This document shows positions 1 to 64,000 of a stretch of 64,000 nucleotides of DNA, piece by piece. A model generated the notes under the pieces. It ran no database searches. It was not told the origin of the DNA and was given only the letters and a program-made list of their open reading frames with translations. Source of the DNA: Eledone cirrhosa (Eukaryota); contig OZ024740.1 of the NCBI GenBank assembly GCA_964016885.1, forward strand, positions 331,762,001 through 331,826,000. The letters are read 5' to 3'. The translations under genes were made by a program, and so were the position numbers. Positions within the stretch are counted from its first letter, which is position 1; every line of letters begins with the position of its first letter.

Positions 1-4
1 CTAA

Positions 5-218
5 TATTGGTTCCGATTTAGGCACAAGGCCAGCAATATTGGGGTAGGGGAAAGTCGATTAAATCGACCCCAGTGTGTGACTGGTACTTTATTTGATCAA
101 CCCCGTAAGGATGAAAGGCAAAGTTGACCTCGGCGGGATTTGAACTCAGATCATAAAGGGCCGTAACTCTATGCTGCAAAGTATGATGTCCGACGCTCTA
201 CCGATACTGCCAATCCAC
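5..218 (-). mobile_element. tRNA-derived SINE (family A), near full length
   Basis: Reverse complement reads GTGGATTGGCAGTATCGGTAGAG...CTGAGTTCAAATCCCGCCGAGGTCAACTTTGCCTTTCATCCTTACGGGG...AAGTACCAG...GCTGGCCTTGTGCCTAAA. It has Pol III A/B-box-like motifs and recurs many times in the window. Confidence 0.85.
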
Positions 219-467
219 TACTCTGCCCTGGAACTAATATTAATAGATAAAAGACGTGGCGAAATGGAATGACCAGGTCAGCAGTTGTATCACTAATGAA
301 TGAGACAGAGGCTTTAGGGGAAGTTGATACGTACTGCAGTATTGAAAACTGAGAGACAGGGAGACAACAGATAGCTAAATGGGTATAGAGGGAAAAATAG
401 AGGTAGATAGATAGATTGACGGGGAGAGGGAAATAAAGACACAGAGAATCATAACAGTAGTAAACAA

Positions 468-586
<119 letters not shown>

Positions 587-1087
587 ATACATGAAAATAA
601 GCAGTCGATATTTACATTATCTGATTATTTGAACATACAGAACTATTTCGACTGAATGTTGTTTATATCAATTTGTCTGGCTTCCTTACCATTTGTATGT
701 CTCTGTGTATAGTATATTTAACATAACCTAATAAACATAATGAATCACTTTTATGAAAATACGCAAACGCCAAAAATATTTAAGCATCTAGATATACAGT
801 ACAGAACTTGTTAAATTCATTGACAAGATGTAAATTAGCTCGTCGAATACGATTCCGTGTTATAATTATTTCAGGTATTTTACACTACTGAGAAAGGATG
901 AACATTGCATTCTATCAATAATACTTTATTTCTTTTATGTTGCAATATATAATAATTTCATGCATATCATTCAGCGCAAGGATTTTGGATATATCATGCT
1001 CTCTTGAGTTAAAAAGCAACAAATACGAATTCTACAAAACAATTAATACTACTTTCATTGACAAAGTCTGTTACATAAACATTATTA

Positions 1088-1282
1088 GGCGGTGGACTGG
1101 TAGTATCGGTAGAGGGTTGGACGCCATGCTTTGGCGCATAGAGTTACGGCCCTTGCCATTCTGAGTTCAAATCCCGCCGAGGTTAACTTTGCCTTTCATC
1201 CTTACGGGGTCGGTAAAGTAAAATACCAATAATGCACGGGATTAATTGCTGGCCTTGTGCCAAAAGTAGAAACAATTATTAT
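1088..1282 (+). mobile_element. tRNA-derived SINE (family A)
   Basis: GGCGGTGGACTGGTAGTATCGGTAGAG head, GAGTTCAAATCC B-box, central GCCTTTCATCCTTACGGGGTCG..AAATACCA block, ends AGAAACAATTATTAT. Confidence 0.9.
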
Positions 1283-1290
1283 CTCAACTC

Positions 1291-1484
1291 GACGGTGGAT
1301 TTGCAGTATCGGTAGAAGGTCGGACGCCATGATTTGCAACATAGAGTTACGGCCCTATACGGTCTGTGTTCAAATCTCGCCCAGGTTAACTTTGTCTTTC
1401 GTCCTTACGGGGTCGATAAAATAAAGTACCAGTAATGCACCGGGATAATTTCTGGCCTTCTGCCAATTGTAGAAATAATTATTA
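1291..1484 (+). mobile_element. tRNA-derived SINE (family A), second copy head-to-tail with the previous one
   Basis: Same blocks as 1088-1282. Both copies are followed by AATTATTATCTCAA. Confidence 0.88.
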
Positions 1485-2062
1485 TCTCAAGTCGTTCCTT
1501 TCGCTACTAATTCCAAGAGAAATCACTACTTTCAAACGATTAATGAAACACAACAGATTTTACTATTTCAAAAATTCGAAACACTTCCCACAAAAAAACT
1601 GTTTGTTTGTTTTTTTTTACTGTTTAGTCAAGTTTGGGAAGCGCCGAAAAAATAAAAATATATTCTCAAACTTAGTACAAATACCTTCAATACAATGGTC
1701 TCCACTACAGACAACCAAAGAATCGGTTGTGTTTTTAAACCGGGTGATGATTTAAACACGCTATAGACATAAATCCCAACAGGATTTGGATTCAAGCCGT
1801 AAAAAATGCGAGGCATTTCCTCCGATGCTCCACCAAAATCTGTTAATTCATTGCCTTTGTCTTTTACTTTAATATACCAACGACGGAAGTGTAAAAGACA
1901 AAATTGACCACATCAATATTTGTACTCAGAGATCAAAAACCCGTAACAAATACATCAAGACATCTTTTTCCTACTGTTCAACCACGCATTGTATAATCCG
2001 TAAACATTATGAATTATATACATTATGAATTATATGAATTATATACATTATGAGTTATAAGA

Positions 2063-2251
2063 GGACGGTGGATTGGCAGTAACGGTAGAGAGTCGGACGC
2101 AATGTTTTCCAGCATAGTTACGTCATTTTACGGTCTGAGTTCAAATCCCGTCGAGGTTAACTTTGCCTTTCATCCTTACGGGGTCGATAAAATAAAGTAC
2201 CAGTAATACACTGGATAATTGCTGGCCTTGTGCCTAACGTAGAAACAATTA
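2063..2251 (+). mobile_element. tRNA-derived SINE (family A)
   Basis: Same head, B-box and 3' blocks. Flanked by ATTATGAATTATATACA-like short repeats. Confidence 0.9.
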
Positions 2252-5200
2252 TGAATTATATACAGTTTTTTTTTATATCCTAATACTAAGATAATTTTAT
2301 CTTTGCACCTTGGCCAATAAAATATTGACACATGTAGAAAACCTTTCTATTTCTTCGGTGCTTTTATATACTAGGGGTTAGTAAAGTGCAAAAGGTACAT
2401 CAGCCAGGTTTATGTCAATTCAGTTTTCGCTGGTTAAAATTGATAGATATATTGAGTAATACTTTGTAGTTTTGAAAGGAAAGGATGTTTACGCTTCAAT
2501 AATTTATCTATTGAAATACATTTACAGAAAGTTATACGTGCGAATCGGTATACACGATTTACATAAATCCTTGGTTGGTGATGGCTTTATAAGCAGTGTC
2601 TCCATGAAATGTTAAAGAAAGTTCGCTGTAGCGGATGGAATCCCAGCAGGCGAAAGTAACTTGTCCAACATTACTTCGCCATCTACGAATAAAATTTAGA
2701 TGAAAATAGTGTAATAACACCTGCCTCTACAAAGTGTTAAGACGGCTCAATGACAGAAGCACATCGGGTTATATGCTTTGTGACATTTCTTCAAATCGCA
2801 TTGTTTTTCATCTTACGGGATCGATAACGAAAATGCCATTCCACTAATTGTTCTCTAACGTTCGTATATTTTTGTCAAATATGGTAAAAAATGTGTAAAG
2901 TATTAAGACATATTACCAGCAGTGAGAAGCCATTATGTTAAGGTAAAACGAGTGTTTGTAACATATATATATAAACACTGAAATATACGTGAGTAGACGT
3001 AACGGTGATCACCCGTCGTCCCGTCTTTCATTTAACTTATTCGCACACTAACAGACAATTAATATCACGTCTCATACATTTCCATTTTGAACCTGTTTAT
3101 GTGCTTTCAGAAACATTCGTATGCATCTTGTTTAGTTGGTATATGATAATTGAAAGAAAGTCTGCACTAGTCGGTTAAGCAAGTATGGGAGCTGCTGCTA
3201 CCTAAAATAACAAAACAAAATGAGAGCTCTCTTCCTGACACGGATTAGCGATATACATTTTTAGTGTATAATAATCTTTTTTATGGAAGTAAGATTTAAT
3301 CAAAATATACTTTACTAATGCCAGGAAAATATAGTTAATGCACACATCGTCTCACACGAACATAATTTCAGTTATACCCCTGCACAAAGGCACACTCAAC
3401 ATTCTTTTCTAACTTATATAAATTTATACACCTAAGTTATTACATTTGTGGTTTATTTTGTATGCAAACGTTTCAGGATAACATATAAATATGAATGAAT
3501 ATATACATAAATACATAATGCATACATACATAATTGAACACATACGTACATACATATATGAATACATTCACATACATACATATACACACGCACGCAAGCA
3601 TATGTTATAAGTATGAATGCGGGTATATGGGTCTGAATATGATTGTGACTATGTGGTTCTTGTGAGTGTTATAATATCAGTAAGTATATGTGTGCGGGGG
3701 AGGTTACGTAGTAGTAAATAGGTTGTCGTATGCATATGTATGTCTTAATATCTGTGTGAATATGTCAATACAGTCTCCCATAAATTTACATTTCAGTTGT
3801 GAATGCCATGGTGACTAAGCATTTTGAGTTACATATCTTTTATGAATTTCAAACACTTTGCTTCTTTAACATTATTTCTTTTTCATATCCAAAATACAAA
3901 AATTAAATTCAAAATGTGACATTTGCTTTTTGAAAATTCATTTGTTAATCTCCAATATTCAAATTTTTCAGAGTGTATTACCTGTTGTTGGGTTACCAAT
4001 TGTATTCATTTCCAAGGAACAGAATACATGGAAAGTTTTAATATTCATGTATTTTAAGCTATATAGTTCTATGATTTATGAAATCGAAACTGCGTATATA
4101 ATTCTACTCATGCATTTGTTTGCAATGCGTATTTCTAAATTTAAATCGACATCTCCCTTGCATAGTACATATTTACTCCAAAACAAAACAGTGAAAACAC
4201 AATAAAAAAAAGGAATCGAAGTCCATTCTTGTATTTCTCACGATTATCCATTCAAGTTTGAATGTATATGTTCTTGCATTTTACTATAACATATAATTTG
4301 AGATTATTAATTGATTTCCTCACAATTCGTCATTCGAATCATATACGTGGAATAAATATTCATTTGACTGCACGCTTCAAAATCTTGTATGCATATATGT
4401 GTCTATTTGGTGGCGTGCATGGATGCTTGCGCGTGTGTATGTGCGTGGGCATGTGTGGTCGTGCATGCGTGTCTCTATGTGTCCGCATACATATAGTATT
4501 ATTATAAGAGTTGAACATATCAAACCGTTCATTTCACATAATGATAAGCTAATTACGTTTGAAATGATTGAATTTTCATTATGTGGGAAACAAACCTTTC
4601 ACAAAAACACACACATGCATATAGTGCACTGTTTATGTGTGTGTACTTATGTGTGTGAGCGTGTCTGTGTGCTTGTGCATATAAGCTTGCGTGATTCTTT
4701 TTTGTTTAATATTTCTTCTTTTTATAAAGAAGGGTTTCTATCTAACAGAAATGTCTCTAACTTGGAATATAAAGGAAATCTGACACTACAAATATTTTTA
4801 TCATTTTATTCGCGGAATGAACTTGAAAAATATTATTTAGATTTTACAATTCCCCGTCTGACATTTCAAATATTACATTTCCTTACATTACATAGGTACT
4901 TAGTACCACAGTTAATTATGTGTGACATGTGAATGAATCATTGATTAAATTTCTTGCCAAATCCTTCGTATGAAACGGAAACCGTATATTTCTCAGAGAT
5001 AGTGTACAATCCATTGCGTAATATATGCCGTATATAAGCTGAAGTATGCAAACGATTGTGTGTAGAAACATGAATTAATACTGCGGCGTGAGAAGCTAAA
5101 GATTTTCTATTTCTTAATGAGAAATATCCCTTATTGTGCGGTGCACCTCTACAGCTAGAGAGGTAACTTGTCACATATAATATAATGCTTATAATAAAAA

Positions 5201-6595
5201 CATCTTTCGTTTGTCGTGATTTCCAAGTCATATGTTCCTGATGTATGCATGCATATGTATATATATGTATGTTTGCATAATTTTATATATGGACATATAT
5301 ATGTGTGGATTTACGAATGTATATATGTAGTGTCTTGGACGATTCAGTGACGCAGTGGCATATGATATTATCTGATACGGAAACAACGTGAGTGTTATAG
5401 AAAAGATAGAATGATATATTATATAACTTTCCTCTCATCCAATCGATGTCGATCCAAAAAGTAGCAGTTTAGTACTGGAGTTGATTCTCCCTTTATATTT
5501 CTTTCTCACATCCATTCTTTCACTCTCTAATCTTGTCTTGAAGAAATCTGGAGTGAAGATGTTCTCTACCAGGTTGTAAAATACCCTACAAAACGCTGTA
5601 TGTTACTACGGCGTCCTTGCGACTCATTCCTGAGTTACGGGACCATGTGTGCATAAATACAGAGTGAAATTAGCGAATACATCCAGAGAGAGTAAATATG
5701 TTAAAGAAAGCCTTAACAACCCTGCACAGTAAACTAGTGGTTGAAGTGGATACTTCCAATCCATGAAATGAGAGAAAGGAGGTATATGTATGCACAATTT
5801 AGAAGAGAGGCAGATATTTTGAATTAAGAGAGACTTTATTGGTTTGTGATGTAACATACCTGAGAAAATGTTCGACTAAGCACAACATGATTATAATTAA
5901 TGATAAGAGAGAGATGAGATGATAAACGAAGTGATTTCTAAAGATGGCTTACATCACATTAAGGATATTGGAATTATGGTTATTATAGTAAGGGCTGTAA
6001 GATCTGGAAGAGAAAATCTCTTCGAAATAGGACTCATTTTAGATTCTATGAATATATACTGTTATATATCTTTTGTTATGTTTGAATGATGGGAAATTGT
6101 TTCAGGTATCCCCAAGGGGAAGGACAGTAACGTAGAGATAAAAATATTAGAGGCGTTATTGCGTATGCAATATGGAATTGAAATAAATCGTAGAATATGT
6201 GCGTTTGTTAATCGGAGGGCTACGTCGAGACAAAATATGAATGAGCCATGACACGCCGAGGTTTGTACAATCATTATGAGTCGATAATTAGATAAAATAT
6301 TATCGTTTAGGGTAATGCGTTTCTGCGAAAATACCTATTTCAAACTCTATTTCTTTTGACATGGAAATAACTACGATTTTATACGAGAAGAAACGTAATT
6401 ATTAAGATAGAGAATAAGGATATAACTAGCAATGTCTAATTTCCAGACCGGTAGGAGCTAAACCATGCAGTGTCGAGTGGCTCACTCAAACTGCCTGAAA
6501 TGGTATGAAATATATTTTGAATTAATAATCTGTCAGTTAAAAATGAATAAAATGCACATGGGCAGTGGATTACACGAAAGCGCAGCTACCATGTC

Positions 6596-6860
6596 CCATC
6601 TCCATTATCATCATCATAATCATCATACTCATCAACATCATCAGCAGCAGCAGCAGCAACAGCATCAACAGCAACACATTATCACCGTCGTCATCTTCAT
6701 TACCAGATCACAGTATCATGACGCTCATCTAGTTCTTTTTATCATTGCTTAGTCATTACATTATTCACAATGAATATCAACATTACCATTTTTCACAATG
6801 AATGTCAACATTACCATTATTATTATCATCCTCATTATTATTCTATTATTATCATCATCA
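6596..6860. repeat. degenerate (CAT/CAG/ATT)n trinucleotide microsatellite
   Basis: Direct reading; it explains the His/Gln-rich ORF 6465-6752. Confidence 0.85.
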
Positions 6861-8899
6861 ATCACATTGTTATTGATACATCATCTTTTCCCTGGTTCTT
6901 ATTCTGCATCGATGAATGATGTATACACGTGGTATTGAACTGTAATGTTATGTTTGGACCTAATATTCATTTTGAAGAAGCAGACATTATATTTAAGAGG
7001 TAGATAGTTTTGTATATTCAGAAACATATAAGGTAAATCATTCTCAACCTACGTTTTCTTATTAAGTTTTTCAGTATAAGAACCTGTCGTTATTTGAACA
7101 AATTAGTTCCATTCCTAGCGAAGAACACAAATAATCCACATACTAGTTCCATGTCTACGGAATCTAGAACGATAAACACTTGTTCATGAAGATATGTTTC
7201 TGACATTCATGTTAGACAAAAAGAAAAATGTGCCTAAAAGCATAATTAGGCCAACATTCGTTGTGCATATTATGTGTGTTGCTATTTGCTCATAAATCAC
7301 TTTTTTTTACGTTTAACGTAAGTTTTCTGTCAGAAATCACTTCATTACTTGTCATTATATTTAGAAGTTATCGTGTGAAATGTGTGCTCTTCGTTTGTTG
7401 TTGAAGCATATTCTTAAACGTATCAGTTTAACGCGTTCAGTCCAACTATTTACATGCTGAGTTCAAATCTCACCGGAGTTCACATTGCCTGCCATTCCCC
7501 AATAAAATAAACTACATATAAATCATTACAGCAATTAAATAAAGTTATTTTAATCGTCTCCACCAAAAAGGTTTTCTCATGTGACAATGTTAAAAATCAA
7601 TACCTTTAGGGGTCACTATTTAAGTCGAAACATTATTGATTTTACACTTCATCATCCGCTTAATGTTAATTTCTTCTGAATGCTTCTCTCATGAGAATTT
7701 TAGTTGAAAGGAAATATAAAAATTAAAAAGCATATATTATACTCAAGTATAAAATTGAAACTATAAATTTATAATGGCGTCGTAAATTTGGTCTTGAAGA
7801 GAGTTTCATGTCGCATCACAGTTTGGACGTCAACTGCAACTTGAGCATAATAAATCAGACCGTACTCTTCTTTGTAAATATGTACACTGCAGTACAGACG
7901 CTGACAAACATATACATCTTGCTATGGTTCATAGAATATAAATTTTTAAAATTTCAGAAATTGAGACGGTAAAATACCTTTCAACTTCTTTTAATACTTT
8001 TGCAAATATGTTATGACCACATTCTGATGCAATATTTCGACAAATAGAGATGTTTGTAAACAGGTTTGAAATCAATGATTGTTCATTCGTTTAGTGTTAA
8101 AATATTGTTTAATAAATGTTGCTGCGATGACCTTTTTTTTTATTCTTAACTGATTGTACATAATTTTATCGACCCAGCGGGACGATGAAAGTTAAAGTTG
8201 TACGCGGTGAAATGATGAATCAAAATTTAAAAAAAACGTAATATAACGCTACTACCATTTTACCCGGTGTTAAAACAGTCCCACCAATATTTTTTATTCC
8301 TCGTTCAACAATGTTCGAGCAAACATATGATCAAAGATATTCTATGTGAGATTATCTCGTCATTGTTTTCGATAAATAATAAAAAATATGTATTACCTAA
8401 TGTACACTTTTTAAAACAGTCGAGTTTGACATATGGAAGATATCAACTATTTCTAAGAGATCGATTGACAACATAGAAATGTCCTCATTTACTCAGTTTT
8501 CCTTTCATATTCTTCAATATCAGCGTCAATCTTTTCAGCATCATTCTCCAATTCGCCATCGTCAAGTTGAGATTCATTACCAGTATGTGTGTTTCTTCAA
8601 AGGCCAAGTTTCATTTCATATCGTCGATTTCACTTTCGTCATTACCGTATAATGGAGTGATTTATAATTATCAAGACTGGTGTTGGTTGGTATCAGTATT
8701 TCTTTCAGTAATGTAAACAAATGTAAATTATTTCATAAAGAATTACACATTTTGTATAAAGAAATTGTCGCACCCTAAAATACAGTAAATACACATATAT
8801 TAAAACATTCATACAAGACAGAGACAAAATTGAATAAGAGTTTAAATGCTTATTCAATTTTGTTTTTTATTATTATTATTACCTTTGTTAACACAATAT

Positions 8900-9450
8900 A
8901 TAACTAGTTTCCCTGACACAGCCCTCCAACAAGCAGCGGACGACAATTACCGGAAGGCAGTTGGAGTCGAAGGCCGTGAGCCAATGCAATCGGGTAACGT
9001 CGAGCGGCGAGACAAGATTAGCAGAAATCAGCTAATCGGGTCATAACAACAATTAAAAGGCTCGATTGTGGCAAGGCCTATGGTGAAAAAGAATTCGACC
9101 CAAGATGTTAAAGAGCTTAAATAGAGGTGTTCTCTGTCTGATGTGTGTATGGCTGATGGCCTGGAGTTCATGAAAGCATCTAGGAAATAGGAATCTGAAA
9201 TGATTATCCTAATTTTTAAAAGGGACACAAGAGAGGTTTCTCCAATTATAGAAGGATCTTCTCACCAGAAAACTATATGCTAAGTATCCGGCAAATAGAT
9301 CTAGATATATTGTCGAATCCTTGCCAGCTGACGAACAGTGAATTTCTCAGTGCGGACAGCATTCCCTCATCAGAAGAATGGGGTAGGTTCAAAAGCCAAA
9401 TTCGATATCTTCAATTCGGTATTCGTGCCAATCCTCACCTATGATCAGTT
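8900..9450 (+). mobile_element. decayed, internally deleted RTE-type LINE fragment
   Basis: Broken-frame translation gives IKRL..GKA, IRPKMLKSLNR, MIILIFK(K)GD...SNYRRI (pre-RT region) and AKFDIFNSVFVPILTY (post-RT region). Confidence 0.65.
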
Positions 9451-9649
9451 AACTTGTTAATGACCGAAAATCTGCCACACATCGCGCTTCACGATAAAAA
9501 CATTTCCCCATCCTACTGAATTTGACAATGGTGGAATTGACATTGATAACAAGGAATTTATGGAGGGACGTTTTAATGCGTATACTACTATGTTCATAGG
9601 TAGGTAAGCTGCAGTTATACGAATAAAGGAATACTACAACTATATTCTT

Positions 9650-9812
9650 ATCGGTAGGACGCCATGCTTTGCAGCAAAGAGTCACGGCCCTTTATGATCT
9701 GAGTTCCCGCCGAGATTAACTTTGCTTTCATCCTTACGGGTTCGATAAAATAAAGTACCAGTAATACACTGGGATAATTGCTGGCCTTGTGCCAAAAGTA
9801 GAAACAATTATT
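9650..9812 (+). mobile_element. tRNA-derived SINE (family A), 5'-truncated
   Basis: Central and 3' blocks match the other copies. Confidence 0.85.
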
Positions 9813-11959
9813 ACCAAAGTTGAAAACTGAATCGCAAAATATTTATGAATAATCCTTGTATTATCCGAAATACATTTCCTTTTTTACTTCTAGAGGGTTT
9901 CGGTCGAATATGGAAACATAATGAATGATTAGTGTGTAGATTACCAATAGACCACTCACTAAAAATGTCCTAATGTTAAGTAATATTCATATTAGCAACA
10001 TAACTTCAATATGTACATTTTATATTATACACTGTTTACCTAATAAATCAAATATTATGACTTGTGTAATAAGAAAGTCAGCTTTTTATGTTTAGCTACA
10101 AAAAGAAATGTTAATCAATATGAAACATTGATGAGGTTATGTTTTAGTTTAGTCCTATAATGTAATCCGACGATTAAAATGTAAACTTCAATTAGGATGT
10201 GTCCAGAATCATATTATCATGTATGTTTCTTTTTCCAATCTGAAAGAAAGAAAGCATTTCCAGATGGATGATTGCCTTTTAGAGGTTCCCTCATTGGTTA
10301 GAACTAACCAAAGAGCTGAAAGTGTTAATGAACATAGAAATATACTTATTGAAGCTAAGTTAATTGTTGTAGCGAAGCCTTGTAGGCACCGTTGGATTAT
10401 AGGAAGCAATTAATAAAAGAACAACTGTTATACGACTATAAAGTTTGTTCTATTCTTTTATTGAATCGGTCTAGTTATATTAGATATCTCCAAAATAGCA
10501 TTACCGTTGATACGGCGTATAACTTCGTTCCTAAAATGGTGAGGAAATATCATATCAAAGTTTTAATATAATTTAAAGCTGTCGCGGTTGATTTATCCTT
10601 ACAGGAATATTGAATTATTTGAAATGCTTGGAAGTGACATATCCATCGAATATTCCGCGGAATTCAGTGTATTGGCTGAATGGATAGGAAAGCCGAGCTA
10701 CTGATGAAATGTTCATCCTAGTCCATTGGACACTCAGTATCAAGACAAACAATAAAAGAATCAATATGCTGAAAGTCACTTAAATATAGATTTTTGTTTT
10801 GTTTTAAGATTGTTATTGCATTAAGAAACGCTTCCAATATATCAGATGATGCTATCGTTTTGAAGATCCCCTTCGTAACTAACTCCAGAATTATAAATGT
10901 CTACAAATATTTTTTTTTTATCCAATTAACATTGATTCACTTCTAAGTTGATTTGTAATGATAGTAGTCATTCTAGATTTATATTTTACATGTATGTTGT
11001 TTTTCCTGATTCATTTAAAAGATTAAACGAAAAACCTCTTTTGTCTATAAGAAGAAATTCCTTTGAAATTTCTATAGATGAATAATATAAACATAAAACG
11101 TTACCAATTGTTTGCCAATTCCATTCTTGGCAAAGTTCCAAATATTAAGAATCAATGATTATGTTCTTATAAACAGAGAACAATTGGCGACTTTTATACA
11201 GTATTTCATTAGTTAATGTGCCAAGAAAGCTTTTATGTCACATTAGAAAACGTTAATTTTATCAGAAAATTGAAATAAAGATTTCAAGATTTCTTTTTAA
11301 TTTAATCTATCTATATAAAGAACTCATGCGAATTGTCTTTAATCGAATTATGCATTCATTTTATTTCTATATTGCCAGAAACACTGATTACACTAAACAC
11401 TTAGACTTTTTCACAAATGATTTTTACATTAAGTAAATAGATTCAATTGCTGACTTGTTCAAATGGATTTAAAACACATATTTATGTCAGACATGTCTCT
11501 TTCATACGTGAGAATATCTCAAAACAGTTTGGCTTTAGGATACCAATTTACAGTTTTTGTAAAACACAAGTATAAAGATATATTTTCATCAAAGATAATA
11601 TTCTTTGTTATATTTGTTTCTGTTGTTCTTGATTAAACCTATCTGTAGCTCTTGGAAAGGCATGATAGCCATCCAGTCTCCTGCATGTTTCTTCTCTGGA
11701 AAGGAAGTATAAAATATTTACGCTTAGTCCACATATAATTGAAATAGTTCTACTTGCTTTTTTAAAGATATTATGTATACAGTTGTTTATTTTCTATTCT
11801 AACGGAGGGATTATTTTTCTAGTGAATAATTACTTTGAAATATATTGAATTTGTAAAATAAGAGGACATACACAATCATATATTTAGAATTCGTTTTCGA
11901 GGACATAAATTTTATGTGCGAAATAGAGCGATATGATGTACATAAACACTATGCCAATA

Positions 11960-12162
11960 TTGATTTCTAGATTAAGAATTAGATTTATATCTTAGGTGAG
12001 GAGAATAGTTGATTATATCGGCCCGTATACATGAATTTTATCGACCCACGGAAGATGAAAGGTAAACTTTCATTCGGTATGATTTAAAATCAAAATGGCA
12101 AGAACCGGAACACATACTGCAAAACGTTTATCCAACGCTCTAAGGATACTGCGAATCCACTG
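11960..12162 (-). mobile_element. old, diverged SINE related to family A
   Basis: TTTTATCGACCCACGGAAGATGAAAGGTAAACTT and CAACGCTCTAAGGATACTGCGAATCCAC are colinear with the copy at 5-218. Confidence 0.65.
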
Positions 12163-14149
12163 CTTGTTTGATGTTTTGAAGAAAAGTTAATAATCTTTTT
12201 TTAATAATGTTAAAGCAAATGTCAAATAAATTTCATTCCATAAACGCCGGTTGGCAGAATAATTCCATTCTGAAACATAGTATTTGTAATCAGGAATACA
12301 GTGAAAATGTGGCAAGGAATCAATTATCAATAGGAGAATACAATAATATAAACAAAAAAATACGAAAAGACCTCTCCTTTGAAGCCCAGTGGTAGTAGTT
12401 CTTTTTCTATGGAATTAGTGCCTTAAAATATTATGACGGTGTGTGCAGTTTCTAAAATAATTGAATGAAGTTAGGGTGGTTGCGGCACATGTTTGTTTAA
12501 GAGATAATCTGCTTATTCATTCAACAATGTTTTTGTACTCCCTAGATATACAGCATCACATGATCATTGAGCGTTGCTCACAATCATCTCAGATTATTAT
12601 GATCGTGCATCAGTGCACTTGACGTACTTAAAAACACATGTCTCTTAACCGATACAAATTATAATTATACAGCCAAGTTCACATTGTTTACATTACAAAT
12701 TATTTTACGATGTTATTTCCTCTTTATTTGTATCACAGCATACCATAGTCAATCTTTGTGTTAATCTCATTTTCAAATCGCTATTTCCATTTTAATTTAT
12801 AAATTCTCATTTTGAAATCCTTAACCTTAATTTCAATTGGAAAAGCTGCATTTTGAACTATCTTCCAATTTAAAAGTACTGAACTGTAAGATGTCACGCT
12901 TGAAAGTGAATTAATGGATCCAATTTAAGGGCTTGTTAAAGTAACAAGCACCCTATCAATGTATTTTTCAACTGTCCTATTTTATTTATGAGTAATAACA
13001 TTTTCATTTATTTTTTTCATTGATTGCTTATTATTTCTTTGGCTTGTAATAAATATCCATGTAAAAATGATTTTTGTATATTGAAATCATATCCCGTTAA
13101 TTCATTGCAATTTTGTTTTTGATTATGAAAATAACAGTTGTTCAAAAAGTTTCGTAACTTCCTATATATGTTTGGTCAAGAAGGCTATGAAAATCAATAA
13201 GAGCGAGACATATCCTTAACTGCTACGTTTTGACGACTATATTATACTTTATTCTTAAAATTATATAACATTTATCTTGAAAACTGTAAGCAATTGCCGC
13301 AGGGTAATTGTTTGCCTTCCTCCACTCACATGCCACTCATTTCAATTAATTAAGAACTTTAATATGTCATTCGCTACATACTTAGCTAAATTCATACATT
13401 TAGCCCAATTCAGTTATTTCCCTTATTTCATTTTATTTTTCAATATTTACTCTGAAATCGTTTGACAATTTGAATGGATATTACAATATATGCCTAATCA
13501 GGAATTGAAAATATGTTGTCGGCTTCGAATTGCTAAAAACATTAGGCTCGCTCGGTGATTGTAGCCATATTCAATATTTTCAGTAGAAATATTAAAGAAT
13601 CTCTCTGGTAATGTTTCTAAGTAAACCACAAACTAACTACTACTTGAAAACAATGGTTTCTTTCCATTCGACAATATTCAGCAATATTATTATCTCATTA
13701 AATATTCGACTATTCGATGCTAAACTAATTTAAAACAATCATGCTTTGTTCGTGAAAACGATTCATTTGCTCTATTGTTTATATTTAAATTCAGTGAGGA
13801 GGGACAGCGTTGGGTTAACGAGAACGTTACTTAGGACACAGTAAATATTATTGCTTTATTGTAATTATAAATCACCTATTTTCTATTTATGTCTGAAGGT
13901 CAGCGATAATAAGTACGGACAGTGAACACTGAGATTTATAGATACGATGAATCACTCTGCAAACTCACAAACCACAAGCAAATTGTATTGTGTGAGCTGA
14001 TCACGGACGTAATTAACTAACACATTTAAGATGAAATTCTTGTTTACATCTGCATATTTCTTTTAGAATGAACTGTTCAAGGTAAACCCTTTATATATAT
14101 TTTGTCATGCCAAGATATTCATTTATTGAAGGTGTGTCAGAAATAATTA

Positions 14150-15000
14150 AATCTTTAACGGCTATTATTCGGGAGACAATTTGTAACATTATTCTTGAAC
14201 ACCCCCCCAACCAACAGTCGGCAGCAATTCAATTTATATATATTTTTTATGTCAATACCAGCTGTCACCCAATTAAAACAAGGCATATTTCTCCTTCAAA
14301 CAAGTGGACAAATAAGAAATAAATTACTTGGATTGCACATGTACAAAAATATGAAATCATTGATGTATCTAAAGGGATTAAAAAAGTTCAATCTGTTGGG
14401 CAGGACTTGTAGCAAATTGTTCTTGCCAAAACGTTAAAATTTATATTCTTCGCAACAAAATAATCTACACGAATTTGGATTACTATTACATGAATAGTCT
14501 CCTCGAAATCTTCTGTTTCACGTTTGAGAATGTATGACGGATCTAGTCTCGGGGAAATATTGAAACCGACGCCTGAATCATCAAATATACAATTTAGTAA
14601 ATGCCTCCTTGACAGCTAAGTTAGATTAGTATTGAAACTTTACATTTTTGTGTATGAACGAATCATTGATATTAACAACTTGTCACAAATCCATATCAAT
14701 TTTAAATATAGCATTATGCAGAAATCCAACATCTTAGTATATAGTCTTTGTTGATATGTAAATTTAACCTTCTAGGTCAGATCTTACGCTGCATCACTAT
14801 CAATATTAATACAGTCACTTACAAAGAGTAATATTAACTTAAAGTCTAATTTGAATATATAGCTGAAGGTTTTGACTACATCAATAACATACAAACATTG
14901 TCCGATATTTTTATTCAGCAACTGGTCAACCTTATCAGCAAACCTATAATCAAAAGCATTCCACTTTGATCATTATAGAGATATACAGAACATTATTATG
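14150..15000 (-). mobile_element. possible very old L1/Tx1-like LINE RT remnant
   Basis: Only faint motifs on the minus strand (SGMLLII..., F.Y, RRNM). Heavily decayed. Confidence 0.25.
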
Positions 15001-15809
15001 CATATGTTCTTCTTTAAAACGGAGACTGTGATTTGAAAAACATAAAATCGAGAGAAAAAGTTCTCTCACTCATTGGAATGTAATATGCATGAATCTTTTC
15101 TATATAATTCATACGAAGCTGTAGGTTTCATGAAAACTATCACACGCGAAGAAAGTGTCGTTAGAATAATATCCACGAAACCATTATAATTATTGGTATG
15201 TGTGGATATGTATGTGCACATATATCAGTGTATATGTATGTGTATATATGTATATATATGTGCGTGCGACGAATACAATAGAGCAAAGATGAAAACCAGA
15301 TTGCATTCAGGGTATAGAAGAAACTGAACTATATAGGAACATTTTTCAAGATTTATTCTGGAGAAAGACATTGTAACCATTTTTTTCACAAGATCTCTCC
15401 TCAGCTGAGAACAACACGGCTAATGTTCTTTTAACCAAATGCATGGGCTGAGAAAATTATAGAACATGTTCTCTGGAAAGAAAGATTAGACAAATGTGTT
15501 TAGTGATGAAAGATATATTATATGAAGGATGACAGAAAAGGAGATGAATGATTTGGTGAGCCTGGGTGTAGGTGGCACGAGACGAAGCAGATTACACTCC
15601 TTTATGAAGGGCCTCACAACTGTCAACTACATTAAACAGCACTTTAAATACAATACTATCTAACCAAAAATGAGCAACAAAAACGTAATACGAAGGGAAG
15701 TAATATTATCCAACCGTTTATACGTGGATTTATTATATAGTTGCATTAAATACAGAAGAGCGAACAAGCTAGTCAATTAGTGAAATTTATATACATATAT
15801 ATATATATA

Positions 15810-15878
15810 GGAACCCCTTAAGTATTGAGTACTTTGGTGCGTTATGGTCCACCTGGTTCCTTACCACATTTCCTTCGT
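15810..15878 (+). repeat. short dispersed repeat within (TA)n; same sequence as the tail at 38860-38937
   Basis: AAGTAT(T/C)GAGTACT(T/C)TGGTGCGTTATGGTCCACCTGGT..CTTACCACA is present at both loci. Confidence 0.8.
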
Positions 15879-15887
15879 TATATATAT

Positions 15888-16050
15888 ATATATTTGAAGA
15901 AAAGGAAAAGAATGACTTCAATTGTAGTGTTAACAACATTTTTGGTTTAATATTATAATATTATAATATTATAACATTAAATCCAAAAAAGTGAAGTCAT
16001 TATTTTCCTTTTTCAAATATATCTAACTGTACCAAAGATCTCACATACTT

Positions 16051-16055
<5 letters not shown>
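15888..16055. mobile_element. fold-back (hairpin plus tail) micro-insertion in (TA)n, probably PLE-derived
   Basis: ATATTTGAA..AAAGGAAAA.AATGACTTCA...TTTTTGG.TTAAT pairs with ATTAAATCCAAAAAAGTGAAGTCATTATTTTCCTTTTTCAAATAT. Unpaired tail at about 16023-16055. Confidence 0.6.
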
Positions 16056-16089
<34 letters not shown>

Positions 16090-16091
<2 letters not shown>

Positions 16092-16380
16092 AATATAAAT
16101 TAGCGAGAATCGTATTTCAGCTTAGGAATTAACGAAATACAACTTCCGAGATGTGTGGCAAGCGCTCAATGATTCAGATGAACCAGAGGAGCTACAACAT
16201 ACGTTAAAGGCCAAACACACTGAGAGGATGGTTAAACAATCATCCGCACAGCCATAGAAATGACCAAGTAATTCGGGTCAAACAAATAAAAGTATATGTG
16301 ATTGAAATTTTACCCGGACCCCTGGATGGTTGGTAAAATCGAGCATTTTGGATTTCTGCGACTCCTAAATTAAGTACTGT

Positions 16381-16382
<2 letters not shown>
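16090..16382 (+). mobile_element. insert between (TA)n tracts, pLTR-like, with a degenerate hammerhead-like motif
   Basis: CTGAGA-GGATGGTT(AAAC)AATCATCC-GCAC at 16220-16249, followed by AATAAA. The catalytic core is not intact. Confidence 0.35.
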
Positions 16383-16444
<62 letters not shown>

Positions 16445-18068
16445 GAGAGAGAGAGAGAGAGAGTGTGTGTGTGTGTGTGTATGTGAGAGAGATAGAGACA
16501 GAAGATAGATAGATTCTTACAGAAACGACCGTTAAGTCATAAATGGATGTTATACTTGACATGCCATATTTCTTTTATTATTCTCTGCCATTGCATCTTC
16601 CTAAATAATCACATAAAATTGTGTTCCTGGATTTACAATACTAATGGAATATATTATGTTATTCCCTCTGTTATACACTACCTCCATTTCATCTCGTGAA
16701 CTAGGTGATCATATCGAATGCTGAATGAGATTTATGCCCAGATTATCGCTTAATAAATAAAGAAAAGGAATAAAGATATATGTGACCTGAAATCTTTAAA
16801 TCCCTCCCCGACATATACACATAGCCTGGTATTTCCACGTGTTCCTGACCTCAATGTGATATATAACTCTCATTATTACTCCTCTTCCAAATGAATGTAC
16901 ACTGTATTGGCTAAAGTTTTTATTACATGAAACAGATATTACATATATGAAAAAAGGAAAAGGATTCGGTCGTCAGATCGAACCAATGAATTTATGTTCC
17001 CATTGGCCTTTCCGTTGATGGTAATATGTACAGTTCACACGCCCTGATAGAATGAGTTGGGATTTAAGGAAAGAACCCATAGAATTGGTTCATTTAACGC
17101 ATAGCTCTTTACCAATTCAGACAATTCAATGGTACACGATTTATATTCCATAAAAACGAGCAAAGGCGTTGTTCGCCACAGTATGATTTGAAATCAGAGC
17201 ACAATAAACGGGAATAAATACCAAGGCATCTGATTTAGGTATTTGGCAGTTCGCCGCTGAATTAAATACAGAAACCATTGTAATCAATCAAATTCTTTCC
17301 TAACAACCACGAATGTTCAATACACTGACAAGAGTGGCGTCAGTTGAAAATGCTTCCCGTTAAGTGATCAGCGATGACCTGAAATTATTAGTATTAAAGC
17401 AGACAAGCCTATATATTGGAAATATTTCTGTTTCCAGTTTGACAGATTTACGTGTTTAATAGTATCATATATCATCTTAGAAAACTTTGCTTTGAAATCA
17501 TATTTTCAATGCACTCAGATTCACATACATCATGCATAGAAGCATACACTAACACACCTATGTACGTACTAATGCATTTTAATGGGGTATTTCTGATATT
17601 AATCTTACAGCAAATATTTGTAGGCAGTGAGCAGCCGTATAGTCCCACTAATTGCATTGATAATATATTTACGATGCTTGTGTTTTTTTATTAGTGAATA
17701 AACAAGCTAATTATACATTGGGTCATTTCCATAATTGTTTAACTCTTCTCACCTATTGAATGGAAAACTCCAAGGAAACAATATCTTTATCATGTAGGAA
17801 ACGAAAGATTACGCCAACGGGGTATTATTTGTAGAGGAATATGTATTCACCGACCAGTTTGTTGAATGAAACGTGAGAGTGACGAGCTTGTTTCAAGTGA
17901 ATGGGCCTATTCTGAGTATACGCATGCAGATTTGTGGAGGGAACCTGGGAGGGGGCACTTACCCTAGTGGATAGGGTGTTTGTGATCTATTTTTGTGGGC
18001 TTTCCCCTTTAAAATATGTGTTATGTTTGATATTTTGAATGTTTATTTTTTAGTCTTTGATACACAAA

Positions 18069-18215
18069 ATGTTCTGAGTTCAAATCTCGCCGAAGTAGGC
18101 TTTGCCTTTCATCCTTACGGGTTCGATAATATCAAGTACCATTAACTCCCTAAGGTGGAGGTAATTGACTTTCCTATCCTCAAATATTGTTGGCCTTGTG
18201 CCTAAATTATTATTA
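18069..18215 (+). mobile_element. tRNA-derived SINE (family A-related), 5'-truncated
   Basis: CTGAGTTCAAATCTCGCCGAAG..CTTTGCCTTTCATCCTTACGGG..TGGCCTTGTGCCTAAA. Confidence 0.8.
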
Positions 18216-18888
18216 GTGGTTGTATATTTAGTTGGCTATTACTCGAATTTCAGCTGTCAGTGTTGATGTTAGTTTAAGCGAGACAATTTATAGAGAACAG
18301 CTTTATTTAGATGAGGTGCCAGTGAGAGAAGATGTGTTTCAAAAGTAAATGAATCGTGTGTTTTAAATAAGGGGAGTGTAGTCATTGTTTAGATTGCAGT
18401 AAATATGCAAATTGAACTTTGGATCGTAATGAGCAGTGTTGAAATTAACATGCAAATAAAATAAAATTCTGGTGTTTGAGGAATGGAAAGCTGTGTTCTT
18501 AAAATGCTTGGCAAGCTGCATGATATGTGTGGGAGAAGAATAAAAATGGGTTGGAAATATGTTTCAGGCTGGTTGTCATGTTTTTCTCAATGTTTTTTTT
18601 TTATATTCGGGTGTGGGCGAGTTTTTTGGATTTTTTATGTCTCTCTTAGAAAAGTACTGGTATCCAAAATGTTAAGACATATTCTTTCCTTTTAAGCGCT
18701 ATGCTAATTTAGTGTTATTGGAATATTATTTGATGTATTTCATTGCTACGTTTGTGTAACTAACACACAATTGTTAGGTTTTTGCATATATCATTTTTTT
18801 TTCTGTTACCGCTTTTGCATTATCTGTAACGCGCGCGTTTTCTTCTTCTTTTTAGAGTTATTCAGTATATATATATATATATATATAT

Positions 18889-19270
18889 CCAGGGAGTGTA
18901 ACGCAGAGTTACTGTAGGTTCACCCGGGTGAGCATTCGATGTTTAGGTTCAAGTCGATATCGAGGTGTAGAGTTAGACAGAGTGTAGTATAATAAAACAA
19001 GGACGCGCGTTTCGCTATTGATCAGCTGAAGGTTCCATCTGTATCGATCTAGCCCGACTCTCTCATCAATGGCTCGTCGGACCTCTGTGGCAGTAATGAC
19101 ATTATTCTGTCATTGCTATCACAGAGATCCGATGAGCCATTGATTACAGAGTTGGGCTAGATCGATGCATATCGGACCTTGAGCTGATCAATAGCGAAAC
19201 GGGCGTCAACAACCAATAAACGTAATTGTTTTAATATATATATATATACATTAAACGCAATTGTTTTATT
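18889..19270. mobile_element. fold-back element: ~100-bp-arm palindrome (19002-19207) with a left-hand tail, in (TA)n; PLE pLTR-like
   Basis: GACGCGCGTTTCGCTATTGATCAGCT...AATGACA(TTATTC)TGTCATT...AGCTGATCAATAGCGAAACGGGCGTC. The arm ends resemble a minimal hammerhead 3' half (GAAACGCGCGTC) followed by AATAAA. Confidence 0.75.
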
Positions 19271-19279
19271 ATATATATA

Positions 19280-19650
19280 TATTAAAATAACAGATTAAAG
19301 TTTAAGCAAAGAATCGCTGCTTTCAACCTTAACGGGATCTTCTGAAACTAAAAAAGTCAATCTGTGAACGCAGAAGTAAATATTTCGAAAAACATTGCAA
19401 CCGCAGGAAAACAGGAAGACGATACTTTGGTTCGTGGAGAAGTTCCCTGGCAATGAACGGGGAAAAAGCGAAGATAATACGTCATTATGTGGAGCGTAGA
19501 GAACAATTACACGCAAAGACAAAACCACGTTTATGGTATAAATGAAGTCGTAGACTAATATTCTATTTAGGAAACCGAATGATTCTCGGCTTCAGAGTTA
19601 ATAATAATGTAAATAAATTAGTAGAACGACAATGACAGAGGTTATTAAAA
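19280..19650 (+). repeat. unclassified dispersed repeat (family B)
   Basis: About 19358-19650 is the reverse complement of about 23305-23586. The first ~45 bp recur at 42789-42833. Confidence 0.8.
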
Positions 19651-19837
19651 TAATTGTTTCTACGTTTGGCACAAGGCCAGCAATTACTAAGTGCATTACT
19701 GGTACTTTATTTTATCGACCCTGTAAGGATGAAAGGCAAAGTTAACCTCGGCGGGATTTGAACTCAGAATGCAAGGGCCGTAACTCTATACGTCAAAACA
19801 TGGCGTCCGACCTTCTACCAATACTACCAATCTACCG
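19651..19837 (-). mobile_element. tRNA-derived SINE (family A)
   Basis: Reverse complement of the family A sequence, full length. Confidence 0.9.
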
Positions 19838-19904
19838 TAAAATAATAATAATCAAATATATACATACACGCATCCACATATGTACATACCCTGACTTATA
19901 TTCA

Positions 19905-20750
19905 TCATGCAGAAACAACATCTGAATATTTCTACAAAGAACATACCCGTACCAACGAGGAAGACATACCTAAAACTCCTGATACAGAAAACGAACTCGT
20001 TCATTAAAAGGTTGCGTTAGCGTGCCATTTATTTCGATAATCAGGAAAAAGTGGACATTAAAAAGAATAAATTTGTGTTTAAAACTTACCCTCCGAGTAA
20101 CCCAGCATTGTTACCCTTCAAAATCCATGTCTTGGAACTCATACGGAGTATCAAATTTCGGAATAGGAGCAATACCTCCCAGCAGGATCTAAAGAATAGA
20201 CTTCGTTCTATTAAGGATTCTAAGGCCCTGCACATCCACTCCGACACAAAACCGGCAATCTATATCAAGTGAAGCGCAGTATTTACCATCAACTGCTACA
20301 TAATGCTGTAAGTAAGGATTAGCGGAAAACTAATCGAAGTGTCATTAATGACATCAACATGCTGGGTTTAAAATTACCTCTGAACTCAACAGGACCGGAC
20401 TGAACCTCTGGACCCTATTCCTCCCCACTTCACCCTGAAGGGTCACAAAACCAATTTCGCCAATAACCCCTCTACTCGGCTTATTAACCCTACGAAATCC
20501 GATTTAGGTAGACTTAGTAAAAGGATTTTAGATAGAATTATACCTGAAATTAGAAGCTTGGCCCCTCTTGCACTGTGGAATAATTGTTTCGCCGTGATGG
20601 ATTGGTTCAATGGCATATGCAACAAGGAACATTGCCGTTTTATCCAATTCGACATCAATAAATACTACTCCTCCAGCATTTTACCACTTCTTCTTAGAGC
20701 TATCAGTTTCACTAAAACGCTCACGGTGGTTAAGGAAGAAGAGACAGTAC
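19905..20750 (+). pseudogene. decayed Penelope-like RT fragment, Naiad/Chlamys-type (N-terminus to RT motif A)
   Basis: Frameshifted translation: YSTKNIPVP..., NSFIKRLR, FKTYPP..., ELIRSIKFR, TLKGHKTNFANNPSTRLINPTKSDLGRLSKRILDRI, VMDWFNGI..K..CRFIQFDINKYYSSI. The K(D)HK..F...RLINP.KS..G..SK signature is typical of this PLE group. Confidence 0.8.
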
Positions 20751-22286
20751 TCGTGAGCATCGCTGGCTCGCTGGCTCAAAAGACATCTGTAAAGTCGATG
20801 CCTGCAGGGAAGTCCTGAGCAGTGAGGAAATTATTGGAGGTTGACGATCTGGAAAGGACTTGCTGGGGCATGTTTAATATAGATTCATGGAATGGTTAAA
20901 AATGAATACCATCAGTGAAGAAAGGTCAGAGGTGTGTCTCATATGTGCTAGAATGCAAATAACACGAGAACAGTTAGCTTTTCGTATCAGAGACCCTTGT
21001 AGTCTTGAGAGAAAATGAAGACAGGAAACTGTATTTTTCCGATTCTGTATTAATTCATTGAGTGAGCTTCTTCTGAATACGGTTTGTGCTCTCTCTGTGT
21101 GCAGTAGCAGTACCGTTCCTGATGCCAGAGTATTATTCCGTAACTAATCACAATTTTCTTCCTCAGAAAAGTAAGGGCCATCTTTACCTAATCCACTTTA
21201 ATATTACTTAATAATCTAAATGTACATTCTGCATTTGGTAGGATGTTACATATTTATTTTTATATGTGCCAAATGTTAAATCTACTGAATGTGTTGTGTA
21301 GCCCATCATTTCCAAATTCGTAAGCCTTTAGTATCTCTACTTTAATTTTAATCACTTTTGACACCTTATAATCTTTATTTGTAGATTTTATTGCAATAAA
21401 TTCATTCTCACAGTATCTCTCGCAACTAGAGATTTTTAAATTTTATATCGTTAACTTTTGATTATTTAAAACAATTCCCTTGTTCCAACAATAACAACTC
21501 TCAGATTACTTCCGTAAACAAAGTAGCTAAGACAAGGTTATTCTCAGATATAGACGTTTTTTCTTCATCTTTTCGTACAAATAATGATGTGTACGAATAT
21601 AGGAAGGTGCAATCCTATCAAATGTGTTCATCCCCACCTTTTCTTCAAAGCTAGTGTTTAGATATATATAAACCGACAGCTGAGCTCCGACCGTTTCGAC
21701 AGCTAGATCCGAACTAACTCAGCAGTATTTCAACGGCGGGAATCTGGTTGAATTTATCAAGGGGTTACAGTTCATATATGGGCATGCAGTCAAAGAAAGA
21801 AAAACAGAAATATCAAATCAAACAATCCTAAAAATGTGTTGTTTTTCTTGTCTGTCACGGGGTATGGTCAATGATTTGGGGATGCCATGTACATGGTTAA
21901 ATTCCTTCATAGGAAGAGCCTTAAACATCTCGAAACAAAAATGTAAGAATGCTACATACAGTTGAACATATATAATCTGTACAGGAAGGAATAGAAACCG
22001 TTGTGAAAAACGATTCTAAAACTACTGATAAGTTTCAAAACGTCAGTACGTTAAGATAGATATATATATAAAAGGCAAAGGATGGCAAATGTGGATGTAC
22101 GAGGCATAATAGTAATGGCTTGGACGTAGGCTCACAATGACGTGTGTTCGATTCTTGGACTAATTTGTTGTTTTGTTGTGTACTTGCGCAGCACATCTAA
22201 ACTATAATAAAGGAAGCCCTGCGGGACTGCGTACGGTTTTTTTTTTTATCCCATTTATAAAATAAGTTAGATTACTTTGAATAAAT

Positions 22287-22454
22287 AATTGTTTCTAGTT
22301 TTGGCATAAGGCTAGCAATTACTGGTACTTTATTTTATCGACCCCGTAAGGATGAAAGGCAAAGTTAACCTCGGCGGGATTTGAACTCAGAATGGCAAGG
22401 GCCATAACCCTATGCGTCAAAGTATGGCGTCCGACCCTCTATCGATACTGCCAA
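22287..22454 (-). mobile_element. tRNA-derived SINE (family A)
   Basis: Reverse complement of family A with a small internal deletion near its 3' end. Confidence 0.88.
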
Positions 22455-22699
22455 AATGAATGAATATTACATAATGTATCTACTAAATTTCGTAAACAAA
22501 AAATATCGTAAAAATAAATAATTTGAAATTGACTTATTTTCAAGTTGCACTTCCTGTATATCGTTGTCACCACCACCACTTCAACTACCATATATATAGA
22601 AAGAGAGGAGAGTGTGTGATGACAACACTTCCGGTGGTGACTTAAATAAACATACTAATTTTCTTTCACTAATTTTCTCCTAATGAGGTTTATATATAA

Positions 22700-23145
22700 C
22701 TAGCAGAGGTACCCGGCGTTGCTCGGATATTAAATAGCAATTGTGTATACCATTTATGTCAATAGTTCAGTGCTGCTTCGAAAACTATACTTTTACAAAA
22801 TCATCGGCTTTTTCCAAAGGGGGGTTACTGCCCCCAGGGGTCCCCTACTCAATATGTGCCAATTCTTAGAGTTCACATTCATCCGTAGGACAAACGTAGC
22901 CCATGTGTCAAGTTTTGTGAAAATCGGTTGCGAACTCCAGAAGTTATGACGTTTTGTTGCATTGCACTGCAGGGCTTCAGTCGACTCCAAGGAAGTGGTT
23001 AAAGTGGTTAAAGGGGTTATCTGCCGGGGGGCCCTATAATCAATATCTGGACAAATGACAGTGCCCATGACCATCCGGAGTACATAAGTAACCTATGTCT
23101 TAAGTTTGGTGAAAATACTGTAGAAATGCATAAGTTTTATATTAT
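22700..23145 (-). mobile_element. non-autonomous Helitron
   Basis: The minus strand ends CCGAGCAACGCCGGGTACCTCTGCTAG|T (subterminal GC hairpin plus CTAG), the same type of end as 32875-32900. The 5' end is TATAATATAAAAC-like and decayed. Confidence 0.75.
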
Positions 23146-23161
23146 ACATACGCGCGTGCGT

Positions 23162-23218
<57 letters not shown>

Positions 23219-23264
23219 TGTATGTATTTGTGTGTGCGTATGTATGTGTATGTCCGTCGGGGCA

Positions 23265-23765
23265 TACGTATGTACTGGCCTAAATCTTCACTATTTACTT
23301 TTACTATTTTAACAACCTCTGTCATTTTCGTTTCAATTTTATTTACATCATTCTTAAACTCCGGGGCTGGAAATCATTCTGTTATTTTGTCTAACGACTC
23401 CATTTATACCCAAAACTTGTTCTTGTCTTTGCATGAAATTGTTCTTTACGCTCCACATAACGACGTATTATCCTCGCTTATTTCCCGTTCATTGCCAGGG
23501 AACGTCTTTTCGAACCAAAATATCGTCTTCCTGTTTTCGTTCGGTTGCAACGTTTCTCGAAATAATTACTTCTGCGTTCACAGATTACTCTCAGTTCAAT
23601 TTGAATGGGAAATTCCTGTTTCATCGATTTTCTCCGTAACCATGGAACATTGTAGCTTGAAAGTCGACCCAACGCCTCCTCGGGTCATTCTGTATAACTG
23701 TGTAAATTTTTGCTGCATTCAACGTCCGACCACTTCCAATTTATATAGTAGATTTGTTTATATAT
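23265..23765 (-). repeat. unclassified dispersed repeat (family B), longer copy
   Basis: Inverted relative to 19358-19650. The two ORF-track peptides share VLYAPHNDVLSSL..RSLPGN...FCVHRL. Confidence 0.8.
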
Positions 23766-23864
23766 GAATGACAAAAAGAAAAGTACAAAACTATACATGA
23801 ATTGTTTCTACTAAACCTTCAATTTAAGACACAACCTACATATTTGATAGGACTCCAGCTCACA

Positions 23865-23990
23865 CCATCATCTTCTTCTTCTTCTTCTTCTTCTTTTGCT
23901 CCCCCTGGAACATTGGGCTGCGAGCCACCCCCACACAACGCCATGTTCTGAGTCTGCTTTTCAACTCCACCGTGATGCACGGTGCGTCAT
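23865..23990 (-). mobile_element. 3' end of an RTE-like LINE with an (AAG)n tail
   Basis: The minus strand reads ...AGAACATGGCGT...GCAGCCCAATGTTCCAGGGGGAGCAAAAGAAGAAGAAG, resembling RTE 3' termini. Confidence 0.5.
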
Positions 23991-25659
23991 GGTGTATCTA
24001 ACCATTTTTTAGGTCTTACTACGGCTGATTTCTTCCAGAGAGAAAGAAAGAGATGGAAAAATGCGGAGAAGATTCATCCCCGAAGGAATAATAAAAAATG
24101 TTTACACTGCACATTTCATTCTTTCAAAGCTAAAGCTGCCGATCCAAAATCAGTAATTCAACTCCCTGAAAACTTTCAAATATATGCTGTTCTAGCATGA
24201 ATATTATGCTAAGGATAAGCTGTGCACAAAGTAAGATTTACTTACATATCCCCGCTCATATAAACACATAAATACATGCATACATACATTACGGTTGATT
24301 TTTTTTATATATATATATAGTGACGAAACATAAGTCAATTGCATGAACTCTTAATCCTTTATTTACTGCTTTATTTGTATGAAATTATAAATAAGACAAA
24401 AGTATTAGAACAGGGGGAAATAACTCACCGAACGCGATAGTTTTGGGGCCCCAGTGACCACATTTTTCAAGTTAGAGATTTGAAACTTCGTCTATTTGTT
24501 TCCTTGGCACTTTTTACATAGGTGTTTAAATGTTCATGTCAGTCCGACCACCTCTATTACCATTTAACCGTGCACATTTGAATTTCAACCACCGCCCATT
24601 TCACAAATATATATTAGATATCGTTTTTTTTTTAATGTTTCATGGATTACGTTACTGATTACAGAAGACAGTGTAACAACGTCTTCGTTCAATTTCTGTT
24701 TATATTGTCAATTACGATTTTATTTGATGTATCATATCTACATGTATATATATTTGCGTATAATATTAATATACACACTACACATCATTGCCTCTTTTCA
24801 AATGTGTAAAGGAACGTTTCCAAACAAAAATGAACGAAATATGTTTTCCATAACTTGTCTATATGCCTGAAATACGTGGGCAATTTTAGAATCATGATCC
24901 AATTACATCAAAAGAAAAGAATACAAATAATAGATTAGAAATGCTCGAAGCAGATTGGATTCTATGACGAATTTACCCCTGCGTATTTCAGACACATAGA
25001 CCAGTTAACGAAATACACATCGAACATTCGTTTTTATTTGAACCCTTTCCGTTTCCTGTTTGTAAAGAGTGTAATAACCCTGAAATATTATGTTGAAATA
25101 TTCTGGGTAAAAACATTACTTTATTCTGGTTATTTGTCATCTTTTGCCCTTTATATATATTTAGCGCTTTCGGAAATTCTCAGTTATTATTTGCATATCA
25201 CACAATGCTTCCTATATTACTACTAAACTCTTTTAAGCAATACTCCAGTAAAATATCGCGTTTATGAGTTGGTATACGATGAAAAGATTAACATTTCAGA
25301 AGTTCAAACGTTTAAAATTTTATCCAATTGGGATAGTCAGACTTCATAAAATTTAGGATCATCATTGCCTATTTAAATAGCTACAGAATCAATAAAAATG
25401 CATTGTTAGTGAACCTCCCTTCACTACATAGCTTAAATCTGAAATGGACTGGTTGAGAACAATTCCATTCCCCATAATAATATTACGTCATGGGTTCGTG
25501 TTAAACTAGACCATAGCGTGATATGAATCTAGAACGCAGTGCGAAATTCGGTAGTACGTAATTAAAGAAAATGCAATTTTAAATGAAAGTGAAAGAAAAA
25601 CCATCCTTTGAAAGAGAGACTGAGGTGATTGAATGGAAGAAAGACGTAGTAATGAAAGT

Positions 25660-27385
25660 GGAAGCGGATTAAAAACACTACGTATTAGTGCCGGATTAAA
25701 AATGATAAGTTTGAAAGCCGGATTTTTAAAAAAATGATCAGTGCCGGATTAAAAATATTAAGTTAAATTCCAGGTTGAAAAACACTAATGATCAGCACCG
25801 GATTAAAAATAATAAGGGTCAGTGCCGGATTAAAACCAATAAGGACAAGATACCAGATTAAAAGTAATAAGGATCAGTGACGGAGTAAAAACAATAAGGG
25901 TCAGTGTCGGATTAAAGTTAATAAGGATAAGAGCCGGATTAAAAATAATAAGGATCAGTGACGGATAAAAAATAATAAGGAATAGTGACCGATTAAAAAT
26001 GATAAGGGTCAGTGCCAGATTAAAAACAATAAAAGTCAGTATCGGATTAAAAACACAAATGATCAGTGCCGGATTAAAAATAATAAGGCTCAGCGCCGGA
26101 TTAAACATAACACGGATCAGTGACGGATTAAAAACACTATGGCTTAGTGCCGGATTAAAAGACTAATGATTTTTACAAGGATAAATGCCGAATCAAAAAT
26201 AATAAGATTCAGTGACGAATTATATATAATAAGGGTCAGTACCGGATTAAAAACACTACGGATTAGTGCTGGATTAAAAATAACAAGTTTGAGTGCCGGA
26301 TTAAACACACTAATGATCAGTGCCGGATTAAAAATAAGGATTAGTGACGGATTGAAAATGATAAGGATTAGTGACGGATTAAAAATTATAAGAGTCACTG
26401 TCGGATTAAAAAATATTATAGATTAGTGCCGGATTACAAGGTGTCGGTGCTAATTTAAAAAACAAAAGATCAGTGCCGGATTAAAAATAATAAGGGGGAT
26501 AACTTCCGGATTAAACATAAGACGGATCAGTGACGGATTAAAAACACAATGTATTACTGTCGGATAAAAATGTGTTAGTGCCGGATTAAAAGTCTAAAGA
26601 TCAGTGCCAGATAAAAATTAATAAGGATAAGTGCAGGATCAAAACTAGTAAGGATCAGTGACGGATTAAAAACACTATGGATTAGTGCTGGATTAAAAAT
26701 AACAAGTTGAACTGGCGGATTACAGACACTAATGATCAGTGCCGGATTAAAATTAATAAGGGTCAGAGTCGGATTAAAAAAACATAAGGATATGTGCTGG
26801 ATTGAAGATATTAAGTGTCAGTGCTGGGTTTGAACAGGTAAGGTTCAGTGCCGGATTAAAAATAAAATATTTGAGTGATGGATTAAAAGGTGTCAGTGCC
26901 GGATTAAAAACACTAATAATCACTGAAAATAATATGCGTCAGTGCCGGATTAAAACACTTGGGAGTAGTGCCACATTAAAAATAAGGAACATCACTGCCG
27001 GATTAAAAATAATAACGATTAGTACCGGATTAGAAATAATTAGGATCAGTGCCGGATTAAAAATAATAAATTTGAGTGCCGGAGTAAAACACTGTGGATT
27101 AAAAATGTGTTGGATTAAATGTGCTGGATTAAAAATAAGGGTCAGTGCTGGATTTAAACAAATAAGGATACTAGTGCCGGATTAAAAAACCATCGAATAG
27201 TGCCCCATAAAAAAAAAGATCAGTGCCGGATTAAAAACAATAAGTGTCAATTGCGGATTAGTACCGGACTGAAAAAAGGGTCAGTGCCTGATTAAAAATA
27301 ATAATGCTCAGTGCCGGATTAAAAACACTACAGATCAATGTCGGAATAAAGGTACCAAAGATCGATGCCGGATTAAAGACACTTG
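25660..27385. repeat. 27-bp minisatellite/satellite array, about 60 diverged monomers, consensus approx. AATAATAAGGATCAGTGCCGGATTAAA
   Basis: (CAGTG)CCGGATTAAAA recurs at ~27-bp spacing. It produces the FNPALILII / ISAGLKII ORFs. Confidence 0.95.
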
Positions 27386-27729
27386 CAACAATTACCAATT
27401 GTCGAACAGCTTGCCTTTCTGGACCATCTCTGAGTTCTCAGTATACGTAATCTTTGTGCTTCCATCCCATGTCTCCTTTGACAGGTCTTAGGCCATCGCC
27501 ATTTCTTACAGCGTTGCATAGAGACTGCAATATATGTTTCGTCCCCTTCTATCCCGTGTGAAAGACTACGCAGTAGGGATGCATTTACAGTTTATACACA
27601 TATTGCAGTATGCTGGTGGTTATCTTCAAGATATTTCTTTCACACACCTTACATACAAACACTATATTGTCAAATTTTCTTTTTCTTTTTCAGTAACGCG
27701 CTACTATAGTATAGTACACACGCACACAC

Positions 27730-27765
<36 letters not shown>

Positions 27766-28169
27766 TGTATTATTAAACATATGGAAATTTTATGTTGGCT
27801 TCAATTACTGATAGAATTAATTTAGATCCATGGGGAGTAATTTGTTATGGAGCTTAATAAGTTGATTTTCCATAATTTTCCTGCTAGACATAATCAGTTA
27901 CTTTTATTTGCCATTAACAATGGACTGTTTTGTTTTAGCTTTATTCAATTTATCAGTATCATTTTATATTTCAAACAAATGCTTTCAAAATTAATATAAA
28001 ACGCATATGTTACGAAATTAAGAGGACACCTTTGTGTCTACGCATTAATCGCGTTAATGCAATTTACTGTATAGTTGGTGTACTGTAAGAACACTGTGCT
28101 TCATAATATATTTTTTCCACGAATTTTTTCCATAGAATCATGGCGACGTGTATGATTTTAATCCTCCTT

Positions 28170-28246
<77 letters not shown>

Positions 28247-28257
28247 AATATATATAA

Positions 28258-28418
28258 TTGGTGTGGGATGCTTATAGCGTCCGTATGCGGTAGGCCGATT
28301 GAGCACTCGATGCTCTTACAGAGCAGAGTATAATATCACAAAAGAAACGGAGAATCAGTGGTGCGGTGAAATAAACTTTATTGTCGCACCACTGATTCTC
28401 CGTTTGTTTTGTGACATA
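28258..28418. mobile_element. fold-back (hairpin plus tail) micro-insertion in (TA)n, probably PLE-derived
   Basis: 30-bp arms at 28336-28365 and 28385-28414 with one mismatch. GC-richer unpaired tail at 28258-28333. Confidence 0.7.
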
Positions 28419-28488
28419 TATATGTGTGTGTGTGTGTGTGCGTGTGCGTGGGTGTGGGTGGGTGTGTATGTATATATATATATATATA

Positions 28489-29231
28489 TTCGGAAAGTAT
28501 ATTTATTCCATTTCAGAAACTAATTAGTTGGGAGTGAAATTTTAGTAAGTAAGTTAATTTTATAATTTTCTTATTTTACATCTCTCATATTATTATTCTG
28601 CAACCCCATGCATTGAACCACAAAGTTACTAAGACAAAACCTATATATTTGCTAGCATTGATATGCATCTGTATGTGTATATATGTTACTAGATATTAAT
28701 TCTTTATAATTATCTCCAAATTATTTGTCGAGCAATATTGGCCAAGACTGCTGCTATGGTAGCAGGCAGGCCGCTGTCTTCTTAACAAACCACTTTCCAC
28801 TGATTGACCTCGATGTCACGTGATTGATTCTTTTTGAATTTGCCACCGACGCAGTAGGCAGTGATTTTCTCAATGGCTGGGAATTCAGTCCACGCTTTGC
28901 TATTTTCTATCCACTGAATTATTTTTGTATAAGTTTCCAGAGTCCACACTTTGCCTGGATACTTAGCTGAGAATAGACTTCCCTGACGACGAAATGCTTC
29001 TCTATATTTTCTTCGGGAAGTATATTTATTCCATTTCAGAAACTAATTAGTTGGGAGTGAAATTTTAGTAAGTAAGTTAATTTTATAATGTTCTTATTTT
29101 ACGTCTCTCATATTATTGTTCTGCAACCCCATGCAATGAACCACAAAGTTACTAAGACAAAACCTATATATTTGCTAGCATTGATATGCATCTGTATGTA
29201 TATATATGTTACTAGATATTAATTCTTTATA
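28489..29231 (+). mobile_element. non-coding element with 220-bp direct terminal repeats (pLTR/retrozyme-like), bounded by (TA)n
   Basis: 28489-28708 is nearly identical to 29012-29231. A hammerhead-like TTCC-CTGACGA...TTC-GG(G)AA lies at 28979-29019. Confidence 0.7.
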
Positions 29232-30187
29232 TATATATATATATATAAAGCGGTGAAATTTCATTTACATGTATTTAGATTTTTATTGTGTATCGACCTG
29301 TTACGAGCATTTCGCTGAGGATTGGCTCACGTTCTGTTATAGGGGTTATGGACCAGATTCGATAATCGACCTGCTCTTCAGACTGGTTATGTCAATTATT
29401 GAATATTATTTATTTAAAATTGACCATTATCTAAAGAAATTAATTCCAGTTTTAAAATGGTGGAGTACTCAGTGAAACATAATTGAATAAATTTAATACC
29501 TTGTTTAAGTGCGCGGAGTCTCAGCTTTAACAGTACAATGAAAACACAAGATATATGTCGGTATTGTTGAAACTAATTAACCATAAGTAATATAACTTCA
29601 AGATATTTGTAAGAAGACACATAGAGGATTGGTTAGGAAGAATGGCTACTGAGTCTGATAATAACATAAAATACGACGGCTGAACATACACAGGCAAACA
29701 TGCTCTTTGAAAATTAATACTAATTCGGACACAATATATGTTGTAAATCTGAGAATCAATATTAAAATCAAATAAAGAAACCACGTTTTTTGTGTCTAAA
29801 TCAATCAATCAATCGATTCCCCGAAGCTGCCGAAGACAATCATTGGGGTGTCTCTCTGCACGTTTGACTGTCTGTACACCATGGCATTTCAATTGGCCTT
29901 ATATATATTTGCTTTTACCCAACGCCTCTCCAACCTTACGTTCCTATACGCAAGCATACAAACAACCAGGCATAGCCATCATAATAGCTAGGTCTGTATT
30001 TAAAATGACACAAATGAATTTTCAGCGTGTCTTCATACGTTAAGCATATACAAGAGCGTCAAAGTAATAATTTATACAAAGCTTACCTGTCACACACAAA
30101 TTACAGTGACGGTCACGTAAATTATGCATAAACAAAAATAATTATCCATAGATTAAATATATATATAAGAGAGGTTCTTAGAGAAGA

Positions 30188-31467
30188 ATAAGCCACTACA
30201 CTTAGCTTTTGTTGACAAAAGAAGGCCTTTGATAGGGTACCCCGATTTGTCATCTGGTGGTCCCTAAGGAAGCTAGGTGTTGAGGAATGGCTTGTGAGGA
30301 CAGTGCAAGCTTTGTACAGAGATTCTGTCAGTAAAGTGAGGGTAGGAATGGAGTTTAGTGACGAATTCCAGATACAAGTAGGAGTAGGATTACATCAGGG
30401 TTAGGTATTCAGCCCGCTCTTGTTCATTATAGTCCTCCAAGCCATAACAGAGGAGTTTAAGACTGGCTGTCCATTGGAGCTTCTCTATGCTGACGATCTG
30501 GTTCTTATAGCAGAATCAGTAGAGGAGCTGGAGAATAAATTCTGGCTATGGAAACAGCAGTTGGAATAAAAGGACTAAGAGTGAACCTAACTAAGACAAA
30601 AATATTGATGAGTAGAAAAGAGGATAAAACTCTGATTCCGTCGGGGAAATGGCCATGTTCGATATGCAGGAAGGAAAGGAACTAGCATAAATTCTATAAA
30701 ATGTACACAATGGAGATCTTGGGAACACAAGAGATGTTGTGGGATAGCAGGCAAACTAACAGGTAGGGAGAAATACGTATACAGTAGATGTACAGGGAAA
30801 TTTGACAGTAGAAGTCACGTTGATAGACACATTTTTCAAATGCAGGTGGATGCTATAGAAGTGGTTGATAGCTTCCTGTACCTAGGTGATGGTATTAGCA
30901 TGATCATATTAGCATTAGAATAAGGACGCGTTGGAAGAAGTTTAGGGAGCTGCTTCCTCTGCTGACGAAGAAGTGTTTCTCCCTGCGTACGAAAGGCCGG
31001 TTATATGATGCCTGTCTGAGGTGCGCGATGCTGCATGGTAGTGAGACATGGGAAGCAACTGCAGAGGATATGCGACGGCTGGAGAGAAATGAGGGAAGCA
31101 TGCTCTATTCGATGTGCAATGTCAATGTGCGTGAACGACCGAGCATGGATGTGTTGAGAGAGAAACTGTGTCTGAGAGGGATACATTGTTGTGTGCGGGA
31201 GAGGAGACTACGATGGCATGGACATGTGATACGCATGGAGGATGACCGATGGGTGAAGAAGTGCCAAGAAATGCCAGTTGAAGGAAGACGTAGTAGAGGA
31301 AGAGTACGAAAAACATAGGCGGAGGTGGTGAGAGCAGACCTCAGATCGTTGTAGGTCACGAGGAAGATGACGAAGGACCGTGTCAAGTGGAGAGATGCTG
31401 AATAGGACCCGTCCCATCCTTGCAAGCAGGGAAAAGCGGACGTAAAATGATGATGATGATGATGATC
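30188..31467 (+). pseudogene. 5'-truncated RTE-clade LINE: RT, inserted PHD-like Zn finger, C-terminus and (ATG)n tail
   Basis: KPLHLAFVD..KAFDRVP, GLHQG*VFSPLLFIIVL, ELLYADDLVL (30483-30500), GLRVNLTKTK, F.YLGD, MLHGSETW, RRLRWHGHVIRM, GRRSRGR.RKT. Stops and frameshifts are present. Tail ATGATGATG at 31447-31466. Confidence 0.92.
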
Positions 31468-31487
31468 ATATAAGTATAAAGTTTGTC

Positions 31488-31728
31488 TTAAGCCAGAAGG
31501 CTCATTTGGTCTGTGCGTATTACGGTTTCATGGGGTGAAGCGACTGAGAGTACAAAACTCCCCGCCGGTTTAAACCTCCAGCTATTGCTGGTACTCATTT
31601 TCAGCTGAGTATACTGGAGCAACGTGAAATGAAGTGTATTTCTCAAGAAAACAACACACAACCCAGGAATCGAACCCATGACATGATCGTAAGAGAAACA
31701 CCCTTACCACTAGGACACGTGCCTCCAC
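31488..31728 (-). mobile_element. tRNA-derived SINE (family C)
   Basis: The minus strand starts GTGGAGGCACGTGTCCTAGTGGTAAGG (A box), then GGTTCGATTCC (B box), then TTGCTCCAGTATACTCAGCTGAAAATGAGTACCAG. Confidence 0.8.
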
Positions 31729-32021
31729 TATATATATATATATATATATATTTAGAGAGAGAGAGGGGGAAGTATAGGGGGGGGTGACAAGTCAAAATAT
31801 TAGTAAATCAAGGAATTCTATGAAAATCGCGCAATATAGGGGAATTATAAACGGATGCATCTAAAAAAAGTGTTTCAATACGAGCACGTTAACCATAAAC
31901 AATGTATACAATTCTAAAGAAATTATAAAAATATTCCCAGAATCTAATCATGGATGAAAGAGCAAGACAAACTAACATCCAGGAACTCTGGTACACAAAA
32001 GCAAGAAAGAAAATAATGTTA

Positions 32022-32900
32022 TCTATATATATAAAGCTGTGGTTGTCTGTCTGTCTATCGATTTTTGGCACACATCTCCTCTTAGAATCTCTGACGGAAT
32101 TGCACCGAAATTGCTATACTTGTACATTGAGCCCTAGCAAAGACATCGGAAAATAAATATTTCAAATTGACCCACCCTATGTGACGAAATCGAATCTAAT
32201 GTATCGATTTTTGAGCGTAAGTGACGAGTTATTTCCCTTTGTTCTATATATATAAAGCTGTGGTTGTCTGTCTGTCTATCGATTTTTGGCACACATCTCC
32301 TCTTAGAATCTCTGACGGAATTGCACCGAAATTGCTATACTTGTACATTGAGCCCTAGCGAAGACATCGGAAAAAAATATTTCAAATTGACCCACCCTAT
32401 GTGACGAAATCGAATCTAATGTATCGATTTTTGAGCGTAAGTGACGAGTTATTTCCCTTTGTTCTGTTTACATTGAGCGTCTTACGTTCTGTTTACATTT
32501 TCTGCGTGCAAAAATTAAAAAAATTACGCTGGCTTTCTCAGCGTTTAAAATGACATTAACACAATACACGAACAGTTGTCGAGCCAGCAAAATTTTGACC
32601 TGCAAAATTCATCAGTTCGAACACTAAGCTTCCGTTTTGCTTCATTTCCATTTAAAAGCCTTTTAAAACAATATTTTTACTTGAAAACAAGTCTATTTAA
32701 AGACTACGTAAAACAAGCAAATATTTCGTAAAAAAAGCAAAAATTATATAAGTTTATTTAAAATATATGTATCTGTAAATTTTGTTAGGCGTGCAGACAG
32801 ACAGTCGTGCAGACAGACTTTAAGCCAAAAAAGAAACTTAACATTGTAGCTTTAACACAGCTACTGAGCGACCCCGAGCAACGCCGGGCTTTACTGCTAG
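32022..32900 (+). mobile_element. non-autonomous Helitron with a tandemly duplicated 5' end
   Basis: A|TCTATATATATAAAGCTG start; a 221-bp unit is repeated at 32243; the end is CCCGAGCAACGCCGGG-CTTTACTGCTAG|T. Confidence 0.85.
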
Positions 32901-33800
32901 TATATATATAAAACTGAGGTTGTCTGTCTGTCTGTCTACTAAGACGGTCGGCACACATCTCCTCCTAAACCGTACGTTCAAATTTCGGTGAACTTGCTAC
33001 ACTTATAGATGAAGGTCCGGTGGCGACATCGGTCAAACAAATTTTCAAATCGACCCACGCCAAGTGCAAAAATCGAATTTGTAATGTATTGATTTTTCAG
33101 TTCAAATGTATAAATAGAGATGAGAGACGAGGTATTTCCCTTTTATGGCGTCATTCTGTCTATCTATTTACGTTATGAATATACGACGCGTGCAAAAGTA
33201 TAAAAATACGCGAACAGTTTTCGGACCAGCAAAATTTTAACCTGCAAAATTCATGAGTTCGAAGTTTCAACATTAAGCTTCCATTTTGCTTCATTTCCAT
33301 TAAAATGTCTTTTAAAACAATATTTTTACTTGAAAACAAGCAAATATTTTGTAAAAAAAAGCATTGATCTATATATATAATCTCGAATAAAGCCTTATGA
33401 GATTTTCATTTAGAAGCAATGATTTTAAACGACAGGCAGATAACGCATTTTTTCTTTTTTGTCCATCCAATTTCTTTGTTTCAAAATAACTGATAGTTTG
33501 GTTACGCTGATGTTTTTCTCTGAGACAAGTGTTGCAGTGTTTACATTTTCGATCTTTGTTAATATATTACCAGTGCAGTTTTTATCCCCAGCATCCTCTT
33601 TTGTTTTAACATTCGGATTATGGCTATGTTTTCTTAACTTCATAAGGCATACTGTTGGTTGAGGGAATATTAATAAAAAGTGCCACATGAAAGTCTACAC
33701 TGTAGACTCTACAGTTTTTAAGCCAAGAAAGGAACTTAACATTGTAACATTGTAACACAGCTACTGAGCAGCCCCGAGCAACGCCTGGCTTTACTGCTAG
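32901..33800 (+). mobile_element. second, related non-autonomous Helitron, head-to-tail with the first, with a further internal 5' end at 33368
   Basis: Starts TATATATATAAAACTGAGGTTGTCTGTCTG, has internal homology to 32022-32900, and ends CCCCGAGCAACGCCTGGCTTTACTGCTAG|T. Confidence 0.8.
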
Positions 33801-35147
33801 TATGATATATTTCAAATTTTAATCCAAATAACATCAAAATCTGCACACACACATACAACTAAACGTACCTATCCCGATATCCTGTTAAAGGACAAAGAAA
33901 ATGTAAATTCTTATACATAAATATCCAATTATAATATATAATGGCTTCCAAAAGCATTACATTGTTCAAACTGGTCTGAAGCCCCAAGAACGGATTACTG
34001 TATACTATCAACAAATTAGGGACCAAGACACAAGAATGATTCTGATTAATCAAAATATAGAAGATTACCGAAGATGAATCTTCAAATTTCGATGTTTTTC
34101 TAATTTATCAATAACTTTATTCCACACCGAAGCAAAACTACAAGTCGAAACTCAATTCAATGCACATCTAACCAGCCGTCAAATCAGTGTTACTTTCCTT
34201 TTTCTTGGGATGTAGATTTCCTTCGACATAGGCGACAGTGGAACAACCAGTTACATCCCTTGTTTTAGAAAAACATAAGAGACATACACATACATGATGT
34301 GAAAAACATGTTTCAACGTTGCATATATCAGCATTTGAGGAGAAAATATATCCAACACGGATAAAACTGAAACGTTGAAATATACTAGCGTAACCAATTA
34401 GTGCAAAAACTAATTAGATAATCCTGTCTATATCTGAGAAATAATATTAATGTATTTTGCATGAACCATTTTTTTTTCGCTATGTATGATAAACATACGT
34501 TTCCATAAAAATAATTCAGTGCATCGTCAAAACTTTATTTTTTAGTGCTTATATACGTATATGTGCGTTTGTGCGTCAGTCTGTCTCTATATGTGTGTGT
34601 GTGTATGTGTGTGTGACGAGGAAGAGGAAATTGGTTTTCTTTAGATCGGTCAATTATCATTGGATTTATTCCTTATTTCTCCTATTCCTTGTGGTGTTTA
34701 GATATATAATGTAATTAATTACGACATCGAAATATAATTCAAACTTAAACCTGATTCAATAGAAACTACTTCAAAGCTTATGACATCAGAATATTTATAC
34801 TATCTGTTGACGTCTGCTCTTCATTGGCTGTTCTAGTACATCATTAATCTTCGATTGACGTGAAATAATCGAATTTTCATGGAGTTCTTTGTTCAAAAGG
34901 TCAAATTCTTTCTGCTTTGATACTGCTCCAGAGCTTGCTCACACATGAGTAATTATGTTATAATATGTTGGTATATGACATTTTTTAATTGGTGTCTCGT
35001 CCTTTCGTGTGGTTGAGAAAATATGTTGCAGTTTCCTATTATTTAATACACACACACACACACACACAGACACACCCCTCACACAAATACACACACACAC
35101 ACACATACACAAACACAAACACAAACACACACACACATACGCACACT

Positions 35148-35211
<64 letters not shown>

Positions 35212-35217
<6 letters not shown>

Positions 35218-35369
35218 TGGTTACACAACAGTTAGTTCACCATAGCGGATCCTCAGCTCGTAATGTCCATTACGAGGTGGTGAGCTAACTGTTATGTAAC
35301 CACTTCTACCTAACTCGTCCCATGGACTGAGTGCTCTACCACTACGGATATTACCTTCCAGTGTTCTAC

Positions 35370-35372
<3 letters not shown>
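35212..35372. mobile_element. miniature fold-back derivative of the PLE family at 42027-42715
   Basis: Arms 35212-35242 and 35278-35308, plus tail 35309-35359 (AACTCGTCCCATGGACTGAGTGCTCTACC...TATTACCTTC), match the 42027-42150 terminal sequence. Confidence 0.85.
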
Positions 35373-35414
<42 letters not shown>

Positions 35415-35839
35415 GTGTTACATTTTTCAAACTATTCGCCAATCATTTCGTGTCGATATTTGAGTTCATATAATAATGAAATATGCTGAATTATAGGTCA
35501 AACAAATAATATTTAAAGGTTGCACACTTTCAAATGTTTTTTTTTTTTCTTATGACGATGTTGTATCTGTTATGCTCACCACACGAAATAACGAAATGAA
35601 ATGAAAATAAGCATAAGGAATAAGTTCAATATATACAATGATATCGGGGTTAAATAGAGAGAATATTTGTGAATGAAATTTATTACCAGATACCACCCTT
35701 TCCGTTCCCTGAAAGACCTCTTGAAATAAATAAAAATTAAATAAGCAGAATAAATACGTGCTAACTACTCAATAATATCGGAATTAAAGAGAGGAACGCT
35801 GTTTATGAATGAAATTTCTAACCGGAAATGACTTATGTG

Positions 35840-37260
35840 ATATAAGCTTAAGTTGTTCCTTGAACCGAACTATTTCGAATATATATTTGGCCTTAGCCAT
35901 CCAACGAGACTAGTGGTAAGTTCCTGGGAATGAGAAGGAGAAATGTGGAGATGGCTAACCAACAAGATGAAAGCTGTACATTTAGTAGTTATTCATCTCC
36001 CGCCTCTTTCGTTTGTAAAATTCTTATGTGGGCACATCATCATCAAAGATAGTTTAATAATGAGACTTGTCAATAGAGTCCCAATGTTCCTGGAACTTTT
36101 TGAACATTGGGATACGGAGTCCAGATAATGGGGAAATGATCACGAAGACTTTCTTCAAAACCAATTCATGAATGTGATAGGGGCAAGTCAGCCACAAGAG
36201 GGATTAAATGCAGAGTTGCTTCAATGTTCGTATTGGCTCGTTGATGATTGCAGATGTTACTGGCGGTGGTGTCGAAGGACATACCAGTTACTCTATCCTC
36301 AATTTTGACTCATTGAATTTCATTCAAAACAACTTAAGCGATTTGTTATCTGGTGCCATCTCTTGCAATAGAAACATTTAAGAGCTCCCCCTTCCCTTTT
36401 CCTGTAATTAAAACTGCAATCCGATTTTCCTCTTTCCTGGTTAGAGAACACAATGGTAATAATTGTCTATAGCAGTAGGCGACTAGCCATGACCTTTCTA
36501 AAGGTAGGAAAGCAGATATTTCCATATCCTTAGTAATCTTCTCACAGTGACTGGTTCTTGTTGGTTAAACAGTTAAGGAGGAAATCGAGAATTCAGACAT
36601 ATCATGACCAAGAACCTTCACAAGTACTTGTTTGTCATACCGATAGTTTCTTCTGTTCCCACGTGTCAGCAAGAGTGGCATGGGCTTTTTTCGAGGTGAT
36701 TTTCTTCATCATCATAATCATCATTACTAACAGCTGAGCTGGATGACGAACTTTCAAGAGCTACCTTCTCGGACATATTTTGACTTCTTCATCCTGATTT
36801 CACATACTTAATTTCATATCATGAATCTTATTTTCTTTCTTCTGAATGACTCTCATATATTCTGCATCAACACAAGACATGAATAAAGTTATCCGATCCT
36901 TCAGTTGTGTCTCGGGGAAAGCTTTGTCTTCAGATGGGACACTCTTTCCTTCAAGAACGTCCTGTCTTGCAATGTCAAACATGTCCTCAAGATCAACTTT
37001 CCGAATCCCCCGCTTTGCAATTGCTTTGTCAGTCATCCATGATTTAAATTTTTTTAGTACTTGCTACTCCTTATACTATTTTTTAGTTGAGGCGTGGATG
37101 TTTTTATTAGGAATATTTGCTTGTCTCCAGATGTGCTGGATCTTCTGACTAATGTACTTCTATGGCAATTCAAATTATCTCCCTTGAGTTTAGACGTGAT
37201 GGTAGAGAAAATACACAAGGACTTGTTGTTTGGAGGGCTTTCTCTCAAGCAGTAAAATGG
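35840..37260 (-). pseudogene. decayed hAT-superfamily (hATm-like) transposase
   Basis: Minus-strand motifs in the expected order: PSKQQVL.YF, IWRQANIP, LEDMFDIA...EDKAF..TQ, NRIAVLITG...LLNV, GMSFDTTASN, LLWLTCPYHIHELVL (CxxH), PMFKKFQEHWDSID, PGTYH*SRWMAK. Many stops and frameshifts. Confidence 0.85.
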
Positions 37261-38800
37261 TCTTTCTGTTGTCCATTTTCTTATTCTCTATAAGAGATGA
37301 AAATCAAAATCAAATAATCAATATTATTTTAAGGAACCTCTGGGTTCTAACCATATCTGGAACCCATTCAGTTTATGAAAAGCAAAAGAGAAGAACATCA
37401 TTTACTAACTTTATTACAATGGATGTAACTTGACAAAAACCAGCATGTTTACAACTTGCTAACACAACCTGCACTGAAGCAACAACGCAATGAATCTAAG
37501 AACCAACAAAGAAATGAATCTTGCATTAGAACCTTATTGTTAACTCATTGTCTTCTTGAATTATCAAAACAAATATCGAAGATTCGCCTAATCAACGTAA
37601 TACCAAATACTTCATTGTACGAAAAATAAAACAAATCACCAATGTAAAATTATTTCTTCATAATTAGTTTTAGTTTATGGTTCATTTCTTTTTCATTTTG
37701 AATCATACAAATTATAGAAAAGTCTCAGAAATGTAAATAGATGGAAATTAACAAAAAGATGCATTCTGGTTATATTCAAGTGTTGAGCTAAAATGTTTTA
37801 ACATTTAAAAAGCACCAAACCGTTCATCCCTTACATATACTTTCCAGATTCACAGAAATTTAGAAAAGGAAATTCCTTGATTCTATTACAGGAAAGCAAC
37901 CAACTATATTATAAGCCCATGAAGGATGACATTGGTGGGATTCAGAGCTAAAACGTACCGGGCCGTACATATTGTAAAGCATTTAGTTTGACATCTTAAT
38001 GCTCCTATTTATCCGATTATCTTCGTGAAAGTCCTCAAGGACTCGCTGATTTGAGTGTTTCTATGTGGTTGCTTGATTTGTATTATATTGTTGTCAAAAG
38101 TTGCTGGGATCTTGGGGAAGGATTAATTGCCAAACTGTTAATTTGTCCATGGTGTTAAATTTAAAGTGTGCTAGCTGTAGTTTATCTGGGAGTCTGTGGT
38201 GAAGATAGAATTAGTATTTCAGTAATCCTGAATCATTTTCATGGCAAAATTATAAAATCAACGTTGACTATTTCTGAGATAAAACAATTTAAGAATGCCA
38301 GCTTTTCAGACAGGAATACCAAGATAGATATTTTTAGAAACAATTACTTCCCGGTCAACTCTAAGATCATTCAAACATTCAAGCTAATCCCACGTCCAAC
38401 TCACATTTCTAGCCATTTTTTGAAGTGACTATCACCACAACAGATTGCTTTCACACCTATCCCATGTCGCCTTCTTCTTCTCCCCCTCACCCCTTCTCCC
38501 TCTCCTCCTCGTCTTCCTCTCCTTCGCCCTCTCCCCCAACTACTACCAGTCAAATCCAGTAGTCAGAACCAAAACTTTTTAACTACTACCACCTCTGTTA
38601 GCCAACTAACAGAGAACGAAGGACAACCTCGGACAGACATATGAACTCTCCTCTCTAAATATGTATATAAAAACTAATAATTTTTCTTCCCCACTTCATT
38701 ATTATTCGTAAAAATATGCAACTTAACTGCACTTTGCACATCCGCCGTTGAAAAAGCATATAAATACTATTTGTTTATATGTGTGTGTGTATATATATAT

Positions 38801-38935
38801 ATATGAAAAGATTCAGAACCCCGACGGCTCAGCTATCGGGGTGCTGAATCTTTTCATATTACCCACTCTACTACCCCAAGTATCGAGTACTCTGGTGCGT
38901 TATGGTCCACCTGGTATCTTACCACACCTGATTTG

Positions 38936-38937
<2 letters not shown>
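38801..38937. mobile_element. fold-back (hairpin plus tail) micro-insertion in (TA)n
   Basis: 29-bp arms at 38801-38829 and 38831-38859 with almost no loop. The tail 38860-38937 also occurs alone at 15810-15878. Confidence 0.75.
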
Positions 38938-38981
<44 letters not shown>

Positions 38982-39105
38982 GCGGTGAATTAGTTTTGCG
39001 AGGTTTTTTATATGAAATCGTGTGTCGAAACAAATATTGTTATACTTGGGGAGGGTCATATTTGTGCAATATAAGATGGGTAATACGATGGGTAATATCT
39101 ATCCT

Positions 39106-41451
39106 ACGAGGTTACCCTTTAATAAAAGAGTTTGCATACCAAAACAAATAGATGACGAGACAGAGGCACAGTTCACCATAGCTAGAAATAAGATTAGACA
39201 AATAGTAGACAGGTATACTAAGAGACAGAGCAGACCAGAGGCCCAACAACTTGGGAGGAAACCTGTAGAAGGCTTGGTTAGCCTCAAGCAGCGCACAAGG
39301 GATGGTGAGGTAGTATGTCTACCCACGGATAAGTCTGGTAGGATGTCAATAGATAGCATGCCGAACTACATCGAGGCTATGCAACCCCACATCACCAACA
39401 CGAGCGAAATTGCCCAACAAACACACGATGGGAGAGAGAAAATCCTCAACGCTCACATGATGATGTGGACTGACATCCTAAAGCCAAGCAGACGCACTGC
39501 CAACAACTTCCAGGCGTCTAACAATGGCATACCACCCTTGTATGGGCTCCGCAAAGACCACAAGACAGTCGACGACCCGACAACAGGACCACCAACAAGA
39601 CCCTTATGCGGAGCTAATATAGCTAGCAACTATAGGATCTCCTACTTCCTCTCAATGGTTATACGCCCCATAATCAAGATGTCCCCAGATGTATGTGACA
39701 GTACAGAGGACCTCCTCAGCAGAATCAATGAGTGCAACAAAAACATGAGCCTATCCAACTGCATAATAGGCAGCATGGATGTGGTGTCACTGTGCCCATC
39801 CATTAACATTGATTTTGCTGTGAAAAGATGTGTGGAGATGATCATTGAGAGTGAGGTGGAGTTCTGCGACGTCGACACAGACGAACTGGGCCTCCTACTT
39901 AGACTTACCTACGACACTGACTACCTAGACAGCCATGACCTTAGATGTTTCTGCCCTAGTAGACCTATAAGAGGTAGACCCCCCCCCACCACCACCATAA
40001 CCTCAAGGGCAATAAAAAGACTCCCATGGGAAGGTGGATTGGGTGGACCAAAGCTATACGGACCCCCCAAAACAATGATCATGTAAGAAAAATGGTCGCA
40101 CATGCAATAGGGGCTAGTATCAAAACTACCCTAAAGGGCCACATATTTAAGTTCAACGAGAAGATCTACACCCAAAACGAGGGAGCAGCCATCGGCGTCA
40201 GCATAGCTGGTGATGTTGCCAACCTTTTCATGGTGTGGTGGGAAAGGAGATTTAAAGATCTCCTTAATGAGAGCTCCATAGACCTCATCATGTACTCTCG
40301 TTATGTAGACGAAATCAATATAGTTATAAGAACACCCCCACTTGAGAGCACTAACAAGTTTGATTTAGAACGTAGCACGATGGAAAGCATCCAGCAGATA
40401 GCTAATTCCATACACCAGAGTATAACTGTAACTATCGACTTCCCTTCCAAACACCCTAACAATAGACTACCTGTATTAGACACAGAACTCTGGATTAACA
40501 CTATAGACGAGAGAGCCCAAATTCTCCACTCACACTATGCTAAACCCATGGCCTCCAAATACCTGATACTCAAAAACTCAGCAATGTCCAGTAGTGCTAA
40601 GTTTAATATTCTGATCGCAGATTTGGTACGAGTGATGAAGAATGTGTCCCGCATGTGCGACCCAACAGAAATGGAAAGACACATCCAACACTTCATCAAC
40701 CGCATGCAGTTCTCTGGCTACAACCAAAGAGACAGAGTCAGAGTATACGAAGGAGCCATGGAAAAGTATAAGACCCTCATAGAACTGGACATGAAAGGAA
40801 TTTGCCCATTATACAGGAGCAAATCATGGAATAGCTTAGATAGGCTAGACATAAGATAGGGAAAGCCACATCATGGTACGACAACCAGAGATACCAGAGT
40901 GTCATGTTTGTGGACGCCACCCCTGGAGGGAAATTAGCTAACCAGTGTAGAAAGGCCCTGAGAAAGACCCACTTAAAAATAAAGGTGGTAGAAAAGCCAG
41001 GAACCACCATAAAATGAATGATCAGTAAAACCTACCCTTTTAAGAAAACCCACTGTACTAATAGGAAATGTATCATATGTAAGGTGAACCCCCGGATAAA
41101 CTGTAAAACTAGAAACGTAGTCTATAGCATACAGAGGGTACTTGCAGAAACATGACAACAACATACATAGGTGAGACAGCTCGTAGCATAGGTGAAAGGA
41201 TAGACCAACACTGGGGGGAACTAAAAGGACGAAAAAACGGGTCAGTACTATACGAACATGCTAGACAACAACATGACGGTAACATAGACAACATAGAAAT
41301 TAGAATAATATCTAAACATAGAAATGACCCAGCAGATAGGCAAATCAGAGAGGCCAGTGAAATAGAAAATAGAAGACCAAAGCTAAACAGAAAGAATGAA
41401 TGGATTAACAACAACACCCAAACAAACAACACTGACCTAAGAGAAGTATAA
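39106..41451 (+). pseudogene. PLE polyprotein (reverse transcriptase, Zn-finger linker, GIY-YIG endonuclease), disrupted
   Basis: PTDKSGR, LYGLRKDHK, RPLCGA, GSMDVVSLCPSI, YTQNEGAAIG, SRYVDEI, LPVLDTELW, HYAKPMAS; linker CTNRKCIIC...C; NVVYSI...YIGETARSIGERIDQH...EA..I...PKLNRKNEW. Frameshifts near 40030 and 41130; in-frame stops at 40857 and about 41015. Confidence 0.93.
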
Positions 41452-41675
41452 ATAAGTAAATTAAATAAAATAAATAAATAAATAAATACATACACAAGCA
41501 CAATAACAACAAGCACATAAACACACACTAGTCAACAAAACACTATACACACACGCAAACGCATGCGCAAAGAAGACAAAATAAAATAAACAAACAAGCA
41601 AATAAATAAATAAATATATAGACAGACTGAATAAAAATGGCGTAGACATACAGTACAACAGGAGGAAGATATAAC

Positions 41676-41717
41676 ACCACTGACGATTTTGCAGATGTGC
41701 AACGAAAGCTTTATGAT
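41676..41717 (+). ncRNA. candidate minimal type I hammerhead ribozyme in the PLE pLTR
   Basis: ACCA-CTGACGA-TT-TTGCA(GATG)TGCAA-C-GAAA-GCT-TTA-TGAT. The stem III region AAAGCTTT is palindromic; stem I has one mismatch. Confidence 0.6.
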
Positions 41718-41918
41718 AAACTATATATATGTGTTTGTGTCTATATTCTATCTGTATTATTTTTGACCGTCGGTCAGTCAATGGCAACATTGAGGACCGA
41801 GTAAGTTAGATTACCGATATAAAAGACACAGAAGCGAGAAGCGAAAACCAACCAAACAGTGAGTGTGTTATGTTATTAATTCTGGCAATATTGCACAAAT
41901 ATGACCCTCCCCAAGTAT

Positions 41919-41986
<68 letters not shown>

Positions 41987-42107
41987 AGAGAGATAGAAAG
42001 ATAGAAAGAGAAAGAGAGAGAGAGAGGAAGGTAATAACCGTAGAGGTAGAGCACTCAGTCCAGGGGACGAGTTTGGTAGAAATAGAGGCACAACAGTTAG
42101 TTCACCA

Positions 42108-42150
42108 TACCGAGAACGATTGTTTCACCTTAGCGGATCTTCAGCTCGTA
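42108..42150 (-). ncRNA. candidate minimal hammerhead ribozyme (inverted pLTR copy)
   Basis: Minus strand: TACGAG-CTGAAGA-TCCGCTAAGGT-GAAA-C-AATC-GTT-CTCGGTA. Stem I CGAG/CTCG; cleavage triplet GUU. Confidence 0.7.
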
Positions 42151-42181
42151 CTGGTCATGCTTATACGGAACAGGTCGACTG

Positions 42182-42475
42182 GTGGTTCAGGAAACGTTCC
42201 TGAACCATCAGTCGACCTTTAGTTACCCGGACAAACAATCATCCACGAAACTCGCGAGCCACGTATGGTCCCTCAATGACTCAGGTATAGACTACTCCAT
42301 CAATGGAAAGCCATCACTAAGTCCAATCCTTACGCATGGACTGTGTATTGAAGAAAGAATAAATATTCTAAGGAGATTACGCAATATCGATTGCATGAAA
42401 TCAAGAAATGAAATCGTCTCACGTTGACTACATGTATGGAAACACCTCTTACATAACTACAAAGCTCCGGGTTGA
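42182..42475 (+). pseudogene. C-terminal half of a Naiad-type PLE GIY-YIG endonuclease
   Basis: F.NHQSTF......STKLASHVWSL...GIDYSI(W)..., LCIEERINI, MKSRNEIVSR*LHVWKHLL, matching the NH..SF...T.LS.H.W.LK / C.LC..EK..I / LN.R.E....CRH..K..L pattern. Confidence 0.8.
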
Positions 42476-42645
42476 ATAACAACAACATTCTAATTTTCCG
42501 ATCAACTGGAACACCTTTTCCGGACTTTCGCAGTTATCTCCCTTACACGTTTCGCCCGTGGCTTTGTATCGCTTGGGTGAAGTGACCGTTTCTGCGCATG
42601 CGCGTCCATGCGGTTGTTCTTGCTGTTCCGTAAAACCATGACCAG

Positions 42646-42688
42646 TACCAGCTGAAGATCCGCTAAGGGGAAACGATTATTCTCGGTA
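42646..42688 (+). ncRNA. candidate minimal hammerhead ribozyme (3' pLTR copy, partly mutated)
   Basis: TACCAG-CTGAAGA-TCCGCTAAGGG-GAAA-C-GATT-ATT-CTCGGTA. Confidence 0.6.
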
Positions 42689-42713
42689 TGGTGAACTAAC
42701 TGTTGTGGTTCTA

Positions 42714-42790
<77 letters not shown>

Positions 42791-43266
42791 TAAAATAACA
42801 GATTAAAGTTTAAGCAAACAATTGCTGCTTTCACGTGAAAGTACGTATACCTTCTCGTACGTATATTTGATTGCTATGGCGTATACTTTTTTATATATTC
42901 TGGTACATAGGGTTTGGATATGTGTATACGGGAGTTTTGCGTCTGTGTGAGTATGCAGGTTCGTACGGATGGTGGGTGGGTGTATATGTGTACTTCTTGT
43001 TTTAGTTGACCTACGTCTCCGAACATTCGTGTATTTATATGTAGGTATGTGTGTGCACTTGTTATATACGTATTTATTTATTTATATACGTTTATATAAT
43101 TATTTATTTATTTGTATACACGCATACACACACACACATATTTATATTGCGTGGTTTTGTATTCCTATGGTAAGGTTTTGCGTATGCTTGTGTATGTACG
43201 TATTTGTTTGCGTGGATGTATTTATTAATTTCTATTACTTCTGTGTTGTATTTATTTACTTTGTTC

Positions 43267-43292
43267 TATATATATATATATATATATACATC

Positions 43293-43384
<92 letters not shown>

Positions 43385-43437
43385 CACACATACACACATA
43401 CATACATACATACATATACAAATATATATACATATAT

Positions 43438-43494
<57 letters not shown>

Positions 43495-43557
43495 CACACA
43501 TACATATATACACACACACATATACACATATATACACACACACACACATACACATGC

Positions 43558-43636
<79 letters not shown>

Positions 43637-43771
43637 TACACATACATACACAGACATATACATAAATATACACATATATACAAACATATATACGCATATA
43701 TACACACATATATACATATATATACACCTGCACACACACACATATATATATACACACACACATACACACAT

Positions 43772-43818
<47 letters not shown>

Positions 43819-43859
43819 CATACATATACATATATACATACATACACATACACATATAT

Positions 43860-43920
<61 letters not shown>

Positions 43921-43988
43921 TATATACACATATATATACATATATACATACACATACATACATAAATATACACACATAAAACACATAT

Positions 43989-44021
<33 letters not shown>

Positions 44022-44082
44022 TGAGTGTGTGTGTGTATGCGCTCGGGAGTGTATGTTTGTGCGTGTGTGTGTGTGTGTGTGC
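43267..44082. repeat. large compound (TA)n/(CA)n/(TACA)n microsatellite field
   Basis: Direct reading; source of the long YI/HT/VC ORFs. Confidence 0.95.
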
Positions 44083-44637
44083 ATTGTTCTAATAATGTGT
44101 GTTTACTTACAGATATCACCGAATCTATCGGGTTTTCAATCAACACCCAATCAACACATGCATATGTATGTTTCTATGTATGTTCGCATGTATGAATGTG
44201 TGTATATGTATATATGTACACATGTATGCATATATGTATGTATGTGTGTGTGTGTGTGTGCGTGCGTGTGTGCGTGTGTATATGTGTGGGGGAGTTTGTA
44301 TGATTATCTGTACATGAAAAATGTGTTTTTTTCTTTGTGCAATAGTATATTTTCTAGTACAATTCTCACCAACTTCCTGGTATTATTTTATTACAGCAAT
44401 TTGATTATATACAGAGTCACGTTCTTCTCATCATATTTAATGTAGCGAAGAGAAATATCTAATTAATTAATAATATGTATGCACCAAGGAGTTTAGAACA
44501 TTAGTTGAATGACTAATTTTATGTTATGACATATTTTTGTATGTCCTACTTGTTAATTCAGATTGTAAGAATATTATTAATTGAGCCAATGTTTTCCTGT
44601 TGCCTCTGCATAAGTGTTATTAATTAATTGGATTGTT

Positions 44638-44732
44638 GTTGACTTTGCCTTTCATCCTTACGGGGTCGATAAAATAAAGTACCAGTAATGCACTGGGTAA
44701 TTGCTGGCCTTGTGCCTAAAGTAGAAACAATT
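44638..44732 (+). mobile_element. 3' half of a family A SINE with an apparent target-site duplication
   Basis: GTTGACTTTGCC...AGAAACAA is flanked on both sides by ATTAATTAATTGGATTGTT. Confidence 0.85.
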
Positions 44733-46259
44733 AATTAATTGGATTGTTTTCACTTTATTAAGTATGGTGGCGCTACGTTGACTTTCATGTTTTGTGCGCA
44801 TCTCTTACCTGGGTAATTTCCCTTAGATCTTGGTTACATATTTGCTTTGCATTTTCTTTCCGATAACGTACCTGCTGTAAATGTAAACCACTATCTGATT
44901 GCATGTTTGATGTATACTTGTAATAGACAGGTTCTGTTAACTATTCTATTAATTTTCAGTTATTGTCTCTGATTTCGGTTGTCTATAGCATTGTTGTGTT
45001 CAACAGCGTCTATTTCCGCTATATTATTATGCTAAAAATGATGCCCTTAACATTAAGTTTTCGCATACATCACTATTCATCTTCCATGCTAACGATATTT
45101 TTCGACTATTTACTTTGTGGTTTATATTGTTTTCCAATACATATACTTTCTCTGTGTACACATATATTTCTTTCTATTGATTTAGCAAATACATGTTCAC
45201 CATTGGTTCCCTGGGGCGCTCAAGGTGAACTAAAGCGTTTCCGAAAACTTTACAACGGTTGAATACAAAATCAGTAACATATATATTGAAGCTGGATACA
45301 AAAAAGTGTCGATTGATATTTTAAGCCAGTATTCTTCTCTCATTTATAATTATATACGTTTATAAAGGGAAAATCTAACCAGTGAAATCAGTCAACATGA
45401 AGATAACATGAAGAGAATGTAATTTTCTTCACTCAGATTTATTGGATATAGATCAGTATAAAAAGTATACACAGCTACACATTTATCAATTTAATGTGAA
45501 CAAAAATAATTTTATAGGTAGCTCTGAATTCGAATGCGCTTATGGCCACGAAATAAGTAATAAACCAGAAACAAGGCTTTCACTCAACAGCTATTTGTTA
45601 GTTTTTCTCATCTTATATTGTTATGGTATTTTGTGATTTTGCTGTCAATCACATATAATTGCACTGAAATACTACATAACCTGTAATGACATACTGGCAA
45701 GTGTAAGTTAGAAAACCTTATAACATATATAATATTAAAGACATAAACTGTTTATCAACCAATATCTAAAATGTTTATACGGATTGTTTCACACATGAGA
45801 AATACGTCTTAATATAATCTTCAACTATAATTGGATGACTCCAAAATCTTAGTATATTGATGTAGAATTTACATCCAGTTGCTTTGATAAATTATTCATT
45901 AATGAGATAAAATTGTACACATAGCAATTTCTTACGCGTTAAGAAAAACTTATATCATCCTCTAATGATACCCTTCAGCTTTAATCGCCAATAAACTATG
46001 GTTCTTATCACTTCTACATGTCGTTCCCTCACACATTTTGTTTTACCGTATCTCCTATAGAATGTATTAGCTAGCGGAATATTCCTACTATTCTGGACAA
46101 CAATATTGGACAATCCCTTTTCCTAGAATCAGGTCTAAAATGAATCACCTTCCGTATTTTACAATAATTATTTCATCAAATACGACCCTTACATATGATC
46201 AATCCTCTGGTGTTCCTCACCGATCTCCTGAAACCGATATGTTTCTGACTGAACCACAT

Positions 46260-46795
46260 AGAACTGTTATGCAAGATCGTTCCTTGGTGAAATCACTGCA
46301 GCATTAGAAGTATTTAAGACTGAGTCATATATTCTGATGGGAGACGGCAATGCACATGTTGGCACTGACTACTTGACATGGTGAGGAATGATTGGTTGAA
46401 CCTCTGTTCTAGTAATGGGCACTCTATCATGAATACCTTCTTACAGCACAAAGTTATCCATCAAAACACATAGTATAAGGGGAATCAGGAACAGGGATCA
46501 ATAACTAATTTTGTTGTTATCTCTGATCTCTTCGATTCTTGTTATGTTGGATGTTCGTGTTAAAAGAGGGGCTGAACTGTCAACTGATCACCAGTTATCT
46601 GCAATATGAGGCTATATAAAGCCAAAAAAGCTTTAGGTAGTTTCAAGCTCAGTATACAGGATAAAGTAGGAAGCGCTAGCGGTTAAGGAAGTTCGAACCA
46701 GTTATGCGGATAATATTGCATCTAAATTCAGAGAACGCCCTGAGCAAAGTGAGGATATTGAAATGGAGTGGAGAATGGTTTGCGCAGCAAATCCT
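46260..46795 (+). pseudogene. decayed LINE apurinic-type endonuclease fragment (RTE-like)
   Basis: ILMGDGNAHVGTD, LSIMNTFLQHKVIHQNT*Y, LDVRVKRGAELSTDHQL. Confidence 0.8.
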
Positions 46796-46922
46796 GATTC
46801 AGCTGTTATTCCTATCTTGGACTATTTTTCATTATCAAAAACGAGCGTTATCATACGTACATATGTTAACATATCTACGTGTGTGTGTGTATATATATAT
46901 ATATAAGAATAAAATTAAGAAA

Positions 46923-47054
46923 GATGCTGGGCCGAACACACTCCACTCCATTTTAACGTCCTCAATTTGCTCAGGATGCTCTCTCAGTATGGATGCAATA
47001 GTATCCGTATTCCTGGTTCTAATTTCCTTATCCGCCAGCGCTTCCCACCTTATC
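46923..47054 (-). repeat. diverged inverted copy of 46660-46793
   Basis: CTCCACTCCATTTTAACGTCCTCAATTTGCTCAGG is the reverse complement of CCTGAGCAAAGTGAGGATATTGAAATGGAGTGGAG, and the colinearity continues along the arm. Confidence 0.75.
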
Positions 47055-48399
47055 GAAAGAGAGAGAATCGTGCTTTATTTGAAAGCTACGAGAATATCAA
47101 TTGCACCGTAAAGGTTTAAAATATGATGACAACAAATGATGTTGGGAGGATTTTAATAGGTATTGTATTTTGCAATGAAATATCTTCATGTAAATATTAA
47201 TAGAAGGAGCGAGTTAGAAGCTGTATGTTTTTTTATCACTCTTAAGCTGTCCATTTACATTCGGATTTAAAAAAGAAAACGAATTTCGACACGATACACA
47301 ATGTTTTTCAGCAAACTACAACATCCTCTTGCATATATATGGAAGTCACACATAGATGCATAAATTATAAACACAAAATACAATACAAATAACCTTGCAA
47401 ATTTCATTAGAATTCTAAACTACAGTTAGCTGAGTATATTTAATGTAAACTAGTTACTAATTATTCGATGAAACATTTTGTATCATTCATATATTAAGAT
47501 CAATTATTTCGTTCGAACGCGAAAATGTTTGACATAAGAACATAAACGGAAGAGAATATATATTACACTGGCTATACTCTGGCTTTTTCTGGCAACACGG
47601 ACAAATACAACCTCAATTTTCTTATTAAAATAACATTTCGTTTAAATATTAATCTTCAAATACAAATATAATTTCAAAATCTGAAAATAAACGTTAAGTG
47701 GTGATTTAAAATGTAAAGTTGTCTTATACGTCTATTCTTCTTTTATTTTATTATTATTGTGTATCGTTTATAGCTAAATCACTTCAGACGGCGCCACGAT
47801 TATGCAGACACTAGCAACAAATAACAAGTGATATTTCAGTATCTACATCTTTCCAATACACGCCAATATGTTACCATTAAAATGTCATCAATCATCTTAT
47901 TCACTGATTCGATAAGAGATAATTCCCCCCTTTTTTTATTAACCATTTTGAAACTAGAATGAATTACAATCCGGATTCAAAAACATATAGCTATAATATA
48001 TATTATTTTCCTTTTTGCTACTGGTATTCACCAACCGGCTGCAACAACATGACATATGTGTCTGCCTTCAATGCTTAATTTTTCGTAAACGGTGGGATTT
48101 TGTGATGCTAACGTTATTCATTCATCTTTGTCCCCTGTTGCTATATCAATCACTCATTTCCTGTGTTAATATGTCCAACTAATATTTCAGACTGTTGAAT
48201 TCCATCACATTTAATACATTATGCTTTGAAATACGAGGTCCGATTCCTCAAAATCCAAGCTGCAACACTAGCGTACTTTTATTCATCGGGTATTAACACT
48301 TCTTCAAACTACGCAATACTCCCAGTTTCGAATTTGTATAAACATTAATGATAACGATATCTCTAGGATTTTCTAAATTAGATTATTTTTAACGGCACT

Positions 48400-49300
48400 A
48401 GCTCGACGGACAGTTTTGATAAACTACTATAAAAGTACCACGTATTTGTTACGGAATTTGGTTTGAGAAAACAACCCTGGTTTGCCGCTGCCATCCTATG
48501 AATATTTATTTTCTAAAACACATCGTGTCAGCTAAACACAAATTCGGCAGACGTTCCTCGAGAATCGTAACGGAAATTACTGGAATTGCCACCTTAAATC
48601 ACGTTCACAAACGCAATAAAATTTGCCAGAAAGGGAAGTAACATTATCCTACATATGGAGTGATTTCCACTTGTGGGAAATAAAGTTGGAAAACACATTT
48701 CAGAGGTTTCCTCAAATGTTGTGCCGTGATCTATTGTTACTAGCTGGCCATATATTTGACATGAAAGTATGTGGAATTGTTTTATATGTAGTATTATTTT
48801 GAAATAAAAGAGCATTAAATTCAGTAGCCAGAGTAGTGGCGTTACACCATTGTGATCATAGATAGCATTTCTTTCCTGGTGTATCCAGGGCCTCACACGA
48901 GGTGATATAAATACCACTTGATTTCTAGTGTCATGTTCTCTGACGTAGGAGATGTTACTCCTTTTATGCAATTGTAAGATGCCTGAAACTGAAGAAACAA
49001 TGTATTTTAAGTGTAACATTATGCTTGGATCACCCTGTCGTATTTTCTATCGCCAATTGTCCCAATCATTTACAATGCAATGTTATTTATTCCAACGTTA
49101 ATAGTAGTTCCGATAAATTCATCTCTAATGTGTTTCACATTAAATGTGCAAAATGTGAAAGGTGTACAAATGTAATTTGTAAATGTTACCACTATATCTG
49201 GCTTTCTATCGATATAACAAAACAATTTGTACTCATCAGTAAAGTGACCTGTTTACGATGTTATCGCCCAGTAGCTATCTACTTAAGTGATTAAACATCA
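48400..49300 (-). pseudogene. possible very old Helitron Rep/helicase remnant
   Basis: Faint minus-strand motifs in Helitron order (FAH.NV, DE..., KGVTS, R.QF). Heavily deleted. Confidence 0.3.
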
Positions 49301-49404
49301 AAGTGTCTTTCCACGGAGTTATGATGTGTAGTATGAGAGACATATGTCAAATGAACTTTAATGAAAATTGAAGTCGAGAAAAAACGTTTATTCATCCCAC
49401 AATA

Positions 49405-50300
49405 TCTATATATATATAAAACTGAGGATGTCTGTCTGTGCGTGTGTGAGTTTGGATCCCTAAAACTCGAGAACCACCCAACCGACTGTTTTCAAACTTT
49501 ACACATGTAATACTTATATTTCATGGAGTGTTCTGAGCACAAACATTTTCAAATGTTCAATGCCCTAGGGACCGCATTAGGCGAATTAGCAATCTCTCTC
49601 TATCATTGTTAGTCTTTCTCTTTTTTGATAGATACATACATATAACGTCGCGCCCTTATAATATCTGTCTGTATGTCTGACTGTCTGCATAAATCACTTC
49701 CCTGAGGATGTCTGTGTGTTGTGTGTCTGTGAGTTTGAACTCCTAAATCTCGAGAAGTACCCACCGAATTTGTTCAAACTTTACATGTGTATTACTTATG
49801 TTTCAGGGAGTGTTATGCACATAAAGAAATTCAACTTTTTGATCCCCTAGGGCCCGCATTAGTTGAAAAACTGGATTTTTTCAGGTTTTTAGGGGGGGGG
49901 GGGGGTTAGTTGTTACGTCTGACTGATTTCCTTGAAATTGTAACTATGTATTAGTCAGTCTCTTCTTCATACTGTGAGCAAAGAAAATCCAACTTGTTTA
50001 TGGCCTAGGGCCCGCATTAGGTGAAAAACTTCATTTTTTTAGCTTTTTAGGGCTTTTTTGAGGCGTTACGTCTAGCCGATTTTTCCCGAAATTTCAAAGC
50101 ATATTATGCACATTAAAAAAATTCATTTTCTTGATCCCCTAGGGCCCGCATTAGGTGAAAACCTGCATTTTTCCTGCTTCATCGAGGAAAATCTTAAAGA
50201 TTATCCAGCCATCAGTTTATTTTCGGTTTATTTTCGGTTTATTCGGTTTATTTTCTTTACATATTGTCCACGCATGCAGTTTTTCCACGATTAGGTCTGT
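49405..50300 (+). mobile_element. Helitron-like non-autonomous element with internal repeats; 3' end not identified
   Basis: A|TCTATATATATATAAAACTGAGGATGTCTGTCTG matches the 32901 start. The ~190-bp 5' block is repeated at about 49702, and CCTAGGG(A/C)CCGCATTAG occurs four times. Confidence 0.65.
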
Positions 50301-52429
50301 TGTCGGCCCGCGTTCGAAAATACCTTATTCCGTTCAACGCCGAGTACCACTGATAGCTTGTTATATTTTTGCCCTGCTCTGGAATCATGTAGATATGCTT
50401 AGCGAGCAATGCAAATATACACATCAATTACTTCCTCCTCTCAAACACTTAAGATCTTATATTAGTGTAAAAAATCAATATTTTTATACATTGTAAACCT
50501 GAAATTCAGGTAGAGTGGTGTTGTTAAGCCGTGTCGGTTCTTTCTATATGCCTCTGGTTTCAATTCCACTATGTGGAACCTTGGACGTCTGATAACTACT
50601 GTAGCCCCGAGCTGATCCATGTTCTATTAGTGAATTTTGGTAAGGTAAAATCTGAGTAGCAAGCCGCCCTCATTTCATATATAAAACGGTCTACTTTGAA
50701 TAAAACAATCTTTGAATCAGAGAAATATACATTGTACTGATTAATAGAAAAGATATCAGTTCGAAATATGTATATAAATCAATCATACTTTCCGATTATA
50801 AATACTCTCAACATTTACAAAGACTTTCTTTATATATATTGTTAAACGGTTATATTGCCATGTTCGAAGCTAGAATAAATCATGTTTTTCTAGTATTCTT
50901 ACCTACAAATATAAGCATATCAACTACTATATAATACACTAAAATCCCCAAAACACTTTGCATTCTAGAAAAGAAAAGAATTTCCGAAACAACAGAGTTA
51001 TCTATGAATATGAATAGATTAAATGCGGAAACTAAATTACAAATGAATAATCCAATTATACAGAATAGACTCGTGTAATAAAATGAAATTTTGGAATAAT
51101 ATTTCTAAGGAACGAAAAAAAAATAATTTACCAGTAGAATATCTCTTCTTGGATAGGCATACAGAACAATCAATTAAAGAAGAGTTTACGTCGTAGATAT
51201 TTTCCATAGATTCTATACACAGAATCTTCTCGATAAAACTTTATTTCAGCATAATATCTTTATTCCGATGCTTAGGTATCTTTGATATTATCACATCTTA
51301 AATTATTAGCATCAAAACTACATTGCGTTTATTATGCACAAACATATGGTATATGTGTTCATAGAGGGTTTTATTCTAAATCCTGTTGTGTTAAAAAACC
51401 TAGCCTGTCAAGTTTGCACTATATGCACCAACAATAGCATATTTACCAAATCTATAAAATATTGTCGTATACACCTCAGCATCTGGGCATACGAAATCAT
51501 AAGATAGCAATTTGTAATGATAGTGGAATGTACACACCATTCATCTAATCATGCTTAAGTAGTTGTAACATGATTGCAATTGAACATTTCCACAACGAGA
51601 TTAAATATATCTTTATTATACATAAACATATTTATAAACGTACTTATACTATTTTTGTGTGTGATTTTAAATTCTTCTTTCTCATCCAGATATGTATATA
51701 TCTGTTCATATACATTTTCAAACATTTATCTCTTTCTTATATAGCCGGAATTGCATTTAACTTGAGTTTTTAGTTGTTATTAAACAATACATTATTACGT
51801 ATTCTCTTCGAAATACTATTGTCTTGAATGTTAATTTATTTGGCATATTTTTTTTATTTTATTGTTTTACACTTAATAGTTTGAAGTCCTGAGGCACCTT
51901 TAAATATTGGAAGATTGAAATTTCTTTATAGATTATTTCTCATATATTATTGCGTTTAACTATTGTAGCTAAACATTTAACTATTTATAATCAGTTGGTT
52001 TAAACTATTTATTCCATTCTATCGTTGTCCATTGAGCTTGCTTTAGGGAGAAATGTCTTTATTTGTTTTTTGTTTTCTATTTTACATCATTATCCATTGT
52101 GTGAATTAAATATTTTATATCTCTCAAGTGTCTACTTTTGTGAAATACTCTTTTGGGATGCAGCTGACATATTGTTGAAGCTCTTTATTCATTCTTAATC
52201 TATATAGTTTCTTCTTATATTCTATGTACTTAAATATTGACGTTACAAACATGTTCACCTCAATAACAAACACCATTCAACAGTTATATTCACTTCAGTG
52301 CTACATATTTTCCTCTTTCAATATTTTTTAATTAATGAAGGCGTAACTTAGGCGGAGTTTAGTAGGTGTGGATCATGGGGAAATATATTTTAAAACTATT
52401 ACTAGACACTGAGTTGTAATCTTATAAAT

Positions 52430-52640
52430 TCGTGGTATCGACTGACAGAATGAAGAGAGTCCTTGAGGTCGGCGAAGGGGATGTGCTGAAAAGTCAATGC
52501 CACTCACAGAGAATATTCTTAGGAATAGCTGTATCCGTGTGGAGAGTTCCCTCGGGGTCCAGTACCCCGATTCTTTTTTCTGCTTTAATTGAAAATGAGC
52601 TGAGCTGGTTTAATTGTTGTCATTCATGTTGATAATATTT
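52430..52640 (+). mobile_element. possible decayed LINE RT fragment
   Basis: VSVWRVPSGSSTPILFSALI resembles the GVPQGS.LSP.LF motif. Confidence 0.3.
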
Positions 52641-54094
52641 AGCGTGCTCTGTTCGAGCAGATATTTCATCAAAGACCTTCTCTTAATGACCATATCATTG
52701 GTTTTAATTTTGTTCGTACAGAAACGATCAAGGATATCACTATTCCCTTTGTTAAGGATATGGTGTGTGATCTAGATTAATTTGCTATCTTTATATTTTA
52801 TGCCGCTTGCCGATTGTATCCAAACCAGAGCTTTCGACGTTTCATTCATCTTATAATCCTTGTTTCTTTCACTAGAATAATTAGCCAGTTTTTTTAATTA
52901 CTCCATGGAAGTAAATAAGTTCAAAATGTTCATGATCACATTCAATTTCTGTGATTATCTTCTGATCCTTCCCGTCAATGTGAACAATCGGAAAATAATA
53001 TGATGAATTAATATTGTTTTTAATCATAGTGTACTCTCTATTTAACTCTGTAAAATAATTATATGGTTTTGGCTTTAACCTGAAAACAGGTTTGATTTTT
53101 ATATTTACTAGAAAGGAAAAGCAGATCTACAAACAAAACAATTACAATAACACTCATCATGTCTTAAATATGATCAGAAGCAGCATGTTCTGAAGGATAC
53201 TATATCTATCGTAAATGTTCAACTGTATAAGATCATCATATTTTATTCTATTCTTTGTGAAACACCTTATAGTATAAACTTCAAATTGATGTATCAGTCG
53301 ACTTAATTGGACTTTGGAATGGAAAAATATTGGACACAGGCACATACGGGAGTCGAACCAGGATCCCAGAATAAAAGCAAAGTAATTTCAAATTTATAAA
53401 CTTAAAATACTTTTCATAAACATCAGTTCATTCACATTTCAAGTCGTGTGTTTAGACATCTATTTAGGCCGTGAAAGATTGAGCAACAACTTTTAGTGCA
53501 ATAAATATTCATGCTGTTCGGCGTACGGCAACCATCTCTGTCAAACACTTCTATCTCCAAATTAATTTAACCGACTTATGCGCCTATATTGTAGCTAATA
53601 TATGAATTGCGTTAGATTTTCATAACACCAGCAAATAAATTTGAAATTTCAACTTACCCACTTTCTTCGTAAGCATATATGTACACATGGAGAGTGCATG
53701 TGTGTGTATGTGAAAGCACTACGCAAACAAGTACAGGATTTAAATATATACCATATAAAATGTACACATAAATGATGATTCATAACTCTATAAGCAAATA
53801 AACTATGAAAGTGAATATACTCACTATTATACTGTATCAACAGTTTCTTATGCGAAATTATATAATATATGAAGCTGTGTGCGTGCGTGTGTGTGTGTGT
53901 ATGTGTGTGTCTATGTGTGTTTGTGTTTCTGAGTTTGTGTGTGTGTGATCTAAGTGTGTCTGGTGGGGGTTGGGTAGGTGTGTTTGCAATAACCTGTATG
54001 TATTTATGCCTGCATACTCACACACACACACATATATATATATATACAGAAAGAGAGAGTGGGAGAGAAAAGGAAAAAGAAGATGAAGTAGAAA

Positions 54095-54340
54095 ACACAT
54101 ACATATACACATGCATACATACATGCGTACGTACACTCATACACATACATACACACATACATACGTTCCTACATACACACATACACATACACACATACAT
54201 ACATACATACATACATACATACATACATACATACATACATACATACATACATACATACATACATACATACATACATACATACATGCAGGCATACATATAT
54301 ACATAGATACGTACATACATACATACGTAGGTACGTACAT
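54095..54340. repeat. (TACA)n tetranucleotide microsatellite
   Basis: Direct reading. Confidence 0.95.
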
Positions 54341-54694
54341 TTTATCATCCATGAACACCAGCTAATTACGATACAATAGAGAAGCCGGAAGCCAACTGAG
54401 CAAATATTTGCCTTTTTTCGCTTGATGTTATATAAGAAATGCAGATTTGACGTTTATTAATGATAGTCTCTTATATGTGCTTTTGAAGCTGCTCACTCAT
54501 TAATATACCAAAAGTTAGCCCCATTTAACAGCTGAACTGTGGAAATCTCTATATGTTGCAAAGTAGAGATAACTGACATACCGCATTTGTAAATATTTCT
54601 TCATATTTCACTGGTATAAAATAAAATTACATTAAGCTATTTTTTTTTTTTATATAATGCCTTAAGTTGCAGCTAATGGAAGTCATCACATATA

Positions 54695-54894
54695 TGTCAT
54701 GATGATGATTATGATCATAAGCATCATGATCATCATCAATGTGATAAGCAAAAGGAATGTGAGGATGGCGATGATAATGTAAAATGATTACGACTATTAT
54801 GTTGACAACTACGACGACAATGATTGCAACAACAGTGGTGATGATGATGATCATGATGAAAGTAATGATTATAATCATGATTATGATGAGGTTC

Positions 54895-54936
<42 letters not shown>

Positions 54937-55038
54937 TCCACGACAACGGCGACGGAGATGATAACGATGAGGATTATGTTGATAATGATGGCGAAGAAGA
55001 AGACGACGACGACGATGATGATGTTGATGATGATGATA

Positions 55039-55085
<47 letters not shown>

Positions 55086-55593
55086 GATGATGTTAATGAT
55101 GGTGTTTATGATGCAAGTTGTGGTAGTGTTGATGATGACAATTACAACGTCACCGACGGCAACGACGTCACCGACGGCAATGACATCACCGGCGTGAACG
55201 ACGTGAACAACGTGAACGACGTCAATGACGGCGCCACTGTGGTGTGGTGGTCGTTGGCTTCATTTTGAAGTTTATGCTGACAACAATTACTACAACAATA
55301 ACGATGGTAGTCATGACAAATATGTTAATGATGCTGATATTGATCGTGTTGATGATGATAATAATAACAGTGATGATGATGATAGTGATGCCGACACTGC
55401 CAGTAATGTTAATTGTGATGGTGATTATGATGATGATGTAGAGGGTAAGTTGCTTATACCGATAGTGGTCATGGTACTTGTGGTGTTGTTGTTGGAGGTG
55501 GTGGGGACTCAGTGTTTATCGTTATAATGACGACGACAGCAATGATGACCATGATGACAATGATAATGATGAAAGATGATGATGACGACGATA

Positions 55594-55633
<40 letters not shown>

Positions 55634-55665
55634 CGATGACAATGATGATGATAATGGCGATGATG

Positions 55666-55703
<38 letters not shown>
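54695..55703. repeat. ~1-kb degenerate (GAT/ATG)n trinucleotide field
   Basis: Direct reading; source of the poly-M, poly-D and poly-I ORFs. Confidence 0.92.
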
Positions 55704-57845
55704 ACTTTATAGGATTACTGTAATATTCTTATGGCCAACATAAATATAGATTTATGAATTTTGACCCATCCAACAATCAGATCGATATTCCCATTAGAAT
55801 TCATATATAACATTCGTTTTATGGAGTTTGGTCGGGGACCCAACAAACTTGACGTTTGCTGCTAATTATGATTTTTTTCTAATATATTATTTGTGTTAAG
55901 AATAAAGTATGCAGTTTTATGTTTGATCTTTCCATAGCGAATATGTAATTCTGTAGCCAATATATATTTCTATAGCCAATATGCATTACATTAACTTCTT
56001 TTCAGTATCTATGTATAGTTATGATCTAATACCTTATTGAAATGTCTAAAGTTATATAATATATATTAGATGTTATATACTTTAGGAGCTGTAATTTCAG
56101 GGAAAATAATCTAAAGGGTTCTCGATCTAGAGATTTTCATTCAAAAATGATACATTTGTGTTTGTAATCGTAATTACATTGCTTATATATTCTATGTATC
56201 CTGATATAATTATATTAAGTTATTATTTGATATTCTCACTTTAATGTTCTAGAAACTGATATGTTTTGATACATGTTTTGGATGTTCATGAGCGAAACTG
56301 AAGCCTTTTCAATAACATATATTTTCTTTTACTTTTATGGCAAGGCGTTTGCATGTCAGCCTATCTAATCTCATCACTCAAATATCGAAAATATATTTAT
56401 ATATTTATGTTTATATTCAAAATGAACATTAGTTAGCTCAGCGACCATTAGGTTTTACATTCGTCATGTATAAAGATGTTAACGTAAATAAAAAATATCG
56501 CAGAGTATTTTCGATGCCGTTAATGTTAAATGTAATTCCAAACACTATTCAGGGAGACATTTGTAGAATGTAATACGTTTCTAGAACCATAAAACTATAT
56601 CGACTCGCTAATGGTTCCTAATTTTAGGCAACCAAACTACCCCTACTATTCTTGTTTTACTAAAATGGGACCAATGGTTCTGAAAAAAAAATTAAACATA
56701 AAATTATTTACGATTTTATTCGTTAATATTAATGCGAAGGTGATGAATAGGATTTTTGTGAGTTGAAAAATCAAAAGAATCTTTCGCGTAGTCACATAAC
56801 TAGCTAGAAATATCAACCAGACACCCTAAAATTACGCACTACACTTTTTAAAGAATAGCAGTTTAGAGAACATAGTCCAAGATATAATGCTATGTAGTTA
56901 TTGCAGGAATGTTCTAATAATGTTTGCTTAATCTGAACTAAATCTGAACTAAAACCGTAAATGCAGTAATTCATGGTAGTGGGAAGCACTTGTGCGATCA
57001 TTACACTTTCGATATCTCAAATGGCGCACTGTAGTCTCAAAACAGTTCATAATATCTATTGACAGATAATATAGTCACAGTTTGAATGTCATTACATATC
57101 AGATGTTCACAAAATAGGAAATTTTTCCTTCAAAGTAGGAATATATATTTGCCTTATAAAAGCAAGGAGATCAAGTTGAAAATAGACACGGAAATCAAAA
57201 TAAGCGTTCAACACATTGCAGGAAATACAAAATTGTAAAACATGTAAGACCACGCAAGTACGATACTAATATATATTGAAACAGACAAAACTAAGCGCCA
57301 GAATTAACAAACTCTCAAGCACATTACACTGCAACAACAACGTATTCAAACTAACAGCTCAACGTGGCGTAATAAATCTAAATATAGTGCAATACAATAA
57401 TGACTCTATTAAATTAAAAAGTGTTCGATCGGCATAAAATTCCTATTGCATTAATACAAGAACAAATGTTACCTCAACAGTGAATGCCTTAATTGTATTG
57501 GTTGAATACTAACTGATATGAGAAGATGCAACATAAAATGCATCTTGTCACGTTTCCAGGATACAGGTGCAACAAACGACACAAGAACACAAATAGGGCA
57601 CTGAAACAGCGCAGAAGAAATGTAAGCATTCAAATTAAAATGCATGGAGAGGAAATGCAAGCCAACAGGGTGGTTGCTCTATGTTGTGATTTGATGTGCT
57701 AGAAATAACCCCATATCACTCAAATTAAGCTAACGTTTAAAAACAGAACATATATGAAAATATGTTTTTTAGTCATACTAAAGATAGGGTGGCAATATCC
57801 TGAACACATTTGAATATATGTCTGATCGATCAGTGCAGACATAAT

Positions 57846-58830
57846 GTTCTTCTTCTGACACATGAGACAGCTGCAAGTATTTCATGAGCCTCCAGTGTTA
57901 TGGCCAGCTTACGATAATTGGATTAGGGTTTGTGAGGTCCATATACTCATCTGGGTGGAGATCCGGGCAATCACTCAGCATATATTCAGCAGTCTGCTCT
58001 GGCAAGCCTCATTAGCAAACTGCTGGTAATGTTGCCCCAACGTGGTGCATTGCTGTATTGAATCGGCCGACACATCTGCGTAGCCTATTCAGAGACAGCC
58101 ACTCTGTCCGATGTAAGTTAGCGTAGTGCGGTTGATATTCATTTGCGTAAGTCGAGATGTCCATTGCCAGCTAGCTCTCCACGTCTCACAGCTTTTCTTA
58201 GTGGCGAGAGAAAAATGGCGTGACATCAAGTGATATTGGCCCAGTAGCTAAGAGTTTTCTGACATGCTATGGAACAGTTGACTTGTGTTTATTGAAGCCT
58301 TGCTTAACAAACTATGAGTTGTAAGGCACTCTTCACGGAGAAGGTTGTTTCGTGCAAGCATATTTGTACGTAAGAACTGGAGGTGCTGTATTAGATCAGC
58401 TATCGGTTCAATTTCACTCCGAGACAGGACGATATCCCGTTTATGGGAAAGGTGTGCCATTGGGTTTATTACGATTGACCTCCTTGTTGACGATCTGTGT
58501 TGCGATTTGGGAAATGGGTCCAGAATTATGCAATGTGGAAACGAGCTTTGCGTATTGGCACAAGCGCGACCAGGATTTGAGGTTGTATTCCATGTCTGAA
58601 TGTAAACTGTTCGTCTGCTTAGAGTCGAACAGCATTTACATTCCAGTTGATGATGATCATTTTTCTAGTGAGGCCTCACGTAGATTGAGATGCTCAGTGA
58701 TATTTACTTTTTACTTTGGTGAGGACTTCAACACTTACTGGATGACATTACATCCATGCTATCCAGTAATACACTGCATGGTGCCTGCCCTGATGAGGGT
58801 ACTATCCGGCTGTGGTCGTCGAGAATGCAT
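57846..58830 (-). mobile_element. internally deleted, decayed Ingi/Vingi-type LINE retaining both ends
   Basis: Minus strand, in order: structured 5' leader; SVEVLTKVK.NITEHL (APE start); KPNGTPFP*TGYRPVS (pre-RT); LMSRH; EWLSLNRLRRCVGRFNTAMHH.G.....C**GLPEQTAEYMLSDCP (C-terminal Zn knuckle region); (GAA)n tail. Confidence 0.75.
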
Positions 58831-61239
58831 TACATGACTTGTACAAAATGCAAGAATATGTATACTATTGATTTACTGCTGCTATCTCAGATTCTTGTCG
58901 TTCACCTGATCGATATGAGAGATCAGGTATCAATTTCAAGGGCTCACAGCGAAGATATCGACAAACTGCGAGTCTAGAGCAAGTGTTAAACAACAATAAC
59001 AGAAATAGCAAATTGCATCAAACGAAAACTTAAGTCAATAGCGGGAGCTCCATGCCATGATCCGGTTTGCTTGAAGTAACCATATATCCCTCAAATCATG
59101 CTACACATTTAAAATTGACATTATGCAAAGCTTCTATGTAAAAAGATCTATAATACAGATAATTAACGATTTCACACAATAGCATCACAATTTAACGTTT
59201 TACATCAGATCACCTAAACACCAAAAACCAAACCAACACAGGGCAACCTTTGCTAACTACATTATCCACCACATTCCACCCTCAAAATATCACCCTGCAA
59301 ATACAACCAAACGGGACGCTATCTATAGATGTTCTGATAAATGCTGTGTCATCATTGCAACATATTCATATAAATTGAGCGTCTATCACTCAAGCAAGTG
59401 ATCCTCTATGTGAGCGCCCGACATACTAGAACGCGCAGTGGAATCACTCTCAATTTCCACCGTACTGTTTTGAAAGAAAATAACATGGGCAAACATGGAC
59501 AAAGCTCAACAGCATTCACAACAGATGTAGGAGCAAACAAATAAATAGAAGTCAAGAGTTCTTTTAAATCACACATTATCGCCTTAAACCTTGTACGACA
59601 TATTTGTTAATGTAATCCTAGATATATAAATAAACGTGTTAATCAAGACTGCATTGTATTGTATCGATCTGTACAGATTTGTCTCATCTCCGTTTAAATA
59701 ACAACAGCAGTAAGAAAATAACAAAGAATATAGAGCAAATAAATGAAGTTATGCGAAAACGTTTCTAAATATAGACCATGAAACAAGTAATATAACTTTA
59801 TACAAAATACATCACAACATAAACGGCTCTAATAACGGCTCTACAACATCAGCTGAATCTTTCAAGGTTTAGTGGTCGATAAAAAAAATTATTAATTATA
59901 TTGCCGGAATATTAAAATCATTTGCCGAAGTGTCCATACAATGTGTTTATAACATTTACATTATACATAAAATATGTAGTAACTGAAATTAAGTAATACA
60001 CAAATGACTTATAACAAATAATTTACGTGCTTTCTCAAGATCATGCTGAATATAACTTATATATGTATAGATATGATGGGTTCGGAAATTCTGCTGATGC
60101 CCTTGGCAGAAGGGTTCCTGTGAGAGATATTTTGTTGGTGAAGCCATCATACACTCCATTTTATTTTTCGTTGTTAGTTGGTGGTTAAATGCACTGGTTA
60201 ACATCCGTCATATGACTTGGATAAGGGTACGTATGGGACTTGATTTCCATTATTGGCCTTTTTAGAATTATTAATAGAATGCATAGGTTGGTGATGAATC
60301 TGTATGTTGCTACTTATCTTGAGTTTTGCAAGTCTTTATAGTTCATATGGATTCACTCGGCTTCTAGTTTCTAAGAATTTTACATTGTTAGTACAAGTTT
60401 TTATTGGTGATGCATCTCAGCAGTTCAGCCCTGTTCGACCACACCTGTGATCATAGTGATTTCATGTAATACAGCTTCATATAATTCAACGTATCATTCG
60501 GCAGTTAGAGTATCCAAGTTGATGCTATCTCATTTGCTTGTAATACAAGTAATTGTAGCTGTCCATAAATGCAGTGTTTTCTTCATTCCTGAGAAGTATA
60601 ATTATATGTAACTTGGTGTTTTTCAAATGTTGTGATTTTTTTAGTTTTAGAATTTCAATCAAGTTTCATGATAAAATATTAGTTGTGGTTTCTTTCAACA
60701 ACTATACACAGAGGCCCTTTAGACTATCATGAGCACCATAGTCTTTTTCCAGCACGATCCCCTTTCTAACCCCACTTCCACACATTTTATAATAATCATC
60801 TACAGTTTTAGAAGAGTATCGAATGCGGGTTATTGAAAATATGCAATGAGTTGTTTCCCTTGAAAGTAAAGTAATTTATTTTTTGTCAAACACAGGTTAT
60901 CTCCCATATAATGTCGCCTGCAAAACACATTATCTCTTTAAGTTATATGATAGCAAATTAAAATTGAAAATAGAAAATTATCATATGTTCACAATTCTGA
61001 TTAGAACACACGCGATCAAAGTATTTCATACTTTTTTCTATTGTCTTTGTCTAAATGAGGTTAAAGTCATACCCATTTATAAACTGTATGGTGAGTGAAA
61101 TTAGCTTTTCGTGTCTTTACTTCCAGATTCATATCTATAAATATTTGAGGTTCAAGAAGTCATACACACACACACACGCGCACACACACACACACATACA
61201 CACACACACACGCGCACACACACACACACACACACACAG

Positions 61240-61276
<37 letters not shown>

Positions 61277-61825
61277 CCGGGTGTCCAAAAAGTATATACT
61301 CTTGGATTACTTATACAGGCACTATTTATTAGAATGATACCCTGTATATTGCGCGTGTATTCGTGTGTGTTCGTGTGAGGTGTATTAATCATCTGAACGA
61401 ATTCACTGTGTAAAAGCATATTTGATATTTAAAGAATATATAGCTCTAGTGTAAAATTGATCTCTAGCATAAGCACAAGACATCAGGAATAAAAAAAAGA
61501 TGTGTTATTGTAATCAAAGGCAACTAAGTAATTAGCATGAAAGGCAAACTTGATGTGGTAGGATTTAAAAGCGTGCGTGGATAATGTTAATATATATACA
61601 TAACTTTATAAGACACAGAATTGTATTTCGTGTTATGAGTTATTGAGTACCCATTTAATATTTTACTAGTTTCAGATATTAAACAGCAGCGGTAATGCTA
61701 GAGCATATTCTTTGAGAGGTTTAGTCGATCATATTGACCTCATTAGTTTTGAAGGGGTAATTAATTTTTTCGACCGATTTATCAATCCGTCATGGTACAG
61801 GATATGAACAAATAGTAAAATAAAG

Positions 61826-61907
<82 letters not shown>

Positions 61908-62309
61908 ATGTAATGGCTGCAACACGGTTCTGGAAACTGCCATTACTTGATCCTTTTCTCACATATCGGAGGTACGAATACGAACGTGAGTTTTTTTTAC
62001 CTGTTAAATATTTATATTCTCTTCTGAAATGCTACAGCGAAAGAACGAAAAAAAATCCCTTTTGAACTTGTAAGCCATGCTCATGCAACACTCGTCTAAG
62101 ACGTTTAGAGCAAGTGAATTGTGTGCTTCAAGCACAGTGAATAACTGGACAATCCCACTTTCACAACAATAGTGGTAGGAATACGAAAATAATAGCTCGA
62201 CAACAACGAGTCACAGGATATACATATGATTTTCTTCTCCTAGAACGATCTCCTTATATAGGCCAAGGTCCCGATCTCGTTGGGCTAACCGTGTGCTCCA
62301 GGACTAATC

Positions 62310-62864
62310 CGAGTATCACAATTTCGTTCTTGGTGGATGAACTGAACCTTTATACCAACAATATAAATGGCATGAAGAATAACCTAGACCTGGTTATGAT
62401 GTTCTCGAAAGATATAGAAATGGAATTTGACCAGGATAAATGTTCCTATATTTGTGTAGAGTGTGGAAAAACTACAAGCCAAACTAGCTATATCTCTATC
62501 AATTCTACCCGAATGTTTCATGGGTATTAGACTGCTACAGATACTTAGGATAGAGGAAAATATATCACTTGATGGAATTTGTAACACAGAATGAGTATCC
62601 ATGGAATGTAAAACAGGAATAAGAAACATATGACCTTCGAAACTCTCTGCGCTAAGAAATCAGTGGCCATAATGTGTTTCGTGTGCCTGTGCTGACACCA
62701 ATATTTGTGCTACTTGACTGGACAAGAGATTCGAGTTATTGAAGTTAAAACCCTCCGACATCTACGAACAACCAGGCATAGAAGCCTACCTATAGAGCAA
62801 ATCTCTCTACAAGAGGCATGTAACATCATAAGGATTGGTAATGAGTTCTTTGAGAAATATTCCC

Positions 62865-62886
<22 letters not shown>
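62310..62886 (+). pseudogene. decayed R4/Dong-clade non-LTR retrotransposon RT fragment
   Basis: FLVDELNLY...DLVMMFSKDIEMEFDQDKC, YRYLG, ELSA..KSVAHNVFRVPVLTPIFVLLDWT..EIRVIEVKT. Confidence 0.78.
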
Positions 62887-63408
<522 letters not shown>

Positions 63409-64000
63409 ATACATATATATATATAGTTAGGGAAGCAGAAAATTGCTATTTGTGATCCAGTTCGTGGTTGAGAAAGCCAGTTTCATGGATAGTTTCAACG
63501 TACGATCAGGGGTAACTCCACAAGTTTGTAAGAATTCCGTTCAATCTTGGAGTATAAAGTATAAAAGAGGTAAGCATGAAGAGAAGGGTTTTCTCCAGGT
63601 ATTTACCTGGATAAAATCCTTCTCTTAATGCTTACCTCTGTTTTCTCTTTTATACTATATATATATATATACATACATATACGTATGTATATCCCAGAAA
63701 ATGCCCACACTTACGTAAAAAGGTAGTTGCATCGCTACGGCGTCTGGCACATTGCTGGCTGTGCAGTTTGGTGCATTAATTTGGTACTGCACTCGTGATG
63801 TTAGTTTGCACAATAGATTAAGTGACTGGTCTGTTGGTTAGATCTATGTAAGATGATAACAAAAGGGGAAATAAATGCGTAAACGTTATGGCTGGGAATA
63901 TGGAGTACAGATAGTGCACTTATTTATGTGCAACAAGAGACGCCAGAAGCAGGGGAAAAAGGACACCCGTTGATGAGAAGAGAAAAAGCATGCCAGTCAC

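Follow-up and report, generated by a model that had tools for sequence, protein, structure and literature searches.

Head-to-head pairs of Penelope-like element 3′ ends in TA repeats of the Eledone cirrhosa genome mostly join one short and one long end

Introduction

Penelope-like elements (PLEs) are the sister group of the telomerase reverse transcriptases (RTs). In twin priming, as known from L1 elements, each of the two target strands primes cDNA synthesis on the RNA, and the resulting cDNAs are linked in inverted orientation, with short microhomology at the join; the second priming takes place internally at a variable position, which yields an inversion without duplication. Among EN+ PLEs, inverted, 5′-truncated pLTRs with a tail often found at one end have been described (PMC8557442, fig. 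2 legend; PMC3846280). How these inverted repeats and their one-sided tails come about is an open question according to Craig et al (2021; PMC8557442), whose supplement lists Hydra-1_Obim. The PLE Poseidon_Ac cuts AT-rich targets and extends both strands in vitro, uses two internal RT start sites that bound the tail and is predicted to form a dimer; inverted products were left unexplained in that study (Frangieh et al, 2024; PMC11167929). Published work already covers inverted pLTRs, one-sided tails, TA targeting and two start sites; in the open-licence literature that we searched, we found neither a counted rule that pairs short with long ends nor a conserved tail hairpin.

Here, we analyse 64,000 nt of Eledone cirrhosa DNA (GCA_964016885.1, contig OZ024740.1, positions 331,762,001–331,826,000, forward strand; hereafter the window).

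Two-armed inserts in the window

Seven inserts picked out by an earlier sequence-only reading, together with two that it overlooked (the first and last rows of Table 1), are head-to-head pairs of PLE 3′ ends, which is the architecture described for EN+ PLEs. Self-BLAST and reading of the sequence recovered inverted repeats at all seven noted places, so that their proposed shared build of an inverted repeat with a one-sided tail is borne out; the tails, previously given as 30–110 bp, measure 35–133 nt. The TA setting holds as well, with the qualification that a (GA)n-like run lies between the long end of the 42027 insert and (TA)n. The 35213 insert is indeed a miniature of the 42027 insert: both belong to family A, with the tail on the right arm in the former and on the left arm in the latter.

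Table 1. Two-armed inserts and a solo end in the window, with putative clades in brackets
Feature	Positions	Strand	Inverted repeat	Structure
Family D (Hydra) minimal two-armed insert	15810–15879	+		~9 bp inverted short end and last 64 nt of tail
Family E (Neptune) insert	15893–16057	+	15885–16025	inverted short-ended arm, direct arm, 35-nt tail (~16022–16057)
Family B (Hydra) insert	18889–19233	-	19002–19207	long-ended arm and tail left, damaged short arm right; hammerhead-like motif in each arm
Family D solo end	21673–21712	-		3′-clipped, running into (TA)n
Family C (Hydra) insert	28258–28418	-	28329–28422	77-nt tail 28258–28335, arms 28336–28418
Family A (Hydra) miniature	35213–35372	+	35212–35308	short-ended arm left, long-ended arm right, tail ~35305–35372; internal deletions across hammerhead-like motif in both arms
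Family D (Hydra) insert	38803–38937	+	38801–38859	arms 38803–38859, 78-nt tail 38860–38937; junction within helix III of hammerhead-like motif
Family F inverted long-ended arm	38979–39072	-	39034–39072 vs 41889–41927	55-nt tail (38979–39033) and 39-bp arm
Family F direct copy	39077–41926	+	as above	5′-truncated by ~1.2 kb, short end at 41926; RT and C-terminal GIY-YIG remnants with disrupting frameshifts and stops; hammerhead-like core in 3′ UTR, near 41680–41713
Family A insert	42027–42715	+	42077–42173 vs 42623–42719	inverted long-ended arm 42027–42172; direct arm 42186–42715 with last part of GIY-YIG (to 42385), 3′ UTR and short end; 5-nt overlap at junction; hammerhead-like motif near 42652–42683
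Family G (Hydra) insert	63425–63656	-		133-nt tail at left, arms 63551–63656

One short and one long end were typed in seven of eight window inserts; the exception, at 18889, combines a long end with a damaged, truncated right end. Folded as RNA, the five small hairpins (inserts 15893, 28258, 35213, 38803 and 63425) gave z-scores of −7.7 to −12.9, with 0/200 equally stable shuffles in each; the 15810 insert, with its 9-bp short arm, was too short for folding. A candidate at 46660–47054 proved to be what is left of an inverted LINE fragment, decayed and with TA in the loop; it was left out of the insert counts, as was the unassigned stretch 24792–25069. A small duplicated scrap (19245–19270) lies downstream of the family B insert.

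Parent families and clade placement

The window inserts come from seven PLE families, five of the apparent Hydra clade (A, B, C, D and G), one Neptune-like (E) and one of a short-linker type (F). Each was traced to copies in which GIY-YIG and/or RT coding sequence is contiguous with the terminus. RT plus C-terminal GIY-YIG was found for families A, D, E, F and G; for B and C, endonuclease coding sequence was seen, and the copies examined did not extend to RT. All of the small hairpins occur in multiple copies, and every one of them maps to a 3′ terminus of such coding copies, which confirms their suspected descent from PLEs; the two largest inserts are likewise PLEs, with RT and GIY-YIG remnants in the family F copy and a GIY-YIG end in the family A insert. 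A Pfam search of four proteins gave a sole match, a sub-threshold RVT_1 (E 0.011) in one of them.

Translations of families A, B, C, D and G, read by eye against section 11 of PMC8557442, share with the Hydra clade of EN+ PLEs a C-terminal GIY-YIG, a CxCx5C linker and an endonuclease that lacks CCHH, and these families likewise combine hammerhead-like motifs with (TA)n insertion; family D has DKT and RW[K/R] motifs. Such motifs, including RT4 compared with supplement fig. S1 of that paper, place the five families in the putative Hydra clade, and a Nematis label was dropped on comparison with the section 11 features. Family E, with DKG, CX2-5CxxC with a long linker, and CCHH, matches Neptune by eye in supplement fig. 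S2. Family F has a short linker like the Nematis rows of the supplement, and its DKG motif reads DKS; the Nematis/Neptune criteria applied to it are the CX2-5CxxC linker and CCHH, with phylogeny deciding the clade. Tails in the Hydra families here (66–133 nt) exceed the 30–40 bp given for the Hydra clade in PMC8557442, and the 3′ UTRs of families C and D, at >1 kb, are also unlike those described. The available part of that paper contains no end-pairing count, miniature fold-back class or tail hairpin for this clade.

Pairing of short and long ends

End positions are bimodal in every family, with one sharp short and one sharp long 3′ end. In tandem copies, the tail continues into the 5′ UTR or ORF of the next unit: it runs into ORF codons in family F tandems (L181, L184, L209 and L174), which matches the tails reaching the ORF start in EN+ PLEs (PMC8557442; PMC3846280, available parts), and into a 93-nt leader ahead of the ATG in the sole family D tandem (L378). 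Partial tandems were seen for families F and D, and none for A, B, C, E and G. The idea of two priming points therefore stands as to two end points per family, but not as to both lying within the pLTR, the tail being the start of the next tandem unit.

In insert sets chosen without the tail, 104 of 109 typed two-armed inserts join a short to a long end, where about half would be expected (p ~2e-25 against independent end choice); the remaining five comprise three long+long and two short+short inserts. Before this count, the typing of two inserts was revised by hand and two duplicates cut at an edge were removed; two more inserts in these sets are untyped and lie outside the 109. The fixed-position 800-kb sample by itself gave 30/31 typed inserts with short+long ends, and tail-containing queries 100/104. 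Which arm is longer does not follow the tail: among 30 long inserts, the longer arm is short-ended in 17 and long-ended in 13, contrary to the expectation that the tail always sits on the inverted arm. Compared with the inverted pLTRs of EN+ PLEs (PMC8557442 and PMC3846280, as far as available), one-sidedness here is near-strict whichever arm is longer, and most products are <350 bp (30/32 in the fixed-position sample). Such a rule, holding across three PLE types and indifferent to arm length, narrows the possible mechanisms.

Target context, arms and junctions

(TA)3 lies within 14 nt of 159/178 ends, compared with a background of 7.5%, which upholds the proposal that several PLE families target TA. 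Because the insertions sit inside (TA)n, target-site duplications are unreadable. Arms are 92.4% identical within one insert and 86.8% between inserts (152 pairs), and an insert's own arm is the best or tied-best match in just 63/152 pairs. The arms of an insert have subfamily variants in common, a concordance that could stem from one dominant source locus instead of one RNA. Junctions (n=52) comprise 17 overlaps of 1–15 nt, 1 blunt join, 18 gaps of 1–30 nt and 16 unresolved cases. Family D cores measure 3–198 bp, and 79/80 junction strings are distinct by an ungapped measure that inflates distinctness; insert lengths are graded from 97 bp to 4 kb.

Hammerhead-like motifs and the tail hairpin

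A strict hammerhead descriptor matches families B, C, D and G (5/14 copies tested; shuffles ≤1%), and family-specific relaxed patterns also match families A and F; neither kind found the motif in family E. Of 96 Rfam matches in the window (E ≤5), none reached the gathering score and none was a hammerhead. With the minimal PLE hammerheads of Cervera and de la Peña (2014; PMC4209133, available part), the motifs, here hammerhead-like by sequence, share type I cores and a palindromic helix III, and the U3-A8 core variant also occurs in families D and G; unlike those minimal forms, families B, C, D and G have a long helix II. Opposite-strand motif pairs 100–700 bp apart were reported there for Schistosoma, and the same part gives no reading of them as two-armed insertions. 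Non-LTR retrozymes, defined as head-to-tail tandem units that each carry a type I hammerhead (bioRxiv 10.64898/2026.07.22.740005), were rejected as an identity for the window inserts, which are head-to-head and have no head-to-tail hammerhead array.

A bulged hairpin, located a few bases beyond the start site, is the likely positioning signal in the five Hydra families. It was found near the short site in 17/30 copies of family A, 9/29 of B, 41/45 of C, 58/77 of D and 3/4 of G (shuffles ≤2.5%), and a second copy lies 5 nt past the long site in the family D tandem. Its inner stem differs from family to family, with the covariation of a single-strand structure; a sequence-only alignment of the five tails failed to bring it into register. 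Families E (0/49) and F (0/28) lack the hairpin and still follow the pairing rule, so it is not a general signal; for Hydra elements it offers a candidate that can be mutated.

Origin of the two arms

The inserts probably arise by twin priming at a double nick that uses both RT start sites and yields joined short- and long-ended, 5′-truncated 3′ ends. This model builds on what was observed: PLE parentage, two ends, a tail that is the start of the next unit, their pairing, the TA context, shared variants and site-specific junctions. The element protein would cut both strands at a TA repeat, and short and long arms would be combined because each cut strand likely primes at a different one of the two RNA start sites; a dimer of the protein, bound to a single read-through RNA, probably makes this assignment. 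Both cDNAs would stall early, leaving 5′-truncated arms, and host end-joining would link their tips with little or no microhomology. In contrast to L1 twin priming, both primings would lie at fixed 3′ sites, so that the same sequence is copied twice and a hairpin results. Points against the model are that top and bottom strand did not differ in start site in vitro for Poseidon_Ac, which is of a clade other than those here (PMC11167929), that five of the 109 typed inserts depart from the pairing, one of them a long+long insert (L026) with arms of different subfamilies, and that symmetric, tail-less fold-backs also occur in TA.

A broader version, which we consider conceivable but somewhat doubtful, has a PLE dimer bind a single read-through RNA at both start sites, which twin bulged hairpins mark in Hydra elements, give each cut strand a site of its own and copy that RNA two times. 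Two-armed synthesis would then be normal integration, and its stalled products would amount to ~10^5 hairpins of pre-miRNA size, a supply of dsRNA for editing or silencing.

Alternatively, the two ends could be set not by two RT starts but by staggered endonuclease cuts during resolution of a DNA intermediate, tandem or inverted; such cuts would likewise yield one long and one short end. However, both genomic ends map to RT initiation sites defined in vitro (PMC11167929), the tail hairpin shows the covariation of a single-strand structure, and the junctions, which have short overlaps or gaps, are specific to their site; this makes such cuts an unlikely source.

More improbable still is self-priming, in which one cDNA or antisense RNA would fold back as its own primer, with the first arm as template for the second. 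Palindromes at inverted junctions were so interpreted in PMC3846280, many small family D and E junctions lie within internal palindromes, and arms share variants, up to the same private changes in both arms of one long+long insert (L084). Against this, the shorter arm in 17/30 long inserts, including both large window inserts, has a tail that is absent from the longer arm and therefore was not copied from it, which largely refutes self-priming for inserts with the tail on the short arm.

It is very improbable that the small hairpins amplify themselves as non-autonomous units, either MITEs that target TA or fixed hairpin elements, a reading suggested by the near-constant length of the top family E hairpin matches, 5/30 of which share one junction string, since all map to PLE termini, lengths are graded up to 4 kb, family D cores and junction strings vary, the family E junction falls within a TAATAT repeat and family E arms follow different subfamilies. 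The earlier reading had itself named MITEs as the alternative that could overturn it; the asymmetric ends and graded lengths speak against them, and the inserts are not MITEs because their arms share subfamily variants and their junctions are nearly all distinct. The symmetric fixed termini, fixed length and clonal copies of a Tc1/mariner-type TIR MITE were not seen. Twin priming remains the preferred explanation.

Abundance and transcripts

RNA contigs from three runs of one sample cover parts of 18600–19500, and none spans the family B insert. A de novo scan found 5 inserts in the 64-kb window compared with 52 in the fixed-position 800 kb. Among TA-flanked fold-backs found de novo, 20/72 are symmetric and tail-less, their families lying outside the tracing. 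About seven inserts in 27 kb had been taken to indicate a major source of fold-back DNA; this local density is a peak, and the fixed-position sample gives 40–65 two-armed inserts per Mb. Extrapolated from these 800 kb, the genome-wide total is roughly 1–2 × 10^5 fold-backs that are retrotransposon ends and that structure-based tools could call MITEs or miRNA precursors.

Penelope-like families in the window

The seven inserts described in the sequence-only reading as hairpins with a one-sided tail in (TA)n were all found at their positions by self-comparison and reading of the window sequence. Each is a two-armed insert, in which two 5′-truncated copies of one Penelope-like element (PLE) 3′ end lie head to head in TA repeat. 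They represent six families (A–F), and the window holds two more members, one of D and one of a seventh family, G. The five small window hairpins gave folding z-scores of -7.7 to -12.9, far past shuffles. Every family is multi-copy in the 3.0-Gb genome, with first-look candidates numbering at least 4427 (A), 3724 (B), 1659 (C), 242 (D), 926 (E) and 1401 (F), of which 40 were scored per family. Through longer copies, all family termini were joined to PLE coding sequence. Compared with the motifs in PMC8557442, families A, B, C, D and G match the Hydra clade and E matches Neptune; F has a short, Nematis-like linker.

Features of the window and of other loci of the same genome (L-numbers)
Feature	Position	Approximate short–long distance (nt)	Coding sequence joined to terminus, or remarks
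Family A	42027	~66	GIY-YIG + RT
Family A	35212
Family B	18889	99	GIY-YIG (L327, L328)
Family C	28258	77	GIY-YIG (L373/L349, L374/L356)
Family D	38801	78	GIY-YIG (L258); RT plus EN (L378)
Family D	15810–15879		short arm only ~9 bp
Family E	15893	35	RT plus EN (L242), across long TA/TG-rich 3′ UTR
Family F	38979	57	RT + EN remnants with frameshifts and stops; ~1.2 kb of 5′ ORF missing
Family G	63425–63656	133	PLE coding sequence (L212, L239, L249)
(TC)n run, family A	41984–42026; L003, L014, L015, L025
TA-abutting repeat	19275–19650, 23305–23586, 42789–42833		84 local matches
Decayed RT fragment	19900–20818		Hydra type, judged by eye; no Pfam hit
Minisatellite	25665–27383		27-bp unit, ~53 or more copies
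Decayed inverted duplication	46660–47054		LINE endonuclease-region fragment; (TG)/(TA) in loop
Symmetric tail-less fold-backs	L217:8510, L221:7926, L223:2129, L241:6880, L250:1258, L250:3875, L273:3022, L280:7226		examples

Several longer copies have features of their own. A long asparagine-rich segment in the 5′ portion of the F ORF (L181:2918-4118) recalls N-rich inserts known from Adineta Penelope elements. In family E, the 3′ UTR (L242, L312, L316) holds more than 1 kb of degenerate TA/TG repeat, which would pass for a host microsatellite and is broken in L242 by a transposase-like fragment. A non-LTR element (RT and a C-terminal restriction-like motif) lies inside a two-armed family G insert (L212:6600-9300). 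A further TA-abutting family with a fixed end was seen in L282-L300, and the very abundant TA-abutting repeat of the window, which forms short-tailed fold-backs in L217, L243 and L266 and reached the highest depth when contigs of one sample were aligned to 18600–19500, is probably another PLE end.

Two ends and their pairing

Each family has two sharp end positions before (TA)n, the short and the long end; the stretch between them, the tail, is present on the long end only. In family F tandems (L181, L184, L209, L174) the tail continues into the ORF, and in the single D tandem (L378) it leads into a 93-nt leader ahead of the ATG. The tail is therefore where the next tandem unit begins on a read-through RNA. 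This agrees with Adineta Pen2a (PMC3846280) and with the pair of RT start sites found in vitro for Poseidon_Ac (PMC11167929). Between end and (TA)n, a variable (TC)n run occurs at 15/35 long ends of family A versus 3/36 short ends, and at 1/242 long ends of the other families; it could reflect slippage at RT initiation (akin to telomerase repeat addition) or else later expansion of a templated seed.

Both ends were typed for each head-to-head pair across all loci, after removal of edge-cut duplicates (L162, L163), with hand retyping of two inserts (L184, a tandem with a short final end, and L335, whose short end was miscalled) and a simpler typing rule for pairs rescued after the coverage filter. 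Three sources were unselected for the tail: 80 fixed-position 10-kb stretches from 16 contigs, queries with the element body only, and flanks picked up incidentally. Of the 109 inserts typed in them, 104 combined a short with a long end, three were long+long and two short+short, with two more untyped; independent choice would give about half short+long (p ~2e-25). The fixed-position sample by itself yielded 30/31, and tail-containing queries 100/104. (TA)3 lay at most 14 nt away at 159/178 ends versus 7.5% of background positions. Among inserts of at least 400 bp, 17 had a short-ended longer arm and 13 a long-ended one (p 0.58); the tail is thus not tied to the inverted arm.

RNA motifs near the ends

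A hammerhead-like core precedes the short site by 20-62 nt in families A, B, C, D and G and by ~210 nt in F. Family E yielded none, and an Rfam search returned no hammerhead. The D and G cores are the U3-A8 variant known from Schistosoma PLEs (PMC4209133), a source that also records opposite-strand hammerhead pairs. Common to tails is the motif GAGTRCTC, which appears to form one strand of a bulged hairpin, a reading that held against shuffles (at most 2.5%): the hairpin was found in full tails of A (17/30), B (9/29), C (41/45), D (58/77) and G (3/4). It begins 3-8 nt past the short site, its inner stem differs from family to family, and in the D tandem a second copy lies 5 nt beyond the long site. 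Tails of E (0/49) and F (0/28) lack it, yet both families follow the pairing rule.

Origin of the two-armed inserts

Inverted truncated copies, frequently with a tail at one end only, are described in PMC8557442, as is (TA)n targeting by Hydra elements, an octopus family among them. The consulted passages of a recent octopus repeat annotation (PMC13282606) give PLE families without pairing or tail detail, and the literature searched yielded no counted pairing rule or tail hairpin. The inserts add members to known PLE clades and show a mechanistic regularity that is useful and can be tested.

Twin priming is the simplest account of these inserts. Both strands of the TA tract would be cut, and the two 3′ ends would prime on a single shared read-through RNA, with one end using the short site and the other the long site; both cDNAs would mostly stall within ~100 nt, and their tips would then be joined. 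For one PLE, PMC11167929 reports that both strands are cut and extended, that synthesis starts at two sites and that the protein is predicted to be a dimer; the coupling of start site to strand, which we infer here, was not seen in that work. The main rival holds that the two ends come from staggered endonuclease cuts resolving a DNA intermediate (PMC8557442), which would likewise yield the short+long rule. Fold-back copying of one arm into the second leaves 17/30 inserts unexplained, because their tail sits on the shorter arm alone.

Arms were 92.4% alike within an insert versus 86.8% between inserts (152 pairs), the own arm was the best or tied-best match in 63/152 pairs, and subfamily-diagnostic ends of family D were mostly concordant within one insert. 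Junction strings were distinct in 79/80 (D), 26/26 (C), 23/23 (B) and 25/30 (E) cases by an ungapped method that inflates distinctness; the junctions of 52 inserts of at least 350 bp comprised 17 overlaps (1-15 nt), one blunt join, 18 gaps (1-30 nt) and 16 unresolved cases. The inserts are independent events, and a replicating hairpin as their source was rejected on arm similarity and the largely distinct junctions.

Abundance

The fixed-position sample, 800 kb in all, contained 32 two-armed inserts of families A-G, which corresponds to 40 per Mb and covers 1.3% of bases; of these inserts, 30 were shorter than 350 bp. De novo scanning of 693 TA-bounded segments recovered 52 tail-type and 20 symmetric fold-backs, compared with one tail-type and no symmetric fold-back in shuffles; 16 of the tail-type ones overlap families A-G, and parsing errors may affect some of the rest. 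Provided that the sample is representative, the genome holds about 1-2 x 10^5 tail-type fold-backs. The window overall is near average, with five de novo fold-backs in 64 kb; the density noted earlier over 27 kb is a local peak. Since a symmetric class exists, the one-sided tail is not universal in TA-flanked fold-backs. Several of the symmetric, tail-less examples have common ends but unequal lengths, and the class possibly represents PLE families with a single start site, or true MITEs.
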